From the IMG/VR virus record IMGVR_UViG_3300007072_000008, positions 1 through 64,000 of that record: a stretch of 64,000 nucleotides of DNA. The stretch is one strand, 5' to 3'. The position numbers and the translations under genes were made by a program. Below the pieces are notes generated by a model that saw only the letters and a list, made by a program, of their open reading frames with translations, did no database searches and had not been told where the DNA came from. This document shows positions 1-64,000 of this stretch, piece by piece. Every line of letters starts with the position of its first letter. Within the stretch, counting starts at the first letter, position 1. The stretch comes from a virus.

Positions 1-1
1 A

Positions 2-667
2 GATGCATTTTGGTCTTATCAATTTGCAAAGGCTTTAGGTTTTAAAAATGTTCCTGATTTTATTGTTCAAAGGATTGCTACAAATGCAGAATGGTCTTAT
101 GAATTTGCTAGAAATGTAGGTTTTAAAGGTATTCCTATTTCTATTGTTCAAGTGATTGCTACAGATGCAAGATGGTCTTATTATTTTGCTAGAGATTTAG
201 GGTTCAAAAATGTTCCTGATTCTATTGTTCAAAGGATTGCTACAAGTGCAGAATGTTCTTATGAATTTGCCAAAAGTTTAAAGTTCCAAGATGTTCCTGA
301 TTCTATTATAAGAGGGATTGCTACAAGTGCAGAACGGTCTTATGAATTTGCCAGAGGCTTAGGGTTCAAAAATGTTCCTGATTTTATAGTTCGAGGGATT
401 GCTACAAATGCATATTGGTCTTATCAATTTGCAAAAGGTTTAGGTTTGAAAGATGTTCCTGATTTTATTGTTCAAAGGATTGCTACAGATGCATGGTGTT
501 CTTATCAATTTGCTGAAGGATTAGGTTTTAAAGATGTTCCTAATTCTATTGTGCAAAGGATTGCTACAGATGCATGGTGGTCTTATCAATTTGCTGAAAA
601 ATTAGGTTTTACAAATGTTCCTAAAATAATTATGGATAAGGTTAAAAACAAACATGCAATGGTATAA
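2..667 (+). CDS. Tandem 26-aa repeat protein (5' partial; begins before the window)
   Basis: Frame is open from position 2. About 8 copies of VPDxIxxxIATxAxWSYxFAxxLGFKx (78-bp units). Confidence 0.85.
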   Translation, partial: DAFWSYQFAKALGFKNVPDFIVQRIATNAEWSYEFARNVGFKGIPISIVQVIATDARWSYYFARDLGFKNVPDSIVQRIATSAECSYEFAKSLKFQDVPDSIIRGIATSAERSYEFARGLGFKNVPDFIVRGIATNAYWSYQFAKGLGLKDVPDFIVQRIATDAWCSYQFAEGLGFKDVPNSIVQRIATDAWWSYQFAEKLGFTNVPKIIMDKVKNKHAMV

Positions 668-1658
668 GGTATTAAAACAATCACAACAAAGAGATTCGCA
701 GTTGTTTTTAAAGCTATTAAAAACTACAGTTAATAAATTGCTTCAAGAGGGCAAATTGATGCCTGAAGTTCAGATAGAAAAACTTTTAGAAAAGGGTGTA
801 CCTGGTACAGCAGCGATTTTAAAACCAATGATAAACAGACTTTTAGAAAATAAGGGAGTAACAAATAATTCTAAAAATATTGTAAAAATTGTTGCTACCA
901 GTGCATATTGGTCTTATTTATTTGCTAGAGGTTTGGGGTTTAAAGATGTACCTAATATAATTATAGAGAGGATTGCTACAAATGCAGGGTGGTCTTATGA
1001 ATTTGCTAAAATGTTACATTGTCAAGATGTTCCTATAATTATTACAGAAGGGGTTGCTAAAGATGCACAATTATCTTGTATGTTGGCCCAGCTATGTACT
1101 AACTATTTGGGTGTTAAAAATGTTCCTAATGCTATTATTGAAGGCATTGCTAAAGATGTATTTTGGTCTTATAAATTTGCTGAAAGTTTAGGTTTTAAAA
1201 ATGTTCCTACTTCTATTATTCAAAAGATAGCTACAGATGCACAATTGTCTTATAAATTTGCTAAAGGTTTACGATTTAAAACCAGGAATATTTTTATTAT
1301 TGGAGCGATTGCTACAAATGTGGGGTTATCTTACTGTTTTGCTGATGGTTTGGGGTTTAAAAATGTTCCTGCTATAATTATTGAAACGATTGCGACAAAT
1401 GTATATTGGTCTTATAGATATGCTGAAGGGTTAAATTTCCAAAAAGTTCCTGAAATAATTGTGTTAACGATTGCTAGAAGAGCAGAGTTATCTTATCGTT
1501 TTGCCAAAGGTTTAGATTTCCAAGATGTTCCTGATTCTATTATAAGAGGGGTTGCTACAGATGCACAATGGTCTTATGAATTTGCAAAGGCTTTAGGGTT
1601 TAAAAATGTTCCTAAGATAATTATGGATAAGGTTAAAGACAAACATGCAAAGGTATAA
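654..1658 (+). CDS. Tandem 26-aa repeat protein paralog with MQWYK N-terminal tag
   Basis: Same repeat as the upstream gene and near-identical C-terminus (VPKIIMDKVK.KHA.V). Starts MQWYKVLKQSQ. Confidence 0.88.
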   Translation: MQWYKVLKQSQQRDSQLFLKLLKTTVNKLLQEGKLMPEVQIEKLLEKGVPGTAAILKPMINRLLENKGVTNNSKNIVKIVATSAYWSYLFARGLGFKDVPNIIIERIATNAGWSYEFAKMLHCQDVPIIITEGVAKDAQLSCMLAQLCTNYLGVKNVPNAIIEGIAKDVFWSYKFAESLGFKNVPTSIIQKIATDAQLSYKFAKGLRFKTRNIFIIGAIATNVGLSYCFADGLGFKNVPAIIIETIATNVYWSYRYAEGLNFQKVPEIIVLTIARRAELSYRFAKGLDFQDVPDSIIRGVATDAQWSYEFAKALGFKNVPKIIMDKVKDKHAKV

Positions 1659-1830
1659 GGTATTAAACAGTAATAAGTCTATTAAGAACAACAGTTGATA
1701 ACTTATTTGAAGGGGGCAAATTGATTTCTGAAAGCTATAGGTTTAGGGTTTAAAGATACCAATGCATATTTGACTTATGAATTTGCTATATGGTTATGGT
1801 TTAAAAGATATTTCTATTATAAACAACAGT
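1645..1830 (+). pseudogene. Decayed third copy of the repeat-protein gene
   Basis: atgcaaaggtataaggtattaaa mirrors atgcaatggtataaggtattaaa at 654. Followed by frameshifted fragments (gggcaaattgat, ttagggtttaaagat, tatgaatttgcta). Confidence 0.7.
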
Positions 1831-1899
1831 TGATCACAGTGGGCTTCGTTAGAATTGCGTAATGTTATTCTATATAATAAATTATAGTCAGTTTAAGGT

Positions 1900-2376
1900 T
1901 TATACTCCTGTAGATCCAAAGCCACCTCCTCTGTCTTTTTTTTTAGTTTCCTCGTCAAATTCAACAACTTCCACGATTAGAGCCTGCTGGACCGGTGTAA
2001 GCACAGCTTGTGCTATTCGGTCGCCAATATTAATATAAAAGGCTTTATCTTTGGATAAATTGAACAGTATTATTTTTACCTCATCCAGGTAATCGGCATC
2101 AATAGTGCCTGGCGAATTAGTTATTGTGATGTTATATTTAGCTGCTAATCCGCTTCGGGGTCTAATTTGCATTTCATAATTAGGAGGTATATTAAAAGCT
2201 AATCCCGTCCTTACCACAGCTTGTTCTAGAGGTTTAATTAGCACTTTTTCTGCCGATGCGAGGTCGAACCCTGAGGATTGGACTGTGTGATATTTTGGCA
2301 CAGTTGCTTCAGGAAGGAGTTTTTTAACATTTAGTACTAAATTGTTAGTATATTTTTCTAAAGATTCTTTTGTCAT
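1900..2376 (-). CDS. dut: dUTPase (trimeric)
   Basis: Motifs SGFDL, RPRSGLA, GTIDADY, GDRIAQ, RGGGFGSTG. ATG at 2376 follows a GAGG SD (ORF track start is 2406). Confidence 0.96.
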   Translation of the reverse strand: MTKESLEKYTNNLVLNVKKLLPEATVPKYHTVQSSGFDLASAEKVLIKPLEQAVVRTGLAFNIPPNYEMQIRPRSGLAAKYNITITNSPGTIDADYLDEVKIILFNLSKDKAFYINIGDRIAQAVLTPVQQALIVEVVEFDEETKKKDRGGGFGSTGV

Positions 2377-2383
2377 AGTTACC

Positions 2384-4801
2384 TCAATTGCATTTTGAAT
2401 TTCCACATTCTATGCAAGATGAGCAGCCATCTTGTCTGACTATTTTTCCACCGCATTTGTCACATTTTTCACCGGTCCCGATTCCATCCTTGATATATTT
2501 TTTTAATGCTCTAGCCATAGCTTTACTAAAGCTAGTAAGATGTCCGTTGGTTTTCTCTAATTGCGAGACAATAAACGATACATCTGCCCCATGCCTTAAT
2601 GCTGTAGATGTTAGTCTTGTTAGTGCTTCTTCATCTTCGTTGATGTATTTAGTTATATCGGATAAAGAAGATCCATCGTTAAATTCGGCCTCGTATTTAC
2701 CTTTAGATTTTTTTATTATTTTTCCGTTTACTACTGTTTTATCTATCATTCCATTTTGTCCAGCAAATACTTCATACGGGTCATTATTGAACAATCCCAC
2801 TAGGACAAAATATTGTACTCCTTTTACCTTGACATGATGCACATCGCACGGTAATTCAGATGGTCGTTTTGGTGCTTGTGTTTTGGTAATTTTTTCCTTT
2901 GCTTTTTCTTCTGTATTGACCAGTACCCCTGTTCTACACCCATCTCTATAAACTGTAATTCCTTTACATCCCAATTGCCAAGCTTTTAGATAAATATCTG
3001 ATACGACTTCTTCAGTTACATCGTTTGGAAGATTAACTGTAGATGAAATAGAATTATCTATCCATTTTTGCAATGCTGCTTGCATTTTTACTCTATTAAT
3101 CCAATCGATATCATTTGCTGTGGCTTTATAGTAAGGTGATTTTTCTATATCATCAGTTCCATTTATTTTCATCCATCGTTGCAAACCATGATGATAAACA
3201 TCGAAGTGCATCCACTGATCACCGTTTTGGTCTATAAAATCAGTTCTAAATCCTTTATCACTTGGATTTCCTTTTTTACGTCGCATATATTTGAGCATAA
3301 ACACCGGTTCTAATCCAGAAGTTGTTTGTGTTAAGCAAGAAACTGATCCAGTAGGTGCAATGGTTAACAGCACCATATTACGCCTACCATATTTCTTCAT
3401 ATCTTCCCATAGTTCAGGATCTGCCTGTGCTATTCTTTGTATGAATCCTGATTTAATATCTATGTTAGAATCATATTGTGGGAATGGGCCAAGTTCTTTT
3501 GCCATTTCTACTGATGATCGATAGACTGACAGAGCATATTGCTTTTGCATTTCTTCACAGAACTCAATAGATTTTTGACTACCATATTTTATATTTAGAG
3601 CAGCCAAAGCATCTCCCAATGCTGTAAACCCACAGCCTGTGCGTCTATCCAAAAGTGCTGTTTTTCTAATATTATCCCAAAGATCTAACCCTATTTTTTT
3701 TATATATTCAGGTTCAGGATCGGACTTAATTTTAGCAATAATTCTATCTACGCATTCTATTTCCAGATCAACAAGATCATCTCCTAATCTTTGGATAATT
3801 CTTGCATGTTCTCTGAATAATTTATAATTAAAATATGCTTTATCAGTATATGGGTTTTCCACATAAGATAATAAATTTAAAACAAGTAATCGGCAACTAG
3901 CATATGGTGGCAAGAACTGCTCTCCACACGGGTTGCTAGATGTTTCAATATGCCCATAATGATAGCCAGTACTTTCACGATGGACAGTATCAATAAATAT
4001 ACAACCAGGCTCTGCCATTAACCACGCTGAATGAACAAATTGTGACCATATCTCTTTAGCTTTAACCAGTTTAGTTAAACGCGGTTGGTCAGAATCTACA
4101 GGCCACTGCAATTGGAATTGACTGTCTTTTAGTACTGCTTCCATGAATTGGTCGGTAAATTTAATACTAATATTTGATCCGGTAACTTGAGTAAGATCTT
4201 GTTTTACAGTTATAAAATCTAAGACTTGAGGATGTGCTACATGTAGTGATTGTAAGCTTGCCCCTCTACGACCGAACTGTGCAACTTCTCTAATAGTATT
4301 AGAATATCTTTTGACAAATTCTATCATACCACTGGTGGTTTTGGCGGCATTGCTAACAGCCATATTAGCTGGTCTAAGATTGCTTACATCCCAGCCCACT
4401 CCCCCACGCCTACAAGATATTTGTGCTATTTGAGAATCTGTGTAATTTATTCCTAAATAGGAATCGTAAGGAGAGGGTAAAACGAAACAATTTCCACTAG
4501 ATACATACTGATATGGATTACCTATTGCATACATCGGAGAACCTTGAAATACAATATACTTAAAACCCTCTTGTAATTTGTATATTTGTTCTTCGGTTAG
4601 TGGGTTTTTAAATTTTGCTTTCTCTATTCTTGCGAATTCCTTAGCAAGTCTAGAATGTAGATCTTTGGGAGTTTTTTCTAAGATATTATCTTCATTATCT
4701 CTTAGTGCGTATTTATCCACAAAAACTTTAGCGGCCAGTTCATCACCATTAAAATATTCTAAAGAAGCATTATAAGCATCATTATAGCTGTATTTTTTCA
4801 T
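2384..4801 (-). CDS. nrdJ: Class II (adenosylcobalamin-dependent) ribonucleotide reductase
   Basis: NCFV, RRGA, SNPCGEQ, TIAPTGS, SISSTVN, KGITVYRDG motifs; C-terminal Zn ribbon; no beta-subunit gene adjacent. Confidence 0.93.
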   Translation of the reverse strand: MKKYSYNDAYNASLEYFNGDELAAKVFVDKYALRDNEDNILEKTPKDLHSRLAKEFARIEKAKFKNPLTEEQIYKLQEGFKYIVFQGSPMYAIGNPYQYVSSGNCFVLPSPYDSYLGINYTDSQIAQISCRRGGVGWDVSNLRPANMAVSNAAKTTSGMIEFVKRYSNTIREVAQFGRRGASLQSLHVAHPQVLDFITVKQDLTQVTGSNISIKFTDQFMEAVLKDSQFQLQWPVDSDQPRLTKLVKAKEIWSQFVHSAWLMAEPGCIFIDTVHRESTGYHYGHIETSSNPCGEQFLPPYASCRLLVLNLLSYVENPYTDKAYFNYKLFREHARIIQRLGDDLVDLEIECVDRIIAKIKSDPEPEYIKKIGLDLWDNIRKTALLDRRTGCGFTALGDALAALNIKYGSQKSIEFCEEMQKQYALSVYRSSVEMAKELGPFPQYDSNIDIKSGFIQRIAQADPELWEDMKKYGRRNMVLLTIAPTGSVSCLTQTTSGLEPVFMLKYMRRKKGNPSDKGFRTDFIDQNGDQWMHFDVYHHGLQRWMKINGTDDIEKSPYYKATANDIDWINRVKMQAALQKWIDNSISSTVNLPNDVTEEVVSDIYLKAWQLGCKGITVYRDGCRTGVLVNTEEKAKEKITKTQAPKRPSELPCDVHHVKVKGVQYFVLVGLFNNDPYEVFAGQNGMIDKTVVNGKIIKKSKGKYEAEFNDGSSLSDITKYINEDEEALTRLTSTALRHGADVSFIVSQLEKTNGHLTSFSKAMARALKKYIKDGIGTGEKCDKCGGKIVRQDGCSSCIECGNSKCN

Positions 4802-4850
4802 TTATTATTCCTTTTCACAACTAACAATTTCGGAAATATCTGTCTATAGA

Positions 4851-5010
4851 AAAAACAAATCACATTGCAATCATAGTCCAGGTCTCTTTAGATTTTGACC
4901 GCAGATACATCCGTTATCACTAGTATTAACATTTGTATCCATTCTACAAAAGGTCGTTTTGTCGCGTTTTCCAAATCCAAACCTCAATGCTATGATGCAA
5001 TGTGATTGTT
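4851..5010 (-). ncRNA. Rod-shaped structured RNA, 6S-RNA-like (tentative)
   Basis: Five nested helices with G-U pairs that favour the minus strand, TATACT upstream and a U-tract downstream. Confidence 0.5.
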
Positions 5011-5220
5011 AATATTTTTATAGTATATAAATATATCTAAAAACCATATTTTGTTGTTACAATATCGTCTTTTTAGAACAGTTTAAAAAACAAAAATTTA
5101 TGTGAATGTAATTTTAATTGATTCGCTATACAACTGATAAAAAAGTTTGAAAGTAATACTGATAAACAAGAGAAACTTTTTTGCTTTTTAGATTTTTTAT
5201 TTTAAACCATTAAATTATAT

Positions 5221-5412
5221 TCAATATTCTGGTTTTTTTGTTCTTCTTGCTTCGGCATTTTTCAATATAGCCTCCTTACTGGTTAAGTTACGACGCATAG
5301 ATTTTTCTTTACATTTATTACATAAAATAAAAGAATAGTTTGTATTAATGTTCGGTTCAGAACATAAAACACATGGATGTTGTTTTATGATTTGTTCCAT
5401 ATCTTTTTTCAT
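5221..5412 (-). CDS. Small Zn-finger-like hypothetical protein
   Basis: CxxC...CxxC; co-oriented with neighbours. Confidence 0.55.
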   Translation of the reverse strand: MKKDMEQIIKQHPCVLCSEPNINTNYSFILCNKCKEKSMRRNLTSKEAILKNAEARRTKKPEY

Positions 5413-5430
5413 GCACTTTATTGCTAAGTG

Positions 5431-6081
5431 TTATGTTAATAGTGGTATTTTTCCTTCTGGCAAAAATTGTTTCCAGCACTCATCTATATTTTTACTAAGA
5501 TGAGACGCCAAAGGATACCACCTAGGCTTATGCGGTTTACTTCGTAACACGAAACCTGATTCTTTTAAGGTTCGATCTCTTTTTTTAGAATTACAATGGA
5601 AGCAAGCAATTACACAGTTTTCCCAAGAGTACTTTCCACCTTTAGCACGTGGAAACACATGATCTACAGTAAAAGTTTCATTGTTAACTCTTTTGCCACA
5701 ATACTGACAGCTATAGTTATCTCTTAATAATAGGTTTTTCCGAGTTAGGTTAATTTCTATCTGTGGAATTTCATTGTATTCGGTTAAAACTATAATTTTA
5801 GGCACTCTAACCTCTGTATGAGGCATTTTTATCACCTTTTGTCCTGGTATTGGTTCTAACAACTCCCACTCTTTCCAGGTGTACAGTTGTGAAAATTCAT
5901 CATAAGTATCAATGATTTTGGCGCATTCTGTAAATACATCACAAATAGCATCTTTAGCTGTTTTGATATGGATCGCATTCCAGCTTTTATTTAATACTAA
6001 TACTGGGCTGTTTAAGACGGATGACATAGCTTTCTGTTTCTTTCTGTATTGCAAATCATAAGCTATTCCGCTGATTTTCAC
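5431..6081 (-). CDS. HNH endonuclease (McrA-like, VLVLN-type)
   Basis: VLVLNKSW N-terminal motif, RDNYSCQYCG, TVDHVFPRAKGG, WENCVIACFHCNSKK. Confidence 0.92.
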   Translation of the reverse strand: MKISGIAYDLQYRKKQKAMSSVLNSPVLVLNKSWNAIHIKTAKDAICDVFTECAKIIDTYDEFSQLYTWKEWELLEPIPGQKVIKMPHTEVRVPKIIVLTEYNEIPQIEINLTRKNLLLRDNYSCQYCGKRVNNETFTVDHVFPRAKGGKYSWENCVIACFHCNSKKRDRTLKESGFVLRSKPHKPRWYPLASHLSKNIDECWKQFLPEGKIPLLT

Positions 6082-6893
6082 ACTAAGGCAGTGCCTTTGA
6101 ACTTTTTCACTACTGTCCAGATATCGCCAAAATATGTTGGATTTCTATCAACTTTATGTTTTAACCGTTGAATTATTTTATTGTGCATTTGACTAACACG
6201 AGATTCGGACAGATTTACTTTATCAGAAATTTCTTTCATATTTCGATTTTCAAAATAATACAGCCATATAATTTTACGTTCCTGGGGTGTAAAGTTCAAT
6301 CCCATTAGTTTGTTAAAGAATTCTTTTCGTATTATGCTTTCTGATGGATCTACAAAGTTACCATCTTCTATTTGTTCTATTGACATACCGCTATCGTCCT
6401 CATTTAAGTCATTAAAATTGTACATTACAGGAGGATTATACATAGCAACCATCTTATCAGCTTCTATTTCTGACATACCTATTTCTTCAGCAAGTTGTGC
6501 AGTAGACATTTTATATCCTTTTCTACTTTCTATAATTTGTCTATTTTTTTCAAACTTACTAGATCGACTTCTCACTAAGCGAGGAATCCAGTCGGATTTA
6601 CGAATTTCGTCTAACATATTTCCTTTAATGCGTCTGGCGGCATAAGTTTCGAATTTATTGTTAAATCGTACTGGATCGAATTTGCTTATTGCATCATAAA
6701 GACCGTCAACTCCCATAGATGTTAATTCATCTATAGATAAATGATTAATCTTTATGTGTAATTTTTGAGCTATTTTCTGAACTAACGGATAATAGTGTTC
6801 AACCAATTGTTTATATGATTTTTCACATATTACACCTGCTTCTTTAGAAGTTAAAAATTGTTTCCAAAGTGACGATAATTCTTCTTTGTTCAT
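6078..6893 (-). CDS. fliA: RNA polymerase sigma factor, FliA/WhiG (sigma28) family
   Basis: Region 2 GLYDAISKFDP..KFETYA..RIKGNMLDEIR, DWIPRLVRS; region 4 MKEISDKVNLSESRVSQMH. Confidence 0.92.
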   Translation of the reverse strand: MNKEELSSLWKQFLTSKEAGVICEKSYKQLVEHYYPLVQKIAQKLHIKINHLSIDELTSMGVDGLYDAISKFDPVRFNNKFETYAARRIKGNMLDEIRKSDWIPRLVRSRSSKFEKNRQIIESRKGYKMSTAQLAEEIGMSEIEADKMVAMYNPPVMYNFNDLNEDDSGMSIEQIEDGNFVDPSESIIRKEFFNKLMGLNFTPQERKIIWLYYFENRNMKEISDKVNLSESRVSQMHNKIIQRLKHKVDRNPTYFGDIWTVVKKFKGTALV

Positions 6894-6985
6894 ATATATA
6901 CCTCTGTTGTAAGTGAATTGCTATATTGATATTTATTTAATATTATTTTGGATTTAGCATGTCTTTTACATATGCTATTACGCTA

Positions 6986-7960
6986 CTAAACCCCTTTTGT
7001 GTTTATTTTATTTTCATCAATGTCTGCGACAGTGTTTTTTATAGCCTGTTGGCTATCTTCTATTCCGTCATTATTTAAGTCTATAAATTGAGAAGGCACG
7101 ATGGGAGTTGCTCTTTTAAATAAAGGATTCGACCTAATGGAATCTACTATGTCTTTTGTTGTATCGCTTTGTATTAACCGAACAGTGCCTGGTACCGGTC
7201 CATCCCCAAAGAAAAACTGTCTGTTTGCTATGCTCATAAGTGGTTTTTGTCCTTCTACTGTTTCGATCAATTCTTTAGTAGCTACACTTAAGGTTTTGGA
7301 TTTTCTATCCTTAAAAAACTGCACATATACAAATATACCAATTGCTAATACACTGATACCAATCACAAAATAAGGAATTAAAGCAATGGTTTGTACTAAT
7401 AATACACATACAGCTAACCCAATGGCACATACAATGCCTCCATAGATAGCTAGTTTATTGCCTTGGGAAAATATAGCGATCCCAGCGCAGATTAGCACAC
7501 CAAAGAAACAGAATGCACTCCAACCCATGATTTTCTCTCTAAATTCTTTTGTAACATTTTCTTCTGCTTTTATTCTAGCAGCTTTTTCTTCCTCATACAT
7601 CTCCTGCAATATGCTTACCCTACTGTCCGCTTCTGTTAATTGTTTTTTTATATTAAATAATTTAGAAATTATACCATCTTGTATAATTGTTTGTTCCCAG
7701 ATTTTAAGTGTATGAGAACTCATTTCTTTTTTTAGATTATCTGGTGTAATTAGATTAATTTGATTTGTTTCGGCTTTAATAGTATCTGTTGTATCTTTTA
7801 ATAATTGGGCAGAATTGTCTACGTCGTTTGTCGCATTCCCTATGGAGTCTTTAGGGTTAGAATAGTCTGATATAACCCCTTTATTACCACATCCAACCAT
7901 AAAAAAACAAAAAATAAACCCCAATAATAAAAACAATAATCTTTGAAAAGTATTTTGCAT
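6986..7960 (-). CDS. Lipoprotein with coiled coil and C-terminal transmembrane helices
   Basis: Signal peptide ending FMVG-C, heptad-rich segment, then about 3 hydrophobic helices; AGGAG SD. Confidence 0.75.
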   Translation of the reverse strand: MQNTFQRLLFLLLGFIFCFFMVGCGNKGVISDYSNPKDSIGNATNDVDNSAQLLKDTTDTIKAETNQINLITPDNLKKEMSSHTLKIWEQTIIQDGIISKLFNIKKQLTEADSRVSILQEMYEEEKAARIKAEENVTKEFREKIMGWSAFCFFGVLICAGIAIFSQGNKLAIYGGIVCAIGLAVCVLLVQTIALIPYFVIGISVLAIGIFVYVQFFKDRKSKTLSVATKELIETVEGQKPLMSIANRQFFFGDGPVPGTVRLIQSDTTKDIVDSIRSNPLFKRATPIVPSQFIDLNNDGIEDSQQAIKNTVADIDENKINTKGV

Positions 7961-7968
7961 ATTTTCTC

Positions 7969-8199
7969 CTATATCAGTGTTTGCCTATCTCCCTTTTTCT
8001 CTCTTTCCATAATTTTATTTAAATATCCTTGTGCTTCGTTTTTGCTAAAGCTACGATAAGAATATGCAACTATATTATTTGTCATAAAATTTAATATTTT
8101 TGTATGGAAGCCCATTTCTTGCAATTTATTTGAATAGGAACGAGCATATACACTATCCCAATTAAAATATAACCCGGCAAATTTAATAGGATAATTCAT
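7969..8199 (-). CDS. Hypothetical protein
   Basis: ATGA overlap with the upstream gene. Confidence 0.6.
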   Translation of the reverse strand: MNYPIKFAGLYFNWDSVYARSYSNKLQEMGFHTKILNFMTNNIVAYSYRSFSKNEAQGYLNKIMEREKKGDRQTLI

Positions 8200-8543
8200 A
8201 TATACCTTTTTTCAGAAATATTAGCAAAACTAATTAAAAAGTCCATAATAGTCCAGGTGATACCCGCGGTTACAAATCCTGACAAAGGCCACATCCAATA
8301 TATATCCATGTTATATAAATATGATATAAATAATACACATAATTCTGCCACTAGGGTAGTCCAAAAAGAAGTACATACTGTACACTTTAGCATACGCGGT
8401 AATCTGGGATGAAATCGTTTAAGTATTGATTTTAATATAAGATGATAGCGGCGAATAGGCCATTGTCGTTTCTTCTCAACTAAAATAACAGCCATTCCAT
8501 AACCAGTTAAAACTACAAATATAAGATGAAATAGGAATTGCAT
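8196..8543 (-). CDS. Small membrane protein with CxxCxSFW motif (DUF1360-like)
   Basis: Three hydrophobic segments and CTVCTSFW. Confidence 0.7.
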   Translation of the reverse strand: MQFLFHLIFVVLTGYGMAVILVEKKRQWPIRRYHLILKSILKRFHPRLPRMLKCTVCTSFWTTLVAELCVLFISYLYNMDIYWMWPLSGFVTAGITWTIMDFLISFANISEKRYI

Positions 8544-8572
8544 AAAACCCTTTCTAATGACGATACTTTAAT

Positions 8573-8872
8573 ATGGAAAACATACCTTTACATAAAGATC
8601 TAATTAACCCCCCTGAAGAGTCTTTGCATCAATTGTTTTCAAATATAATCGAAAACGGACAGAAGATATTGACTTTATTCGTAGAACAAAAAGATTATGT
8701 TGCGTTGGGCGAAATGTCATACGCTTTAAATTATGTCAAAGACGTAATTATCAAAGCAACCTTAAAACAAAGACCAACAACACCTAAATTAGACAACCGC
8801 GAAAATCCTTCAGATGATAGCTGGATTACTGAGTTAGAAAATAAATTGCTCATGACAAAAAATAAATCTTAA
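8573..8872 (+). CDS. Hypothetical protein
   Basis: 99-aa ORF; ACGATA lies 7 nt upstream of the ATG. Confidence 0.65.
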   Translation: MENIPLHKDLINPPEESLHQLFSNIIENGQKILTLFVEQKDYVALGEMSYALNYVKDVIIKATLKQRPTTPKLDNRENPSDDSWITELENKLLMTKNKS

Positions 8873-9300
8873 AAGTTTTCGATAACATTATTCATATCTA
8901 CCGCTACTGCAGATGTCGTATCAATTGTGGGCAACAGTGCTATAGCACTGTTGTTTGATAACTTAAAAACATTTGCTGATACTTCTGTATTGTTGTTTCT
9001 TAGTTTATTCGTATACACTTCGTACACATTTCCTTCTATTTCTATAAAACTAGCTTTTTCCCCCAAATGTTTAACATTACATTTAATAGTACGATCTTTT
9101 TGCATACTTCTTACTAACAATTCAAATCCTATTAGTCGGCAACAGCTAGCTAAGATTTTTTGTTCTTGCTCACTTAATGTCTTGGGCACACTTTTGCTAT
9201 ATGAAACAACAAATACATATAAAGCCTCTATTTCTGCCCAATACTGGTCCAAAGAGGCGATCATCTGATTTAGAGCAATATTCTCTTCTTCAGTAATCAT
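8869..9300 (-). CDS. Hypothetical protein
   Basis: 143-aa ORF with ATGA overlap. Confidence 0.7.
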   Translation of the reverse strand: MITEEENIALNQMIASLDQYWAEIEALYVFVVSYSKSVPKTLSEQEQKILASCCRLIGFELLVRSMQKDRTIKCNVKHLGEKASFIEIEGNVYEVYTNKLRNNNTEVSANVFKLSNNSAIALLPTIDTTSAVAVDMNNVIENF

Positions 9301-9539
9301 TTATAAAATAAATTATATAACTTGTTTACTGTGTTTATAAAATCTGCATGTGTGGGAAATATTTCCCATACATGATATATGTCATCATATTCGACTGTAG
9401 CAATAATTTTACCATCTTCAAATTCAATATCGGCTGTTCCTTCTTGAGAAATTAAACTAATATAATTGTGCGCTTTCACTATAGTGTAATTGTGCTGCAA
9501 AACAAAATGATCCAGGAACATGTTATATATATCATACAT
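9297..9539 (-). CDS. Hypothetical protein
   Basis: Tightly packed operon ORF. Confidence 0.6.
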   Translation of the reverse strand: MYDIYNMFLDHFVLQHNYTIVKAHNYISLISQEGTADIEFEDGKIIATVEYDDIYHVWEIFPTHADFINTVNKLYNLFYK

Positions 9540-9548
9540 AATTGTATC

Positions 9549-9989
9549 TTAATCAGATAAATCTTCACAGTGTTTCATCACCAATTTTTCATATTCCATC
9601 CATTTAGTTACTGCCCCATCCAACCACTCTTCGATGTCGTGATGTGTATTGTTATACTCTGTGTAAGCGTCTATCCATTCTTTGATAGTAAGAGTACATT
9701 CTTTACTTTTACTGTTTTTGAACGTCGATAACTGATCATTAATCACTGTAAGTTTAGCAAACATATCGTTTAATTTCGACCATCGGCTTGTGATGATTGC
9801 GAAATCTCTACTAATCTCGTCCATCTTTTCCTGTAGATGATTGGCATGGGTATAACAGAATTGTCGTGTATATTCATGTGCTTTGCGAGATTCATATATT
9901 AATTCTTTTATATTCTCGGTCAATCTATGGTGACATTTATATAAATCACTGAAATGAGTTTGAAACTTTTTGAGTACGTTGTTTTTCAT
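9549..9989 (-). CDS. Hypothetical coiled-coil protein
   Basis: Helical ORF; ATG at 9989 chosen over the TTG at 10007. Confidence 0.65.
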   Translation of the reverse strand: MKNNVLKKFQTHFSDLYKCHHRLTENIKELIYESRKAHEYTRQFCYTHANHLQEKMDEISRDFAIITSRWSKLNDMFAKLTVINDQLSTFKNSKSKECTLTIKEWIDAYTEYNNTHHDIEEWLDGAVTKWMEYEKLVMKHCEDLSD

Positions 9990-10067
9990 AGTGGTGAATT
10001 GTAGCAAAAGTTTTTACACTTGTTGGTAAATTAAAGGTAAATTCAATCTAAATTAGAAAATAAGATT

Positions 10068-10631
10068 ATGAACTGGTATAAAAGACATAACACTCCATTG
10101 GGGGTTATTCGAGAGGTATTGAAAGATCAGACCGACCTGCAAGCTCAAGATACACACTTTTCTTGTGGAGGAGCAACCATACAGAATCTTTTTAGACTGT
10201 TGCATCGTAAGTTACCTTCAGAAAAAGTTCTAAATCACAAGCTAAATACCCAACCAACCTCTGGCACTGCACCTAAAGCATTAGAAACATTTTTACAACG
10301 CAACAAAGTGCCATATACATACTATACGGATCAAGACGATGTAGAGGACATACTAAAACACGGAAATATTATTATCATAGAATATCAGGACTATAATAAT
10401 AATAAAAACCTCGAAGACCGACTTGCGTACACATCAAGTCATTTTGCAATTCTTGCTGGATATGACAACCGTTTCTTTTATATAATAGATAGTTATTTAC
10501 CCAAAAAAATGCCTACTAAAAGTGTAATTAAAAAAGTATTAAAAAACAAATTTTTACAAAATTGGAAAGCCCGATCTTATGATAAGCACACTTTAATGAA
10601 ACGTTGGGGTCTTATAATATCAGTCCGTTAA
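10068..10631 (+). CDS. C39-like (papain-fold) cysteine peptidase with MNWYK tag
   Basis: Q-x5-C (QDTHFSCG), GT.P motif, HFAILAGYD and IIDS give a Cys-His-Asp arrangement. Confidence 0.8.
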   Translation: MNWYKRHNTPLGVIREVLKDQTDLQAQDTHFSCGGATIQNLFRLLHRKLPSEKVLNHKLNTQPTSGTAPKALETFLQRNKVPYTYYTDQDDVEDILKHGNIIIIEYQDYNNNKNLEDRLAYTSSHFAILAGYDNRFFYIIDSYLPKKMPTKSVIKKVLKNKFLQNWKARSYDKHTLMKRWGLIISVR

Positions 10632-10933
10632 ATTGCATCATTTACAGCACATATTAATGACTGTTCGTTTAATAGACCCGTTAACTTACTAACCATATTC
10701 CCATTTTTAAATATAATCACTGTTGGCAGGGAATTAATATTGTATTTACCAGTAATATAAGGATTATTGTCTATATCTACTTTACCGAAAGTAACATTAG
10801 AAATACCAGATGCAACTTTTGATATTGTTTTATCTAATGCTTGGCATGGCTTGCACCAATCTGCGTAGAAGTCTACGACTACTGTTCCACTTACTATTTC
10901 ATTATCAAAATTTAGATCTGTGAAATATTTCAT
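10628..10933 (-). CDS. trxA: Thioredoxin
   Basis: VVDFYADWCKPC, SLPT, FKNG. Confidence 0.95.
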   Translation of the reverse strand: MKYFTDLNFDNEIVSGTVVVDFYADWCKPCQALDKTISKVASGISNVTFGKVDIDNNPYITGKYNINSLPTVIIFKNGNMVSKLTGLLNEQSLICAVNDAI

Positions 10934-10934
10934 A

Positions 10935-11486
10935 TTAAAACCTCAATTCATATTGATTGTTTAGATGTTTTCTGATTATAGAACCATAGCCTTTATCTAT
11001 TAATACAACCTGTGTACAATTCATAGCATTTAATACCTCTTCAATATATTCTTTAGAATCCCCTTCTATTTCACAATAGAAACCTAATTGGGGGATTTCG
11101 TCTATTTCTACTAAACACTTATTGAATAAATAACTATGTCGTTTTTTTTCGAATAAAAAAACCTTTTTATACCCCATTTCAGAAATCATTTTTTCAAATT
11201 TCACGCCATCTGAAACTAAAAATTCTACCTCGTTACGATGCTTTAGCTTATCACCCACTCTTTTTTGTTTTCTTTTAAATGTAACAATAAACTCTGTTTT
11301 ATTATCATAAATAGCCTCCCTTAATCGAAGAACTTCATGATTGCTATTATGTAAAGCGTTTTTGTCATAAAAGGAATTGATTTCTAATCTTTTGTATTGA
11401 AGTGTTGCTTTCTTTGTTAAAAAGCTTATAATTTCACTCTTTTGTTTCTCATTAATTTTAAATTTAGCTTCTAATTCACTTTGCAT
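10935..11486 (-). CDS. CYTH-domain protein (class IV adenylate cyclase / triphosphate tunnel enzyme)
   Basis: ExExK (ELEAKF), LRLR, EKKR, EIDE...G.YCEIEG. Confidence 0.88.
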   Translation of the reverse strand: MQSELEAKFKINEKQKSEIISFLTKKATLQYKRLEINSFYDKNALHNSNHEVLRLREAIYDNKTEFIVTFKRKQKRVGDKLKHRNEVEFLVSDGVKFEKMISEMGYKKVFLFEKKRHSYLFNKCLVEIDEIPQLGFYCEIEGDSKEYIEEVLNAMNCTQVVLIDKGYGSIIRKHLNNQYELRF

Positions 11487-11721
11487 ATAGATCCTGTTTA
11501 TATTCCTGTTCTAAGTGATAAGTAATATGCAATGCTAAAGCCAAAGCAGATACAACGCATTTCTGAAATGTATCATCAGCGTTGATTAATAAGCTTAAAG
11601 AACGTTGTGCATTATCCAAAGCACAGACAGCCCCATATAAAACTAATGTTCTTTCATGTTCAGTTAATGATAATTTGTCTAAAAATTCATTGGTCAATCG
11701 AGTTATTTCTTGATCATTCAT
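11476..11721 (-). CDS. Hypothetical protein
   Basis: Overlapping stop/start junctions on both sides. Confidence 0.6.
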   Translation of the reverse strand: MNDQEITRLTNEFLDKLSLTEHERTLVLYGAVCALDNAQRSLSLLINADDTFQKCVVSALALALHITYHLEQEYKQDLYAK

Positions 11722-12392
11722 ATATATATTTTACCCTCCCCTTTACAATATTCGCAAATTTTGATTTTTGCGTTGTCATAAATATATCCATTACCGTTGC
11801 ACAAATGACAACCAGAGCAGTACATAGTAACAATTTCTTTTTTTTCTATATACGTCCGTTCTTGCCCTGAAAGTATCAAATCTATAGGTTCTGCTCTGTT
11901 GTATAAATTTATTTCTTCTATATTAAGAGTATTAATTACTATGTCTGTTATTGTAAAAGTGGCATCTTTGCCATATCCTGTTTTGATTAAAGTACATAAA
12001 ATACCGCGCCTATAACTTCCAGGATTTTGCACTCCTAATTTGGTAGCAATTGTTTTTATTTGTTGTATCACTCTATCAGTGAACTCTACTAATTTAAGCT
12101 GCATCTCATTATCGGAATTGGTATATATAAAACACCAAGATATTATTTTATTAAACAGAGATGCTTTTTCTGGTACAGGCTCACCATCAAACAGAATTTC
12201 TACTTCATTTTTTCCATTTTCCTTCTGTAGAAAATATTTTACAACAGGATATAATTCACCTATCAAACGAATCCTATGTGATCCTGTAAACATATTATAT
12301 GTTAAAGAGCGGATCCAATTTTTCCTGTCTGCAACTGTCATATTGTGTGCAGATCGTTCCTTATACCATCCTTGAATAGTTAAATTACCCAT
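11718..12392 (-). CDS. Hypothetical protein, possibly a divergent gp32-like ssDNA-binding fold, with C-terminal CxxCxGxG Zn finger
   Basis: HRIRLIG, LIKTGYGKDATF and two CxxCxGxG repeats. The SSB call is weak. Confidence 0.5.
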   Translation of the reverse strand: MGNLTIQGWYKERSAHNMTVADRKNWIRSLTYNMFTGSHRIRLIGELYPVVKYFLQKENGKNEVEILFDGEPVPEKASLFNKIISWCFIYTNSDNEMQLKLVEFTDRVIQQIKTIATKLGVQNPGSYRRGILCTLIKTGYGKDATFTITDIVINTLNIEEINLYNRAEPIDLILSGQERTYIEKKEIVTMYCSGCHLCNGNGYIYDNAKIKICEYCKGEGKIYI

Positions 12393-12699
12393 TAATTACC
12401 TCTTGTTTTTTTGTTTTATTAATCTCAGCGATTATTTCGTTAAATTTATTTTCAGCCTGTTGTGCAAAATTAGAAAAAGCATCCTCTATAGAAGATGCTT
12501 CAATTAAGAAATCTATTGGGATTCTTCCTATTTGACCATTAGGCATAGGAGTGGTAAAAATGGCTGATCCTTCATACACTGTTATAGGAACCCCTTCTTT
12601 TAAGGCTAGCTCTGAATCTATAGCAGTATATTTGCTAACTTTACCTAGATTCTCTACGACATATTCTTCAACGGTTCTAATAACTAATGGTTTTCCCAT
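12385..12699 (-). CDS. Hypothetical protein
   Basis: IPIDFLIEASSIEDAF motif; operon position. Confidence 0.7.
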   Translation of the reverse strand: MGKPLVIRTVEEYVVENLGKVSKYTAIDSELALKEGVPITVYEGSAIFTTPMPNGQIGRIPIDFLIEASSIEDAFSNFAQQAENKFNEIIAEINKTKKQEVING

Positions 12700-12708
12700 A
12701 AGCTCGTC

Positions 12709-12990
12709 TCAGTTTTCTAATATTTTGTACAAATTCGCACCCAACCACTTTAGTTCAGCATTTAAAGCTTTTTTTCTCGTAGTAAATGGCCCCAATTTAG
12801 GACCATTCACCAACTTTAAATCGGCAAACCATTGCACATCGTCTTTAACAATCACAGGTTCTACATAGCTAACTCTCTTAATTTTATTTTTACCAATCTT
12901 TAATAGTGGTTTTAATTCATCATAATATACAAAACGCAAGTCGCCGTTAGGTAGTATAAAAATATTATATACTTTTGGCATATTATTCAC
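12709..12990 (-). CDS. Conserved hypothetical protein (RxSxVEP...WFADL..V.GP.LGPF family)
   Basis: Motif pattern I recall from Planctomycetes small proteins; not verified by search. Confidence 0.7.
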   Translation of the reverse strand: MNNMPKVYNIFILPNGDLRFVYYDELKPLLKIGKNKIKRVSYVEPVIVKDDVQWFADLKLVNGPKLGPFTTRKKALNAELKWLGANLYKILEN

Positions 12991-13418
12991 CCAGTAGCTG
13001 TTTAACAGCCACGTAATATAAGTTCTTTCCTTCCCGAGAAATGGGAGTGATAGACATAAATTCTGTTGTCTTTTGTTTTGATTTATAAATGTTTATAATA
13101 TGGCCAAACCATGTTTTACCAGATTTTAAGACATTCCACATATCTTTATAAAATGCAGAATCATGGCATTCAGATTTAAATAATCTTGGGTTTTTCCCAA
13201 TGACCTCTGTTTTTTTTATAACCAGTGTGGTTTTCAAACGCCGGATTGACCCAAATAATGTTAGCATTTTCGTCTGTAATAATTACTGGATTGGGTACAT
13301 GTGTAATAGCTTCATATAATATTTCTAATAAAATACACTCATTCGAAATTTGCTCTGACAATTTTACCAATTCTATGATTGTGCTTATTTGCATAAATTT
13401 CCTAAAACCATAACACAT
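12983..13418 (-). pseudogene. Stand-alone PAS-PAC domain protein split by a +1 frameshift in an A8 run
   Basis: VIITDENANIIWVNPAFENHTGY in one frame, EVIGKNPRLFKS...FYKDMW..LKSGKTWFG in the next. Removing one A at 13210-13217 gives GYKKTEVIG. Confidence 0.8.
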
Positions 13419-13424
13419 ATGGTA

Positions 13425-14060
13425 CTATAAAAAATTCCACTTCCTCTGCAAAATTCCCATATACTTTATAAAATCTCCCCAACAGTGCCCTCGCTCCTGA
13501 CATGTTACTGCTTTGTGTATTACATAATTCTCTTTATCAATATTTAACCAATAAGACGGATATGCATTCACAAATATTGTTCGACATTCTAAACCGTGTT
13601 TCCTTCTGATTTGTGTACTATAATCTTCAACATAACAATGATAATTGTTAAAGTTTATATCATCAAATTTTAAGCCGTGCTTACGGTTTATTACTGCTAC
13701 ACAAGCATCAACAGTTGTTAAAATTTTAGATTCGTTAGCATTTGCCCATTCATATTTAATGAGTTTAAAATTGTTATCGTTAATCGCTCCTTCAACCCCT
13801 AATATCCCAAAATTGGGGTACTGATAAATTGTGTGTAATAAAAAATCTATAAAATTAGGACAAAAAGAAACATCTTCATGTATAAACATAATTATGTCAT
13901 TTGAAGCATTATCGATAGTTTGATTATAACTAGTAGCTGGCGGGATAGTATCTGATAAGCTAAGGAATTGATAATTATGATTATTAGAATTGTTAAGACT
14001 AGGTTCTAAGTAATTAGAAAAGGCCACAGGATTATGGCGTATAGAAGCAATAGTTAACAT
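13425..14060 (-). CDS. Glycosyltransferase family 2-like protein
   Basis: SYNQ, IIMFIHEDV, VDACV, FD...F..YHCYVEDYS pattern. Confidence 0.8.
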   Translation of the reverse strand: MLTIASIRHNPVAFSNYLEPSLNNSNNHNYQFLSLSDTIPPATSYNQTIDNASNDIIMFIHEDVSFCPNFIDFLLHTIYQYPNFGILGVEGAINDNNFKLIKYEWANANESKILTTVDACVAVINRKHGLKFDDINFNNYHCYVEDYSTQIRRKHGLECRTIFVNAYPSYWLNIDKENYVIHKAVTCQERGHCWGDFIKYMGILQRKWNFL

Positions 14061-14063
14061 AAA

Positions 14064-14153
14064 CGGAAGCGATAGGATTCGAACCTATGGTGCATCTTTA
14101 TGACACACGGGAGTTTAGCAAACTCCTGCATTAAGCCGCTCTGCCACGCTTCC
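14064..14153 (-). tRNA. tRNA-Ser(GCT)
   Basis: Cloverleaf with long variable arm, anticodon stem ggagt/actcc, GGTTCGAATCC. Confidence 0.93.
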
Positions 14154-14202
14154 CAATGTTGATGTAATCACTGAATTAATCAGCGACTGCAACCCTCGGG
14201 AA

Positions 14203-14278
14203 TGCTCCCGACCGGAATCGAACCGGCGATCTCTTCCTTGAAAGGGAAGCGATGTGAGCCAACCACATCTGCAGGAGC
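14203..14278 (-). tRNA. tRNA-Glu(TTC), atypical D-arm
   Basis: cttcc-CTTTCAA-ggaag, GGTTCGATTCC. Confidence 0.88.
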
Positions 14279-14333
14279 TAGATGCACTAGACTTTTAAAT
14301 CTAAGGTCTCCAGGTTCGTTTCTTCTCCCTAAA

Positions 14334-14410
14334 TACGACGGACAGAATTCGAACCTACAGTGAGTGTTTTTCACTCGGTCACTTTGGAGGCAAATTATAC
14401 TATCGCGTAG
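14334..14410 (-). pseudogene. Degenerate tRNA-like remnant
   Basis: T-loop GGTTCGAATT retained; no valid D or anticodon arms. Confidence 0.4.
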
Positions 14411-14414
14411 AATA

Positions 14415-14488
14415 CTGCCCTGCTAGGATTCGAACCTAGAACCTTGGGATCCAAAGTCCCCTGCGCTAACCGATTGCGCCACAGGGCA
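14415..14488 (-). tRNA. tRNA-Gln(TTG)
   Basis: ggga-CTTTGGA-tccc anticodon arm; canonical T arm. Confidence 0.93.
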
Positions 14489-14494
14489 ATTAGA

Positions 14495-14576
14495 AGAAGT
14501 CAGAGTGCATGATCCTCAGACTGTCTATTAATTAGATCCAATTCGTTTCGAACGAACTGCGGGTTTTCTGCCGCCA
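14495..14576 (-). pseudogene. Degenerate tRNA-Ser(CGA)-like element
   Basis: ttcg-TTCGAAA-cgaa anticodon arm, long variable region, non-canonical T loop. Confidence 0.4.
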
Positions 14577-14603
14577 ATTCGTATAACCGTTGCACAGCAT
14601 AAA

Positions 14604-14674
14604 CTACCCCACAAGGAATCGAACCCCGACTAAAACGTTCAGAGCGTTTCGTGCGACCATTACACTATGAGGCA
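14604..14674 (-). tRNA. tRNA-Gln(CTG)
   Basis: aaacg-CTCTGAA-cgttt, GGTTCGATTCC. Confidence 0.9.
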
Positions 14675-14683
14675 AAAGGATTA

Positions 14684-15350
14684 TTAGTATAATCCATTAA
14701 TATGTAGAACTTTATGACTTACAACAACAGAAGGATTTGCATTACCATTCCAATTTGGGATAAAAAATTCTCTACTAGTAGCTGGTTCTGTAAGTCGTTG
14801 CCAACCTGCTCTGTTTAAAATTTCTTGATATATACGGGAACGAGCATTGTTATGTTTTTTATCCTTATTCCTAAATATATGAGATCTGGTAGCATAATAA
14901 CTAATTTTTATAGGCAACCCATTAATGGACTGAAAAAATTCATACAATTTTGCAACAAGTTGCTCATTCTTTTTGTTAGCTAAATATTTTTTTCCCACAC
15001 GACTATAATCACTTACACCTTCTTTATTAGACCATTCTTGCTCTTCACAATTGCTTTCCCAGCCAAATGAAACATCGCATAACGCAAATGCATTAGAATC
15101 ATCATATAAAGACAATTCAGTATATAATGCTAAATCAATAATACGACATGCATAAGTTGCATATACCCTTCTACGAATGGTATAATCCTCATCGTAATTT
15201 ACTACCTTAGCATTGTTGAATATCTGTTCAAAACTCTTTATGGCTAAATTAATTGCTTGTACAGCATCAACACCTAACTGTCTTGTTGGTAACTGTTTTA
15301 ATCTTGGAGGTAAAAAAGATATTTTTTTTCCATATTTTAGTTTTATACAT
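14684..15350 (-). CDS. Hypothetical protein, probably frameshifted near its start (A8 run)
   Basis: Frame is open from 15358 with no in-frame ATG upstream of the track's TTG start at 15115. Removing one A at 15322-15329 joins the ATG at 15350 (MYKTKIWKKISFLPPRL...). Confidence 0.6.
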
Positions 15351-15358
15351 ATTGTTAA

Positions 15359-15703
15359 CTATTCCTTTATAATTTGCGCATATACTTTATTTGGGGCCTG
15401 CTTAAAATACTTATTCAGAGCAGGACATAACCATGCTAGGTGACCTGTATTATCTTTGTACCAATACCCTGTCATATCAGATACTTTATTATCCACCAAT
15501 GTTAAAGCAATGGTTGAACCATCAAATGGATTATTGGAAAAAAGTAGCTTTACTTTTTCATGCCCTCCGGCATACTTATCTAAAAGATCATCTGTGCCAG
15601 AAACAAGACCTTCCATTTTAAGGTCTCTTAACTCGTCATCAAAATACCAGAATCGTTCACCTTGACTATTAACAACTTTGTAGGGGTAAATCGTGTAAAT
15701 CAT
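15359..15703 (-). CDS. DUF6717-like conserved phage protein
   Basis: IYPYK...WYFDD...LLFS..PF...GYWY...WLCPAL.KYF..AP. Confidence 0.75.
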   Translation of the reverse strand: MIYTIYPYKVVNSQGERFWYFDDELRDLKMEGLVSGTDDLLDKYAGGHEKVKLLFSNNPFDGSTIALTLVDNKVSDMTGYWYKDNTGHLAWLCPALNKYFKQAPNKVYAQIIKE

Positions 15704-15780
15704 ATATGGAATGTGGTTTACTTTTACCGCGAAAATAGCCTTTTTAAACAATATACTTACGGTTCACCACAGTAAGGGAA

Positions 15781-15853
15781 TGGGCGATAAGGGATTTGAA
15801 CCCCTGACCTCTCGGATGTAGACCGAATGCTCTAGCCGCTGAGCTAATCGCCC
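15781..15853 (-). tRNA. tRNA-Val(TAC), C at position 33
   Basis: tcgg-TCTACAT-ccga; canonical D and T arms. Confidence 0.9.
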
Positions 15854-15856
15854 GGA

Positions 15857-15930
15857 TGGAGACGGTGAGAATCGAACTCACAACAGATTGGTTGCAAACC
15901 ATTCTCGCTACCCTTAGCACATGCGTCCCC
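15857..15930 (-). tRNA. tRNA-Ala(TGC), atypical D-arm
   Basis: TTTGCAA loop and G3:U70 identity pair. Confidence 0.88.
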
Positions 15931-15963
15931 GAAAATACTATTAACTTTTGATAGAGCAGTCTA

Positions 15964-16037
15964 TAGCGGCTCTGGGACTCGAACCCAGCTTGAAAGCTTA
16001 TGAGGCTTTCCAGACCACCATGGCCTTGCCAGCCGCA
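15964..16037 (-). tRNA. tRNA-Met(CAT), initiator-like 1:72 mismatch
   Basis: aaagc-CTCATAA-gcttt; U1:U72. Confidence 0.85.
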
Positions 16038-16134
16038 ATCAAATAACAGACAAGTTTTGTTGAGTTAACCATCCAATACTGGTCTGTTATATTCTCCACA
16101 TACTAACACCCTAAAAACCCTTCTTGTTCACGAT

Positions 16135-16329
16135 TTATTTTTTACTGTTTAAGCTTTTAGATTCTAACAACTCTTTGGCTAGCTCTTCAAGCTCATCTTC
16201 CCATTCATTCATAGCTTTATTATAATCTGAATCTACTTCTTCTGATAATTGTTTTATAGGTCTAAATCTCCATAAAATTTGCATAGCATTTAACTTGCTA
16301 ATTATTTCATCAACCATTTTATCATCCAT
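16135..16329 (-). CDS. Hypothetical protein
   Basis: GAGG SD, 64 aa. Confidence 0.6.
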   Translation of the reverse strand: MDDKMVDEIISKLNAMQILWRFRPIKQLSEEVDSDYNKAMNEWEDELEELAKELLESKSLNSKK

Positions 16330-16357
16330 TGATACCTCTGTTCTTTTTTTACCGCAA

Positions 16358-16612
16358 TCACTCTTCTTTAAAAATATTCTCAGTTTGTTCTGGTGTATAT
16401 TTTCGCCTGTTAATAATCTCTTTTATTTTTCTGGCAATAAAAATATGAGTATATGTATGAATCTTAGAATCCTTTTCAATTGTTTCTAAATATTCTCTTA
16501 ACTCCGCTTTTTCCTCTTTAGTTAATTTCTTCTCATTTTCTTTTAAGGAAGATAATGTGGTGGATAAAGCATTATATATCTCTGCCTTTAATGCTTTCCA
16601 AGTTCTACCCAT
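16358..16612 (-). CDS. Hypothetical protein
   Basis: 84-aa charged helical ORF. Confidence 0.6.
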   Translation of the reverse strand: MGRTWKALKAEIYNALSTTLSSLKENEKKLTKEEKAELREYLETIEKDSKIHTYTHIFIARKIKEIINRRKYTPEQTENIFKEE

Positions 16613-16640
16613 ATTATTTACCAGTCGGGTTAGAGTTAGT

Positions 16641-16970
16641 TTACCACCATAGATTCAGAAAATGCTCAGAAAATAATTTCAAACCACTTTTGACTTCTTC
16701 ATATTCTTTGTTACTTAAATCCCATGCTCCTCTGCTAACTAATTCAAATGTGCGAATCATCTTATCAAGTTTGGCATTCCAGCTTTTTTCAGTTTCTCCA
16801 TAAGGAAATCCTTTACACAATTCTTTAAATCTAACCAGTCTTGGATATACAAATTTGGCAATTGTATAATCTAAACTCCAAGTATCTTGGTCAGTCCAGC
16901 CACGCTCTTTCATTTGCCTTTTAAATAAGGCTTTTCTATTTTCTGATTGTTTTTTACAACTTTTTTTCAT
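16641..16970 (-). CDS. Conserved phage hypothetical protein (WSLDYTIA...PRL..F family)
   Basis: RGW.D.DTWSLD...LDKMI..FE...GL.LF..HF.NLW pattern common in large phages; ATG at 16970 chosen. Confidence 0.75.
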   Translation of the reverse strand: MKKSCKKQSENRKALFKRQMKERGWTDQDTWSLDYTIAKFVYPRLVRFKELCKGFPYGETEKSWNAKLDKMIRTFELVSRGAWDLSNKEYEEVKSGLKLFSEHFLNLWW

Positions 16971-17198
16971 TAATACCAAAGTCCTATCATCGCTGTTATA
17001 AGCAGACTTGATAATACTACTACCTTTATAACACCAACAGTTACACATGAATAAAAAATCCAATTGGGAATATAAATACACTTACATCCGTAACTATCTT
17101 TGCAAGCAACACAATTTCTTGATTCCATGTTTTCTCCTTTTGTAAGAATCACGTTCCATCTACTTCATTTAGCTATACAAACCCTTATTAAGAATATA

Positions 17199-17390
17199 TT
17201 AAGTTTTTTGCAGACTTTTGGTTTTTTTTATAGCTCTGAAATATGAATTTATAGCTGCTTCTGCCGCTTTAAACTGGCATCTATAGTCTTTTTCAGAAGT
17301 ATAAATAGGATCAGTTTTTTTATCAGGTACTACATAAGCCCTGAATCTTACACCAAAAGGTTTAACTAATTTTTCTAATTTAATATTCAT
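17199..17390 (-). CDS. Hypothetical protein
   Basis: GGAG SD before the ATG at 17390. Confidence 0.55.
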   Translation of the reverse strand: MNIKLEKLVKPFGVRFRAYVVPDKKTDPIYTSEKDYRCQFKAAEAAINSYFRAIKKTKSLQKT

Positions 17391-17489
17391 AATTTTCTCC
17401 AAATATAATATAAAATGTCCACAGTAGAAATCGAACCGACAATACTTCTGTGATATGCAATTCGCCATGCGGACGTTATTTAAATACAC

Positions 17490-17900
17490 CTATAGGGTTG
17501 AACACATATGCTTTTTATTTCCCAATGTTGCATGGAAAGTTTTTCTCAAGCCTACGGGCGGCTGAATATAAAGGCTTTCATTAGGTAATCCTAACTCTTC
17601 CCTTATTTCTTCTAGCCGCTTTGACCATATATCTATCCAATAATAAACTTCACTATTCCTTATTTCATTACTGTATATAAAATCTACTATTTCCCCCTCA
17701 TACTTTCCCCAAAACTCCATTTTAGGCTCTACAATTTCTTTTCTTACTACAGAAATGTGAGCGTCATACATTTGTCTCTGCAAATAATTTGATATTGATT
17801 TTGGCAGTAGTTTTCTGTAATAATTAACAAGATCCTGTTCTATGTCCAGAACAACATTAGTCTTGCCATATCGAAGTTTTCTTTGTGACTGATAAATCAT
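17490..17900 (-). CDS. 2H phosphoesterase superfamily protein
   Basis: Two H-x-[S/T] motifs (AHISV, FHATL) about 75 aa apart with LEEIREELGL between them. Confidence 0.75.
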   Translation of the reverse strand: MIYQSQRKLRYGKTNVVLDIEQDLVNYYRKLLPKSISNYLQRQMYDAHISVVRKEIVEPKMEFWGKYEGEIVDFIYSNEIRNSEVYYWIDIWSKRLEEIREELGLPNESLYIQPPVGLRKTFHATLGNKKHMCSTL

Positions 17901-17903
17901 AAC

Positions 17904-17963
17904 ATCGAACCCACTTGTTTCTGTTTAGAAAACAGACGCCTAATCCAGTCTAGCCACAGGAGC
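17904..17963 (-). pseudogene. 3'-truncated tRNA-Arg(TCT)
   Basis: Intact 5' acceptor strand, D arm, tctgt-TTTCTAA-acaga and GGTTCGAT, then runs directly into the 2H gene start. Confidence 0.7.
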
Positions 17964-18110
17964 AATGTCTTTCTTTTTTACCGCAACAAACTTGTAAAGC
18001 CCAATAACGGAATCGATCTTACCACGATTGCGTGATACCCTTTTACCAATCTGTCTAAACAAGATGCAGACGGAAAACACGCAGATCAGGTATGCAATTA
18101 CGCACTAACG

Positions 18111-18186
18111 GGTGTGCGACGGGATTCGAACCCGCGAATAACATGAACCACAATCATGCGCGTTAACCAACTTCGCCACGCACACC
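18111..18186 (-). tRNA. tRNA-His(GTG)
   Basis: catga-TTGTGGT-tcatg; G-1 present. Confidence 0.93.
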
Positions 18187-18455
18187 AATTATACTTCTTC
18201 ATTATAACTTTACCTGCAAAGGTTGTTACTACACAATATAATAATCAATCGATCTAACTTTTTAGATTTTTTCTCCCGGTTTTGTATACAACTAATATTG
18301 GCCAAGAATATTACAATATCGCCATATTTTAGGGGATGCTATGCTGATTTTTTTTACGGTAAACAACAGCCCTTTCTTGCGTTCTGATGCCCATTGAGGT
18401 TCAAAGACAATTACCTGTCCACCCTGAAACTGTTTCTGTTTTCTGATCAAACATA

Positions 18456-18527
18456 TCGGGGTGACAGGGATCGAACCTGCGACTTCAAGTTCCCAAAACT
18501 TGCGGACTACCTCTGTCCTACACCCCG
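18456..18527 (-). tRNA. tRNA-Pro(TGG)
   Basis: cggggtg acceptor stem; caagt-TTTGGGA-acttg. Confidence 0.93.
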
Positions 18528-18581
18528 AACATTGCAAACAATAACAAACACTTTCACCAGATTAGCATCCCATAATTCAAG

Positions 18582-18653
18582 CTCGCAGAGCAGGATTCGA
18601 ACCTGCGACCATTCGGTTAACAGCCGAACGCACTACCGCTGTGCTATCTGCGA
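18582..18653 (-). tRNA. tRNA-Asn(GTT)
   Basis: ttcgg-CTGTTAA-ccgaa. Confidence 0.93.
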
Positions 18654-18654
18654 A

Positions 18655-18727
18655 AGCCAGAGGGGGGACTCGAACCCCCGGTTACGGGTTTACAAAACCC
18701 GCGCTGTAGCCGCTGAGCCACTCTGGC
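18655..18727 (-). tRNA. tRNA-Thr(TGT)
   Basis: cgggt-TTTGTAA-acccg; gcc/ggct acceptor. Confidence 0.92.
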
Positions 18728-18835
18728 ATTTCACATTCTAGTGCCTCTTTCATGCTATAATATTTCTTTGATTGAGCAATTATCTTTTCCGACAAGGTAA
18801 ATTGCAACAATTTTATTCATAGTAGTTTCCAAACA

Positions 18836-18908
18836 AGACCAGGGTGGGATTCGAACCCACGTATAGTGGATTTGCAATCCACTTCCTTAGCCACTCGGAC
18901 ACCTGATC
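18836..18908 (-). tRNA. tRNA-Cys(GCA)
   Basis: gtgga-TTGCAAA-tccac. Confidence 0.93.
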
Positions 18909-18914
18909 GTACAA

Positions 18915-18986
18915 TAGGCTTAAGTGGAGTCGAACCACTAATTGTTTCTTATCAGGAAACTGGTATAACCGTTTACCTATAAGCCT
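18915..18986 (-). tRNA. tRNA-Ile(GAT)
   Basis: gtttc-CTGATAA-gaaac. Confidence 0.9.
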
Positions 18987-18995
18987 ATGGTAACT

Positions 18996-19012
18996 TATTC
19001 ACTTGTCAAAGA
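18996..19012 (-). promoter_or_regulatory. boxA-like antitermination motif (TCTTTGACAAGTGAATA)
   Basis: Resembles the rRNA-leader boxA, sits ~10 nt before the first tRNA, and is repeated at ~19891-19907. Confidence 0.6.
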
Positions 19013-19017
19013 TCCTA

Positions 19018-19050
19018 ACAAAAAACCCAGACATTTTTTTTTGTCTGGGG
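19018..19050 (-). terminator. Intrinsic terminator (attenuator) ahead of the tRNA array
   Basis: CCCAGACA / A-rich loop / TGTCTGGG followed by TTTTTT on the minus strand. Confidence 0.8.
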
Positions 19051-19078
19051 TAAAAAGCACTTTTATTAATAGTACTCT

Positions 19079-19171
19079 TCACCCAGACGTAAAATCAGTG
19101 TGGGGGTTACATGTTGTTAGCATATTATTAATCGACATACGCATACTATATCCGTTTTTTCTACACACCAT
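19079..19171 (-). CDS. Putative attenuator leader peptide MVCRKNGYSMRMSINNMLTTCNPHTDFTSG
   Basis: GAGGGAG SD 6 nt upstream; last codons (TCT GGG TGA) overlap the antiterminator strand. Not in the ORF track. Confidence 0.7.
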   Translation of the reverse strand: MVCRKNGYSMRMSINNMLTTCNPHTDFTSG

Positions 19172-19586
19172 TAAAAACTCCCTCTGTTTTTTTTTTTTAC
19201 CGCGATTCATTTTGCATTACCAGTTGTTCACTGGTTTTTCATTCTTATAGTTGATACAAGGTTTTTTAATGATATATTATATAAATTTAATTTATATAAT
19301 CTTCCTTTACATTTGTGATAAAATGCACCAAAGATTTGAACATGCCCTTTTATACAGAACATTTATTCTAAAATAATGCCTTTACCAGACAACATTTCAT
19401 GTATCTCTTTCCTAAGTTCAATCAGTATATTTGTTGTTTTTCATCTAATTCGGAATATTTTACTAAATTCCTCAATTTATTGTCAATGTTATAAACAACG
19501 TTTTTCCACAAAGTCCCATCAAGAGCATCCCTATGTTTTTGCTGCTCTTCTAGTAAATTAAATATCAGTGTTACTTGCATAAATGC

Positions 19587-19811
19587 TTAACCTTTTACTA
19601 AGTTACTTAAGTATATTGTTTTTTCTAGTGTTTTTATTAGTTTTCTTAAATATTTTTCTAGCTCGTACACATGATCAAAATTACTTTTACCGTGCCAAGC
19701 TTCTTCTGAAGCCGATGCAATCAGTGGATCAACTAGCATTTTTAACCGCTTTTCCATCTCTACAAGACTATCTATAGAAGTTTGATAGACTTCTTTTTTA
19801 CCATATCCCAT
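19587..19811 (-). CDS. Hypothetical protein
   Basis: 74-aa ORF from the ATG at 19811. Confidence 0.5.
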   Translation of the reverse strand: MGYGKKEVYQTSIDSLVEMEKRLKMLVDPLIASASEEAWHGKSNFDHVYELEKYLRKLIKTLEKTIYLSNLVKG

Positions 19812-19890
19812 ATCAGTTTCCAATTTAACAAATTTCTTCTCGAAGCAATTAGCATCTTCTATTAAGTCAGTTCTGTTTCAACTTGATGTA

Positions 19891-20055
19891 TATTCACTTG
19901 TCAAAGAATATCCTAACAAAACCAGACATTTGTGGTGAAAAGTACTTTTATTAATAATACTCTTCACACAGACGTAAAACCAGTATTAATTGATGTGCAT
20001 ACTATATCTGTTCTTTTTACACACCATTGAAAACCACCTACTTTTTTTACCGCGA
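19891..20055 (-). repeat. Degenerate duplicate of the tRNA-array leader (18996-19205)
   Basis: Collinear similarity including boxA, tcctaacaaaa, ttttattaata.tactcttcac.cagacgtaaaa, actatatc.gtt, acacaccatt and ttttaccgcga; terminator loop and arm are deleted. Confidence 0.85.
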
Positions 20056-20109
20056 AACTTTTTCGCGGTAACTATTTTATTCAGCAGGTCTACATGATAT
20101 TGTTTTTAA

Positions 20110-20292
20110 TTAATTTTTAAGATTGAACAATTCCAACTGTTTTGGATTTTCATTATCTATCAATACAGTATAACCCAATGCAGTGAGAACTTTTTTTAAG
20201 GCTGTTATAACACAATCATCACGGTCTATATAACATTGTATAGAGCCTGTGTCAATAGCAATAGAAGATAATGTGGGGTGTATGTAAATCAT
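20110..20292 (-). CDS. Hypothetical protein
   Basis: ATG at 20292, with CCGATA 9 nt upstream. Confidence 0.55.
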   Translation of the reverse strand: MIYIHPTLSSIAIDTGSIQCYIDRDDCVITALKKVLTALGYTVLIDNENPKQLELFNLKN

Positions 20293-20374
20293 ATTAATAT
20301 ATATCGGACAAATTACTAAAAACAAATTACTAAAAACAAGGATAACCATGCAAACTTTTTAATATACAGCATAT

Positions 20375-21001
20375 ATGAATTGGTATAAGTATTCAATGCC
20401 GCAGATAAAAGATGTAAAATCTTCTGTAGATCAAATTTGTATGAAAATAAAACAAATTCAAGGAGTAAAAGATGTTTTTTTATTTGGTTCTTATGCAGCA
20501 AATATTAATAACCCATCCGCAATAGTAAAGGATGTTGATATCATTGCAGTTACGGAATTTAACACTGGTGATTTATTAGCAATTGATAACACAGCTTATT
20601 CGGCTTTGAAAATCAGTCCAAAAAATCTGGAAGAAGAGGGTTTTTGTAAAGAGGCTGTCAGTTTTACAAAGCAGTTTTTGTCATATGGGAACTATAATAT
20701 AGACCACTGGGCATTATCTGCTAGTAAGCAATTGTTACATTGGGGTGATATGCCAGAGACAAAAGAAGAATGGCAAGAAATACACATTAAAGCAGAGCAA
20801 GAAGCTAATGTCTTAACTGGAATTTCAAAAAATGATCTAAAAACAGCAACTAATGCACAAAAAAAGGAATGGAAAGAAATATTCGACAAATATATTAATA
20901 GATATGTGCAAAATAAAAATAGTGGCTGGTGTTTATCAGAAAACAAATTTAATTCTATAAAAAAAGATATTATTAAATGGACGATTTGGCAGAACAACTA
21001 G
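20375..21001 (+). CDS. Pol-beta family minimal nucleotidyltransferase with MNWYK tag
   Basis: VFLFGSYA...KDVDII (GS and DxD motifs), third Asp in NIDHW. Confidence 0.8.
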   Translation: MNWYKYSMPQIKDVKSSVDQICMKIKQIQGVKDVFLFGSYAANINNPSAIVKDVDIIAVTEFNTGDLLAIDNTAYSALKISPKNLEEEGFCKEAVSFTKQFLSYGNYNIDHWALSASKQLLHWGDMPETKEEWQEIHIKAEQEANVLTGISKNDLKTATNAQKKEWKEIFDKYINRYVQNKNSGWCLSENKFNSIKKDIIKWTIWQNN

Positions 21002-21198
21002 TATCTAAACTGCTTACCCCAGATGGTATTTGGGCTAATTACCATTGTCAACTAAGGCAGTGGCAAGCCTATCAAGCTTTAGTTAATAGTCATCTTATTC
21101 CAGATGGTCTAATGCCCAAAATGCCAACATATGATCAATTTAGTACAGATTTAGTGTCAGAAAGAACAGCGTGTAAGTATCCTAGCTTAGATCCTTAA
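20977..21198 (+). CDS. Hypothetical protein
   Basis: Overlaps the end of the upstream gene. Confidence 0.5.
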   Translation: MDDLAEQLVSKLLTPDGIWANYHCQLRQWQAYQALVNSHLIPDGLMPKMPTYDQFSTDLVSERTACKYPSLDP

Positions 21199-21421
21199 AA
21201 TAATTTTTACAAAATGGCAAAAATTGTGTATAGAAAATCTGGTTTACCGCGTATATATAATAGTATACAGTAGTTAATTCTAGCTATAGTAGTTATAGTT
21301 GTTTAAAGATAAATAAAAGATATAAAAGATACAATTGTGATAATGAATTTTCAAAATACACACTTTAGTAGAAGGAATTGCATAGTTTTATTATAATTAG
21401 TGGTTAAACAGAGTGTGCAAT

Positions 21422-23578
21422 ATGAATTGGTATCAATTAGTTAAAATAGCAGAGCAGGTATCTACAGAAGACTTTACAGAATTAGTACGTCATCTCAAAA
21501 CTACAACTAATGCAGGTGAAGGGGAAATTAGACAATATTTAATTAATTTGTTAAACTTCAAAAATAGATATGAAAATATATTAAAACTTGTTTTTGCGTT
21601 CTGGAAAATTTCTGATGAAAACGAAAGAATTATTAATTCTTCTTTTGCTGAATTAAAACAATTCAGATTTGAACAGATTAAAGCGGCTGTAGTGTCCATA
21701 AATAAAATTAACTCAAATTACATTATTACTCAGGCAAAAAAATATGCTGAAGAATTAAACATAGATCAAAATGCTGATATTGATAGAATCAAAATTGATA
21801 TAATTAAGTTTATTTCTTTCAGGGAGACAGGGGTTTTACGAACATTGGCATCAAAACCTATTGAAGAAGTAACAGCCTATAATGAAGAAATTAGTGGATT
21901 ACTGGGTAGAGAAATTAGTCCAGATGAAATCGAAATAGTCGTTAATAATACAAAGAATAAAAATGATATAACTACTATACCTTATTCAGAACTGAAGGTA
22001 TTGTTAGCTATATTAACTATGATAAAAATTGAAAAAGATGAGAAGAGTGTCAAGAAAGCTCCTGTTTCTATATTAAAAAAACCTATATTTGCTAACAACG
22101 AAATTGAAATTTATCCTGGTTTAACCCCTGCTGACTGTGCAACCATTAAAGATTCATTTGGCATTCCAAGCAACGAGGGATGGTGTGTTGGACGTAGAGA
22201 TAATAATCTCTGGTATCATTATAGAAATAGGACCGAACGCAGAGAACCTACTTTTTATTTTGGAAGGAAATTAAATGTCCCCTTAACAGAAATTATGAAA
22301 ACAGAAGATCCTTATACTGTATTTGCTTTACAAATACATCCTGCTCATTGTGGTGGACTGCCTTATACTATAAGCAATAAATTTAACGACGGAATTGATA
22401 AAGATGTATCATGGGATAATTTAAAAAGATTGATTCCAGAATTAGATTCTATAGATATTAAAACTAATAAGCATTTTACAGAAATATTTAATCCAGAAGA
22501 TCCTAATGTTGCTATACCTTTGTCAAGGCAAGAAAAGCAATTTACACAACAGGTAGTACAAAATCGTAATCCTGAATTCTTTTGTAAATTAAATTATCTT
22601 AAAAAGAAGCGATATATAGATATAAAAATGTCTTTATCTGATGAGGAGTACAAATGTGCTGACGATTCTATTCAATTACACTATATTAATTTAAGAAATG
22701 AATTAACACCCGCACAAATTGCAATAACATCTGCACAAAATATAAAAAGATATGAATTCCTTCAGCAGGAAAAAATGCTGAAAAATACAAAACAGTTGCT
22801 GGGATATTTGCAGGTTAAAACATTAAATGGAACACCGCTTAAGCTGGTTGACAGAAGATTAGTCGATCACATTCCTAATATTATAAAGGAAATTGCGGGA
22901 AGCAGAGAATTAACTAATATGTTAAAGGATACTGTTGTACGCGGAATTCCTTTGGGTGATATAGTGCACCTGCCGCATGTCATACAAAGTGCTTTTACAA
23001 TTTCTTCTGTAGCACAAGCATATCTTAGTGGAGTTGATTTGCCTTTGAATGTTTCATTGCCAAATATACTAATTGAAATTATTAAAGAACGACAAAATTC
23101 TGTTGTTCTTTTAAGACTTTTATATAGCAGACTTAGAGACATAGGACACCCTGGTGCCGAGGTGTTAGAAAATATAATACAGCATAAATTGGAGCTAGAA
23201 ATAGCTAAAATAATACATAGTCCAGCATTAATATGCACTTATTTATTAAGTCTCCATGTAAAGGGAATAGGTTTAACAGGAATACCTGATTATGTCTTTG
23301 ATGCTTTATCAACTGATGCTGAACAGTGTTGTAGGTATATTCTCGGTGCTCATGTTTATTGCCTACAGGGGGTGATACCAAAAAGATCTTTTTATATACA
23401 TCCGGCTATCGTTCGCGGATTAGCCGCAAAACCTAATCTATTGTTAAAAACCGCTAAAGAACTGTATGCTGGTGGAACATTTAATCCCTTATCACTTGTT
23501 GAGAAATTAAAGGGACAGGGCTTGGTCGCCTATAATCGTTACATAGTTGATAAACCCATACCAGCTTACAATGTGTAA
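21422..23578 (+). CDS. Large hypothetical protein with MNWYQ tag and WCV...YR...TFYF domain
   Basis: Starts MNWYQLVKIA; shares its central domain with 32845..34068. Confidence 0.8.
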   Translation: MNWYQLVKIAEQVSTEDFTELVRHLKTTTNAGEGEIRQYLINLLNFKNRYENILKLVFAFWKISDENERIINSSFAELKQFRFEQIKAAVVSINKINSNYIITQAKKYAEELNIDQNADIDRIKIDIIKFISFRETGVLRTLASKPIEEVTAYNEEISGLLGREISPDEIEIVVNNTKNKNDITTIPYSELKVLLAILTMIKIEKDEKSVKKAPVSILKKPIFANNEIEIYPGLTPADCATIKDSFGIPSNEGWCVGRRDNNLWYHYRNRTERREPTFYFGRKLNVPLTEIMKTEDPYTVFALQIHPAHCGGLPYTISNKFNDGIDKDVSWDNLKRLIPELDSIDIKTNKHFTEIFNPEDPNVAIPLSRQEKQFTQQVVQNRNPEFFCKLNYLKKKRYIDIKMSLSDEEYKCADDSIQLHYINLRNELTPAQIAITSAQNIKRYEFLQQEKMLKNTKQLLGYLQVKTLNGTPLKLVDRRLVDHIPNIIKEIAGSRELTNMLKDTVVRGIPLGDIVHLPHVIQSAFTISSVAQAYLSGVDLPLNVSLPNILIEIIKERQNSVVLLRLLYSRLRDIGHPGAEVLENIIQHKLELEIAKIIHSPALICTYLLSLHVKGIGLTGIPDYVFDALSTDAEQCCRYILGAHVYCLQGVIPKRSFYIHPAIVRGLAAKPNLLLKTAKELYAGGTFNPLSLVEKLKGQGLVAYNRYIVDKPIPAYNV

Positions 23579-23827
23579 ATTATAGTATATGCAATATAGT
23601 TATTAGCCATATATATAGCAAGATTATAATAAAAAAAGAAAAAACAACCGATCCATGCGGTTTATATATCAAGCCCTTGCGTTTTTTAAATTTTGTCCCT
23701 AACAATTGAAGATGTTCGTTTTTGCAAAACATATATTAATTTGATTTGTAGCACTAGCTCCTGAAACTCTAGATAGTTTTTCAAATTATTTATATAATTT
23801 GCTAATTTATAAGTTTGTTTTTGTTTT

Positions 23828-24103
23828 TTATTCGATATCAATTTCTTCTATATATACGTAATGTCCTGGGCAACTTGCATAAGTTATAATAGAGCCAGTT
23901 TGTTCTGCAAATCGGTTAAAAACCATAGGTGGAGGTTTATCCTTATCTTCGCTATCTGTTGCATTACGCCATTCTTGTTCAGTATTATCTAAATAGGCGT
24001 TAAAAAAAGCTAGAGCATTTTTATAGTTGTAATAAGCCCCTATGGTGTTTACTGAAGGCTCACTCGATAGGTTTTCTTGGTGTAATATAATATATGCTTT
24101 CAT
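23828..24103 (-). CDS. Hypothetical protein
   Basis: ACGATA 7 nt upstream of the ATG; YVYIEEIDIE C-terminus typical of small phage proteins. Confidence 0.7.
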   Translation of the reverse strand: MKAYIILHQENLSSEPSVNTIGAYYNYKNALAFFNAYLDNTEQEWRNATDSEDKDKPPPMVFNRFAEQTGSIITYASCPGHYVYIEEIDIE

Positions 24104-24158
24104 GTTTTTTTATCGTCTAAAAGGATAAACATTGTTAATGTTGTAAGAAATAAATATT

Positions 24159-24914
24159 ATGATTATAGTCAAAACAAAAAACACTTTTAGTATCAAGTTA
24201 ACCAAAAAAGAATGGTTTAAAATCGGTCAGACAGCGGGTTGGATAAAAACAGCTAAGAACCCATGCTGGAAGGGGTATAAACAGATAGGGATTAAAAATA
24301 ATGGGAAAAAGAAAGTTCCTAATTGCGTTCCTAGTAAAAAAGCGCAATTCTCAGGAACAGTTCCAGTAGATCAACTGGTAAACAGTTGGAATCAGCTTTC
24401 TTCTCAATTGGGAGTAGTAAATATTACTGGCTCAAATGTAAACTATTCTGTTAATTTAAAAGGAAAAAGTATTAGTATCCGTCCTCTGTTAGATAAGGTG
24501 ATTAACTTGATAAAACCTAAATTAACAGAAAATGGCGTTAAAGAAATAGATACGTCGCCTCTTCCCGCAGGAATACAGGGGTTAGCAGTTAGTAGTGAGC
24601 CAGGTAAAATTAGAGTGGATATAGAAAAGATATGTAAACAGTTTTTTGACCACTCACAAGCTCCAATCATACAAAATGATGGAACAGAGGTAGATCCTGA
24701 CATGGAAAAACAGCTTACTAACGCTATAGCACATGAATTATTAGCTACCATCGCTCATGAAAGTGCTCACTCAAGAGACTATAGCAATGAATTTCAGAAA
24801 TATGTCAATGATCCACAAAAGATGAGATTCCCAAGGTTTGATAAGGTCCAAGAAGCCCCTGGAGGGCAATTTGAAAACCAAATAAGAAATCAATATAAGT
24901 CGCAACAATTTTAA
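24159..24914 (+). CDS. Putative virion/head protein with PCWKGY...PNCVP motif and HExxH metallopeptidase-like motif
   Basis: NPCWKGYKQIG...VPNCVP and IAHESAH. Confidence 0.75.
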   Translation: MIIVKTKNTFSIKLTKKEWFKIGQTAGWIKTAKNPCWKGYKQIGIKNNGKKKVPNCVPSKKAQFSGTVPVDQLVNSWNQLSSQLGVVNITGSNVNYSVNLKGKSISIRPLLDKVINLIKPKLTENGVKEIDTSPLPAGIQGLAVSSEPGKIRVDIEKICKQFFDHSQAPIIQNDGTEVDPDMEKQLTNAIAHELLATIAHESAHSRDYSNEFQKYVNDPQKMRFPRFDKVQEAPGGQFENQIRNQYKSQQF

Positions 24915-24992
24915 TAAAAATATAAAGGGAAAAAACTTATTCAGACGAAATACTTATATGTCGTAGAGTAAAATCATACAAATGGAGATCAT

Positions 24993-25379
24993 ATGAAAAT
25001 AGTTAAGAAATCAAATGGGAAAAAAGCTCTTAGAATGACACGCAAAGAATGGGTAAGAATCGGACGGCAATTAGGTGCTATGGGAGAAGACTTAAATACC
25101 GTTACTACTCCCAAAACTGATACAGTGAGTACTTCAGTAAACACAGATCTAAAATCGCTTGTCAATAAGTTTCGTGATCTGTTAGCAGAACTTGAAGCTG
25201 CTGTGAATGAAAAAGATGTAGGCAATGACAATGACGCATTGGATGATGATGCATTGGACGATGATGCATTGGACGATGATGCATTGGACGATGATGCATT
25301 GGACGATGATGCATTGGACAATGATGCATTGGACGATGATGCGGGTAGTGAAGATGAAGATCTTTTGCCGCCATCCTAA
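24993..25379 (+). CDS. Acidic protein with DDDAL repeats
   Basis: GGAG SD; N-terminus similar to the upstream gene; 15-bp tandem repeat. Confidence 0.75.
   Translation: MKIVKKSNGKKALRMTRKEWVRIGRQLGAMGEDLNTVTTPKTDTVSTSVNTDLKSLVNKFRDLLAELEAAVNEKDVGNDNDALDDDALDDDALDDDALDDDALDDDALDNDALDDDAGSEDEDLLPPS
25229..25342 (+). repeat. 15-bp tandem repeat (gatgatgcattggac), about 7 copies
   Basis: Seen directly. Confidence 0.9.
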
Positions 25380-25396
25380 ACATAATTTATATATCA

Positions 25397-25443
25397 TAAA
25401 ATAAGGTCTAGTCGCTTACAGTAAGCGACTAGACCTTATTTTA
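25397..25443. terminator. Perfect 23-bp inverted repeat, probably a bidirectional terminator
   Basis: taaaataaggtctagtcgcttac-a-gtaagcgactagaccttatttta between convergent genes. Confidence 0.75.
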
Positions 25444-25455
25444 CTACTGATGAGG

Positions 25456-25701
25456 TCATAATTGAATGTCTATTCCTATTATGTCTTCATTCTCAATAGA
25501 ACAGCAAATTTTACATAAAGACGAATGTTTTTCTAAAAATTCAAGACACCCCTCTACACCACTATATTGAGTTAAAAAATCATTTGCTTTTCTATACTGA
25601 ATAGCTCTATTTAGTTCAAAAGATAAAAATAATAACATTTCATACCTATGGTCTCCTTGTTTTTTCAAAAACTTCTCTAACTGCATATAACTGTGTTTCA
25701 T
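25456..25701 (-). CDS. Hypothetical protein
   Basis: ATG at 25701. Confidence 0.5.
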   Translation of the reverse strand: MKHSYMQLEKFLKKQGDHRYEMLLFLSFELNRAIQYRKANDFLTQYSGVEGCLEFLEKHSSLCKICCSIENEDIIGIDIQL

Positions 25702-26036
25702 ACTCAAATCCCTCGTTTGACGCGGCGGCGGCAATTGTTAAAGACTTGCAAGTGTCAATTTTCCTAGGTTCTACTTTGATTCATTGATATTGCTACAGTT
25801 GTTATAATTTAACATTACACTTATAACTTTAGAAGGAATGCTGATTAACCATACTGCTAAGCTAAAAATTGCTACTATAAATATAAATATTAGTATTCCC
25901 ACAAAAGTTAACCAATTATATATTTCATATTTCATGTTGTGTTCACAATATGAAGTCTTGTGTGGGTGGAGTGTAGCACAAAAAAAAACACAATTTCTTG
26001 TGCCCTTTTAATGACTATGTGGGAGGAGGTTTTTTT

Positions 26037-26774
26037 TTACCGCGAACTTAATACTTTTAGCATAGTGCGGTTGTGAAAACCAATTGACTTCTTTGGCTTA
26101 AAAAAACTTTCCTGAAAACGTGTTAATTGATCTTTTCCAGTATTGTTAAGCCAGTTTTGAAAAAGATCTTTGTCCTTTATAGTGTTTTCAGAATTAATAT
26201 CATTAACTCCTTGCCATGATAGTAAGGCGTCATCTGGTATTGTGAAACGGAACCATCGTAAGACCTCACTAAGATGAGAAAGGACTTCATCTGCTTTATA
26301 ATTATGTCCTATAACAATAATGCCTGCTTTCTTGCCTTCGTAGGGGGGGGGTTCTCCAAAAACCGTGCTAAGGTTATCAATAACATTCAAACGCTCTATA
26401 ATGCGTTGTAGCACGGCTGAATGGCTAAACCATCGCACAGGTGTGGCGAAAATAACTATATCAGAATGTTTAATACCATCATATATTAATGGCATTTCGT
26501 CTTTACCGCCATATTTTTCTGGTTCTTTTATAGAATTATAATGTGCCCAACACCGGTAAGGTCCGGCATCTTTGCTGCCACATTTTTTCCCATCCTCAGA
26601 ATAACATCCTTGATTTTCGACGATATGCAGTTTGTTAGCTTCAATTAAATTTATACTATGTCCATTATTTTTGAATTGTTCTAGTATCTTTTCTAAAATC
26701 AGTAAAGATTTCGACGGAGAATCTGTTCCCGAGGGGGTCCAATGGTTAGATGTTGCAATTCCTAATATTTTCAT
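26037..26774 (-). CDS. Flavodoxin-fold NADPH-dependent FMN reductase / iron-sulfur flavoprotein-like protein
   Basis: MKILGI..S, Cys cluster (GCYS...CG...YRC), SDIVIFATPVRW, IIERL, GKKAGII. Confidence 0.85.
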   Translation of the reverse strand: MKILGIATSNHWTPSGTDSPSKSLLILEKILEQFKNNGHSINLIEANKLHIVENQGCYSEDGKKCGSKDAGPYRCWAHYNSIKEPEKYGGKDEMPLIYDGIKHSDIVIFATPVRWFSHSAVLQRIIERLNVIDNLSTVFGEPPPYEGKKAGIIVIGHNYKADEVLSHLSEVLRWFRFTIPDDALLSWQGVNDINSENTIKDKDLFQNWLNNTGKDQLTRFQESFFKPKKSIGFHNRTMLKVLSSR

Positions 26775-26794
26775 TATTAAAGCTTTATATATAA

Positions 26795-27787
26795 CTATGA
26801 ATTTAGTATTTTTCCGAGTTTAGTTAATAATTTTTTACTGTTACTAACAGAAAGAATTTTGACAGACTTTGGTAATACGTCATGCACAATAGAATTAACT
26901 TCTGTAGTTTGATTGACCGTTTTTTGCAATCTGTTTAATACATTGTTTAACGGTTCTTTTAGGGCATATACCGCAGTGACAATTTCAGATAAATCGCCAA
27001 AGCTCATTCCGTCTGTTTTCTTAACTAGTTCTTCAATTTCTGCTTCTGATGATAAACCTCTTGACAATAATTTGTTTTGAAAATAAATCTTACGACCTTC
27101 ATAAGGAGGATAGGGAACATGTATTTTTTTGTCAAAACGACCAGACCGCAATAGTCTAGGAGGAAAACGATCTAGATAATTTGTAGTTGCTAAATAAAGC
27201 ACCCCATCAACAGTGTCTTGCCCATCTAAGAGGTGTAATAGCTGCTGCTCATTCCACTTAATTAATTCATCAATATCTTCTAACATAGCTACAACCTGAC
27301 GAGTAGGTTCGATATTCCTTAATGCTTTAAGACCAGTTTTTAAAGCACCTACGTCACTTGCGTATATAACTATATCTCCTTTGTTGGTAATTAATTCAGA
27401 AACTTGATTTAATATACTTGTTTTACCACCACCAGGAGTCCCGTATAATAGAATCCCACGACTATATACTAAGCCTAATTTTTTGTAATCATTACGTAAT
27501 GACCAAAAACGATCAATTTCACTTAAAACCTCTTTCATAGGACCAGATTCGAATTTATATAATTCAGCAGTTTTTGGTTTAATACGTTCGAATTGAACGT
27601 TTCCTTCCATGTCTAAAAACACCTTATAAGCTGCTTGATTAATAGTAGGGGATAAAGATACGTCGCCTACTGGTCTAATTGTATTTTTATCTTTTAACCA
27701 TCGAAAATAAGTTTTTTCTAAGGGTTCGTCAGAATTAGGGTGTTTTGAAGTTTCGGTTAATATCTGTTGAGCATTAATATGTTTCAT
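26795..27787 (-). CDS. AAA+ ATPase
   Basis: GILLYGTPGGGKT, MLEDID, LATTN, RSGRFD. Confidence 0.93.
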   Translation of the reverse strand: MKHINAQQILTETSKHPNSDEPLEKTYFRWLKDKNTIRPVGDVSLSPTINQAAYKVFLDMEGNVQFERIKPKTAELYKFESGPMKEVLSEIDRFWSLRNDYKKLGLVYSRGILLYGTPGGGKTSILNQVSELITNKGDIVIYASDVGALKTGLKALRNIEPTRQVVAMLEDIDELIKWNEQQLLHLLDGQDTVDGVLYLATTNYLDRFPPRLLRSGRFDKKIHVPYPPYEGRKIYFQNKLLSRGLSSEAEIEELVKKTDGMSFGDLSEIVTAVYALKEPLNNVLNRLQKTVNQTTEVNSIVHDVLPKSVKILSVSNSKKLLTKLGKILNS

Positions 27788-27966
27788 ACATGTCCTTATA
27801 AAAGATATGTTTATATATTAAAGAAATAGTAAAATCCCTTTCTTTTTATTAATGAAGCATAGATTAATAATTAACAAAAATTAATTAACAAAGGAAAACT
27901 ACTAAGAGAAAATAAATTACCATTATTTAACGACCAAATAGTTTAATAAATATAGGAGAAATAAAT

Positions 27967-28289
27967 ATGGCTCTTATTAATATTACAAATACACCTACAA
28001 CACCTGCAGAAAAAATAAAAGCTCATAATGAACAAGTTCTAAAATCAGCTTATGCGATAATTAAACATGCTTTTAATATAATAAAACGTAATGTTTGGCA
28101 AAATAAAGACCTAACACCACAGCAAGTATTTGATTTATATGGAACCGATGCAGCAGTCCTTTGTGTGCTATATCTGATAAGGCCAAAGAGATTTTAGCTT
28201 TGGTGGGAGAAGACGTGGGACCGGTGTGCCCTGCTGATAAAACACTTACTATAAATCCAGATGGGACGGTTACAGTGGGAAATGCTTAA
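27967..28289 (+). pseudogene. Small phage protein split by a 2-nt (TA) frameshift
   Basis: ...TPQQVFDLYGTDAAVLCVL continues in another frame as SDKAKEIL...TINPDGTVTVGNA*; strong AGGAG SD. Confidence 0.6.
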
Positions 28290-28440
28290 GGGTTGCGGAA
28301 CTGTTCTCTAAAACCTACGGAAATCTCGGATAACCTACGAGATGTAAAAGGAGATAAGGCAAACCTTTCAGATACTACTGGAACGCCGAGTGTGAATTGT
28401 TTATAATTAAAAAAGAGAAGGACGAATGGGTGGTAGTAAT

Positions 28441-29364
28441 ATGTCTTTTTTTAGATACCCAGGTGGTAAATCTAAACTTCGTGATGAGATTGCAAAGTGT
28501 TTGTTTGAACAAGCCGATCATAATGGTTTGCAATACCGTGAGCCGTTCTTTGGTGGTGGCAGCATTGGTCTGAAACTACTTCAAGATAATCCAGATATTA
28601 AGAACATTTGGATCAATGACAAAGACATAGGCATTGCGTGCCTGTGGACATCTGTAATTAGATACATTGATGATTTCAAAGACCGTGTTAATGATTTCAA
28701 GCCGTCAGTAAAAGCATTCCACGAACTAAAAACGGAATTGCAATCGCTGACAGTGATACCAAAGCAAAAAAGCAAGATCGTTGAGATTGGCTTTAAGAAA
28801 TTAGCGATACATCAGATTTCGTATTCAGGGCTTGGAACTAAATCTGGTGGCCCGCTCGGTGGAGAGAACCAAAAGTCCAAATACAAAATCGACTGTCGCT
28901 GGTCGCCAAAATATATCTGCAAAAAGGTGGATTATCTTCATGCCCAATTTGCTGGCATTTCGGTTCAAGATGAGGCTTGCACTAATTTGGATTTCGGTGA
29001 TTTAATCACTGCGAACACCCACGACAGTCTGATTTATTTAGACCCACCTTATTTTGTTAAAGGCAATGACCTTTATCAGCACGGGTTTACCGAAGCGGAT
29101 CACCGCCGACTTGCCGATCTATTGAGAAAGTGCAAACACTCTTGGGTGTTGTCGTATGATGATTGCCCAGAGATACGTGAATTGTATGTTTGGGCTGATT
29201 TCCATTCGCTTAATGTGAAATACAGCATTACCGCCAACAAAGATGACGAAACAGGGGAGAGAACTTCAAGAACGAAGCCAGAGTTGTTGATTTACCCCAA
29301 GAAGAAGGAACTTAATGATGTTAGAGATGCAGCAATACACACCGTCGCAGGTTCAACCAGTTAA
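28441..29364 (+). CDS. dam: DNA adenine methyltransferase (Dam/D12 class)
   Basis: FRYPGGKS, EPFFGGGS, WIND, YLDPPY, WVLSYD. Confidence 0.92.
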   Translation: MSFFRYPGGKSKLRDEIAKCLFEQADHNGLQYREPFFGGGSIGLKLLQDNPDIKNIWINDKDIGIACLWTSVIRYIDDFKDRVNDFKPSVKAFHELKTELQSLTVIPKQKSKIVEIGFKKLAIHQISYSGLGTKSGGPLGGENQKSKYKIDCRWSPKYICKKVDYLHAQFAGISVQDEACTNLDFGDLITANTHDSLIYLDPPYFVKGNDLYQHGFTEADHRRLADLLRKCKHSWVLSYDDCPEIRELYVWADFHSLNVKYSITANKDDETGERTSRTKPELLIYPKKKELNDVRDAAIHTVAGSTS

Positions 29365-29956
29365 GAAGACCATAGTTAATGGTGACAAAGAAGTAGAAGT
29401 GTTTGAAGTTGTAGTTGAGGGCGAAGAATATGAGAAATGTGAAGCCCAATCGACTAATATGTGGGCTAACTCAAAAACTGGCGAGTGGGGCAGTGGATTG
29501 ATGAACAATAAAGATGATCCACGAAAGACAGAAAGAACAGGCAATTTGGGAGAAATGGCATTTGCTAAAGTATTCAACCTGCCTGTGGATTTCTCTTATA
29601 AACGTGGTGGCGACGATCAGGACTTTATGCTTTTTGGTAAGCACTCGCTGAATATCAAAAATGCTGCTCGCAATTATGGGCAAGCACTTGTTAAAGCCGT
29701 CACCGATACAGGTTATCCAGTGCCTCCGAAAAACGACATTTATGTGTTTTCATACATTGCATCCGAAGATCGGGAAAACAAGCGAGCCACTGTAATGCTG
29801 GTTGGGTATGAGGTCAAAGATGCTATTGTTGCTCGTGAGAAAGTTCCAGCAATTAAGGGAAAGCATTTGAACTATGCAATCCCTTATAATGAATTGAAGC
29901 CAATCAGTCGTCTTTTTGAGGCATATCAGAAACACCAAACAAAGAAAGCAGCATGA
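29315..29956 (+). CDS. Putative PD-(D/E)xK-fold nuclease-like protein
   Basis: GNLGEMAF...GGDDQDF...LNIK...DIYVF pattern; overlaps the methylase stop. Confidence 0.55.
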   Translation: MMLEMQQYTPSQVQPVKKTIVNGDKEVEVFEVVVEGEEYEKCEAQSTNMWANSKTGEWGSGLMNNKDDPRKTERTGNLGEMAFAKVFNLPVDFSYKRGGDDQDFMLFGKHSLNIKNAARNYGQALVKAVTDTGYPVPPKNDIYVFSYIASEDRENKRATVMLVGYEVKDAIVAREKVPAIKGKHLNYAIPYNELKPISRLFEAYQKHQTKKAA

Positions 29957-30087
29957 CATTCGGAGAGTTCAAAGACCAGTTAGCCAGTTTTCCAGATGAT
30001 TGGGAAATCACTTTTGCTGGTGGGATGATTGTTTGTCGTCTCAAGCAACGAGATGTAAAGATGGTAAACGTAGAATTTGATGCTTAA
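29953..30087 (+). CDS. Small hypothetical protein MTFGEFKDQLASFPDDWEITF...
   Basis: ATGA overlap; typical small phage protein start. Below the ORF-track cutoff. Confidence 0.6.
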   Translation: MTFGEFKDQLASFPDDWEITFAGGMIVCRLKQRDVKMVNVEFDA

Positions 30088-30099
30088 ACATCATCCTAA

Positions 30100-30927
30100 C
30101 GGTGGTAGTTTGTGTCTGCCGATTGGGGAAGTAATTGGTGATAAAATAGAATGGGACGTAGTGCTATTCAAATACAGCGATAATGGCAATCAAATTAAAC
30201 AGGAGATCGAACGTAATCAGAAGCAAATCGAGTCAATGATAGAGATAGCCAACAAGCAGGTATCCCAGATACGGTCGAAGAGATATAAATTTCATCACAT
30301 AATGCCATAGTGAAAAAGGGGAAAAAGCAACGGGCTGAAATCATCATTCAGAACGTGCATAATCAATACGTGGAAATGCTAATCCAAATCAACAACAATG
30401 TAAGTGAAGACGTGAATAATGTAATTTAATCAGCATAACAACAATCTTGGTGGAGATGTTAATAATGCCGTTGCATAACGGGGCAATGTGACACAGACGC
30501 TTGTGACTGGAAACAGGGTTGCTGTCGATCAACCCAAGGATAACTTCCTGACCATTTTGTGGAAGAAGGCAAAACAGCTTTTCAAGTGGCTGTTTGGGAT
30601 GAAATGACCCCAGAAGAAAAGAAACAAACTCTCATTGCAAGCGGTTGGGAACCAGTCATGGAAGGCAATCATCAACTTTGGCTCGACCCAGAAGACGAGA
30701 CAAGGGACGATCCAACTACATTCGTTGGATTGAATAATTTGGCTGCGATAACTTCCGACCAACATAACTCAATATTGGTCAATGGTCGCATCCTCAAGAG
30801 CATCAATCAGTGGTATAATAAACATCCGAGCAAAACCAACTCTCGCAAGCGACATTTTCGCTTGGAGAACTACTTTCACCACGTTTTCAAGATGATTGTC
30901 AAAAACTGTATCAGGCACGGACGGTGA
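30100..30927 (+). pseudogene. Decayed ORF fragments within the cassette
   Basis: Reading frames are broken by a frameshift near 30300 and an in-frame TAA near 30541. Confidence 0.45.
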
Positions 30928-31116
30928 AGGTCAGACGATTGATGGCTCAAACTCTAAAAAGTAAGGAAATCTTGTCAATCATAGATTTCCGTAGGTTTTA
31001 AGGAACGGTATAAATAGATTGGAGCAATAAACACGGATATAGAAACTTCGGGTAATTAGGATGATTCTGCTACTCTAATCTCTCCTGCTTTTACTGAGGA
31101 ATTTGATACCACAGAG

Positions 31117-31515
31117 TCACATACTATAATTTACCCACAAAATAATATCGCATTCAAAAAAGCATTTTTTCCTCTGTATTCCAATAACAGGCAAATAATT
31201 CTTATTTCCCTCTTGTTGTTTACGAGCTATGAAAGCTTCGGGTTCTTCTCCGGTTAGCAAAAAGTTATTCATTACTTCAGCCGCGATTGGTTGTATGTCT
31301 GACCCTAGTTCGACACTTTTATTAATTGTGATAGTCCAATCTATAGTCGGCAGATCTGATATGTATATATCTTTGACTTCAAAATCTTTTATAACAGGTC
31401 CATCTCCCAGTACAGATGAAGTAATTATTTCTTTCATAGAAGGATATTGATGTATGCATTTCTTTACTAAAGATAAAAAGTCAGCTAAAGGAATGCGGCA
31501 TAGATCAGCATCCAC
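31117..31515 (-). CDS. Hypothetical protein
   Basis: 132 aa, abuts the upstream gene. Confidence 0.65.
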   Translation of the reverse strand: MDADLCRIPLADFLSLVKKCIHQYPSMKEIITSSVLGDGPVIKDFEVKDIYISDLPTIDWTITINKSVELGSDIQPIAAEVMNNFLLTGEEPEAFIARKQQEGNKNYLPVIGIQRKKCFFECDIILWVNYSM

Positions 31516-31764
31516 CTACTCGTCTCCTAGTAATTGAACTATATTTTTGCCAAAGTGATTATTTGGAAAATCGAAACTAAATGTGGTATTTGCTTTTTTT
31601 GCAGAAGCATTGGCCATTACACCTCGATTAATTTTAAAATCGTAATCCAATAGGTGTGGAATGTTGTTATTGTTATTTGCCCATATGTCAATAGCAAAAT
31701 TAGCCAAAGCTTCAGCATGTTTTTCATTCAATAGGTTCAGTAGCTGTTTTGTTTTTTCGTTCAT
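31516..31764 (-). CDS. Hypothetical protein
   Basis: GAGG SD. Confidence 0.65.
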   Translation of the reverse strand: MNEKTKQLLNLLNEKHAEALANFAIDIWANNNNNIPHLLDYDFKINRGVMANASAKKANTTFSFDFPNNHFGKNIVQLLGDE

Positions 31765-31771
31765 AAATTCC

Positions 31772-32683
31772 TCAGTTAATATAATGATCGATACCTAAAT
31801 CTTGTTTTTTGTAATTTTCTATATCATACAAGCATCGATCCCCATATGTTTGAGCGACATGGGAGATTAATGTTTCACTATGAGTGACTATAAAAAATTG
31901 TTTATCAGGAAATGTGGTTATCATTTGATCTAATGCTCGGGTTTGTCTTTTATAGTAGATTTCTTTTTCAAAAGAATCTATGACAACCACACTGGCTTGA
32001 TTTATATAATTACTATCACACAAATGGGCTATCATTGTAGCTAATTTTTTTTCTCCACCACTAAATGATTTGTAGTGGACCTTAACACCATATTTGTTGA
32101 TCACAAAATCATTATAAAAATCCAAGGTATGTAAATACTCTGCGTCATCCCAAATAGACCTTACTAATTCTTCATTATGTTTAACAAAATTACAGTCAAA
32201 ATTATATATTATTTTGGCTAAAGATAAAAACTTTTCGCCGTCCTGTACCGCTACTTGAAATTTCGAAGTATTAATTGGATTGTCAGCATCAATATAGTAA
32301 GCATATCCGGCACGGTCTAAACAGGTTTGCACCACACCAAAATTATTGTATTCTACTGTGCCTATTTCACCACTAGAACGGTTCACTAAGTGGGCCAGTA
32401 TATTCATGTTGTAAACCGAAGACAAACCTTCTTTTTCTTTGATAAATTGATATGTATCATAGTCTTCGTTAAATACTAGTTTTTTTAACAACAAGGAATT
32501 GTCTCGATCTATTAGCCGCGGAGAATTATATACTAAATTAATAGCTTGCAATAAGGAGGTTTTTCCAGAACCATTAGGTGCAAATATTAAATACACAGGT
32601 TTAAAGGTATCGTCTATGAATGTAAACGTAATATCCCTATAACCCATAAAATTTTGCAAACGAATATCCTTCAAGTACCACAT
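31772..32683 (-). CDS. ABC/SMC-type (AAA_21-like) ATPase
   Basis: LQNFMGY, APNGSGKTS, FSGGEKK, VVVIDSFE, IVTHS; start MWYLK at 32683. Confidence 0.85.
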   Translation of the reverse strand: MWYLKDIRLQNFMGYRDITFTFIDDTFKPVYLIFAPNGSGKTSLLQAINLVYNSPRLIDRDNSLLLKKLVFNEDYDTYQFIKEKEGLSSVYNMNILAHLVNRSSGEIGTVEYNNFGVVQTCLDRAGYAYYIDADNPINTSKFQVAVQDGEKFLSLAKIIYNFDCNFVKHNEELVRSIWDDAEYLHTLDFYNDFVINKYGVKVHYKSFSGGEKKLATMIAHLCDSNYINQASVVVIDSFEKEIYYKRQTRALDQMITTFPDKQFFIVTHSETLISHVAQTYGDRCLYDIENYKKQDLGIDHYIN

Positions 32684-32844
32684 GTTACTATATCGGCCTG
32701 TTGGTGTAGCTATTGAATTAATTAACGACCGTAACATTACATATAGCTAATTTTATTAATTATATTTTAAGTCTACATGTTGAAAGTGTTGAAGTGGTTT
32801 TTGTTCTAAGTATGTTTTAAATGATAATTATTTAACTGATCTTA

Positions 32845-34068
32845 TTATTCTATAAGCCAACGTATAATTAAATCGTTAGATGTAAACTGTGTTGTGTTTG
32901 CGTATTGTTTTATTATATCCCATAATTCGGCATTATCTAATAATGACTGTTCCGGTGCTTCTAAAGAAAACCATTCAGCCTCATTATAATTCTGTAAAAA
33001 ATAGGCTCTATACTTTGGATCTTCGGTGAATTTTTTTATAGTATTTTTAACAGGTCCAAAGTGAGCATATTCATAGGTAATATTAGATAGTCGTTTAATT
33101 GATTTTATCTGATCTTTGGTAGAACATTTAAGTTTTTCTCTGTTTATAGGTAACTTGTCATTTATATATTTATTTTTTACTTCTTCTTTTGCTTCGCAAT
33201 ATAGTTTATCTTGTAAGCCATTATGAATCACTATATATAACATTTGTTCTTTCGCAGGTAGTGCTTTAAATTGCTCATCAGGCAAAACCTGTAACCTTTT
33301 TATGATTTGTTCATCTTCTGGTGAGATGGGTACATATTTTAATTGATTCATAGCATTTTTTAGTTCTGGAATAATTTTAAACACCTCTTTCCAATTAGAT
33401 TCCACACTGTCTTGATCGGTATTGTTTTTGCTGGTTAAGATGGGCTTATTATTAACGGTAATTTGTAGCGCAAATATTTTATAATCATCTGTATTTGGGG
33501 CTTGTTTTCTCAGTCCAAAATAAAAAGTAGATCGCAGTTTGTTGAATCTATATGTATAAAAAAGGTTTTTAGATGCCTCCGTTCTAGATACGCACCATGT
33601 TGTAGGTACGACTTTATTAATTTCACGATCTAATTTATTCCGAATGGCTACACATGCTTGAGGATTGTCTCCTCTGTACAAATCAATTTGATTGTCACTA
33701 TAAACAGGCTCTGGCCCATCTTGTGCTGGTGCTGAATAATTAGTTTTATCTTTTTCTGCTTTGTTTATGGTTTCTATAGCAGTGAGCACTTCGTTTTTTA
33801 ATTCATCAAACGACTGAATTTGTTGAATGTTTTTAACTATTCCTGTTATTTGACGATATCGTTCACGATATTGTTCAAATAAATCTATATATCTATTAAT
33901 TTCTTGAGCAAATTGGTGTAAATCGGGTATAGATTCAATAGATTTTTTGCTTTTACATTGTTTATACTGTTCTTCATTTATAATGCCTTGATTCCGCATT
34001 ATCTTTAAAATAATATCTAATTTACGTCCTCTACCAATAGCAAATTTTAATATTTTATACCACTGCAT
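32845..34068 (-). CDS. Hypothetical protein with MQWYK tag and WCV...YR...TFYF domain
   Basis: Starts MQWYKILKFA; paralog of 21422..23578. Confidence 0.8.
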   Translation of the reverse strand: MQWYKILKFAIGRGRKLDIILKIMRNQGIINEEQYKQCKSKKSIESIPDLHQFAQEINRYIDLFEQYRERYRQITGIVKNIQQIQSFDELKNEVLTAIETINKAEKDKTNYSAPAQDGPEPVYSDNQIDLYRGDNPQACVAIRNKLDREINKVVPTTWCVSRTEASKNLFYTYRFNKLRSTFYFGLRKQAPNTDDYKIFALQITVNNKPILTSKNNTDQDSVESNWKEVFKIIPELKNAMNQLKYVPISPEDEQIIKRLQVLPDEQFKALPAKEQMLYIVIHNGLQDKLYCEAKEEVKNKYINDKLPINREKLKCSTKDQIKSIKRLSNITYEYAHFGPVKNTIKKFTEDPKYRAYFLQNYNEAEWFSLEAPEQSLLDNAELWDIIKQYANTTQFTSNDLIIRWLIE

Positions 34069-34179
34069 AAATTAAACCTTTTATGGTTTCTAAATATCTT
34101 TTTGTATACAATAATCTACAAAATTTTAAAGCATATATGTTCTATTTTAACGTTTATAAACAATTTCCTTGTTTTTATT

Positions 34180-34430
34180 GATTTTTTTATCTACTTGCAT
34201 ATAGTCAATATCACTTTGAGTGTCAGCTATTCCGTTTTGTTTTACTGCTTCTAAGACTATTTTTCTAATATGACTAAAATGCTTGCAATAATTTAGAACT
34301 AACCCATTTGTTTTTTACTGCTTCTAAAACAAAATTGGGGACTACTTCTTTGTCTGTTCTAAATATGCCCACGTCCTTTAAACTATAGCCATTTAGATTT
34401 ACTGCTGACAAGGCTCTTGGTTCCACCAGG
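34180..34430 (-). pseudogene. Remnant of a DUF4116-like repeat gene
   Basis: Broken copies of VLEAVKQNG / FVLEAVK / DKEVV on the minus strand (tttttactgcttctaa repeated). Confidence 0.55.
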
Positions 34431-34651
34431 CACCTTTAAAGAATTTTCTATAATAGTTTAAGGAAGGGGTTTGTTCTCTGCAAAAAATTCTTACATAGAA
34501 TAGCTAATTTGCCTAAGAAAACTTTTTCTCGACTTTGTGAACACTTTAAATTAAACATTATTTTTATGGTATTATTATTATTATTATTATTTAATTCGGT
34601 TTATACAATTCCTTTAAAGGAAAAGCATTATTTTCTGGGAAAGTTAAAGTT

Positions 34652-36730
34652 ATGACTGATATTCGACTAAATATAAACAGACCAACTCAATTAGTTTGTG
34701 AAGTTTCATTAACATTAGGGTGTTTATCTGAATTGCCCGCAGAAAATACAAACACTACAGTTCCTTTTAGATATAGTATTATTGAAGGATCTGGTATTAC
34801 GGTAATTGATGTGAAGCTATATGCTTTTGCTGATTATTATGAATTGCACATATATCTTAATGATGTCCATGATGGATATTGTCATATAATTTGGTCTGAA
34901 TCAGATACAATTACGGTATCTGAGTTTTCTAAGACTGGTTGGACGATTGTTGTGGGTAATGGATCTTGGGCAGAAATATGGTTAGATTTAACTACTATTT
35001 CACTTTCTTCTAGTTCTACAACTGAATTTTCTGGTAATGTGGTAATTTTATACCGACAAAATGATGTTGACAGTCTAGAGTTTGCAAATTACTATAAAGA
35101 TAAGCATAATTTATCTGAAGGATCTTTAATCCCACTCCCCTGTTCGTTAGATGAGATATTAGCTTCTTATCAAGATTTTTACGATCAAATTGAAAGCCCC
35201 TTGATAAATCAATTAGGAGAATTATTATTAGGTTCAGAATATACGAAAAGTATAGTGAAATATATAATAGTGGGATTTCATGTTCCTGGCGGTTTTATTG
35301 ATAATGGGGATGTAATTGCTACAACATCTAGGTTGGCTAGAATTAATTTCCCATATGTTAAGAAAACAGACAATCCTATATATGCTCCAGCTTTATATGA
35401 TACTTCGCAAATAGATCTCGATGAGGTCATTATTTGTTCCCGAATTGATGCCCCGACTTTAGCAAATGCTAAATTTATAGTAGATAACGCTATCACAATT
35501 TCTAAACAAGGGTATGCTAATGGTCAATTCTATTTCGATAAAATAGCCGCTTCTAATGAATATAATGACGCATATGCATTAGTATTAGAAGATTTTGAAA
35601 ACACAGTGCTACCACAGTTAAATATGACCGTTTTTCGTACTTATGCATGGGATGAAAATACTGATGTGCCATTATTTAGACTAAAAAACGATAGTATAGT
35701 ATGGGCTTTTGAGGCAGACAGAGCTGGTTATACATATTTTGAACCCACAAAATATTCTCGTTGTTTTTGCTATAATGCGGATACTGATGGGGCATATACG
35801 GTTAGAGATGTTAATGCTGCCCGTTGGCCTATGTTAGCCCTACTGTCTGGATATGCATCCACTGCTGGAGCAATGTCTGATCCAACGGTAGATGGGTATT
35901 TGTCACCCTCTCCGTTCTTTGACGCATTATTACAAGGGTATACAGTCGGAGAAGCTTTCGTTCGTAGTGTCCCTTTTTTAAATTGGACAGTGGGGTTATT
36001 TGGTGATCCTTTATTGACTTTTAGATTTCCGCAGGGGCCAAGTAAAACATACACTATCTCTGAAATTAATACTATTGAACAAACTGCAGAAAACATAGCT
36101 GATAGTATTGCCTTTAATATTGCAAGACAAAACGCACTAACTAGCATAACAAATATTATACTTGGATATACAGATAACATAGCAGTAAAAGATAAATTAT
36201 TTAACGCAGCAGTCACTATGAAAGGCAGAGCAGAATTGATTAATGATTCCTATTATACTAAGCTGATAAATAGTTTCTTTCAATTTGCACCTAATATAAA
36301 TAGTTTATTATTAAAACATAACACAAAAATATCCAGTTTATTAAATGAAACTTTAGGTAATAATGTTGTAGATTCTAATAATCTATATGTTAATGGACAG
36401 TGGCATATAGATCATGTTCTGACTAGATCTTCAGGATTTTTTAGATATCATTTTGTGATAGAGGCTTCAGTGTATAGTGATTTTTTGAATCCTTTTGCAA
36501 CAATTGATAGTGAAATATCATTAAACGGATGGTTTTATGAAAAAAATCAAGATGAATTTGTGGCAATTCCTGCCAATGGTGTTGCAGCTAATTTTGCCGG
36601 AAGAAGAATAAGATATATAGGTTCGTTTCCGATCACACGCGGCACAATGTTTTATGTGAGAATAAGGCAAAGAGATAATCTATCTCAATTAACTGAGTGG
36701 GTGAATATTAATAAGGTTGGAAATACATAA
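34652..36730 (+). CDS. TIGR03790-like protein with N- and C-terminal extensions
   Basis: SLEFANYY, RIDAP..A..IVD.AI, AGAMSDP...GYTVGEAF..S.PFLNW....GDPL. Confidence 0.75.
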   Translation: MTDIRLNINRPTQLVCEVSLTLGCLSELPAENTNTTVPFRYSIIEGSGITVIDVKLYAFADYYELHIYLNDVHDGYCHIIWSESDTITVSEFSKTGWTIVVGNGSWAEIWLDLTTISLSSSSTTEFSGNVVILYRQNDVDSLEFANYYKDKHNLSEGSLIPLPCSLDEILASYQDFYDQIESPLINQLGELLLGSEYTKSIVKYIIVGFHVPGGFIDNGDVIATTSRLARINFPYVKKTDNPIYAPALYDTSQIDLDEVIICSRIDAPTLANAKFIVDNAITISKQGYANGQFYFDKIAASNEYNDAYALVLEDFENTVLPQLNMTVFRTYAWDENTDVPLFRLKNDSIVWAFEADRAGYTYFEPTKYSRCFCYNADTDGAYTVRDVNAARWPMLALLSGYASTAGAMSDPTVDGYLSPSPFFDALLQGYTVGEAFVRSVPFLNWTVGLFGDPLLTFRFPQGPSKTYTISEINTIEQTAENIADSIAFNIARQNALTSITNIILGYTDNIAVKDKLFNAAVTMKGRAELINDSYYTKLINSFFQFAPNINSLLLKHNTKISSLLNETLGNNVVDSNNLYVNGQWHIDHVLTRSSGFFRYHFVIEASVYSDFLNPFATIDSEISLNGWFYEKNQDEFVAIPANGVAANFAGRRIRYIGSFPITRGTMFYVRIRQRDNLSQLTEWVNINKVGNT

Positions 36731-38577
36731 TGTTGTCAGCAGCTAATTATCAAAATATTGTTTGTGAATTAGAAAAAGCTATTGTTGCAGGCTCAAACGC
36801 TTATTCTAAACTAATATCGGCAATTTCAATTGTTAATAATTCTGGTTTGACTGCATCTCGGACGGGTTCATTGTTAGATCAGTTAGATAAAACTATAATA
36901 CAATTATACAATATAGGTGGAGCATTCCCAGAATTGGTATCGTTTGCCAGAGCATTAAATGCACACATTGTCGAGTATTATGGCAATTTTAGTGTTTTTT
37001 TGTCTACCTATAAAATATCTATACCGGTCAATACGGCGGTCATGTTTAATAGTATTGGATATTCTGTTCCCGTTGATAATATTTATAACTGTTCTTCAAT
37101 GGTAGTTAATTCTTTTGTGGCTTATGATGCAACAATAGGACCGGATGGTAATAGGTGGGCTATAGAAGTGAGCGGTGTACCTTGTTATAAAAGAGCTACG
37201 TGGATATCACCTAGTCAGATGACAAGTGATGGACATACATTGGATCCACTATATGCTCCCACAGTTGCTAGAGTGACAAGAGATGGGGGGACACTATGGG
37301 GAGGTGTTGTTATTAGCAGTGCCGAGGCTAAATATTTTGACATACTAGATTTTGAGCCTTGGATGCCAGCACATACAAAAAACAATGTGCCAGTTTCTTG
37401 GGAAGAAGACAAAATTAATTTGCAAACTATATTAGCGTGGATAGATGCTTATAGAAATGAATGGCCAGAAGCAGTTATCGGTTTTTATCCAACTTCTTTG
37501 TTTATACCTCCTGATGTTCCTTATTATTCAGGGGCATGGCCTAGAATGGGAGATACAAGGGAAGATTTAATTACGTCTGGTCCATATCGATCAACAGATT
37601 TTTCCCAATCGCAACAGTTAGCATATATCGAAAGAATGAAAGAATATAGTACTCCTTTGATAGAAAAATTGGATTATTTAGCACCTGATTTTTATTTATT
37701 AGGTAGGAAAGAGATTGAAAGGGATTTTGCTTTTTTTGAAAGCTTTGTTAATATCTTTTCTTCTTTCAATAAACCAATATACCCGTTTATTTGGGGAATA
37801 TGGCATAGTGCATTTCCATATCGGACTATAGATATAAATGTTACTGAAATAACTGTTACTATTATGAGTGCTACGCAAGCTATATGGACGTTCCCACAAA
37901 CATTTACTCAACGTTTGCCTGATGAGGGTTCTTTAACTGTAGCTGATGTAATTGGACTTAAAATAGGTTCTTTATCTCCTACTTCTATATCTTCTACTTA
38001 TTCTCCTGGTATAACAGTTAATTACACTGACACTTCAGCGGGCACTTGGTATTTTGAATCAGCTAATGTAAATCTTGGTTTTACAGGAGGAGGTTTTCCA
38101 GATTCTAGCGGTACTACGGTAGCATTTCCTCAACCAACTACAGAAGAATTAACTCGTTATGTGAATTTTATGCAAGAACATTGTGATGGTTGTATAGTTT
38201 GGGGAGGTAGTGCGGCTGATAATGTTAATCTTTGGGATATAATAGCCCGAGAAGTTCCCGTGTTTATTGAGTTGTCTTCTTCCTCTTCTTCATCATTCAA
38301 TAATGAATCAGTAGTATTAAACGTAAGTAGATTATCATCTACGGATATCGCTTGGACTTTTAATGTTGCTTTTACAAATGAGTCGTTTGAAATAGAGGAG
38401 CTTGTAACCTTGTTAGTGGGCGAACATGAACCTATAGAAGTTATTTCTGTAGCATCGCCCATAATTATATTAAAATACCCAGACAATAATGCCACTACAT
38501 GGTCTGTGTTAGCTAATTCAAATATAGTTTTTATCGACGGAAGTAATATTACTGAAGACACGGGGACAATTATTTAA
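36730..38577 (+). CDS. Putative virion protein with glycoside hydrolase-like TIM barrel (GH56 hyaluronidase-like motifs)
   Basis: ILDFEPW, IGFYP, YLAPDFYL, KPIYPFIW, DGCIVWG in GH56-like order. Confidence 0.55.
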   Translation: MLSAANYQNIVCELEKAIVAGSNAYSKLISAISIVNNSGLTASRTGSLLDQLDKTIIQLYNIGGAFPELVSFARALNAHIVEYYGNFSVFLSTYKISIPVNTAVMFNSIGYSVPVDNIYNCSSMVVNSFVAYDATIGPDGNRWAIEVSGVPCYKRATWISPSQMTSDGHTLDPLYAPTVARVTRDGGTLWGGVVISSAEAKYFDILDFEPWMPAHTKNNVPVSWEEDKINLQTILAWIDAYRNEWPEAVIGFYPTSLFIPPDVPYYSGAWPRMGDTREDLITSGPYRSTDFSQSQQLAYIERMKEYSTPLIEKLDYLAPDFYLLGRKEIERDFAFFESFVNIFSSFNKPIYPFIWGIWHSAFPYRTIDINVTEITVTIMSATQAIWTFPQTFTQRLPDEGSLTVADVIGLKIGSLSPTSISSTYSPGITVNYTDTSAGTWYFESANVNLGFTGGGFPDSSGTTVAFPQPTTEELTRYVNFMQEHCDGCIVWGGSAADNVNLWDIIAREVPVFIELSSSSSSSFNNESVVLNVSRLSSTDIAWTFNVAFTNESFEIEELVTLLVGEHEPIEVISVASPIIILKYPDNNATTWSVLANSNIVFIDGSNITEDTGTII

Positions 38578-38612
38578 AAGGATTTTGCGTGGTTTTTAAT
38601 TAACTATATTTT

Positions 38613-40472
38613 ATGCCTCGTAAACCCATTGTAACTATTGGATCGCTCTTAAAAAGTACGGAAAAAATAATTGTTCCGTCACAAACAGACATTCCCTATA
38701 TTCCCAGCATTACTGAATTTTGCGAAAGTCCTAATTATTTAGCATTGTCATTACCTCTATACCCAATACAAAGGTTAATGCTTAGAGCTTTTTACAGAGG
38801 CACGGTTGGCAATACTGCACCCGAATGCATAAATTTAACAGAAGAGGAAATGCGATTATGTAAAGAGTGTGGTTTAGACAATGAAAAAAATGGCAATGTC
38901 ATTAAAAAATGGCACAGTGGCGAAACTTTTCGAGAACTGGTATTGGTATGGGGTAGAAGAAGTGGAAAAGATTATTGTATTAGTATTATTGCTTTATATG
39001 AAGCAATGAAATTGTTAGAATGTCCTGGTGGTGATCCTTATGCTTACTATAATATTGGTAACGCTAATCCATTTACTATTTTAGCTATAGCTAATAACAA
39101 GGCACAAACTCGCATTTTATATACTGAAATATTCGGTAAATTTAAAGAAGCTCCATATTTTAGAGATAAATATTTACCTGAAGGTATTACTAATGATCGT
39201 ATATGTTTGTTAACCCCCAAAAACAAAAAAGATAATGAGCAATTAATCAGCCGTGGGTTGCCCGCACATCCCGGTTCAGTACAAATAGAAACAGGACATT
39301 CTAACTCAAACGGATTAGTCGGAAAAAGCTGTTATGTACTTATGCTAGACGAAGCAGCAACATATAAAAGATCAGGGGGTCCAGGATCGGATGAACAGCT
39401 ATATGGGAATTTATCTCCTACTACAAAAACATATGTCCATGTGGAAGAAATTAAAGACGAAAAGGGCAATGTTATAGATAAGAAAGTCAGCTATGATGGT
39501 AAAATCATAAGCATTTCTTCACCAAGAGGTATGGATGGTGTTTTCTATAGAAGATATAAAGCAGCCGAATCTACACCTAGTATGCTTATGTGTAGATTGC
39601 CTACATGGTTAGTATGCCACATGCACACGGAAGAAAGGCTTCGCAAAGAAGAACAAACTATGACGGATGAAAAATTCCGCATGGAATATGGGGCAGAATT
39701 TAGTGGAACAGAAGGTGAAAACTTCTTTGATCCCGATTTGGTTGAAATATGTTTTAATTCTCATTCATATAAAATGAAAGAATACGGAGAACCTGGAATA
39801 ACCTATTTCGCACACCTCGATCCAGCGGTTAGTAGCCATAATTACGCCTTAGCGGTGGTTCATAAACATCCTTTTATTAATGTAGAATCCAAAAAAATGG
39901 ACTATCATATAGTTTTAGATCATATGGCAATTTGGACACCCGAAAAAGGTAAACCTATTAATATTAATGTTGTAGATGAGTATGTGATAAATCTTAATAA
40001 ATTATTTAGGCTAGGATTGGTAACATATGACCACTGGAACAGTCAGTCTAGTATCGAAAAGCTAAAAAAGAATGGTATCCCAGCACTTTGTACTCCATAT
40101 AACAAACGATATAAAATTAGAATATATGATGAATTAGAACAATTAGTGAATACTGGAAGGTTAAAATTACCATTTTTTAAAACATTAAAATTAGAAATGC
40201 TTAATTTGCAAAGGCGTTATTTGCATACAGGCTATCGGATATATCCAAAGACTGATGGTGAAATTCGAACTGACGATACAGTTGATGCTTTGGCAGGTGC
40301 TTGCTATAATGCTCTTAATAAAGAGATAAATCGATTGCCACAATCGCGTTTGGCTTATACAGGTTCAGTGCCTTCTAGTGCTATGCATCATTGGCAATCA
40401 ATGTCAGGCATGTATTATGGATATGGAACAGGAACGCAAGTTTTAAATAAATTAAACCATTTAAAAGGGTAG
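38613..40472 (+). CDS. terL: Terminase large subunit
   Basis: WGRRSGK Walker A, LMLDEAA Walker B, ISSP, EYGAEF, HLDPA and DDTVDALAG nuclease motifs. Confidence 0.95.
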   Translation: MPRKPIVTIGSLLKSTEKIIVPSQTDIPYIPSITEFCESPNYLALSLPLYPIQRLMLRAFYRGTVGNTAPECINLTEEEMRLCKECGLDNEKNGNVIKKWHSGETFRELVLVWGRRSGKDYCISIIALYEAMKLLECPGGDPYAYYNIGNANPFTILAIANNKAQTRILYTEIFGKFKEAPYFRDKYLPEGITNDRICLLTPKNKKDNEQLISRGLPAHPGSVQIETGHSNSNGLVGKSCYVLMLDEAATYKRSGGPGSDEQLYGNLSPTTKTYVHVEEIKDEKGNVIDKKVSYDGKIISISSPRGMDGVFYRRYKAAESTPSMLMCRLPTWLVCHMHTEERLRKEEQTMTDEKFRMEYGAEFSGTEGENFFDPDLVEICFNSHSYKMKEYGEPGITYFAHLDPAVSSHNYALAVVHKHPFINVESKKMDYHIVLDHMAIWTPEKGKPININVVDEYVINLNKLFRLGLVTYDHWNSQSSIEKLKKNGIPALCTPYNKRYKIRIYDELEQLVNTGRLKLPFFKTLKLEMLNLQRRYLHTGYRIYPKTDGEIRTDDTVDALAGACYNALNKEINRLPQSRLAYTGSVPSSAMHHWQSMSGMYYGYGTGTQVLNKLNHLKG

Positions 40473-40494
40473 TCAATGGCAGAAAGGTTATTAT

Positions 40495-41121
40495 ATGGCT
40501 AAGGAAAAATTTAATTTGATTCACGAAAAACTAATGGAAAAGCGTAGAAAAACTCAAAAATTAGAAGCACCAGATGATATGGTATTTGAAAAACTATTAT
40601 CTCCCAAAGATGAAAAAGATATAAAAAAAACTATAGAATTTTTGTTAAAAAATAATAGAGACAAAAGCGTAGGACATAGTTCAATTGAGACAGCTATAGA
40701 TAAACTAAAAGGAGATAAAAATACACCAAAACGCACCGGAAAAGATAAATATGATACATTACCTTACAATCTTGTGGCAGAAGTAAATGATCAAGAGAAA
40801 ACAAAAGCGTATGATACAAAACAAAAAGATAATGATTCAGTTGTAGATAGCGTGGTGCCTGGTATGTCAAAACCACAAAGCCAATTGCATAATGATTCAG
40901 AAAGGTTTAAAGGGTTTTCAATAGAGGATGTTAGGAACAACAAAGAATTGAGGAAAATGGTCACAGCATCATTACAAGATGCTGATGCTATGTTATACTA
41001 TATATATAGACAAGCTCTTAACGAAAAGAGAAGTCTTTCTTCAGATGAAAATACTATTATTAGTCGCATCAATGCTGACAAAATGCAACTTATACAAAAA
41101 CTTTTTAACAATGCCGTATAA
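40495..41121 (+). CDS. Hypothetical head-region protein
   Basis: 208 aa in the structural operon. Confidence 0.8.
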   Translation: MAKEKFNLIHEKLMEKRRKTQKLEAPDDMVFEKLLSPKDEKDIKKTIEFLLKNNRDKSVGHSSIETAIDKLKGDKNTPKRTGKDKYDTLPYNLVAEVNDQEKTKAYDTKQKDNDSVVDSVVPGMSKPQSQLHNDSERFKGFSIEDVRNNKELRKMVTASLQDADAMLYYIYRQALNEKRSLSSDENTIISRINADKMQLIQKLFNNAV

Positions 41122-41590
41122 CTTATCAAAATCTAAACTTGGCAGTGAAAAGCTGCCAAGTTTAACTTTTATCTGTACGTTGTGTAACCGGGCTACACAC
41201 AGACGGGTTTCTGCTTGTCTTTGTGGAAATTCGATGTTTAAAGTGGCACGGTATATGCCGTTGATAAATTACCCTCTCGATCCTTATAGGAAACAGAATG
41301 ATGAAAGCGGATACAAATTGAACGCACCAGGGGGGAATGAAAGCAGTGTCGGAGGGGCTGAGAATTATCAGATTCCAACAGAGGGGGGCGACGATGATGT
41401 TGGAACTCCAAATGCTAATAGCGAAGATTTAACCCAAACAGATGCAATGAAAACTTTCACCAAACCAGCAAGAGATCATGCAACAGGACCACATAGTATG
41501 AATGCAAATATGCCAACCATGCCCCCTAATCCAAATGTATTTATAAGGACGAAGAATAAATTAAATACCAATTTTACAGGGAAATTTTAA
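41111..41590 (+). CDS. Hypothetical protein with CxxC...CxC Zn ribbon
   Basis: Start MPYNLSK at 41111. Confidence 0.7.
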   Translation: MPYNLSKSKLGSEKLPSLTFICTLCNRATHRRVSACLCGNSMFKVARYMPLINYPLDPYRKQNDESGYKLNAPGGNESSVGGAENYQIPTEGGDDDVGTPNANSEDLTQTDAMKTFTKPARDHATGPHSMNANMPTMPPNPNVFIRTKNKLNTNFTGKF

Positions 41591-41602
41591 CAAGAGGAAA
41601 AT

Positions 41603-42217
41603 ATGTATAAAGGTCAAGTAACATCAAAAAATAAAGGATTATTAATGTTGCCGACGTTAGGTAAGCGAGCTAAAGCATCTGGTGAAACATTTGCTATATC
41701 AGAAAAAGATTTTTGGAATGATGATATACAAAAAAGCTTGAAACAAGGTTTAATTGTATTCTTAGATAAAACCCCGGCTTTAAAAAAAGTAAAAATCGTA
41801 CAAAATATATCTACCAGTAGCATCGCTTTGGGGAAATATGGTATATTAAAGTCGATGGGAACTAAAGAAATAGATGAAGAAGACCTTAAGCATCCTGATA
41901 TTAGATTGCATATAGATAATAATAAATTGAAAGAAATTACCACCGCAAAACAAATAGTTAAAGGGGTTAAAGAGGAATCCCCTGTAGATAGGCCAATGAA
42001 ACCGGTTGTATATCAGCCAAAATCAGATTTGCAAGAAAAACCAAAAAAGAAAAAAGGTAAAACTGTAAAAAAGGTAAATACTGATAATCTTTTAATAGAA
42101 AATGGGATAGAAGCTGAGGAAAACACAGAAGATATCAAATTTGTAGATATAGAACAGGCAGAAGAACGCATATCGCAGCATCCTATATTGAGTAAAATAA
42201 AGACCAATAAGGAATAG
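41603..42217 (+). CDS. Hypothetical head-region protein
   Basis: GAGG SD, 204 aa. Confidence 0.8.
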   Translation: MYKGQVTSKNKGLLMLPTLGKRAKASGETFAISEKDFWNDDIQKSLKQGLIVFLDKTPALKKVKIVQNISTSSIALGKYGILKSMGTKEIDEEDLKHPDIRLHIDNNKLKEITTAKQIVKGVKEESPVDRPMKPVVYQPKSDLQEKPKKKKGKTVKKVNTDNLLIENGIEAEENTEDIKFVDIEQAEERISQHPILSKIKTNKE

Positions 42218-42233
42218 AGGGGTGCGTAACCAA

Positions 42234-42389
42234 ATGGTTAAAATAGTTACAAAAAAAGCAGCTAAAAGAAAAAAAGAACATAAGCTAAAAACCAAAAATA
42301 AAAAACTATTAAAACAATACTGGAGTCTGCTATACCCACTAGAAATGGTGGAAAGAATAACTATTGACAGGCCACAATATGACAAATAA
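42234..42389 (+). CDS. Small basic protein (MVKIVTKKAAK...LLKQYWSLLYPLEMV)
   Basis: GAGGGG SD; resembles the C-terminus of 46048..46479. Not in the ORF track. Confidence 0.6.
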   Translation: MVKIVTKKAAKRKKEHKLKTKNKKLLKQYWSLLYPLEMVERITIDRPQYDK

Positions 42390-43116
42390 GGAAACACTGA
42401 TATCGGATTTAGCTATGTTTAATGTCCATTTAGATAAGATGGACATTTGCCATTTTGTACTGAATGGAAAACAATATAACGAGTCAGTAACTACAGCACA
42501 AAATATATTTCAACAAAGAATAGACCAAAATCGAACAATTTTTTTTGAATTGTGGCACGAAATTATCAATCTTATAAGAGATCATATTCCCTCTGTTTAT
42601 CTATCAAATGATAGTACGCAGCACCTGTTTATTAATGCTATAAAAAATATATACTTACTAAGCAAAAGATTCTCCCTTAAAGGTAAAAAGCATATTGTAA
42701 GTATATTAAACAAGGATTGTGATGAATTTTCAGAAGATTTTATGATTGAATGTATTGATCGATCAATTTGTGTATTTTGGGTATATCAACTTATAAGAAT
42801 AGATTTGCTAATTATTAAAATGCTAGAACAGTTGTCGGTAACTAAAGAAGCTTCTGGATCAGTGGGACATATTGATTTAACTATGCAAGAACGGGTGTAT
42901 CCTATGGGTGATTACCCCCCTGAAACAGAGCCAGATGTATCATATCTGCACCCACTATGGACACGTAAGTTTTTACAATATGATATACAGCATGGAAAAA
43001 CAACTTATAATATAGAAGACGAAGTTTATCGTAATATGAATGAACCTTATGGGTATAAGCTTCGAGAAGAAAGACAGCCCAATAGAGAATTATCTAGAGT
43101 TACTACAGGTCCATAA
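42379..43116 (+). CDS. Hypothetical protein
   Basis: ATG at 42379. Confidence 0.75.
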   Translation: MTNKETLISDLAMFNVHLDKMDICHFVLNGKQYNESVTTAQNIFQQRIDQNRTIFFELWHEIINLIRDHIPSVYLSNDSTQHLFINAIKNIYLLSKRFSLKGKKHIVSILNKDCDEFSEDFMIECIDRSICVFWVYQLIRIDLLIIKMLEQLSVTKEASGSVGHIDLTMQERVYPMGDYPPETEPDVSYLHPLWTRKFLQYDIQHGKTTYNIEDEVYRNMNEPYGYKLREERQPNRELSRVTTGP

Positions 43117-43117
43117 T

Positions 43118-43522
43118 ATGTTTAAAGAGTTTAAAACATCGCAATCTTTAATGGATTATCTATACACACTTATGCCAGAGGTGACTCAATTTCATACAAT
43201 AAAGATAAGGCCATCAGTGAACAATAAAGCCGCTCAATCATTATATACGATGTGGAAAAATAATGGTATAGATGCATTTGCAATTAAAAAACCCAATTTT
43301 ATAACTAGAGATGAAGTTGAATTGCTTGAAAGAGAAGGTTTGGCTAAGGAAAACGGGGATCGGTTTATAATAACCGATAAAGGAAAAACTGTTATAAAAA
43401 CCATGATATTAGGAGATAATCGATCCGCATTTGATAAAAACCAAGAAGCTATTGACTTCAGTACTGCACAAGCAAATATCCAACGTAAAAACAAAACTAT
43501 TAAAATAGCACGTAAAAAATGA
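43118..43522 (+). CDS. Hypothetical protein with winged-helix-like motif
   Basis: LEREGLA...IITDKGK; ATG at 43118. Confidence 0.7.
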   Translation: MFKEFKTSQSLMDYLYTLMPEVTQFHTIKIRPSVNNKAAQSLYTMWKNNGIDAFAIKKPNFITRDEVELLEREGLAKENGDRFIITDKGKTVIKTMILGDNRSAFDKNQEAIDFSTAQANIQRKNKTIKIARKK

Positions 43523-43896
43523 TTATTGCAATAGATATAATACCTATATATAAAGATATAAAAGAGGAAATAGTAAATGACCTCTTTTGGTATGATACCA
43601 ATTCTCATATTTTACATCGATGGAAAGGATCAAAATTAGGATTTAAATACCAAAATGGGCAAACTATAGCATATCCAATAAAAGAATACAAAGTAGCACA
43701 TAAAATAGATACCAATGAAAAAGATATATTAGATTGGATAGAAAATACAGAAGACATATCTATTATAGGTCAAGATAATAAAGAAATAGTTATTTCATTT
43801 CCAGATAATAAACAAAATGAAATAGAAGACGAATTGTATGAAAAACGCTTTAGATACGAAATAATTAATTATGCTGAAAGTCAAAATAGCAGATAA
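43519..43896 (+). CDS. Hypothetical protein
   Basis: ATGA overlap. Confidence 0.75.
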   Translation: MIIAIDIIPIYKDIKEEIVNDLFWYDTNSHILHRWKGSKLGFKYQNGQTIAYPIKEYKVAHKIDTNEKDILDWIENTEDISIIGQDNKEIVISFPDNKQNEIEDELYEKRFRYEIINYAESQNSR

Positions 43897-44785
43897 TCCT
43901 TATACTCTTGAAAAAGGATTGATGTTTGTTGAACACTTGCCCGAAGACGAGGGGATGCTGTTTGTGTTTGGTTCTAGTAGAATTCTTAATTTTTGGGGTA
44001 AAAACACCCTCATCCCGTTAGATATAGCTTTTATTGAAAACAATAAAATAGTAAAAATAAAACATATAAAAACTCTAGATTTAAACAATGTGTCTAGTGA
44101 AGTAAAGTGTTCAATGGCTTTAGAGGTAAACAAAGGATATTTTAGTAAAAATAAAATTTATGTAGGTAGTAGTATAACCATAGATAAACCTGTTAAAATG
44201 GGATTACCGTTCGATGAAGCAGTAATTTATTTCAATAAAGGAGAAAATTTAGAGGAATTTACCAACACTTTAAAGAAAACAAGCCAGGATACGTCTAATA
44301 ATAAAATTGGACGACCAGATGATGTGGTGGGTGTGCCCATAAACACAGAAGAACAAACGTTGCCGGTAGTTGATTCGGAAAATATAGGAGAAATATTAGA
44401 AGATGATATTATTGAAGAGGAGACGGGAACAGAACAGCATTTAGGAACAGAAGTCACACAGTTGGAAACAGCAAAGCCAGAAGAACCCAAAATTGTCGAA
44501 CCTACAGTTAAAGAATATCCTCTTTTTGATACAGCATATGCGGCAACAGAATGGGCAGAAAAGAATGGAGAAGTGATTCGTATATCATATGTAACCAAGC
44601 ATGGTAAAAAGATTACTAGAGATATTGAACCACACGGTAAATTCCATTCTGACTCTACTTATAGGCAAATTTTAGTAGCTTGGGACCAAACAATAGGAAA
44701 TATAAGAGCTTTTATAGTGACTAATATATATGAATGGGCATTTGTTGGTAAGAAGTTTAACAAAAAGTTTATGGTTAGAGCATAG
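43871..44785 (+). CDS. DUF192 domain fused to a C-terminal WYL-like domain
   Basis: KGLMF...EGMLFVF...FWGKNTLIPLDIAFI...ALEVNKG, then ISYVTKHGKKITRDIEP...LVAWD....IRAF. Confidence 0.8.
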   Translation: MLKVKIADNPYTLEKGLMFVEHLPEDEGMLFVFGSSRILNFWGKNTLIPLDIAFIENNKIVKIKHIKTLDLNNVSSEVKCSMALEVNKGYFSKNKIYVGSSITIDKPVKMGLPFDEAVIYFNKGENLEEFTNTLKKTSQDTSNNKIGRPDDVVGVPINTEEQTLPVVDSENIGEILEDDIIEEETGTEQHLGTEVTQLETAKPEEPKIVEPTVKEYPLFDTAYAATEWAEKNGEVIRISYVTKHGKKITRDIEPHGKFHSDSTYRQILVAWDQTIGNIRAFIVTNIYEWAFVGKKFNKKFMVRA

Positions 44786-44794
44786 GGAGTAAAT

Positions 44795-46036
44795 ATGAGA
44801 ATTATACAGGATATTGTTAAATTAGCTAATAAATTGGATGCAAATCCTTCTACCAAACAAATGGCTTATGAGCTTGATGATATCGCTACTTGCTTGCTAA
44901 AAACCGCACAATATATTGGATCTCAAGGGTATTGGGTTAGAAATAGTAGATGTTGGTCCAATTGTTATAGGTATAAACGATACAGTTCGCCCACTAAGCC
45001 ATCTCAAGATATTTGGTTCGAATGCCAAAAAGAATTTCAAGAATCAATAAATAAAGATGGTGGCCAATGGGATAAATATGCGCATATGACTGGCCATACC
45101 AAATTGGCATCTGTTGATAATAGTTTAGAAGTAGTTAATAGGATGGAAAACAGTATTCAAACGCATTATGCAATAATACAAAAAGTTGCGGCAGAGAATG
45201 TGGCAAAGGTGGCTGACAGTTTAAATGGTTCTTTAAAGACAGAAGCAGAAGAACTGTCTAAAAAAATAGTAGAAGCCGCTTGGGGGCAGAATAAGTGGTG
45301 GAATCCTTCTACTTGGTTTGGAAAAAATAAGAGATTAAAACAATTAGAGCAGTATTTATTAAACCTTGATGCTTTAGGAAGGCAGAGGCGGTCAGATAAA
45401 AACGGTTATGCTATATACTCCCCAGAGTACGAAAAAGCTTGGCAAGATTTTAATTATTATTACTATAAAAATATTAGAGACATACCACCTGAATTGCGAA
45501 ATGTAATGGATCAGTTAAAGGAGACGCAAGCAGGACAACGTTTACCCGCTATACAGAAAGCATTACAGTCTGTGAAACAATATAATTTACAACAAGCTAG
45601 AGGCACAAAAACAGAAACCAACACCAACACCAACACCAACACCAACACCAACACCAACGCCAACGCCAACACCAATACCAATACCAACACAACAACAACA
45701 GACACAACAGACATAAATTCGTTTATAAAAGTATTTGAACAGTACAAACATGATCCACAATTTCAAAAAGCGATGAAAAAATTGATTCAATATCAACCAA
45801 AAGCGAAGCTGGGGCCATCGAGGACTAATGCTCCAAAGGTTAATTTATTAAGGGATAAACCAACAAAGACCAACAGAAAAAACAATCGTACACAAAAAAA
45901 TCCACAGGTTGTTCCAGAAGCAGGGAATTATACAGGTTTCTCAGGTGACTTATCTAATTATCAGAATGTTAAAGCTATAGGTACACCAGTAACCCTAGCC
46001 AGTAATAGTAAAAAGACAATTTTTAAACTATCATAA
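44795..46036 (+). CDS. Hypothetical head-region protein with Thr-Asn repeat
   Basis: QYIGSQGYWVRNSRCWSNCYR; (aacacc)n at ~45618-45690. Confidence 0.8.
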   Translation: MRIIQDIVKLANKLDANPSTKQMAYELDDIATCLLKTAQYIGSQGYWVRNSRCWSNCYRYKRYSSPTKPSQDIWFECQKEFQESINKDGGQWDKYAHMTGHTKLASVDNSLEVVNRMENSIQTHYAIIQKVAAENVAKVADSLNGSLKTEAEELSKKIVEAAWGQNKWWNPSTWFGKNKRLKQLEQYLLNLDALGRQRRSDKNGYAIYSPEYEKAWQDFNYYYYKNIRDIPPELRNVMDQLKETQAGQRLPAIQKALQSVKQYNLQQARGTKTETNTNTNTNTNTNTNANANTNTNTNTTTTDTTDINSFIKVFEQYKHDPQFQKAMKKLIQYQPKAKLGPSRTNAPKVNLLRDKPTKTNRKNNRTQKNPQVVPEAGNYTGFSGDLSNYQNVKAIGTPVTLASNSKKTIFKLS

Positions 46037-46047
46037 GGAGAAATTAT

Positions 46048-46479
46048 ATGAAGTTTGTTAGCAATTTTATTTCCACTCAAAGCAATCCGCCTACATTGTC
46101 TGATATAATCAAGGCAGCGCAAACGAAGGTTGCTATGTCAAACAAGGTGGTTAAAACAGCCGCTGGGTTAGATAACTTTGGCGACAAGAAAGCCCCTCCT
46201 TTCAAAAAGAAAAAGAAAAAGAAAGAAGAAGAAGAATACATAGAGGTTGAGTGCGAAGAAGAAGAAGAAGAAGAAGAAGAAGAAGAAGAAGATAAAAAGG
46301 AAGCTTGTGGGCGCAAAGGTAAGTCTAAGTGTAAGAAGTCAAAGACTTCAAAACGAGCCAGCAATCGCAAGTGGGTTGTATTAGCCAATTTAACCAAAGA
46401 ACAAAAGAACTTCTTGCGCGAAGAATTAGAAAAATTCTGGACTAAGAAGTTTGTTGATGCTTTGTTAGCTGATCAGTAA
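46048..46479 (+). CDS. Small protein with poly-Lys and poly-Glu blocks
   Basis: AAGGAG SD; NFGDKKAPPFKKK motif. Confidence 0.8.
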   Translation: MKFVSNFISTQSNPPTLSDIIKAAQTKVAMSNKVVKTAAGLDNFGDKKAPPFKKKKKKKEEEEYIEVECEEEEEEEEEEEEDKKEACGRKGKSKCKKSKTSKRASNRKWVVLANLTKEQKNFLREELEKFWTKKFVDALLADQ

Positions 46480-46531
46480 TTGTATACTGATGTATATATT
46501 AACTGTTAATACCCAGAAAGGGATAGAATAA

Positions 46532-47377
46532 ATGTCTATTATACCAACTGGTAAGCGTAAAGACATGGTTGGACAAACATTCAAGAATGGCAACGATATA
46601 TTGCCTATAGGTTTGTACGCGCAAACCAGAGAGCCAATAATCCCGGTAGAGCGTGATTTGGTTCAACAAACACCAGTTGCCCCATCTCTTGCAAACCTAC
46701 TTACCACATCGGTTTCTCCACCACTAAAACAATCCGTTGATAAAGAAGATATAACAAATAACCCTTCCGTAGATACAAGTTTTAAAGATAATACAGATGC
46801 TAAAGATAATACAGATGCTAAAGATAATACAGATGCTAAAGATAATACAGATGCTAAAGATAATGCTAACGAGGGGGTACGTAAAAATTTAGATGATACA
46901 GAAGAATCTGATGAGAACGATATATCTAAATTAGTTATTAAGTCTCTTACAGAGTGGGGTTGGCCTCTGAGACATGTTGTTAAATATAGAAAAAATATGG
47001 TTAAAGAAAAGCTTACTCCAGATGGATATGGCGGCATAAAAAAAGATATTACTATTACAGCCCCAAATAACTATTATGGTAAAAATAAATTAATTAGTGA
47101 TAAGGATTATAGTTCATTAGTTAATCAGATACGAAGTAAAGCAAAATTGCGATGGACAGGTGGAAATCGCAGCGGTGAAGTAATGACTATACAATTTTCA
47201 TCTGAATCTGTTAATGAAATGCAAGATCCTGTAGATGAAAAGTTAAATCGCATATATGGTAAGCCAGGAAAACAGGTTACTGGCGAAAAAGAAGCTACTT
47301 TGAGTGAAATGATTAAATCTCGCAGAAACGATTTATTTAACATTATGAGGAAAATTGCACAAGGAGATAGAAAATGA
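46532..47377 (+). CDS. Hypothetical protein with KDNTDA repeats
   Basis: 18-bp repeat aaagataatacagatgct, about 4.5 copies at ~46783-46867. Confidence 0.8.
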   Translation: MSIIPTGKRKDMVGQTFKNGNDILPIGLYAQTREPIIPVERDLVQQTPVAPSLANLLTTSVSPPLKQSVDKEDITNNPSVDTSFKDNTDAKDNTDAKDNTDAKDNTDAKDNANEGVRKNLDDTEESDENDISKLVIKSLTEWGWPLRHVVKYRKNMVKEKLTPDGYGGIKKDITITAPNNYYGKNKLISDKDYSSLVNQIRSKAKLRWTGGNRSGEVMTIQFSSESVNEMQDPVDEKLNRIYGKPGKQVTGEKEATLSEMIKSRRNDLFNIMRKIAQGDRK

Positions 47378-48222
47378 TTATAAAAGTATCTAGCCATATT
47401 GATTGGCTTGAGAGTTCGGAGAGTAGTGATATTAATAGACCAAGTATTAGCAAATCTGCTATGGATGCTTTTGAAGCGGTGGTACACAAGAGAGCCGCTA
47501 ACCTAAGAGCATTAGGCATGTCTGATGACCAAATTGCTGTTAAATTTAATCTACAGAAAGATTACATATCTAATTTACTTAAACCAGTCACTAAAGTAGC
47601 TTGTGCTTGTGAATCAAGACCTGAACCAACACCCAAAGACAATTATGCTGATGGTGCGTTACAGGCGTATAATGCACTTCATAATATCAAAAACTCTAAA
47701 GAATTTAATAATAAGCCTATATTGGCACACAAAATATTAGCGTCTAGAAAAGGCGATATTACTGATATAGGGGGTCCGCGTAGACAGATAAAATTTGATT
47801 CGTCTAATAGTATTTGGGACAGCGAGGTTTTAAGCCGGCAGTCAAAAATTAAAGGTAACGATGAAAAACTGAAAACCAAGAAAGAGAAAATAGCGCAGCA
47901 AAGAGAGGAAATGAAAGAAATATCTAGATACCAAACTATAGACGGCAAATCATTAAAAGAGTATATAGAAAATAATGATTTGACAAAAGGAAATAGTATA
48001 CAAAGTTTGTCTGGCAAAGAAAGTTATTCGTATGATAAAAAAATTCCTATTAATGGGATAAGCATTTTTGAAAATAGTTTCGATAAAATCCCTGAAAAAA
48101 CAGAAGGTGAAAAGCTAGCAAATAAGGTGTCGAAAAATGATCGTAGCTGGTTAAATAATACTAAATCTTTAACTACTAAAGATATATTTAATAAAATGGT
48201 AGACAGCTTAACTGGGAAATAA
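47374..48222 (+). CDS. Hypothetical head-region protein
   Basis: AAGGAG SD, ATGA overlap. Confidence 0.8.
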   Translation: MIIKVSSHIDWLESSESSDINRPSISKSAMDAFEAVVHKRAANLRALGMSDDQIAVKFNLQKDYISNLLKPVTKVACACESRPEPTPKDNYADGALQAYNALHNIKNSKEFNNKPILAHKILASRKGDITDIGGPRRQIKFDSSNSIWDSEVLSRQSKIKGNDEKLKTKKEKIAQQREEMKEISRYQTIDGKSLKEYIENNDLTKGNSIQSLSGKESYSYDKKIPINGISIFENSFDKIPEKTEGEKLANKVSKNDRSWLNNTKSLTTKDIFNKMVDSLTGK

Positions 48223-48223
48223 C

Positions 48224-50218
48224 ATGCCTAATAAAACAATTGATACTTTAACTGGTTTAGAAGAGCAAATGGAAGAAGCAGTAGATATTGCGATTGGTGG
48301 GCAACCTTTAAAACCAGATGGGACTCCTATAACCGATCCTGCTGAATTAAAACAATATAACGCAGAAACCCAACAAATGGGTGATAAAATTAAGGGATTA
48401 GGAGATGTTATTAAAGAAATTGGTAATCAAAAGAAAGACATGAGTGAAGAATTAACAGAAACACTAGCTTCTACATATTTTTCTATCAAAGATGCTCAAC
48501 TAAATAATTTGCCAGATGTTGCTAGAAATGAATTTACTAGCACCACTCAGGGTGGGGTGTCCTCGCAGGGAGGTGCTGGAGATTTAGAAGAAGATATATT
48601 ATTAGAAAATTCTAATTCGGAATTTTCTATTGAAAATATGCATTTTTCTAGTGCTTCTGATGTGATTGATGCTTTAGAAGCAATAGGCAACCCAGAAGAA
48701 GCGTCTCAACAGTTTTTTAGACGTTTTGGTAAAGATAACGGATTTACAGAAGACCCCGATATGCCTGGTCGTATTAGCGCAGACGATGATACGATTCGAG
48801 ATCCGATCAATGAATTTTTTAGTACCAATGATAAAGATGTGAAAGAAAAAATAGCTGAATTTTTATACACAACTGTAATATCAGAAGATGCAAAAGAAGA
48901 GGACACCGTGCCCCCAAAAGAAGAAGGGGCTAATGATAATTCTTTAAACAACACACTGTCCTATATACATCCCGCAATCATAAAAATTGTTAAGTATACT
49001 GAAAATTACATCAAAAAAATAGCAGAAGAACATCATAAAAATGTACCCTACAATTCTTCTTTTAATTTGGTAAAAGAAGCTCAGCATAAGAGTTTTGAAA
49101 ACGTTATTATGTATGGTCCTAGTGATAAGGTAGATGCGTTTACTGGAATGCCTATTTCAGATTGGCATTTAGTAGAACGTAATAAAGGTTTTGGGCTAAA
49201 AATTGAAGAAATTTGGAATATAGACTGGGAAGTATTGTGGCGCGGTTATGTGATGGATAAATATTCGGCTCCACATAAGGATAAAGATGGGAATTGGGTT
49301 GGTGGCTATATTCAAGATCGTTTTGAGGTCGATAAATATATTCCGTCTTATAATAATATGCAATTGGCTCCTGGCGAGCGTCGTCGGGCTACACCTCCAG
49401 AATATAGTCATACTGAAGCTCGTTTAGAAGCTGCCCGTGAAAAAGGCAAACCTTTTAATTGGGCCAAAGAAGCATCTTCTGTGCAAACAGTCAACAAGTA
49501 TGCTAAAAATAAGAGAGGGCAAACAGCTTCTATAAATATATATGCTTCTGATAATGATTTATATGAGAAGGGCTATAAAGACGGAAAAGATGGCGAAGAG
49601 ATGGGTTTCCCGGATAACGATATATATATGTGTGGCTATTCAGAAGGGGTTAAAAGTAATAGAGAAATGTACAGGGAACATAAAGAAACAGATGAAGATA
49701 TAGTTGAAAATCTATCAAAAAAAAAAGTAATCCAGTCTAATAATTCTGGCATTTTTTCTGTCAAGGTAAAGCAACCGCAAAGATGGTGTCCTTATTGTGG
49801 TTCTAAAATGCGCAATGCTCTTACACCTACGGACCCGACGGGGGCTACAGGTCGTACTAAAAAATTTAAAGGCAATCCTGATGAATGTCCTAATTGTCAT
49901 AGAATAGTTATCAACCCACTTACTAGCGATCCACAAATGAACCGTTCTAATCCCGGTCAATCAGGAAGTCCAGTAAACATTCAAAATAATCAATATATAC
50001 AACAGGGTGTGCCATTAAAGGCTACTAGTGGCATCTTTTTTGATGGTAAACAATTTGTATGTTACAAGGAAGGACAAAAGACTTTGTTTGATACTTTTGA
50101 GGATGCAGAAAATTATAATAAAGACGATGAAGAATTGTGGGAAAAGCCTGTAGATATGATAAATGAGGAACAAGAGGAAATATTATCTACAATGGATAAT
50201 CTCGCTATAGATGGATAA
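48224..50218 (+). CDS. Hypothetical head-region protein directly upstream of the portal
   Basis: Conserved-looking core ERNKGFG...MDKYS...WVGGYIQDRFEVD; C-terminal Zn ribbon. Confidence 0.8.
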   Translation: MPNKTIDTLTGLEEQMEEAVDIAIGGQPLKPDGTPITDPAELKQYNAETQQMGDKIKGLGDVIKEIGNQKKDMSEELTETLASTYFSIKDAQLNNLPDVARNEFTSTTQGGVSSQGGAGDLEEDILLENSNSEFSIENMHFSSASDVIDALEAIGNPEEASQQFFRRFGKDNGFTEDPDMPGRISADDDTIRDPINEFFSTNDKDVKEKIAEFLYTTVISEDAKEEDTVPPKEEGANDNSLNNTLSYIHPAIIKIVKYTENYIKKIAEEHHKNVPYNSSFNLVKEAQHKSFENVIMYGPSDKVDAFTGMPISDWHLVERNKGFGLKIEEIWNIDWEVLWRGYVMDKYSAPHKDKDGNWVGGYIQDRFEVDKYIPSYNNMQLAPGERRRATPPEYSHTEARLEAAREKGKPFNWAKEASSVQTVNKYAKNKRGQTASINIYASDNDLYEKGYKDGKDGEEMGFPDNDIYMCGYSEGVKSNREMYREHKETDEDIVENLSKKKVIQSNNSGIFSVKVKQPQRWCPYCGSKMRNALTPTDPTGATGRTKKFKGNPDECPNCHRIVINPLTSDPQMNRSNPGQSGSPVNIQNNQYIQQGVPLKATSGIFFDGKQFVCYKEGQKTLFDTFEDAENYNKDDEELWEKPVDMINEEQEEILSTMDNLAIDG

Positions 50219-50230
50219 TGAGGTAAAAAA

Positions 50231-53200
50231 ATGCCAATTAAATTTTCAATGCCTGATAGTAGTCCTTCTGGAAAACGTAAGATATCTAATGCTAAAGGTT
50301 TACAACCGGATACACCTTTAACATCAAAAAGTTACGTCACTTCTGGTAGTGCTTATTTACCTATTACAAGAACATCGCAGTTTTCTGGGTATGGCGCAAA
50401 TGTAGCTATATCTCAGCCAATGTTTTTTTCGCCTATGTTTACTCCGCAATCTTGGCAGATTGCTAGTAGGCGCAAAGAGATTTATCAATGGCTGTTTATA
50501 AATCCTTGTGATGTAATGACTGAAGATTATACTTATTCAGGATTAACCGACATCTCGTTTGATTATAAAAAGGTTGTACAAGATACTTTAACTGGTGGGG
50601 TTTTATTTGAAGGTATTGATTATCCACCAATTATGGACAGTGAAGGCAATTTTAGAAAACCGCCACGATATTCAGAGAGAGAGTGTATAAATAAAAGAAT
50701 ATTTAAGTTTTATGCCATAGGCTATTGGAGAACAGTATCTATTTCTGAAGAGCATTATATTTTTGTGCTTGATGGTAGTGAGGGATTGATTAAACGCACT
50801 ATGTCATGTAATGTGAGTTCTAATGACTATTTATTAACACCAGTTCCTCATGTCGGTAATAAGTCTGTAGATAAAGATATGGCATGGCTTATTGGGCTAT
50901 TAGCTACAGATGGTTGTTTGTCAAAATCAGCTAGTGGCTCATATGCTGTACGCATTCCAGAACATTTACAAAAAGTTGTTGATGCTATATGGGGGCAACA
51001 GTGTGGAAATAACAATGTTTGGAGAGTAGATAGTGGACATGTGTGGGAAACAATTAAAGATTTTATTGTTTTAAATAATAAACACAGTTCAAAGAAATTT
51101 ACTAATTTTATTGCTCAGTTAGACAGAGAAAGTAGGTTGCATTTAATTGCAGGGTATTTAGATGGGGTTGGAAGTTTTGATGAAACAGGTGACATAGTAG
51201 TTAACATCAGTTCTTGTGATTTGTCGGATCAGTTATATGCATTGTTGTTATCAACTGATATTGTATGTAGTTTAAATAAAGTTCCTCTGCATGGGGGAAA
51301 TTATGCTTGTGCTACAAATTCGGAATGGTTTTATCGTATATGTATCCATAATTCCGAAGTGCATAAGATTGCTCCTTATATAAAGGGAGATAAAACGCCT
51401 TTTAATCAGCCAGCAAATTTAAAAAGAGGGCTAAGATTTTTTTATGAAAATAGTGGTATTAAGTACCTTTGTTCTCCTATCGCTAAGATAGAACAATTTT
51501 ATTATAATGGTAAGGGTTTTGATATTGAAATGACCAATGAGCGACATGCATTGGTTGCCGGTGGATACATTTGTTCTAATTCTAGGTTTTACTATGAGAA
51601 TGAACCCAAAGTAGCCGCTGGTGTAGATTTCTATAGTCAATTCCCGCTTTCGGGTTTTGTATTAGAGTGTAAAGATAAAAAGGTTTTATCCTATTTTGAA
51701 CAGATGGTTGAAGAATTAAGACTAGCCAATTGGTTACGTCTAATAAGTCATGAATATTTTTTATTAGGTGATGTATTCCCATTTTTAAGTATAGAGTGTC
51801 CACATTGTTCTGGTACTGGTATCAAACCCAATGGTAAGCCCTGTAATCATCCAGATGGTAAATTTAAGAGCATAACGGTACTAAATCCTGATTTTATAGA
51901 AGTTACAGATTCTCCGTTTCCTGATCAAAGACAAATATATTTAATACCTGATGAACAATTGCGCAAAACGGTATTAAGTAAAGAACCAAAGAATATATAT
52001 GATCGTATTCCTGATCAATTAAAGAAACTGATTGCATCTGGCCAAAACATTTTATTATCTCCACGTTCAGTCAGCCATATTAAGCATAGTGAATGTCCCT
52101 ATGGTAAATATGGCGTTTCTATGTTGCGCAGACTGTTTCATCCATTAGCTTATAAAACCAAGTTAATGACTGCAAATTGGATTGTGGCTGAAAGGTTAAT
52201 ATTACCAGTAAGAGTTATAAAGATTGGGGATAAAGATCGTCCTGCGGGTCCAGATGATATTGCGGATATGCAGCAGCAAATATCAGCATTGGCTAATGAT
52301 CCCAATTTAACTATAGTTACTCATCACGCTTTTGAGTATGATTATATTGGGGCTACTGGCAAAATACATAATATCACTTCTGAGTTAGAATATATTGGTA
52401 AAGAATTGTTAGATGGCTTAATGTTAAATCAAGCATTGTTGAATGGTGAAATGAGCGGATATGCATCTGCACAAGTAGGTATTGAAACATTAATTAAAAG
52501 ACTGGAGACCTGGCGTGCTACTTTATCAGATTGGATATATGAACATTTATTTAAACCTACAGCAATGATGCAGGGCTTTATAGATGAGGAAGCGACTAAA
52601 GAATTGGGTAAAACCAAATATTTATATCCAACTATTAAGTTTAATGATATGCAACTTAGAGATAAGACTAATAGGTTGCAAATGTTTATGCAATTGCACG
52701 ATAAGGGCTTAATTTCTACTGAAAAGTTATTAGAAGAATTTGATATCGACTATGATCAAGAAATGATTAGGATACGTAGACAACAGGTAATGTCATCGCC
52801 CGGTGGTCCTAGCGTAGGGGGCACTGGAGGAATAGCTGGCGGTGCTGGTGGCGGTATGCCTGTTATGGGTGGTATGGATATGATGGGTGGGCCACCGCCT
52901 GGTGGTGATATAGGCGGAATGCCTGGTGGGGATATGGGTGGCGGGGCTGGTGGTGCATCACCTCCTATGGGGGCGGCGGCGAGTTCCCAAAAAGTTTATA
53001 AGAAGGGGAAAGCTCCTAAAGCTAAAGACCATGAAATTAAAATGGTTGCTCCCTCTTTCGTGAAGCTTACTAGATTAGAACAGAAAACTTTAGGGATTAT
53101 ACAAGAATTACAGTTACCGTTTAAGTTGTATGGGCAATTTCAAAAGAAATTACCAGGAGAGCCTCAACCATTTGTTATGGATTTTGCTATGCCAGAAATA

Positions 53201-54583
53201 ATGGTTAATATCGAATGTTTACATCCAGATCAATTGGTTTCAACTGTTAATGGATCATTACCGGCATGTACCATTCAAGAAGGGGATAAATTAATAGGAC
53301 AAAACGGGGATGAAGTTGTTGTAGAAAGAAAAATAATTAATTTATGTACACATAACTTATTAAGTATAAAAGTTCTCGGGCATTTGCCTATTCATGTAAC
53401 AAAAAATCATCCTATGTTGGTAGCGAAGCCTAAAAAAGTGTCTAGATTGTCTGTTGAGCCAAATACAACCAGATATAGAACATATGTTGAACCAGGGGAT
53501 ATTTCTTTTATAAATGCTGATGAAATAAAAGTTGGCGATTTTTTGATGATGCCAAAATTTAAAACCGACACAATCGTAGAGCAAATAGATTTATCAGATT
53601 GTAACAAAATCGCCCCGAAAGGTAGTAAAATTTTACCCGATTCAATTGAAGCCACAGAAGAATTAGGCTGGCTTTTAGGGGTATATTTAGCAGAGGGTTG
53701 TTCCGATACAAATGGTTCTAATGTTGTATTTTCTTTTAATATTAATGAAATTGAATATGTAGAAAAAGTGCAGCTATTATTGAAAAATATATTTAATTTA
53801 GATTCAAAACTATATCATAATTTAACTGATCATTGCGCCAGAGTTAGTGTATCGAGCCATATTTTAGCTAGTTTTTTGCATAATTCATTTGGTCAGCATA
53901 CACATCTTAAAAAGCTTCCAAAATGGATATATCAAATGCCTGATATATTTATTGTTGGATTTGTGAGGGGATTTTTGGGAAGTGATGGTTGTGAAAATTT
54001 AAATATTATTCAAAGATATATATCATCTTCAGTGGCTTTATTGATGGATCTGCAAAGGCTTTTGACCAGATTGAACATTTTTGCCAATTTATGCCAATCT
54101 AGGTCACAAGGGACAGTCAATGGTTTGTGGGAATTAACCATATATTCGAATGTGCAGGAAAAGCAATTCTATGAAGATAATAATTATTTTTATATGCCAG
54201 TAAAAACGATTATTGAAATTCCATACACAGGCGATGTTATTAATTTTACTACTTCTGGTGTCAAGGAATCTAATCATACTTATTGCGTTGGCAATTTAAT
54301 TTCTCACAACTGCGACGGGGCCATATGGCATGAGCAGGAGGGTGCTAAAGAGCGTGATGCTGAACGTGATCGGAAATTAGCTTCTTATGGTTGGAGAGTG
54401 TTACGATTTACCGAACAGGCAATTAATCAAAATGCAGATCAAGTGAAGCAATTAATATATGAAAATGTGAAAGAGGCCGCTGAAGAACATTTTCATAGAA
54501 GGAAAACCGCAAGTTCTGTTGAAAAAATTACTAAACATGCTAGTGAGATAGATCACAACACAGATTTAGATGATAAATCGTGA
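50231..54583 (+). CDS. Portal protein with two inteins and a C-terminal DUF559/Vsr-like endonuclease domain
   Basis: Position between terminase and prohead protease; extein motifs RFYYENEPKVAAGVDFYSQFP, EYFLLGDVF, YGKYGVS; Gly/Pro-rich tail; DFA...IECDG..WH...RD..L...GWRVLRF. Confidence 0.88.
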   Translation: MPIKFSMPDSSPSGKRKISNAKGLQPDTPLTSKSYVTSGSAYLPITRTSQFSGYGANVAISQPMFFSPMFTPQSWQIASRRKEIYQWLFINPCDVMTEDYTYSGLTDISFDYKKVVQDTLTGGVLFEGIDYPPIMDSEGNFRKPPRYSERECINKRIFKFYAIGYWRTVSISEEHYIFVLDGSEGLIKRTMSCNVSSNDYLLTPVPHVGNKSVDKDMAWLIGLLATDGCLSKSASGSYAVRIPEHLQKVVDAIWGQQCGNNNVWRVDSGHVWETIKDFIVLNNKHSSKKFTNFIAQLDRESRLHLIAGYLDGVGSFDETGDIVVNISSCDLSDQLYALLLSTDIVCSLNKVPLHGGNYACATNSEWFYRICIHNSEVHKIAPYIKGDKTPFNQPANLKRGLRFFYENSGIKYLCSPIAKIEQFYYNGKGFDIEMTNERHALVAGGYICSNSRFYYENEPKVAAGVDFYSQFPLSGFVLECKDKKVLSYFEQMVEELRLANWLRLISHEYFLLGDVFPFLSIECPHCSGTGIKPNGKPCNHPDGKFKSITVLNPDFIEVTDSPFPDQRQIYLIPDEQLRKTVLSKEPKNIYDRIPDQLKKLIASGQNILLSPRSVSHIKHSECPYGKYGVSMLRRLFHPLAYKTKLMTANWIVAERLILPVRVIKIGDKDRPAGPDDIADMQQQISALANDPNLTIVTHHAFEYDYIGATGKIHNITSELEYIGKELLDGLMLNQALLNGEMSGYASAQVGIETLIKRLETWRATLSDWIYEHLFKPTAMMQGFIDEEATKELGKTKYLYPTIKFNDMQLRDKTNRLQMFMQLHDKGLISTEKLLEEFDIDYDQEMIRIRRQQVMSSPGGPSVGGTGGIAGGAGGGMPVMGGMDMMGGPPPGGDIGGMPGGDMGGGAGGASPPMGAAASSQKVYKKGKAPKAKDHEIKMVAPSFVKLTRLEQKTLGIIQELQLPFKLYGQFQKKLPGEPQPFVMDFAMPEIMVNIECLHPDQLVSTVNGSLPACTIQEGDKLIGQNGDEVVVERKIINLCTHNLLSIKVLGHLPIHVTKNHPMLVAKPKKVSRLSVEPNTTRYRTYVEPGDISFINADEIKVGDFLMMPKFKTDTIVEQIDLSDCNKIAPKGSKILPDSIEATEELGWLLGVYLAEGCSDTNGSNVVFSFNINEIEYVEKVQLLLKNIFNLDSKLYHNLTDHCARVSVSSHILASFLHNSFGQHTHLKKLPKWIYQMPDIFIVGFVRGFLGSDGCENLNIIQRYISSSVALLMDLQRLLTRLNIFANLCQSRSQGTVNGLWELTIYSNVQEKQFYEDNNYFYMPVKTIIEIPYTGDVINFTTSGVKESNHTYCVGNLISHNCDGAIWHEQEGAKERDAERDRKLASYGWRVLRFTEQAINQNADQVKQLIYENVKEAAEEHFHRRKTASSVEKITKHASEIDHNTDLDDKS
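50492..51580 (+). mobile_element. Intein 1 (363 aa, LAGLIDADG-type), atypical termini
   Basis: Boundaries EIYQW|LFINPC...GGYICSN|SRFYY; LIGLLATDG and LIAGYLDGVG endonuclease motifs; block B SEEH. Confidence 0.8.
53216..54310 (+). mobile_element. Intein 2 (365 aa, LAGLIDADG-type)
   Basis: Boundaries VNIE|CLHPDQ...TKNHP...LGVYLAEG...FVRGFLGSDG...ISHN|CDG. Confidence 0.92.
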
Positions 54584-54610
54584 AGATTAGATCTATTAGT
54601 GGAGTGGATA

Positions 54611-55033
54611 ATGGAACCATTCAATTTAACAAAAATATCTGGTCGAAAAAGAATTAAGGATCGTGGGATTAATTGGAAAGAGAGATATCGAGAAAAATCA
54701 TTGACGTTAAAGAAACGTTATGATAAACAGATTGGACAGGGAGCTTATAGGCGATGGGAGGGGCATGATTATACAACGAATTCGGACTATTATGTAGTAG
54801 TTGGCCCGACTGTACAAAGCGATTTTGGTAAGTGTTTTTTTGCTGGAATTAAGAAGTTGCCAAAAGACCCTCATAAAAAAGTATATAGTCCTAGTGGGGA
54901 ATATTTTATTAATATTATAGCTGCATATTCACATGCTAGTAATAAGTGGGGGGTCCCATTTCCTACCGGTCAAATAGCTTATACACAGGCACATTTGGTT
55001 GATGTAAAAATTCCTGAACATATTAAAGGATAA
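54611..55033 (+). CDS. Conserved hypothetical protein
   Basis: ATG at 54611 after a GGAG-like SD. Confidence 0.75.
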   Translation: MEPFNLTKISGRKRIKDRGINWKERYREKSLTLKKRYDKQIGQGAYRRWEGHDYTTNSDYYVVVGPTVQSDFGKCFFAGIKKLPKDPHKKVYSPSGEYFINIIAAYSHASNKWGVPFPTGQIAYTQAHLVDVKIPEHIKG

Positions 55034-55038
55034 AAGAC

Positions 55039-56981
55039 ATGAATGAGTATACTCTTAAACAATTAATTAGTAAATTAACCGGCGTAGAGCTAGTACGTAC
55101 AGGAATGGCTCGTCATATGCAGGGAGTAAATATAAAAAATCGTATGTTAGAGTGGAAACCTTGGAGCATGAGTGGTGAACTTCCTAATTATGTAAAGCAA
55201 TATATAGACAAACGACTGTTGGATTGGGAAACAACATTTGGAGATAGTGTAGCATTTGCTTTATTTGCTATAGATCCTTCTGTTACTGATGAAGATTTGG
55301 CACGTTTAGATGAGTCAAATCATCCTAGGAAAGACGAGATTAGAGAGGTGGTTGATCGGATAGTAATAGAGAGTGGTATTCCTCTTTTGCAGAGCAAAAC
55401 TGAGGCTTCCATGAGAAGGCCAGGTATACAGGTGGGCGGTGATTTTAACGGAAGTGAATCACATGCACAGGCATACGGTTGGGCTTGGGGAGCAGAAAAG
55501 GCATATCCAGACGAAGATACTCGTCAGGTGAAGCATTTGACTCAAGTGGAGCAGTCAAGGCACTTACGTAAAGCTGAAAATTATAAGAGGCTACGAGAGG
55601 ATGGTCAATTACCGAACTGGTATGCAACTCCTAAAGTATTTACACCAGTGGTAGCTCCAGTTGGAGGTGGTTTTGGTTTATTTTTAAAGAATATATATGA
55701 TGATACTTTAATGAATATTATTTCGCCTAGCATATTAGCTTTACAGGCTAAGTTGTTAGATAAAGAAGTTGATGATTTAGATTCGAATATGGATTTATCG
55801 GTGAAAGTATTAAGGCACACCAGTACTATTAATACATTTTTTGCCAACACAGTACAACAGGGAAAACAGACTATTAGAAGCAATTTCGCCCCTGGTAGGC
55901 GAATGTTTTTATTAGATAGTCCGAACGATCCAAATCCAAAACCCATATATCCTAAAAGGTCGGACACACCGGATAAAATAGATCCTGTGTTTCAGGGGAG
56001 AACTATATCTGATTTTGCTACTGCAAAGCAGTATAAAAATCAGATTAAATATACTAAATTTGATGATCGTTTATATATTTTAAAATTAAAGCTAAATGGT
56101 TTATTATTTTGGGAAAATGTTCAAGATCCTAGCAAAGTTTTTAACGCTACAGAAGAACAAATTAATACATTTAATTGCTATAAAGGACGGATATTTCAAA
56201 TTTCCAATTTTGTAAGAAATAAATATAAATTTACAACATATGCACAAAAAGCACAATATGAGAAAGACTGTAATTTATTGAATGAATTTCGTGATTTTAT
56301 TAGAACTTTGCCAGAGTCACAGAAAAAAAACGATTTAGGGGAATTGTTATATATTGGACCTGATGGGAACCCTACAACAGAAGATACTGGACAACCTCTT
56401 TATAATCGTCGTAGGACAGATGTTCCTACAAATAATATTATAGTATTATTAATATCTCCTAGATTTAGCATATCTAGAATGGTAGGCAAAAATCAGGCTG
56501 AAGGAAGACTCCTTAATCCTAACTATGAATCTGACAAACCTTCTTTGGTGTGGCATAGAGGCCGATTCACAGCTAAACGGGAAGTGTGGTCGGTATGTGA
56601 ACGTCAGTATTCTATATCTCGTTTAAAACAACAGCGAATGCAGTTTACCCCCATGAACACTGTTATAGAAAAACCAACTTGTAAAGAAGCAGTTGAAGAA
56701 GCGAAAATCCGATTTAGAATACCAGATACAGCCTTGCCTACTGAAGCTCAAATCCAAGCTGCTCAAACATTATATGATAAAAAACAGGCGGCTCTGCAAG
56801 CACTGGGTGAGGAGAGGGGGGTATATGATTCAGAGGTAGCCCAAGAGACATCCGCAGTACCAGAAGAAGGCATGGTGGCTGACAATAACGTTGACAATAA
56901 TGATGTAAATGATGTAGATGATGTAGATGATGTAGATAATAACATACTAGCTCGTGTTAAACAACATTACTATAAAATAAT

Positions 56982-56985
<4 letters not shown>
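55039..56985 (+). CDS. Hypothetical head-region protein
   Basis: 648 aa, acidic tail. Confidence 0.8.
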
Positions 56986-62924
<5,939 letters not shown>

Positions 62925-62965
62925 GTTGATTGCTTCCTTAGAAGCAACAACAGGAGAAAATATAT

Positions 62966-63553
62966 ATGGCTTTAATTGTATTACATCACACAGTGGTTGA
63001 CGCCTTCGATGTCAACCCGAACACGGCATGGTCTTCTTCTAATCGTATCGTACAGGGATCGGTCGTTGGTGTAGATAATTCAACTGGTTATTTGTCGTTA
63101 CCGTCTTCAACTGCATTCCCCTTGGGTATCGCAGGCGACAATGCTACTGATGAATATAAAACTACAGCTTATGCTGCTCAGTTGGTTGTCTCCCCAAGCG
63201 GAAAAACCCGCTGGACTAGCAATCGTGTTTCAGATATGTTTAATGAAACCATGGCTTCTGGTAAAATGACCGTATACGTAGGATCTGGTGTGTTTGCTAC
63301 CGATCAGTATCTAACACATAACACTTTCACGGTCGGTCAACCAGTTTATGCAACCTCTAATGGTGTGTTAACATCTACTGCGGGTAATGCTGGTACCTTT
63401 GGAGCACGAGTAGTGGGATATGTAACTAAAACCCCAACCTCGTACCCAAGCGGTGTTCCCGGTGCTGATACTGATGCAACACTTGGTGCTGCCGCACAAG
63501 GTGGTACAACTATGTCGTTGGGTCAGTTCTTAACTTTCCACTTAAGCATTTAA
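62966..63553 (+). CDS. Head decoration/cement protein
   Basis: AGGAG SD; PLGIAGD...SGKMTVY..G.F.TDQY...GVLT; immediately precedes the MCP. Confidence 0.75.
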   Translation: MALIVLHHTVVDAFDVNPNTAWSSSNRIVQGSVVGVDNSTGYLSLPSSTAFPLGIAGDNATDEYKTTAYAAQLVVSPSGKTRWTSNRVSDMFNETMASGKMTVYVGSGVFATDQYLTHNTFTVGQPVYATSNGVLTSTAGNAGTFGARVVGYVTKTPTSYPSGVPGADTDATLGAAAQGGTTMSLGQFLTFHLSI

Positions 63554-63607
63554 TAGTTGTCTAATAAGTTCTATTGAACTGTTTTAGAAACTATAAGGAG
63601 AAAATAT

Positions 63608-64000
63608 ATGGCTTACAAAAATTCTAATTCTGACGCACAAAAAGAAGCTGTAATTGCACAGGCTCTAGAGACTGATGAAGGGCGCGTCGCCTTAGCTCAG
63701 TCAATGGTTGAACCAATTCGTCGTTCTCTTGAATATCAGGCGGTTGGTCGCAAACTGCTCATGGTAGATGAGCTTCCACAGGGCGCACTCGCTCGTTATG
63801 AAAGAGATGTTGCTTCTGTTGCTCACGTAATACCACGTCGAGGAGCAGTCCCTGATATGATTACCGAAGGCGAAGAAATATTGGTTCCAACCTTTGAAAT
63901 TGCTGCTTATCCAACTATTCGTTTGTCTGAAATTAAAGCACGTAGATTCTACATTGTAGATCGTGCTCAAATTAAGGCAAAAGAAGCTATCCAAAAAGAA
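63608..64000 (+). CDS. Major capsid protein (3' partial)
   Basis: AAGGAG SD; MAYKNSNSDAQKEAVIAQALETDEGRVALAQSMVEPIRRSLEYQAVGRKLLMVDELPQGALARYERD...VPTFEIAAYPTIRLSEIKARRFYIVDRAQ. Open to the window end, so absent from the ORF track. Confidence 0.9.
   Translation, partial: MAYKNSNSDAQKEAVIAQALETDEGRVALAQSMVEPIRRSLEYQAVGRKLLMVDELPQGALARYERDVASVAHVIPRRGAVPDMITEGEEILVPTFEIAAYPTIRLSEIKARRFYIVDRAQIKAKEAIQKE

Follow-up and report, generated by a model that had tools for sequence, protein, structure and literature searches.

In phage T4, head proteins, internal proteins (IPs) and Alt carry N-terminal propeptides of 10–20 residues, the capsid targeting sequences (CTSs), which are removed by the prohead protease (PMC5694885, PMC3012670). 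In the available portions of these reports, the internal proteins of T-even phages are described as highly diverse, with the CTS as their sole shared part (PMC3012670, PMC5694885). In a giant-phage ejection protein, a transmembrane helix comes after the propeptide, and ADP-ribosyltransferase-like and lysozyme cargo is of the kinds packaged by T4 and giant phages, according to the available text of one of them (PMC5694885). Here, we describe a short N-terminal peptide found on unrelated proteins of phage-G-like megaphages. The DNA analyzed, a stretch of 64,000 nucleotides (the window), is a megaphage fragment of this type with a completeness of about 17%, and the major capsid protein (MCP) of this phage is 54.5% identical to gp27 of phage G.

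A six-frame scan showed that M[NQ]WY[KQ] heads five ATG-initiated ORFs of the window (Table 1), as the preliminary description had claimed. The probability of an M[NQ]WY start, computed from the phage's own amino-acid usage, was 6.1e-5 per gene, so that about 0.006 such starts were expected in 96 ORFs. Within the selected window ORFs, all five occurrences of [NQ]WY[KQ] were at a protein start. The decayed copy that had also been noted is present, with only 17 codons open, inside a tandem duplication: the 60 nt preceding positions 654 and 1645 are nearly identical, and this duplicated segment is carried at the 3' ends of ORF 152–667 and gene 654–1658, which have the 27-aa repeats and the C-terminus in common. 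In BLAST comparisons, the five proteins fell into at least four unrelated families, again as proposed: the repeat protein (no PHROG match and no Pfam match above threshold), the products of genes 10068 and 20375, and the paralogous products of genes 21422 and 34068 (25% identity over 354 aa, E 1e-20). The C39-like label given to 10068 and the nucleotidyltransferase label given to 20375 can be kept as likenesses only, with Pfam matches below the cut-off (20.5 bits vs. 24 and 17.6 vs. 21, respectively). Two homologues of the 10068 protein (P0004 and P0005; 44 and 43% identity) both begin with MNWYKTA. In the window, genes for nucleotide metabolism, tRNAs, and methylases surround the tagged genes, which occupy both strands and lie outside the head operon.

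Table 1. Features of the window that bear on the N-terminal tag.
Feature	Coordinates	Strand	Description
Untagged paralogue of repeat protein	152..667	+	171 aa; 61% identity to C-terminal half of 654–1658
Tagged gene 1	654..1658	+	MQWYKVLKQS start; 334 aa; ~27-aa repeats; tag = codons 1–8 (654–677)
Decayed tag copy	1645..1698	+	MQRYKVL (W to R); 17 open codons; tandem-duplication remnant
Tagged gene 2	10068..10631	+	MNWYKRHN start; 187 aa; C39-like peptidase candidate
Tagged gene 3	20375..21001	+	MNWYKYSMP start; 208 aa; nucleotidyltransferase-like, GS...DxD invariant
Tagged gene 4	21422..23578	+	MNWYQLVKIA start; 718 aa; paralogue of gene 5
Tagged gene 5	32845..34068	-	MQWYKILKFA start; 407 aa
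Portal protein, with intein	50231..54583	+	1450 aa; MPIKFS start, weaker likeness to motif
Prohead-protease polyprotein	56982..62924	+	1980 aa; MITKKAT start; second K-x-A-S at residues 37–40
Start of MCP gene	63608..64000	+	Ends at 64468 of contig, past window; MAYKNS start, tag-related motif

In all window genes of the set but 10068, four of five, the tag is followed by K-x-[A/S], in agreement with the earlier observation. The "late-type" AAAGG motif proposed to precede these genes did not hold up, because it occurs within 60 nt upstream of only two of the five. At ≤ 30 nt upstream, it was found for 3 of 27 genes of the packaging and head block and 7 of 56 other genes, and TTAAAGG was counted 24 times vs. 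19.3 expected. AAAGG close to a start codon resembles a Shine-Dalgarno site.

We found 112 relatives in IMG/VR. The clade set comprised 1.64 Mb and 4,150 ORFs of ≥ 60 aa in 2,516 body clusters. "NWY" occupied residues 2–4 of 44 proteins in 36 body clusters of this set, whereas the runner-up tripeptide reached 15 clusters, and M[NQST]W[YF] started 54 proteins in 45 body clusters, between which no similarity was detectable at E 1e-6 beyond residue 15. The clade consensus was M-N-W-Y-K-[KRQ]-A-[QKT]. At positions outside the selection pattern, K5 was found in 35 of the 45 clusters, position 6 was basic or Q in 32, A7 occurred in 21, and position 8 was Q, K, or T in 29; no conservation was detected past residue 8 in these clusters. 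The family of the 34068 protein is large (189 representatives) and nearly all of its members lack the tag: 146 of the 150 listed homologues are untagged, and M.WY starts only four. With 45 unrelated bodies in the clade and an untagged majority in this family, it is nearly certain that the N-terminal octapeptide is a modular peptide tag, which is what the preliminary description had suggested from the window.

The cargo behind the tag has different Pfam and PHROG domains, including ADP-ribosyltransferase-, nucleotidyltransferase-, peptidase-, methyltransferase-, and helix-turn-helix-like ones, and many tagged proteins are of 60–140 aa with no function assigned. The tag is joined to its cargo with almost no linker. 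In the AF2 model of the 34068 protein, it opens an N-terminal helix (residues 2–26, pLDDT 55–76). A Gly/Ala-rich membrane helix comes immediately behind the tag in three proteins, one of which also has a lysozyme domain; these three could be signal-anchor endolysins, which would be exported and not packaged. Tandem arrays of tagged genes were also found (five in L020 and four in G001).

The tag is specific to one lineage, a sub-clade of phage-G-like megaphages with genomes of ~460–550 kb. Counts of ATGAAYTGGTAY vs. control were 12 vs. 0, 14 vs. 0, and 7 vs. 2 in three tag-rich complete genomes, and 1 vs. 0 and 1 vs. 1 in two other complete genomes; ATGNNNTGGTAY was at background in two unrelated huge phages (9 vs. 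7 and 8 vs. 7). The W-Y tag is absent from cultured phage G, which uses an equivalent of its own with another spelling. The top tripeptide at residues 2–4 of phage G proteins is "KRL" (14 of 1,231 ORFs; the next has 6), and M-K-R-L-x-K-K-[AS] starts 13 annotated proteins. These carriers are varied (ParB-like nuclease, NUDIX/deoxyribosyltransferase-like, ferritin-like DNA-binding, ADP-ribosyltransferase-like, and unknowns). Among them, gp13 and gp17 lie inside the head-gene module, next to the portal gene and between it and the protease gene, and gp53 has an H-G-T-S ADP-ribosyltransferase-like start, as in the tagged proteins of the clade. The particle proteome of phage G comprises 104 of 668 ORFs, replication enzymes included, and gp346 is the sole carrier stated to be in it in the available part of the report (PMC12484599).

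The prohead-protease polyprotein and MCP of the clade start with a related motif, M-[AS]-φ-x-K-x-[A/S/G], which reads M-[AS]-φ-x-K-[RK]-A-[TS] in the polyprotein and M-[AS]-φ-x-K-x-[GSNA] in the MCP. Starts of the form M-A/S...K are common in highly expressed bacterial proteins. The polyprotein, of which residues 68–243 share 36% identity with phage G gp19, has the strict related start in 37 of 71 loci and one-residue variants in most others; in its alignment, M1, K4, K37, and A39 are invariant, and A6 is kept in at least 90% of rows. In the complete genome G006, which has 12 tagged ORFs, the generalized pattern ^M[ASNQTG][FWYLIM]xKx[ASG] matched 12 of 650 genes vs. 0.86 expected, a specificity that is partly circular because the motif was defined after the protease and MCP starts had been seen. 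Nine of these matches carry the W-Y tag; the remaining three are the MCP, the protease polyprotein, and an ORF of 77 aa. Neither of the recognizable promoter-like motifs was found within 120 nt of any of the 12 tagged genes in this genome. Across 79 MCP loci, each of the 27 tagged ORFs was downstream of the MCP gene, with none on its upstream side and 21 on the MCP strand, although this partly reflects where variable genes fit, because conserved structural genes fill the upstream side.

Because the tag resembles the N-termini of the MCP and the prohead protease, it is probably a head-loading address. Capsid targeting with clipping is, in our view, the best explanation, and from the sequence comparisons and the analogy with T4 we put its probability at somewhat under one half (about 0.45). 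The tag would copy the motif with which the phage's own head-assembly proteins begin, and the partner that brings the protease and the MCP into the assembling prohead would also recognize the tag. The prohead serine protease would then clip the tag after K-x-A/S, and the clipped cargo would stay in the head and be delivered at the next infection, by the logic of the T4 CTS. The prohead-protease polyprotein is a candidate for the processing enzyme, the receptor scaffold for the tag, or both. The link between the tag and head assembly is new and circumstantial, and the likeness to T4 suggests, by analogy, that the tagged proteins may bind a head component and be cleaved, packaged, and injected.

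A distinctly less likely reading is that the tag docks to some other, non-capsid partner that the tagged proteins share, such as a chaperone of the phage or host, an anchor in a membrane or compartment, DNA, or an N-terminus-modifying enzyme, with the likeness to the MCP and protease being coincidental or related to expression. The tag is strictly N-terminal, amphipathic, basic, and aromatic, and helical in the one AF2 model, all of which would suit a docking peptide, as would the very mixed cargo, with its many small proteins and three membrane helices, and the dispersal of tagged genes over non-structural regions. However, no candidate partner was found, and eight residues without a linker are too short for a membrane anchor alone. 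Docking elsewhere also leaves unexplained both the presence of the protease polyprotein and the MCP among the few other pattern matches in G006 and the position of phage G carriers within the head module.

We regard as rather improbable that the tag is an N-terminal degron for an AAA+ protease (e.g., ClpXP of the host or phage), by which potentially toxic take-over enzymes would be kept short-lived or cleared on schedule. The tag is strictly N-terminal, and its residues run polar, hydrophobic, hydrophobic, basic, in a way similar to published classes of N-terminal ClpX recognition signal; many cargo domains are enzymes able to harm the cell. Genes for ClpX and ClpP are present in phage G and a relative, according to the available part of the report (PMC12484599); however, ClpP (PF00574) was found in none of the three tag-rich complete genomes and in one of five overall, a tag-poor one. 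Furthermore, a degron-like start would be odd on the MCP and the prohead protease, and the tagged genes cluster beside the MCP gene in the same orientation.

It is very improbable that conservation acts on the DNA or mRNA, be it as a context for translation initiation, an internal promoter, or a short homology for the recombination of gene cassettes, with the peptide as a by-product. TGGTATAA resembles an extended -10 element, T-G-G-T-A-T is invariant, a good Shine-Dalgarno site is missing in four of the five window genes, and the tandem arrays would fit cassette shuffling mediated by the 5' end. In a codon tally of 27 tagged starts, AAC and AAG were above their genome-wide use, and Ala7 was encoded by GCA in 10 of 11 cases vs. 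36% genome-wide; there is thus some constraint at the nucleotide level or some recent copying. However, third positions vary freely (AAT 11/AAC 11 for Asn; AAA 11/AAG 8 for Lys), and the four amino acids seen at residue 2 (N, Q, S, and T) are encoded by seven codons (AAY, CAR, AGY, and ACA), swaps that are conservative in the peptide yet one to three bases apart. Tyr is replaced by Phe in 4 of the 45 clusters, none of 40 upstream columns is conserved, Shine-Dalgarno sites are present at tagged genes of other loci, the would-be -10 hexamer ends in A or G and not T, and the peptide is kept between homologues of just 34–55% identity. This pattern differs from the purely nucleotide-level similarity that the preliminary description had named as evidence against its proposal. 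The tag is conserved at the peptide level and is under peptide-level selection, and a recombination role could coexist with the peptide function.

Finally, it is scarcely credible that there is no tag, only diverged paralogues with a retained ancestral N-terminus, for although 21422 and 34068 are paralogous, 654 and ORF 152–667 are duplication-derived, and W-Y is family-wide in the nucleotidyltransferase family, the 45 mutually dissimilar body clusters, the differing domains behind the tag, and the other starts of the 146 listed 34068-family members argue against it. Within the nucleotidyltransferase family, W-Y is kept in 24 of 26 loci at any distance from the start codon, and may simply be part of the fold.

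Among known systems, N-terminal ClpX signals are short, strictly N-terminal, polar/hydrophobic/basic, degenerate, and movable between proteins, whereas the clade tag has an invariant W-Y and its tag-rich genomes lack ClpP. Encapsulin cargo-loading peptides, like the shell-targeting tail of the HK97 prohead protease, are short terminal peptides that dock cargo to an HK97-fold shell, on its inner face, or to its scaffold domain; these peptides are usually C-terminal and retained, whereas the clade tag is N-terminal and proposed to be clipped. The T4 CTS (IPI–III, Alt, and gp24), compared by its description in the available text, is likewise a short N-terminal peptide on diverse proteins; the shell protein of T4 is clipped at its N-terminus and its cargo includes an ADP-ribosyltransferase, and the tagged cargo here includes ADP-ribosyltransferase-like proteins. 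The clade tag is shorter (7–8 residues vs. 10–20) and has no acidic P1 residue, unlike T4, whose prohead protease cleaves after Glu. It is on far more families (at least 45 in the clade), with 7–14 exact-pattern matches in each of the three tag-rich complete genomes, and its lineage is phage-G-like and unrelated to T4, with a protease closer to the S78/XkdF type. Packaging and cleavage are known for the T4 CTS and are proposed for the clade tag. In the giant phages phiKZ, SPN3US, and 201phi2-1, many proteins of the head bear N-terminal propeptides that the prohead protease removes, and in SPN3US two diverged paralogues keep an identical 15-residue N-terminus (PMC5694885). As described in the available text, phiKZ-type propeptides are mostly > 100 residues long, shared by paralogues only, and cut at A/S-x-E (PMC5694885), whereas the clade tag is one octapeptide across unrelated families. 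The M-K-R-L-x-K-K-[AS] tag of phage G is like the clade tag in its position, its K-K-A end, and its spread over unrelated proteins, and differs in the spelling of residues 2–5. Phage G belongs to the same clade as the W-Y-tagged phages. It is cultured, and the capsid-targeting hypothesis is therefore directly testable.

A six-frame scan of the window recovered exactly the five M[NQ]WY[KQ] starts named in the preliminary description, and these are listed in the table below together with the M-K-R-L starts of phage G. All five open reading frames (ORFs) begin with ATG, 1–9 codons past an in-frame stop, and lie outside the head operon. Given the amino-acid usage of this phage, the probability of an M[NQ]WY start is 6.1e-5 per gene, so about 0.006 tagged genes are expected among 96 ORFs, whereas 5 were observed. 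In the selected window ORFs, no [NQ]WY[KQ] was found away from the tagged starts. The scan showed the MQRYKVL remnant at 1645 to be 17 codons long; the 60 nt preceding 654 and the 60 nt preceding 1645 are almost identical, and ORF 152–667 shares 61% identity with the C-terminal half of ORF 654–1658. These similarities indicate that the remnant is part of a tandem duplication. The proposed link to an AAAGG "late motif" was not supported: AAAGG occurs upstream of 3 of 27 packaging/head genes versus 7 of 56 other genes, and upstream of two of the five tagged genes. As a candidate late promoter, TTAAAGG showed no enrichment (24 occurrences versus 19.3 expected).

Positions of the tagged starts in the window and of the M-K-R-L starts in phage G (NC_023719)
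Genome	Gene	N-terminal start	Position	Strand	Source
Window	654	MQWYKVLK	654	+	six-frame scan
Window	10068	MNWYKRHN	10068	+	six-frame scan
Window	20375	MNWYKYSM	20375	+	six-frame scan
Window	21422	MNWYQLVK	21422	+	six-frame scan
Window	34068	MQWYKILK	34068	-	six-frame scan
Phage G	gp13	M-K-R-L	11937		
Phage G	gp17	M-K-R-L	16055		
Phage G	gp38	M-K-R-L	28218		
Phage G	gp53	M-K-R-L	35181		
Phage G	gp126	M-K-R-L	73330		
Phage G	gp284	M-K-R-L	207449		
Phage G	gp296	M-K-R-L	214437		
Phage G	gp334	M-K-R-L	244460		
Phage G	gp346	M-K-R-L	255160		
Phage G	gp347	M-K-R-L	256453	-	
Phage G	gp351	M-K-R-L	258975		
Phage G	gp508	M-K-R-L	388147		
Phage G	gp675	M-K-R-L	482110		

The bodies following the tag had been assigned to at least four unrelated families, and BLAST agreed: 21422 and 34068 proved to be paralogues (354 aa aligned at 25% identity), which leaves four groups. 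A single close relative of 34068 (34% identity) was found, and it starts MQWYKLLKFAL. An exhaustive search gave 189 representatives of the 34068 family; among the 150 listed, only four start with M.WY, two of which are the window's own, and one further member starts with VNWY. Single-sequence searches of IMG/VR with 21422 and with 34068 returned no close relatives, and a 21422 query of the phages collection gave one distant match, from a 595-kb phage in which the tag is not in use. The AF2 model of the 34068 family (pLDDT 81) had no Foldseek match in the PDB at E ≤ 0.001, and a wide VIA-align search yielded only helical-hairpin rows (Z up to 6.2, residues 1–108). The family (window 32845–34068 and 21422–23578) has a conserved core of C139, W158, C159, Y183 and P234, for which neither a Pfam family nor a PDB fold match was found, and some of its members end in DUF4116 repeats.

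Two functional assignments are tentative. The identification of 10068 as a C39-like peptidase rests on a sub-threshold match to PF13529 (20.5 bits, cut-off 24), a family that is also given in the precomputed database annotation of 10068 and both of its homologues; Cys33 and His125 are invariant in the three sequences, and both relatives (44% and 43% identity) start MNWYKTA. For 20375, described as a nucleotidyltransferase, the Pfam match (NTP_transf_2, 17.6 bits) fell short of the cut-off of 21, but the GS...DxD signature is intact. The signature of this fold is G-[GS] followed by D-x-D, and all 14 sequences compared have G38, S39, D53 and D55. W-Y stands at the start in nine of these 14, the window's included, and the other five database entries are called from an invariant Met8. 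Met8-Pro9 is likewise invariant in the family as aligned from the window (20375–21001) and its relatives (alignment A1, loci L007–L033). The true start, and hence the presence of W-Y in all members, is uncertain. W-Y was found in 24 of 26 loci, its distance from the start being variable, and in this family it may be part of the protein proper.

As the preliminary description had proposed, such starts were also counted in relatives. The pooled set (genomes G000 and G001 and loci L007–L114; 1.64 Mb, 4,150 ORFs of ≥ 60 aa) was clustered on residues 16 to the end, giving 2,516 clusters. "NWY" occupies residues 2–4 in 44 proteins from 36 clusters, compared with 15 clusters for the runner-up tripeptide, and the broader start M[NQST]W[YF] is found in 54 proteins from 45 clusters. 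With one representative per cluster, the logo reads M45, N38, W45, Y41, K35, [K20 R7 Q5], A21, [Q14 K9 T6], in which W and Y/F were chosen by the pattern and positions 5–8 were not. NWYK stands at residues 2–5 in 33 ORFs and occurs elsewhere 23 times; 12 of these 23 come after a Met and probably represent genuine starts in ORFs that were extended to an in-frame start codon further upstream. Among the 45 representatives, no position after residue 8 is conserved, and a Sec/Tat or lipoprotein signal, which would have a short charged N-region followed at once by a hydrophobic core, was rejected as the identity of the tag; a hydrophobic stretch after the tag, judged by eye, was seen in only three of the tagged proteins inspected (L020 4051, G001 32517 and G006 7796). 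The cargo includes proteins with ADP-ribosyltransferase-like starts (weak PARP match), a T4-type lysozyme preceded by a membrane helix rich in Gly and Ala, a methyltransferase-like protein, DUF4116-containing and helix-turn-helix-like proteins, and many small unknowns.

In other phages of the clade, the tag stands on different proteins. The 63.9-kb relative G001 has 11 matches to ATGNNNTGGTAY versus 1 in the control, and carries about 10 tagged ORFs. Metagenome loci reached via the nucleotidyltransferase contain 15 ORFs with an M.W[YF] start out of 419; the start MNWYKKAQ recurs, five times consecutively in locus L020. Three complete clade genomes have 12, 14 and 7 copies of ATGAAYTGGTAY versus 0, 0 and 2 in the controls, and two others have a single copy each. 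Two unrelated huge phages were not above background, and neither was phage G (6 versus 7 in the control). Separately, 12 paralogues in the complete genome G006 (at 11–17 kb on the minus strand and at 289410 and 357517) start MKIRxGFVSNSSSSSF; they form a multigene family whose first 16 residues are conserved, and their start is not a modular tag.

The window is the first 64,000 bases of a 73,277-base record, whose completeness was rated 17% by CheckV. Its genes include ribonucleotide reductase, dUTPase, a sigma factor, 13 tRNAs, terminase, an intein-bearing portal protein and a 1980-aa protein with a head-maturation protease at its N-terminus, followed by the major capsid protein (MCP; 286 aa, 63608–64468). 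The MCP shares 54.5% identity with gp27 of Bacillus phage G, the portal 31% with gp14, and the protease part of the 1980-aa protein 36% with gp19. IMG/VR contained 112 relatives, with an MCP identity of 69–83% among the 80 that were kept, on contigs of up to 548 kb, several of which are complete with terminal repeats. The window is thus a fragment of a phage-G-like megaphage. The 13 tRNA genes (14064–18987, minus strand: Ser, Glu, Gln x2, Val, Ala, Met, His, Pro, Asn, Thr, Cys and Ile) alternate with small ORFs and account for the locally raised G+C. The portal (50231–54583) has about 350 more N-terminal residues than the portals of G001 and G006, which are 744–766 aa long, and its intein, at residues about 1094–1413, contains a LAGLIDADG endonuclease (Pfam LAGLIDADG_3, E 1e-19; also Intein_splicing and DUF559).

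The 1980-aa protein, hereafter the polyprotein (56982–62924, plus strand), matched the head maturation protease phrog_18299 (E 3.7e-14). Its Pfam S78_2 score was 17 bits, below the cut-off of 24, with 7 of 29 relatives matching at E up to 1; the best Foldseek row was T4 gp21 (E 0.097, probability 0.89; model pLDDT 57), and no PDB sequence match was found. These weak but concordant signals suggest a protease of the S78/T4 gp21/assemblin kind. In 12 of the 29 polyproteins (alignment A4, loci L035–L082), a Hint/intein insertion occurs at one common point in the protease domain, directly after a conserved G-[TS]-S-M-G; the window's polyprotein has no insertion. Residues about 800–1000 and 1500–1610 are extremely acidic and of low complexity (as many as 55 D/E in 100 residues), and the sequence near residue 1050 is rich in Gly and Pro. 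The polyprotein may double as a scaffold or internal protein, and it is a speculation that its acidic stretches could attract the basic tag.

The N-termini of these head proteins resemble the tag. Across the clade, the strict pattern M-[AS]-[FMLI]-x-K-[RKIT]-A-[TS] opens the polyprotein at 37 of 71 loci, and most of the remaining loci have one-residue-shorter variants, among them the window's MITKKAT. The 29-sequence alignment shows no variation at M1, K4 or a second K37-x-A39, and at least 90% of its rows have A6. The MCP N-termini read M-[AS]-φ-x-K-x-[GSNA]. K-x-A/S, which follows W-Y in most tags, also occurs at the polyprotein start and at residues 37–39, and the MCP start has a relaxed form of it. 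The generalised pattern ^M[ASNQTG][FWYLIM]xKx[ASG] matched 12 of 650 genes in G006 versus 0.86 expected from internal frequency, namely nine genes with the W-Y tag, those for the protease polyprotein and the MCP, and a 77-aa ORF. This result ties the tag to the head proteins in a suggestive way and is no clean test, because the pattern was drawn up after the protease and MCP starts were known. Herpesvirus assemblins cut between Ala and Ser, which may fit K-x-A followed by S or T; we regard this analogy as a lead only. In G006, the tag-like string S-W-Y-K-K-N lies at residues 7–12, shortly after the start, in a structural-module protein (64945–67302) whose homologue in the window (44795–46036) is sited between the terminase and portal genes.

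Gene position was also considered. Around 79 MCP loci (709 kb upstream and 568 kb downstream), all 27 tagged ORFs are downstream of the MCP gene and none upstream, 21 of them on the MCP strand; this placement carries less weight because the upstream side is full of conserved head genes. In the source contig (64649–68261, locus L034), the region right behind the MCP gene contains a LAGLIDADG homing endonuclease, a DNA-methylase-like gene and a 502-aa homing-endonuclease/GNAT protein, and in relatives tagged genes fill this region instead. No promoter-like motif was found before any of 12 tagged genes in G006. Two strong intergenic motifs occur in this genome (loci L146–L168; 378–428 kb and scattered): TTGCCAGAGTG with a TATAGT-like box about 14 nt on, ahead of an array of about 65 small plus-strand genes, and CTTGAAAGTGATTT followed by a TATAAT-like box, before about 40 other genes, including a sigma-factor gene. 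They are probably two promoter classes, and give no timing for the tagged genes, because neither precedes any of them.

Phage G appears to have its own spelling of the tag. K-R-L is the commonest tripeptide at residues 2–4 there (14 of 1,231 ORFs; the next has 6), and 13 annotated proteins start with M-K-R-L-x-K-K-[AS]. Their bodies are annotated as ParB-like nuclease, NUDIX/deoxyribosyltransferase-like, ferritin-like DNA-binding, "gp336 multigene family" or hypothetical, and that of gp53 opens with H-G-T-S, as in the ADP-ribosyltransferase-like tagged proteins of the clade. The K-K-A end is common to both spellings, and the phage G start is a lineage-specific counterpart of the window's tag. 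The gp13 gene is directly upstream of the portal gene and the gp17 gene lies between the portal and protease genes, positions that point towards the head. The particle proteome of phage G is given as 104 of 668 ORFs, and gp346 is the sole M-K-R-L carrier named as particle-detected in the main text (PMC12484599). "Mass spectrometry," "gp26" and "gp27" are not mentioned in Hua et al. (2017).

As the best reading, we propose that the tag is a putative prohead-targeting and clipping signal that mimics head-protein N-termini, to which we give a probability of roughly 45%. An eight-residue N-terminal peptide would imitate the first residues of the capsid protein and of the prohead protease, and would load a large, fast-evolving set of enzymes into a roughly 500-kb-class capsid. 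This set would comprise ADP-ribosyltransferases, nucleotidyltransferases, peptidases, methylases, lysozymes and DNA-binding proteins, co-injected with the DNA. Across lineages, the label would co-evolve with its receptor, reading M-N-W-Y-K-K-A-Q here and M-K-R-L-x-K-K-A in phage G. The full scheme, a programmable address-label system of phage-G-like megaphages that combines mimicry, loading, co-injection and label–receptor co-evolution, is put forward more tentatively.

Other explanations were weighed. The tag could serve another docking function, which we consider rather unlikely; the resemblance to the protease and MCP starts speaks for prohead targeting. An N-terminal degron is improbable: phage-encoded ClpP, tried as a tag receptor, is absent from all three tag-rich complete genomes, which weakens this explanation. 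A nucleotide-level element is very unlikely. In 27 tagged starts compared at the codon level, Asn is encoded by AAT 11 and AAC 11 times and Lys by AAA 11 and AAG 8 times, residue 2 uses seven different codons, and none of 40 upstream positions is conserved. There are two biases: GCA encodes Ala7 in 10 of 11 cases (36% genome-wide), and TAT encodes Tyr in 25 of 27 (84% genome-wide). We read these data as selection on the tag at the peptide level, plus some copying or codon constraint. An extended -10 element or leaderless transcript, with transcription starting within the tag, had been suggested by the invariant M8 of the nucleotidyltransferase family; this idea was dropped because a downstream Met is lacking in the other families and the final -10 position misfits. 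Finally, plain paralogy of the tagged proteins is scarcely credible, since the short N-terminal peptide is common to otherwise unrelated proteins (five window genes and 54 clade proteins), as is the T4 capsid targeting sequence (CTS).

Hardly any megaphages have been cultured, and no function is known for the majority of their genes; a sequence-readable label for one functional class would annotate dozens of unknown genes per genome. Because the tag is short, portable and strictly terminal, it is a possible cargo-loading handle for very large capsids. If the class is packaged and injected, it would point to first-strike proteins against host defences; the injected effector set of uncultured megaphages could then be read straight from sequence, with a dozen or more loaded proteins per genome possible in tag-rich members. 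Phage G, whose host is a Lysinibacillus, is available in culture, and with its own tag version on 13 annotated proteins it makes the hypothesis testable.

Motif strings in both spellings gave no relevant full-text literature match, and the 2025 multi-omics paper on phage G (PMC12484599) does not use "N-termin," "propeptide" or "capsid targeting" in its main text. The CTS concept itself is already known. As far as the literature was searched, there is no earlier description of how this tag is spelled, of its spread over at least 45 families, of the megaphage lineage that has it, of its likeness to the starts of the MCP and protease, or of the parallel phage G tag. The closest precedents, as described in PMC3012670 and PMC5694885, are T4, in which the ADP-ribosyltransferase Alt and a diverse set of anti-restriction internal proteins are packaged by way of the CTS, and SPN3US, in which an ejection protein has a propeptide followed by a transmembrane helix.

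What the first reader, a model, noticed from the sequence alone, without database searches (positions are those of the whole stretch)
18990..19205. Leader-peptide attenuator gating a phage tRNA array: tRNA genes possibly induced by translational stalling
Seen on the minus strand in order: SD (GAGGGAG), a 30-codon ORF MVCRKNGYSMRMSINNMLTTCNPHTDFTSG*, a segment GTCTGGGTGAAGAGTAC that can pair with GTGCTTTTTACCCCAGAC (antiterminator), a mutually exclusive terminator CCCAGACA-loop-TGTCTGGG-T6, a boxA-like TCTTTGACAAG, and then tRNA-Ile. The leader stop codon lies inside the antiterminator 5' strand, the geometry of classical trp/his attenuators: full translation favours termination and stalling favours read-through. 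Unlike biosynthetic leaders, this peptide samples 16 of 20 amino acids, and its distal run ACA ACA TGT AAC CCC CAC (T,T,C,N,P,H) names the same amino acids as the tRNAs following Ile (Cys, Thr, Asn, Pro, His). ATT, AGA, GTG, AGT, TCG and ATG codons also correspond to array members (the Arg and Ser-CGA genes are decayed). Inference: a sensor that releases replacement tRNAs when host tRNAs are depleted or cut, for example by anticodon-nuclease defences. I am not aware of this being described for a phage, but could not check.
Basis: partly seen in the sequence, partly recalled or inferred. Interest (0 to 1): 0.9.

Follow-up and report, generated by a model that had tools for sequence, protein, structure and literature searches.

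The report
Leader-peptide attenuator gating phage tRNAs
In front of this phage's block of tRNA genes sits a tiny test gene wired to a switchable transcription stop and followed by a ribosomal-RNA-type anti-stop signal, so the phage probably makes its tRNAs mainly when ribosomes read those codons slowly.

Summary
They are a Shine-Dalgarno site, a 30-codon ORF, an 18-bp antiterminator that overlaps an 8-bp terminator with T6, a boxA-like element, and then tRNA-Ile.

This window alone supports the attenuator reading only moderately:
- The RNA switch is clearly non-random.
- The ribosome geometry fits.
- The codon match to the first six tRNAs is only modest.
- No relatives or RNA data exist for this phage.

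The stronger evidence came from elsewhere. Searching public contigs for the boxA 17-mer turned up unrelated phages with the same layout. Their leader peptides match the tRNA genes that follow far more closely; L262, for example, has a 13-codon run that covers 10 of 10 anticodons.

New findings:
- The 17-mer is a genuine rrn-leader boxA.
- There is no room for a promoter between the terminator and tRNA-Ile.
- A decayed second copy of the module lies 860 nt upstream.

Nine literature searches found no published account. Earlier agents of this scan reported the same class on at least 8 other genomes. I judge it a new variant of leader-peptide attenuation. My confidence that this locus works that way is about 0.6.

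The parts
19178..19184 (-). Shine-Dalgarno GAGGGAG, 6 nt before the leader ATG
   Evidence: Long ORFs of this contig use AAGGAG/GGGAG-type sites at similar spacing.
19079..19171 (-). Leader ORF of 30 codons plus TGA: MVCRKNGYSMRMSINNMLTTCNPHTDFTSG
   Evidence: The stop codon lies inside the antiterminator 5' strand.
19100..19132 (-). Proposed regulatory codons 14-24 (ATT AAT AAT ATG CTA ACA ACA TGT AAC CCC CAC). Under strict wobble, 8 of 11 are cognate to first-cluster tRNAs.
   Evidence: The antiterminator persists with the A site up to codon 24.
19043..19088 (-). Antiterminator hairpin: 18 pairs, one bulge, -24.4 kcal/mol. Its 3' strand contains the terminator 5' strand.
   Evidence: The inner stem is kept in the paralogue through three pair-preserving changes.
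19020..19049 (-). Intrinsic terminator CCCAGACA-A8-TGTCTGGG plus T6 (-13.3 kcal/mol)
18996..19012 (-). rrn-type boxA, TCTTTGACAAGTGAATA
   Evidence: The identical 17-mer lies 77-511 nt upstream of 16S rRNA in at least 30 of 120 bacterial loci, and Rfam confirmed this in 3 of 3 tested. In 16 of 76 viral contigs it has a same-strand tRNA within 500 nt.
14064..18987 (-). Gated unit: 13 tRNA genes (Ile, Cys, Thr, Asn, Pro, His; Met, Ala, Val; Gln, Gln, Glu, Ser) with interspersed small ORFs
   Evidence: A terminator-like site at 14038-14023 follows the last tRNA.
19891..20063 (-). Decayed paralogue of the whole module. It has an SD-like site plus ATG at 20027, only 13 codons (stop 19988-19986), no regulatory run and no terminator 5' strand. 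The inner hairpin and boxA (19907-19891) are kept. It lies ahead of small protein ORFs.
   Evidence: (E 4.6e-23).

Best explanation
This is a translation-coupled transcription attenuator at the head of the phage's tRNA transcription unit, and an rrn-type boxA follows it.

Proposed mechanism:
1. Transcription enters from upstream. The promoter was not identified.
2. A ribosome translates the 30-codon leader.
3. If it runs smoothly to codon 27 or later, or to the UGA, it covers the 5' strand of the antiterminator. The CCCAGACA/TGTCTGGG-U6 terminator then forms and RNA polymerase stops 32 nt before tRNA-Ile.
4. If the ribosome is slowed at codons 14-24, the antiterminator forms first and polymerase reads through. 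Those codons include Ile, Asn, Thr, Cys, Pro and His, the six tRNAs encoded first.
5. Polymerase then transcribes boxA and is probably converted by host NusB/NusE into a processive form. That form would carry it through about 5 kb of mostly untranslated tRNA genes.

The result would be feedback control: the phage makes tRNAs when decoding of those codons is slow.

Shown here: the sequence features, the mutual exclusivity of the two hairpins, the footprint geometry, the identity of boxA, and the recurrence of the layout with codon matching in other phages.

Inferred: translation of the leader, coupling between ribosome and polymerase, actual termination and read-through, and Nus recruitment.
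For: Features and energies.

Rare 7-mer: 3 of its 4 contig-wide sites lie here.

Antiterminator complementarity: equalled in 2 of 1000 shuffles.

Ribosome-mask folds: the antiterminator sequesters 7 of 8 terminator 5'-strand bases with the A site at codons 2-24. The pairing falls to 2, then 0, at codons 25-26. The full terminator forms at codon 27 or later and at the stop.

Translation signals: the SD has the same type and spacing as those of real genes in this contig.

Codon match in this window:
- 8 of 11 codons are cognate and cover 5 of 6 first-cluster anticodons.
- 27 of 146,488 windows in the contig do as well.

No room for a promoter between T6 (19020) and tRNA-Ile (18987).

boxA: an exact match to the rrn-leader boxA of many bacteria.

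The same layout occurs in unrelated phage contigs with non-homologous leaders.

| Locus | Cognate codons | Anticodons covered | Tie with this window's layout |
|---|---|---|---|
| L262 | 13 of 13 | 10 of 10 | Its lineage shares the terminator-T-run-boxA-tRNA junction |
| L043 | 9 of 10 | 6 of 6 | Shares that junction |
| L269 | 10 of 11 | 6 of 6 | Diverged relative of L043 |

In each of these three loci only one window reaches that score, out of 25,282, 13,964 and 22,716 windows scanned respectively, and that window is the leader itself.

Further cases are the L291 Leu array, L032 and L041.

Controls: among 60 non-redundant tRNA-cluster starts, 6 reach p < 1e-4. The antisense control gives 0 of 60, and tRNA sets swapped between loci give 1 of 300.

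Covariation: L043 against L269 shows a compensatory U-A to C-G change in the antiterminator helix, made through a non-synonymous leader change.
Against: - No relative of this phage was found, so neither the ORF nor the pairing can be tested for conservation within its lineage.
- The window's own codom match is weak by the calibrated test. Its best p is 3.4e-4, and p < 1e-3 occurs in 4 of 60 antisense controls and 13 of 300 swapped-set controls.
- CCC is cognate to tRNA-Pro(UGG) only if four-way wobble is allowed.
- 5 of the 13 anticodons have no strictly cognate codon in the leader: Ala, Gln x2, Glu and Pro.
- The antiterminator is far more stable than the terminator (-24.4 against -13.3 kcal/mol) and forms without any ribosome. 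The default state is therefore ON, and termination needs tight coupling between ribosome and polymerase.
- A branch-migrated form lets 14 antiterminator pairs coexist with a 6-bp partial terminator.
- The paralogue keeps the inner hairpin, the ORF start and boxA, but not the regulatory run or the terminator. Selection on the shared parts therefore need not concern attenuation.
- In two of the other loci, L032 and L041, the crude antiterminator shuffle test was not significant: 425 and 143 of 1000 shuffles did as well.
- The promoter was not identified.
Confidence: 0.6

Rival explanations
1. A constitutive terminator and leader without translational sensing. The hairpin plus T6 only ends, or dampens, transcription of the upstream small genes. 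The tRNAs are made by a fixed fraction of read-through that boxA then stabilises. The short ORF is incidental or encodes a small protein.
For: - The window's codon match is within reach of the controls.
- The paralogue keeps the ORF start and hairpin without any terminator.
- rrn leaders normally carry a boxB-type hairpin just before boxA (PMC6614797, passages read; bacterial examples).
Against: - It does not explain why three copies of a rare 7-mer build two mutually exclusive helices.
- It does not explain why the stop codon sits inside the antiterminator strand.
- It does not explain why the switch point coincides with the last array-matched codon.
- It does not explain why unrelated phages with the same junction carry strongly codon-matched leaders.
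Confidence: 0.2
2. An RNA switch operated by something other than the ribosome. A protein, a small RNA or a tRNA would bind and destabilise or stabilise the antiterminator, as in T-box or PyrR/TRAP-type control. The ORF would be irrelevant.
For: - The antiterminator/terminator pair is real.
- Its inner stem is conserved in the paralogue through pair-preserving changes on the minus strand only.
Against: - No Rfam family, T-box included, matches 18988-19205 at E <= 1.
- The SD and ATG are well placed.
- The footprint geometry fits.
- The codon matching in the analogous loci is a property of a reading frame, not of an aptamer.
Confidence: 0.1
3. A repeated mobile or recombination cassette, comparable from my recall to the promoter-stem-loop cassettes of T4-type phages. 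Its two copies would be structural remnants and the attenuator-like look an accident.
For: Two copies 860 nt apart share 68% identity over 221 nt. Each is flanked by a different hairpin that looks like a plus-strand terminator.
Against: - There are only two copies in 73 kb.
- The differences between the copies remove exactly the regulatory run and the terminator strand, as expected if one copy is a working switch and the other has decayed.
- No sigma-70 -10 element follows the TTGACA at a usable spacing in either copy.
Confidence: 0.1

Closest known systems
Leader-peptide transcription attenuators of amino-acid operons (trp, his, leu, phe; multivalent thr and ilvGMEDA). Named from established knowledge, not from a call.
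   Same: All have a short translated ORF, regulatory codons just upstream of the antiterminator 5' strand, mutually exclusive antiterminator and terminator hairpins, a U-run, and a stop codon placed so that a finishing ribosome blocks the antiterminator.
   Different: - The controlled genes are tRNAs, not biosynthetic enzymes, so the sensed quantity and the product are the same kind of molecule.
- The leader samples many amino acids, one or two codons each, rather than a run of one.
- The element is in a phage.
- In this window no clear 1:2 'pause' hairpin was found, so an untranslated transcript is predicted to read through.
rrn operon antitermination leader (boxB hairpin, boxA, boxC; NusB/NusE, NusA, NusG, SuhB)
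   Same: The 17-mer is identical to the boxA region found 77-511 nt upstream of 16S rRNA in many bacteria. A hairpin precedes it, as in rrn leaders (PMC6614797, passages). It heads a long untranslated transcript.
   Different: - It heads a phage tRNA array.
- The preceding hairpin is a full intrinsic terminator with T6, lying 13 nt upstream.
- Nus binding was not tested.
Cysteine-responsive leaderless short-ORF attenuators of mycobacteria (bioRxiv 10.1101/834739, seen as a search listing and abstract start only) and their engagement by the tRNase VapC4 (Barth et al. 2021, seen only as a reference entry in PMC10264068)
   Same: Short ORFs rich in particular codons report decoding speed or tRNA availability to downstream genes.
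   Different: They are bacterial, sense a single amino acid, and have protein-coding targets. I did not read the mechanism in full.
Silent 26-gene trn operon of Anabaena PCC 7120, induced by translational stress (PMC8421152; PMC10272220)
   Same: A tRNA gene array is kept off and switched on when translation is impaired.
   Different: Control there is by the repressor TrcR (abstract of PMC10272220). The words 'attenuat', 'leader' and 'terminator' do not occur in the main text of PMC8421152. It is a bacterial plasmid, not a phage.
Codon-matched leader-peptide attenuators of phage tRNA arrays reported earlier in this scan (unpublished AI notes)
   Same: The class is the same: a tiny test ORF written in the array's amino acids plus a switchable terminator.
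   Different: - This locus adds an exact rrn boxA directly behind the terminator and a decayed paralogue.
- Its codon match is weaker than those of the examples I tested myself (L262, L043).

Membership tests
Leader-peptide transcription attenuator | Short ORF with a credible ribosome-binding site and start codon | tested here: met
   GAGGGAG lies 6 nt before the ATG and matches the SD type and spacing of long ORFs in the contig. Translation itself was not tested.
Leader-peptide transcription attenuator | Intrinsic terminator (GC-rich stem plus U-run) before the regulated genes | tested here: met
   8-bp stem with 5 GC pairs, followed by T6, at -13.3 kcal/mol.
Leader-peptide transcription attenuator | Antiterminator mutually exclusive with the terminator | tested here: met
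   19088-19043 shares CCCAGAC with the terminator. Only 2 of 1000 shuffles pair as well. Caveat: a branch-migrated hybrid with a 6-bp partial terminator is nearly isoenergetic.
Leader-peptide transcription attenuator | Ribosome position decides the fold: a stall at regulatory codons keeps the antiterminator, and a ribosome at the stop removes it | tested here: met
   Mask folds put the switch between codons 24 and 26-27. This is a thermodynamic model only.
Leader-peptide transcription attenuator | Regulatory codons correspond to what the downstream genes supply | tested here: inconclusive
   8 of 11 codons are cognate and cover 5 of 6 first-cluster anticodons, and 27 of 146,488 windows do as well. 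The calibrated best p of 3.4e-4 lies where 4 of 60 and 13 of 300 controls reach p < 1e-3.
Leader-peptide transcription attenuator | Read-through rises when the leader is decoded slowly | not testable with these tools
   No RNA data were available. Needs Term-seq or reporter assays.
rrn-type boxA antitermination site | boxA sequence as found in rRNA operon leaders | tested here: met
   The exact 17-mer lies 77-511 nt upstream of the 16S 5' region in at least 30 of 120 bacterial loci. SSU rRNA was confirmed downstream in L078, L095 and L118.
rrn-type boxA antitermination site | Transcribed at the start of a long untranslated RNA, on the sense strand | tested here: met
   It lies 8 nt before tRNA-Ile on the tRNA strand. 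In 16 of 76 viral contigs the 17-mer has a same-strand tRNA within 500 nt, and 1 of 76 has an opposite-strand tRNA.
rrn-type boxA antitermination site | Binds NusB/NusE and makes RNA polymerase termination-resistant | not testable with these tools
T-box riboswitch | Match to the T-box covariance model (specifier loop, T-box sequence) | tested here: not met
   No Rfam family other than tRNA-clan hits matched in 13500-20500 at E <= 1, and nothing matched in 18988-19205.

The most novel reading that the evidence does not exclude
Phages, especially large ones, run a general system that meters their own tRNA supply. Each tRNA block would be gated by a leader peptide that carries about one codon for each tRNA encoded behind it, so the shortage of any single array tRNA opens the block. 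The cause of the shortage could be a codon-usage mismatch, host shut-off or an anticodon-nuclease defence. In some lineages, including this one, the read-through polymerase is then locked into an rRNA-style processive mode by a host-mimicking boxA. This would be a sensor of tRNA abundance rather than of an amino acid, and a built-in counter to tRNA-targeting immunity.
Probability: 0.5. Interest if true: 0.9.

Novelty: new variant of a known kind. Interest (0 to 1): 0.78.

Why it matters
Why phages carry tRNA genes, and how they use them, has been debated for decades. The main ideas are codon compensation and escape from anticodon nucleases (PMC10264068, passages read).

An attenuator whose leader lists the array's own tRNAs would show that phages regulate these genes by demand. 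It would also name the signal, which is slow decoding of exactly those codons. That makes the debate testable: deplete or cleave one tRNA and watch read-through.

It would extend classical attenuation from amino-acid supply to tRNA supply. It would also give genome annotators a way to predict which tRNAs a phage treats as limiting.

The boxA link suggests that phages borrow the host's rRNA antitermination machinery for tRNA arrays.

The class has already been noted by this scan on other genomes. This window is therefore a further, somewhat weaker member that adds the boxA and paralogue observations.

Tried and rejected
Searches for relatives of this phage:
- Phage GenBank blastn with 18700-19500: no match.
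- tblastn with the 721-aa neighbour: one 26%-identity hit in one record.
- The search for related loci with the 136-aa and 721-aa proteins in viral contigs: none.
- Exact terminator pattern: 0 hits.
- Conserved inner-hairpin pattern: 0 hits.
- The 5.8-billion-protein search returned only the query itself.

PHROGs and Pfam on neighbouring genes gave only unknown-function families, a class II ribonucleotide reductase, and a nucleotidyltransferase-domain match (PF01909) that falls below Pfam's own cut-off.

Widening the motif search:
- The relaxed pattern (T5, 1-10 nt, then the first 13 nt of boxA) in viral contigs returned 63 loci. None of the 51 new ones held a tRNA, so they look like chance or coding matches.
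- The metagenome scan (T5 plus the 17-mer) returned 44 loci. It added only members of the L043 and L071 lineages, the diverged L269, and arrays in which boxA is internal.

TTGACA within boxA as a promoter -35: rejected for this window. No -10 element follows at 16-18 nt in either copy, and transcription would start inside tRNA-Ile. In another phage family the same 17-mer does look like a promoter.

L006/L059: these have a codon-matched ORF (p 3.5e-6), but I saw no canonical terminator. I did not count them as a confirmed case.

Sequencing runs: no RNA holder was listed. The contigs of the two DNA runs laid on the region were identical where they covered it, so they gave no variation and no transcript ends. 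Parts without cover say nothing.

Literature: nine searches found no account of leader-peptide control of phage tRNA genes. From memory I thought E. coli tRNA-Phe genes might have attenuator-like leaders. I could not verify this, and PMC3082878 does not mention it.
Full report
**What is there.**

The window is bases 1-64000 of a 73,277-bp virus contig with about 33% GC and no terminal repeat. It was assembled from a sediment metagenome.

On the minus strand, 13 tRNA genes lie between 18987 and 14064 in three groups:
- Ile, Cys, Thr, Asn, Pro, His
- Met, Ala, Val
- Gln, Gln, Glu, Ser

Small ORFs lie between them.

- SD GAGGGAG at 19184-19178.
- ATG at 19171, 30 codons, and TGA at 19081-19079.
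- An 18-pair hairpin at 19088-19043.
- An 8-pair hairpin at 19049-19026, followed by T6.
- TCTTTGACAAGTGAATA at 19012-18996.
- tRNA-Ile, starting 8 nt later.

**Is it more than chance?**

- The heptamer GTCTGGG, with its complement, occurs four times in the whole contig. Three of those occurrences build the two overlapping helices.
- The upstream region pairs with the terminator's 5' strand at -13.8 kcal/mol. Dinucleotide shuffles average -7.0 ± 1.9, and 2 of 1000 do as well.
- On its own the antiterminator folds at -24.4 kcal/mol and the terminator at -13.3.
- The generic scan lists the terminator among 9 terminator-like sites in 13500-21000, where 4.3 ± 2.2 were expected.
- No Rfam family matches the leader.

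**Ribosome geometry.**

I folded the transcript with a 29-nt stretch masked around each A-site codon.

In the transcript truncated at the terminator loop, which represents the moment of decision, the antiterminator is the minimum-energy fold. It holds 7 of the 8 terminator 5'-strand bases for every A-site position from codon 2 to codon 24. That drops to 2 and then 0 at codons 25-26.

With the full sequence, a ribosome at codon 27 or later, or at the stop, leaves the complete 8-pair terminator.

Codon 24 is the His codon that ends the run ACA ACA TGT AAC CCC CAC.

Two caveats apply. Without any ribosome the antiterminator also forms, so the default is read-through. And a hybrid fold, with 14 antiterminator pairs plus a 6-pair partial terminator, is close in energy.

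**Codon match in the window.**

Under strict wobble, 8 of the 11 codons from ATT (codon 14) to CAC (codon 24) are read by first-cluster tRNAs. They cover 5 of 6 anticodons. The count becomes 6 of 6 if tRNA-Pro(UGG) reads CCC, which is known for some bacteria from my recall but was not tested here.

Of 146,488 windows of this size on the contig, 27 do as well.

A calibrated test gives a more cautious answer. It takes the best window over all short ORFs within 400 nt upstream. It gives p = 3.4e-4 for this locus. Values below 1e-3 arise in 4 of 60 antisense controls and 13 of 300 controls with tRNA sets swapped between loci.

Taken alone, the window's codon evidence is suggestive, not decisive.

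Five of the 13 anticodons have no strictly cognate leader codon.

**No relatives, but analogues.**

The breakthrough came from the 'boxA-like' element. The exact 17-mer occurs in 76 viral contigs. Sixteen of them have a same-strand tRNA within 500 nt, and one has an opposite-strand tRNA.

In at least 30 of them the 17-mer lies 77-511 nt upstream of the 16S 5' region. Rfam confirmed SSU rRNA just downstream in the 3 of 3 loci that I tested.

It is therefore a genuine rrn-leader boxA. In E. coli that element recruits NusB/NusE and makes polymerase resistant to Rho on long untranslated RNAs (PMC6614797, passages).

**Two lineages share the window's junction.**

Two viral lineages carry hairpin, T-run, TT(T/A)GG, boxA, 10-25 nt, then the first tRNA (which found it in 5 matches, one of them bacterial):
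- L043, with L056, L268 and L291, and the diverged relative L269.
- L071, with L259 and L262.

Both lineages have a sigma-70-like promoter, a short ORF, and an antiterminator that overlaps the terminator's 5' strand. In both, the leader spells the array that follows.

L262 leader: MKQNLSSSLSCLYLSLSNRALTLQG
- The array behind it is Cys, Leu x4, Tyr, Ser x4.
- A run of 13 consecutive codons is fully cognate and covers all 10 anticodons.

L043 leader: MNNKIVHQVIWHVITFRGKGC
- The array behind it is Trp x2, Val x2, His, Ile x2, Met(CAT) x2.
- 9 of 10 codons are cognate, covering 6 of 6 anticodons.

L269 scores 10 of 11 codons and 6 of 6 anticodons.

In each locus the leader window is the only one, out of 25,282, 13,964 and 22,716 windows respectively, to reach that score.

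**Covariation between L043 and L269.**

The two differ by TTC to TCC in the leader and by CTGAG to CTGGG in the terminator strand. Together these changes turn a U-A pair of the antiterminator into C-G. The terminator's inner stem is rebuilt but kept.

**A detector that ignores boxA and terminators.**

It found further candidates:
- L291: a Leu-rich leader, MKNASLLSLSLLLLS, before seven Leu tRNAs.
- L032: MLRYQWKSNNSFAPPVREVASM before Asn, Phe, Trp, Tyr, Asn, Gln, Asn, Ser, Ala, Ala, Ser.
- L041: a Thr/Gly-rich leader before Gly, Gly, Thr.

Each has a terminator, and each has an antiterminator that is lost once the masked ribosome passes the matched codons.

Across 60 non-redundant tRNA-cluster starts, 6 reach p < 1e-4. 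The antisense control gives 0 of 60 and the swapped-set control gives 1 of 300.

In a label-swap table, every leader except one fits its own array best. The exception is the L291 Leu leader, which also carries Ser codons and fits the Leu+Ser set of L262.

The antiterminator shuffle test gave these counts of shuffles pairing as well as the real sequence:

| Locus | Shuffles as good, of 1000 |
|---|---|
| Window | 2 |
| L043 | 29 |
| L291 | 8 |
| L262 | 0 |
| L032 | 425 |
| L041 | 143 |

The test is therefore significant for the first four and not for the GC-rich L032 and L041.

**The paralogue.**

A second, decayed copy of the whole module lies at 20063-19891 (E 4.6e-23).

What it keeps:
- The A-run.
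- An SD-like AGGTGG with ATG at 20027.
- The first 11 codons, with 4 base changes.
- The inner antiterminator stem, with three pair-preserving changes that work only on the minus-strand RNA: C-G to U·G, U·G to U-A, and G·U to G-C.
- The ATGTCTGG-T-run.
- An exact boxA.

What it has lost:
- 27 nt holding the regulatory run.
- 10 nt holding the terminator's 5' strand.

Its ORF stops after 13 codons.

It precedes small protein ORFs, not tRNAs. I read it as a duplicated attenuator that has decayed into a constitutive leader. It also shows that the shared hairpin and boxA are under constraint for reasons that need not involve attenuation.

**Where transcription comes from.**

Only 32 nt separate T6 from tRNA-Ile, and boxA occupies 17 of them. 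No -10 element follows TTGACA at a usable spacing. The array must therefore be transcribed through the hairpin.

I could not identify the promoter. Candidates at 19392-19365 and 19486-19457 are only consensus matches.

A terminator-like site at 14038-14023 follows the last tRNA.

**What it most likely does.**

Slow decoding of the array-matched codons lets the antiterminator form. Polymerase then reads through, transcribes boxA, and is probably made processive for the roughly 5-kb tRNA unit. Fast decoding brings the ribosome onto the antiterminator strand, and transcription stops. This gives demand-driven feedback on the phage's tRNA supply.

It fits current ideas on phage tRNAs (PMC10264068, passages), but nothing here tests it.

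**Known or new.**

Nine full-text searches found no description of leader-peptide control of tRNA genes in phages.

The nearest printed case of an inducible tRNA array is the Anabaena trn operon. It is controlled by the repressor TrcR (abstract). The paper that describes the operon does not use the words attenuation, leader or terminator in its main text.

Earlier agents of this scan reported the same class on at least eight other genomes, and they too found nothing in print. Those are unchecked AI notes. My own support rests.

The mechanism belongs to a known kind, leader-peptide attenuation. It has a new target and a new sensing logic, so I rate it a new variant of a known kind.

For this particular locus I put the attenuator reading at about 0.6. 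For the class as a whole I would put it higher.

**Limits.**

All the evidence is computational. No RNA data exist for this phage. Supplementary files of papers were closed. Most subscription journals are not in the library. The folds are equilibrium models with a fixed footprint.

Noticed in passing
window 19891-20063 (-): A decayed paralogue of the leader module. It has a 13-codon ORF (20027-19986), keeps the inner hairpin and the exact boxA, lacks the regulatory run and the terminator strand, and lies ahead of small protein ORFs rather than tRNAs.
   Followed up: yes
window 20047-20071 and 19219-19235 (+): Two unrelated hairpins followed by T-rich tails on the plus strand. Each sits at the upstream edge (in minus-strand sense) of one module copy. 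They may stop antisense transcription or mark the cassette borders.
   Followed up: no
L008, L018, L021, L024, L027, L031, L034, L049, L068 (viral contigs): In this phage family the same 17-mer has its TTGACA 17 nt before TAAGAT/TATGAT. There it looks like a sigma-70 promoter rather than a boxA RNA element.
   Followed up: no
L005, L006, L022, L032, L033, L035, L041, L288: The exact boxA 17-mer also sits inside long phage tRNA arrays of up to 30 tRNAs, between tRNA genes. A small hairpin often lies 1-3 nt before it, in the boxB-boxA order of rrn leaders.
   Followed up: partly
L071 about 7252-7323; L262 (same lineage): A tRNA with anticodon CTA, which ARAGORN calls 'Pyl' and which reads amber codons, lies downstream of the Cys/Leu/Tyr/Ser array. 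It may be a suppressor tRNA or point to stop-codon recoding.
   Followed up: no
window 17882-17959, 16147-16219, 14493-14582, 14334-14421 (-): Relaxed ARAGORN (-ps80) adds low-score tRNA-like candidates: Arg(TCT), Phe(GAA), Ser(CGA) and Trp(CCA). Three would read the leader codons AGA, TTT and TCG. Plus-strand false positives appear at the same threshold.
   Followed up: partly
L262/L071 leader; L291 Leu leader: The promoter -10 element lies 6-7 nt before the leader ATG, so these leader peptides may be translated from leaderless mRNAs.
   Followed up: no
window 19155-19320: A 166-nt contig identical to this stretch is present in a run from a different study and habitat label (X2). The same or a near-identical phage therefore occurs elsewhere.
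   Followed up: partly
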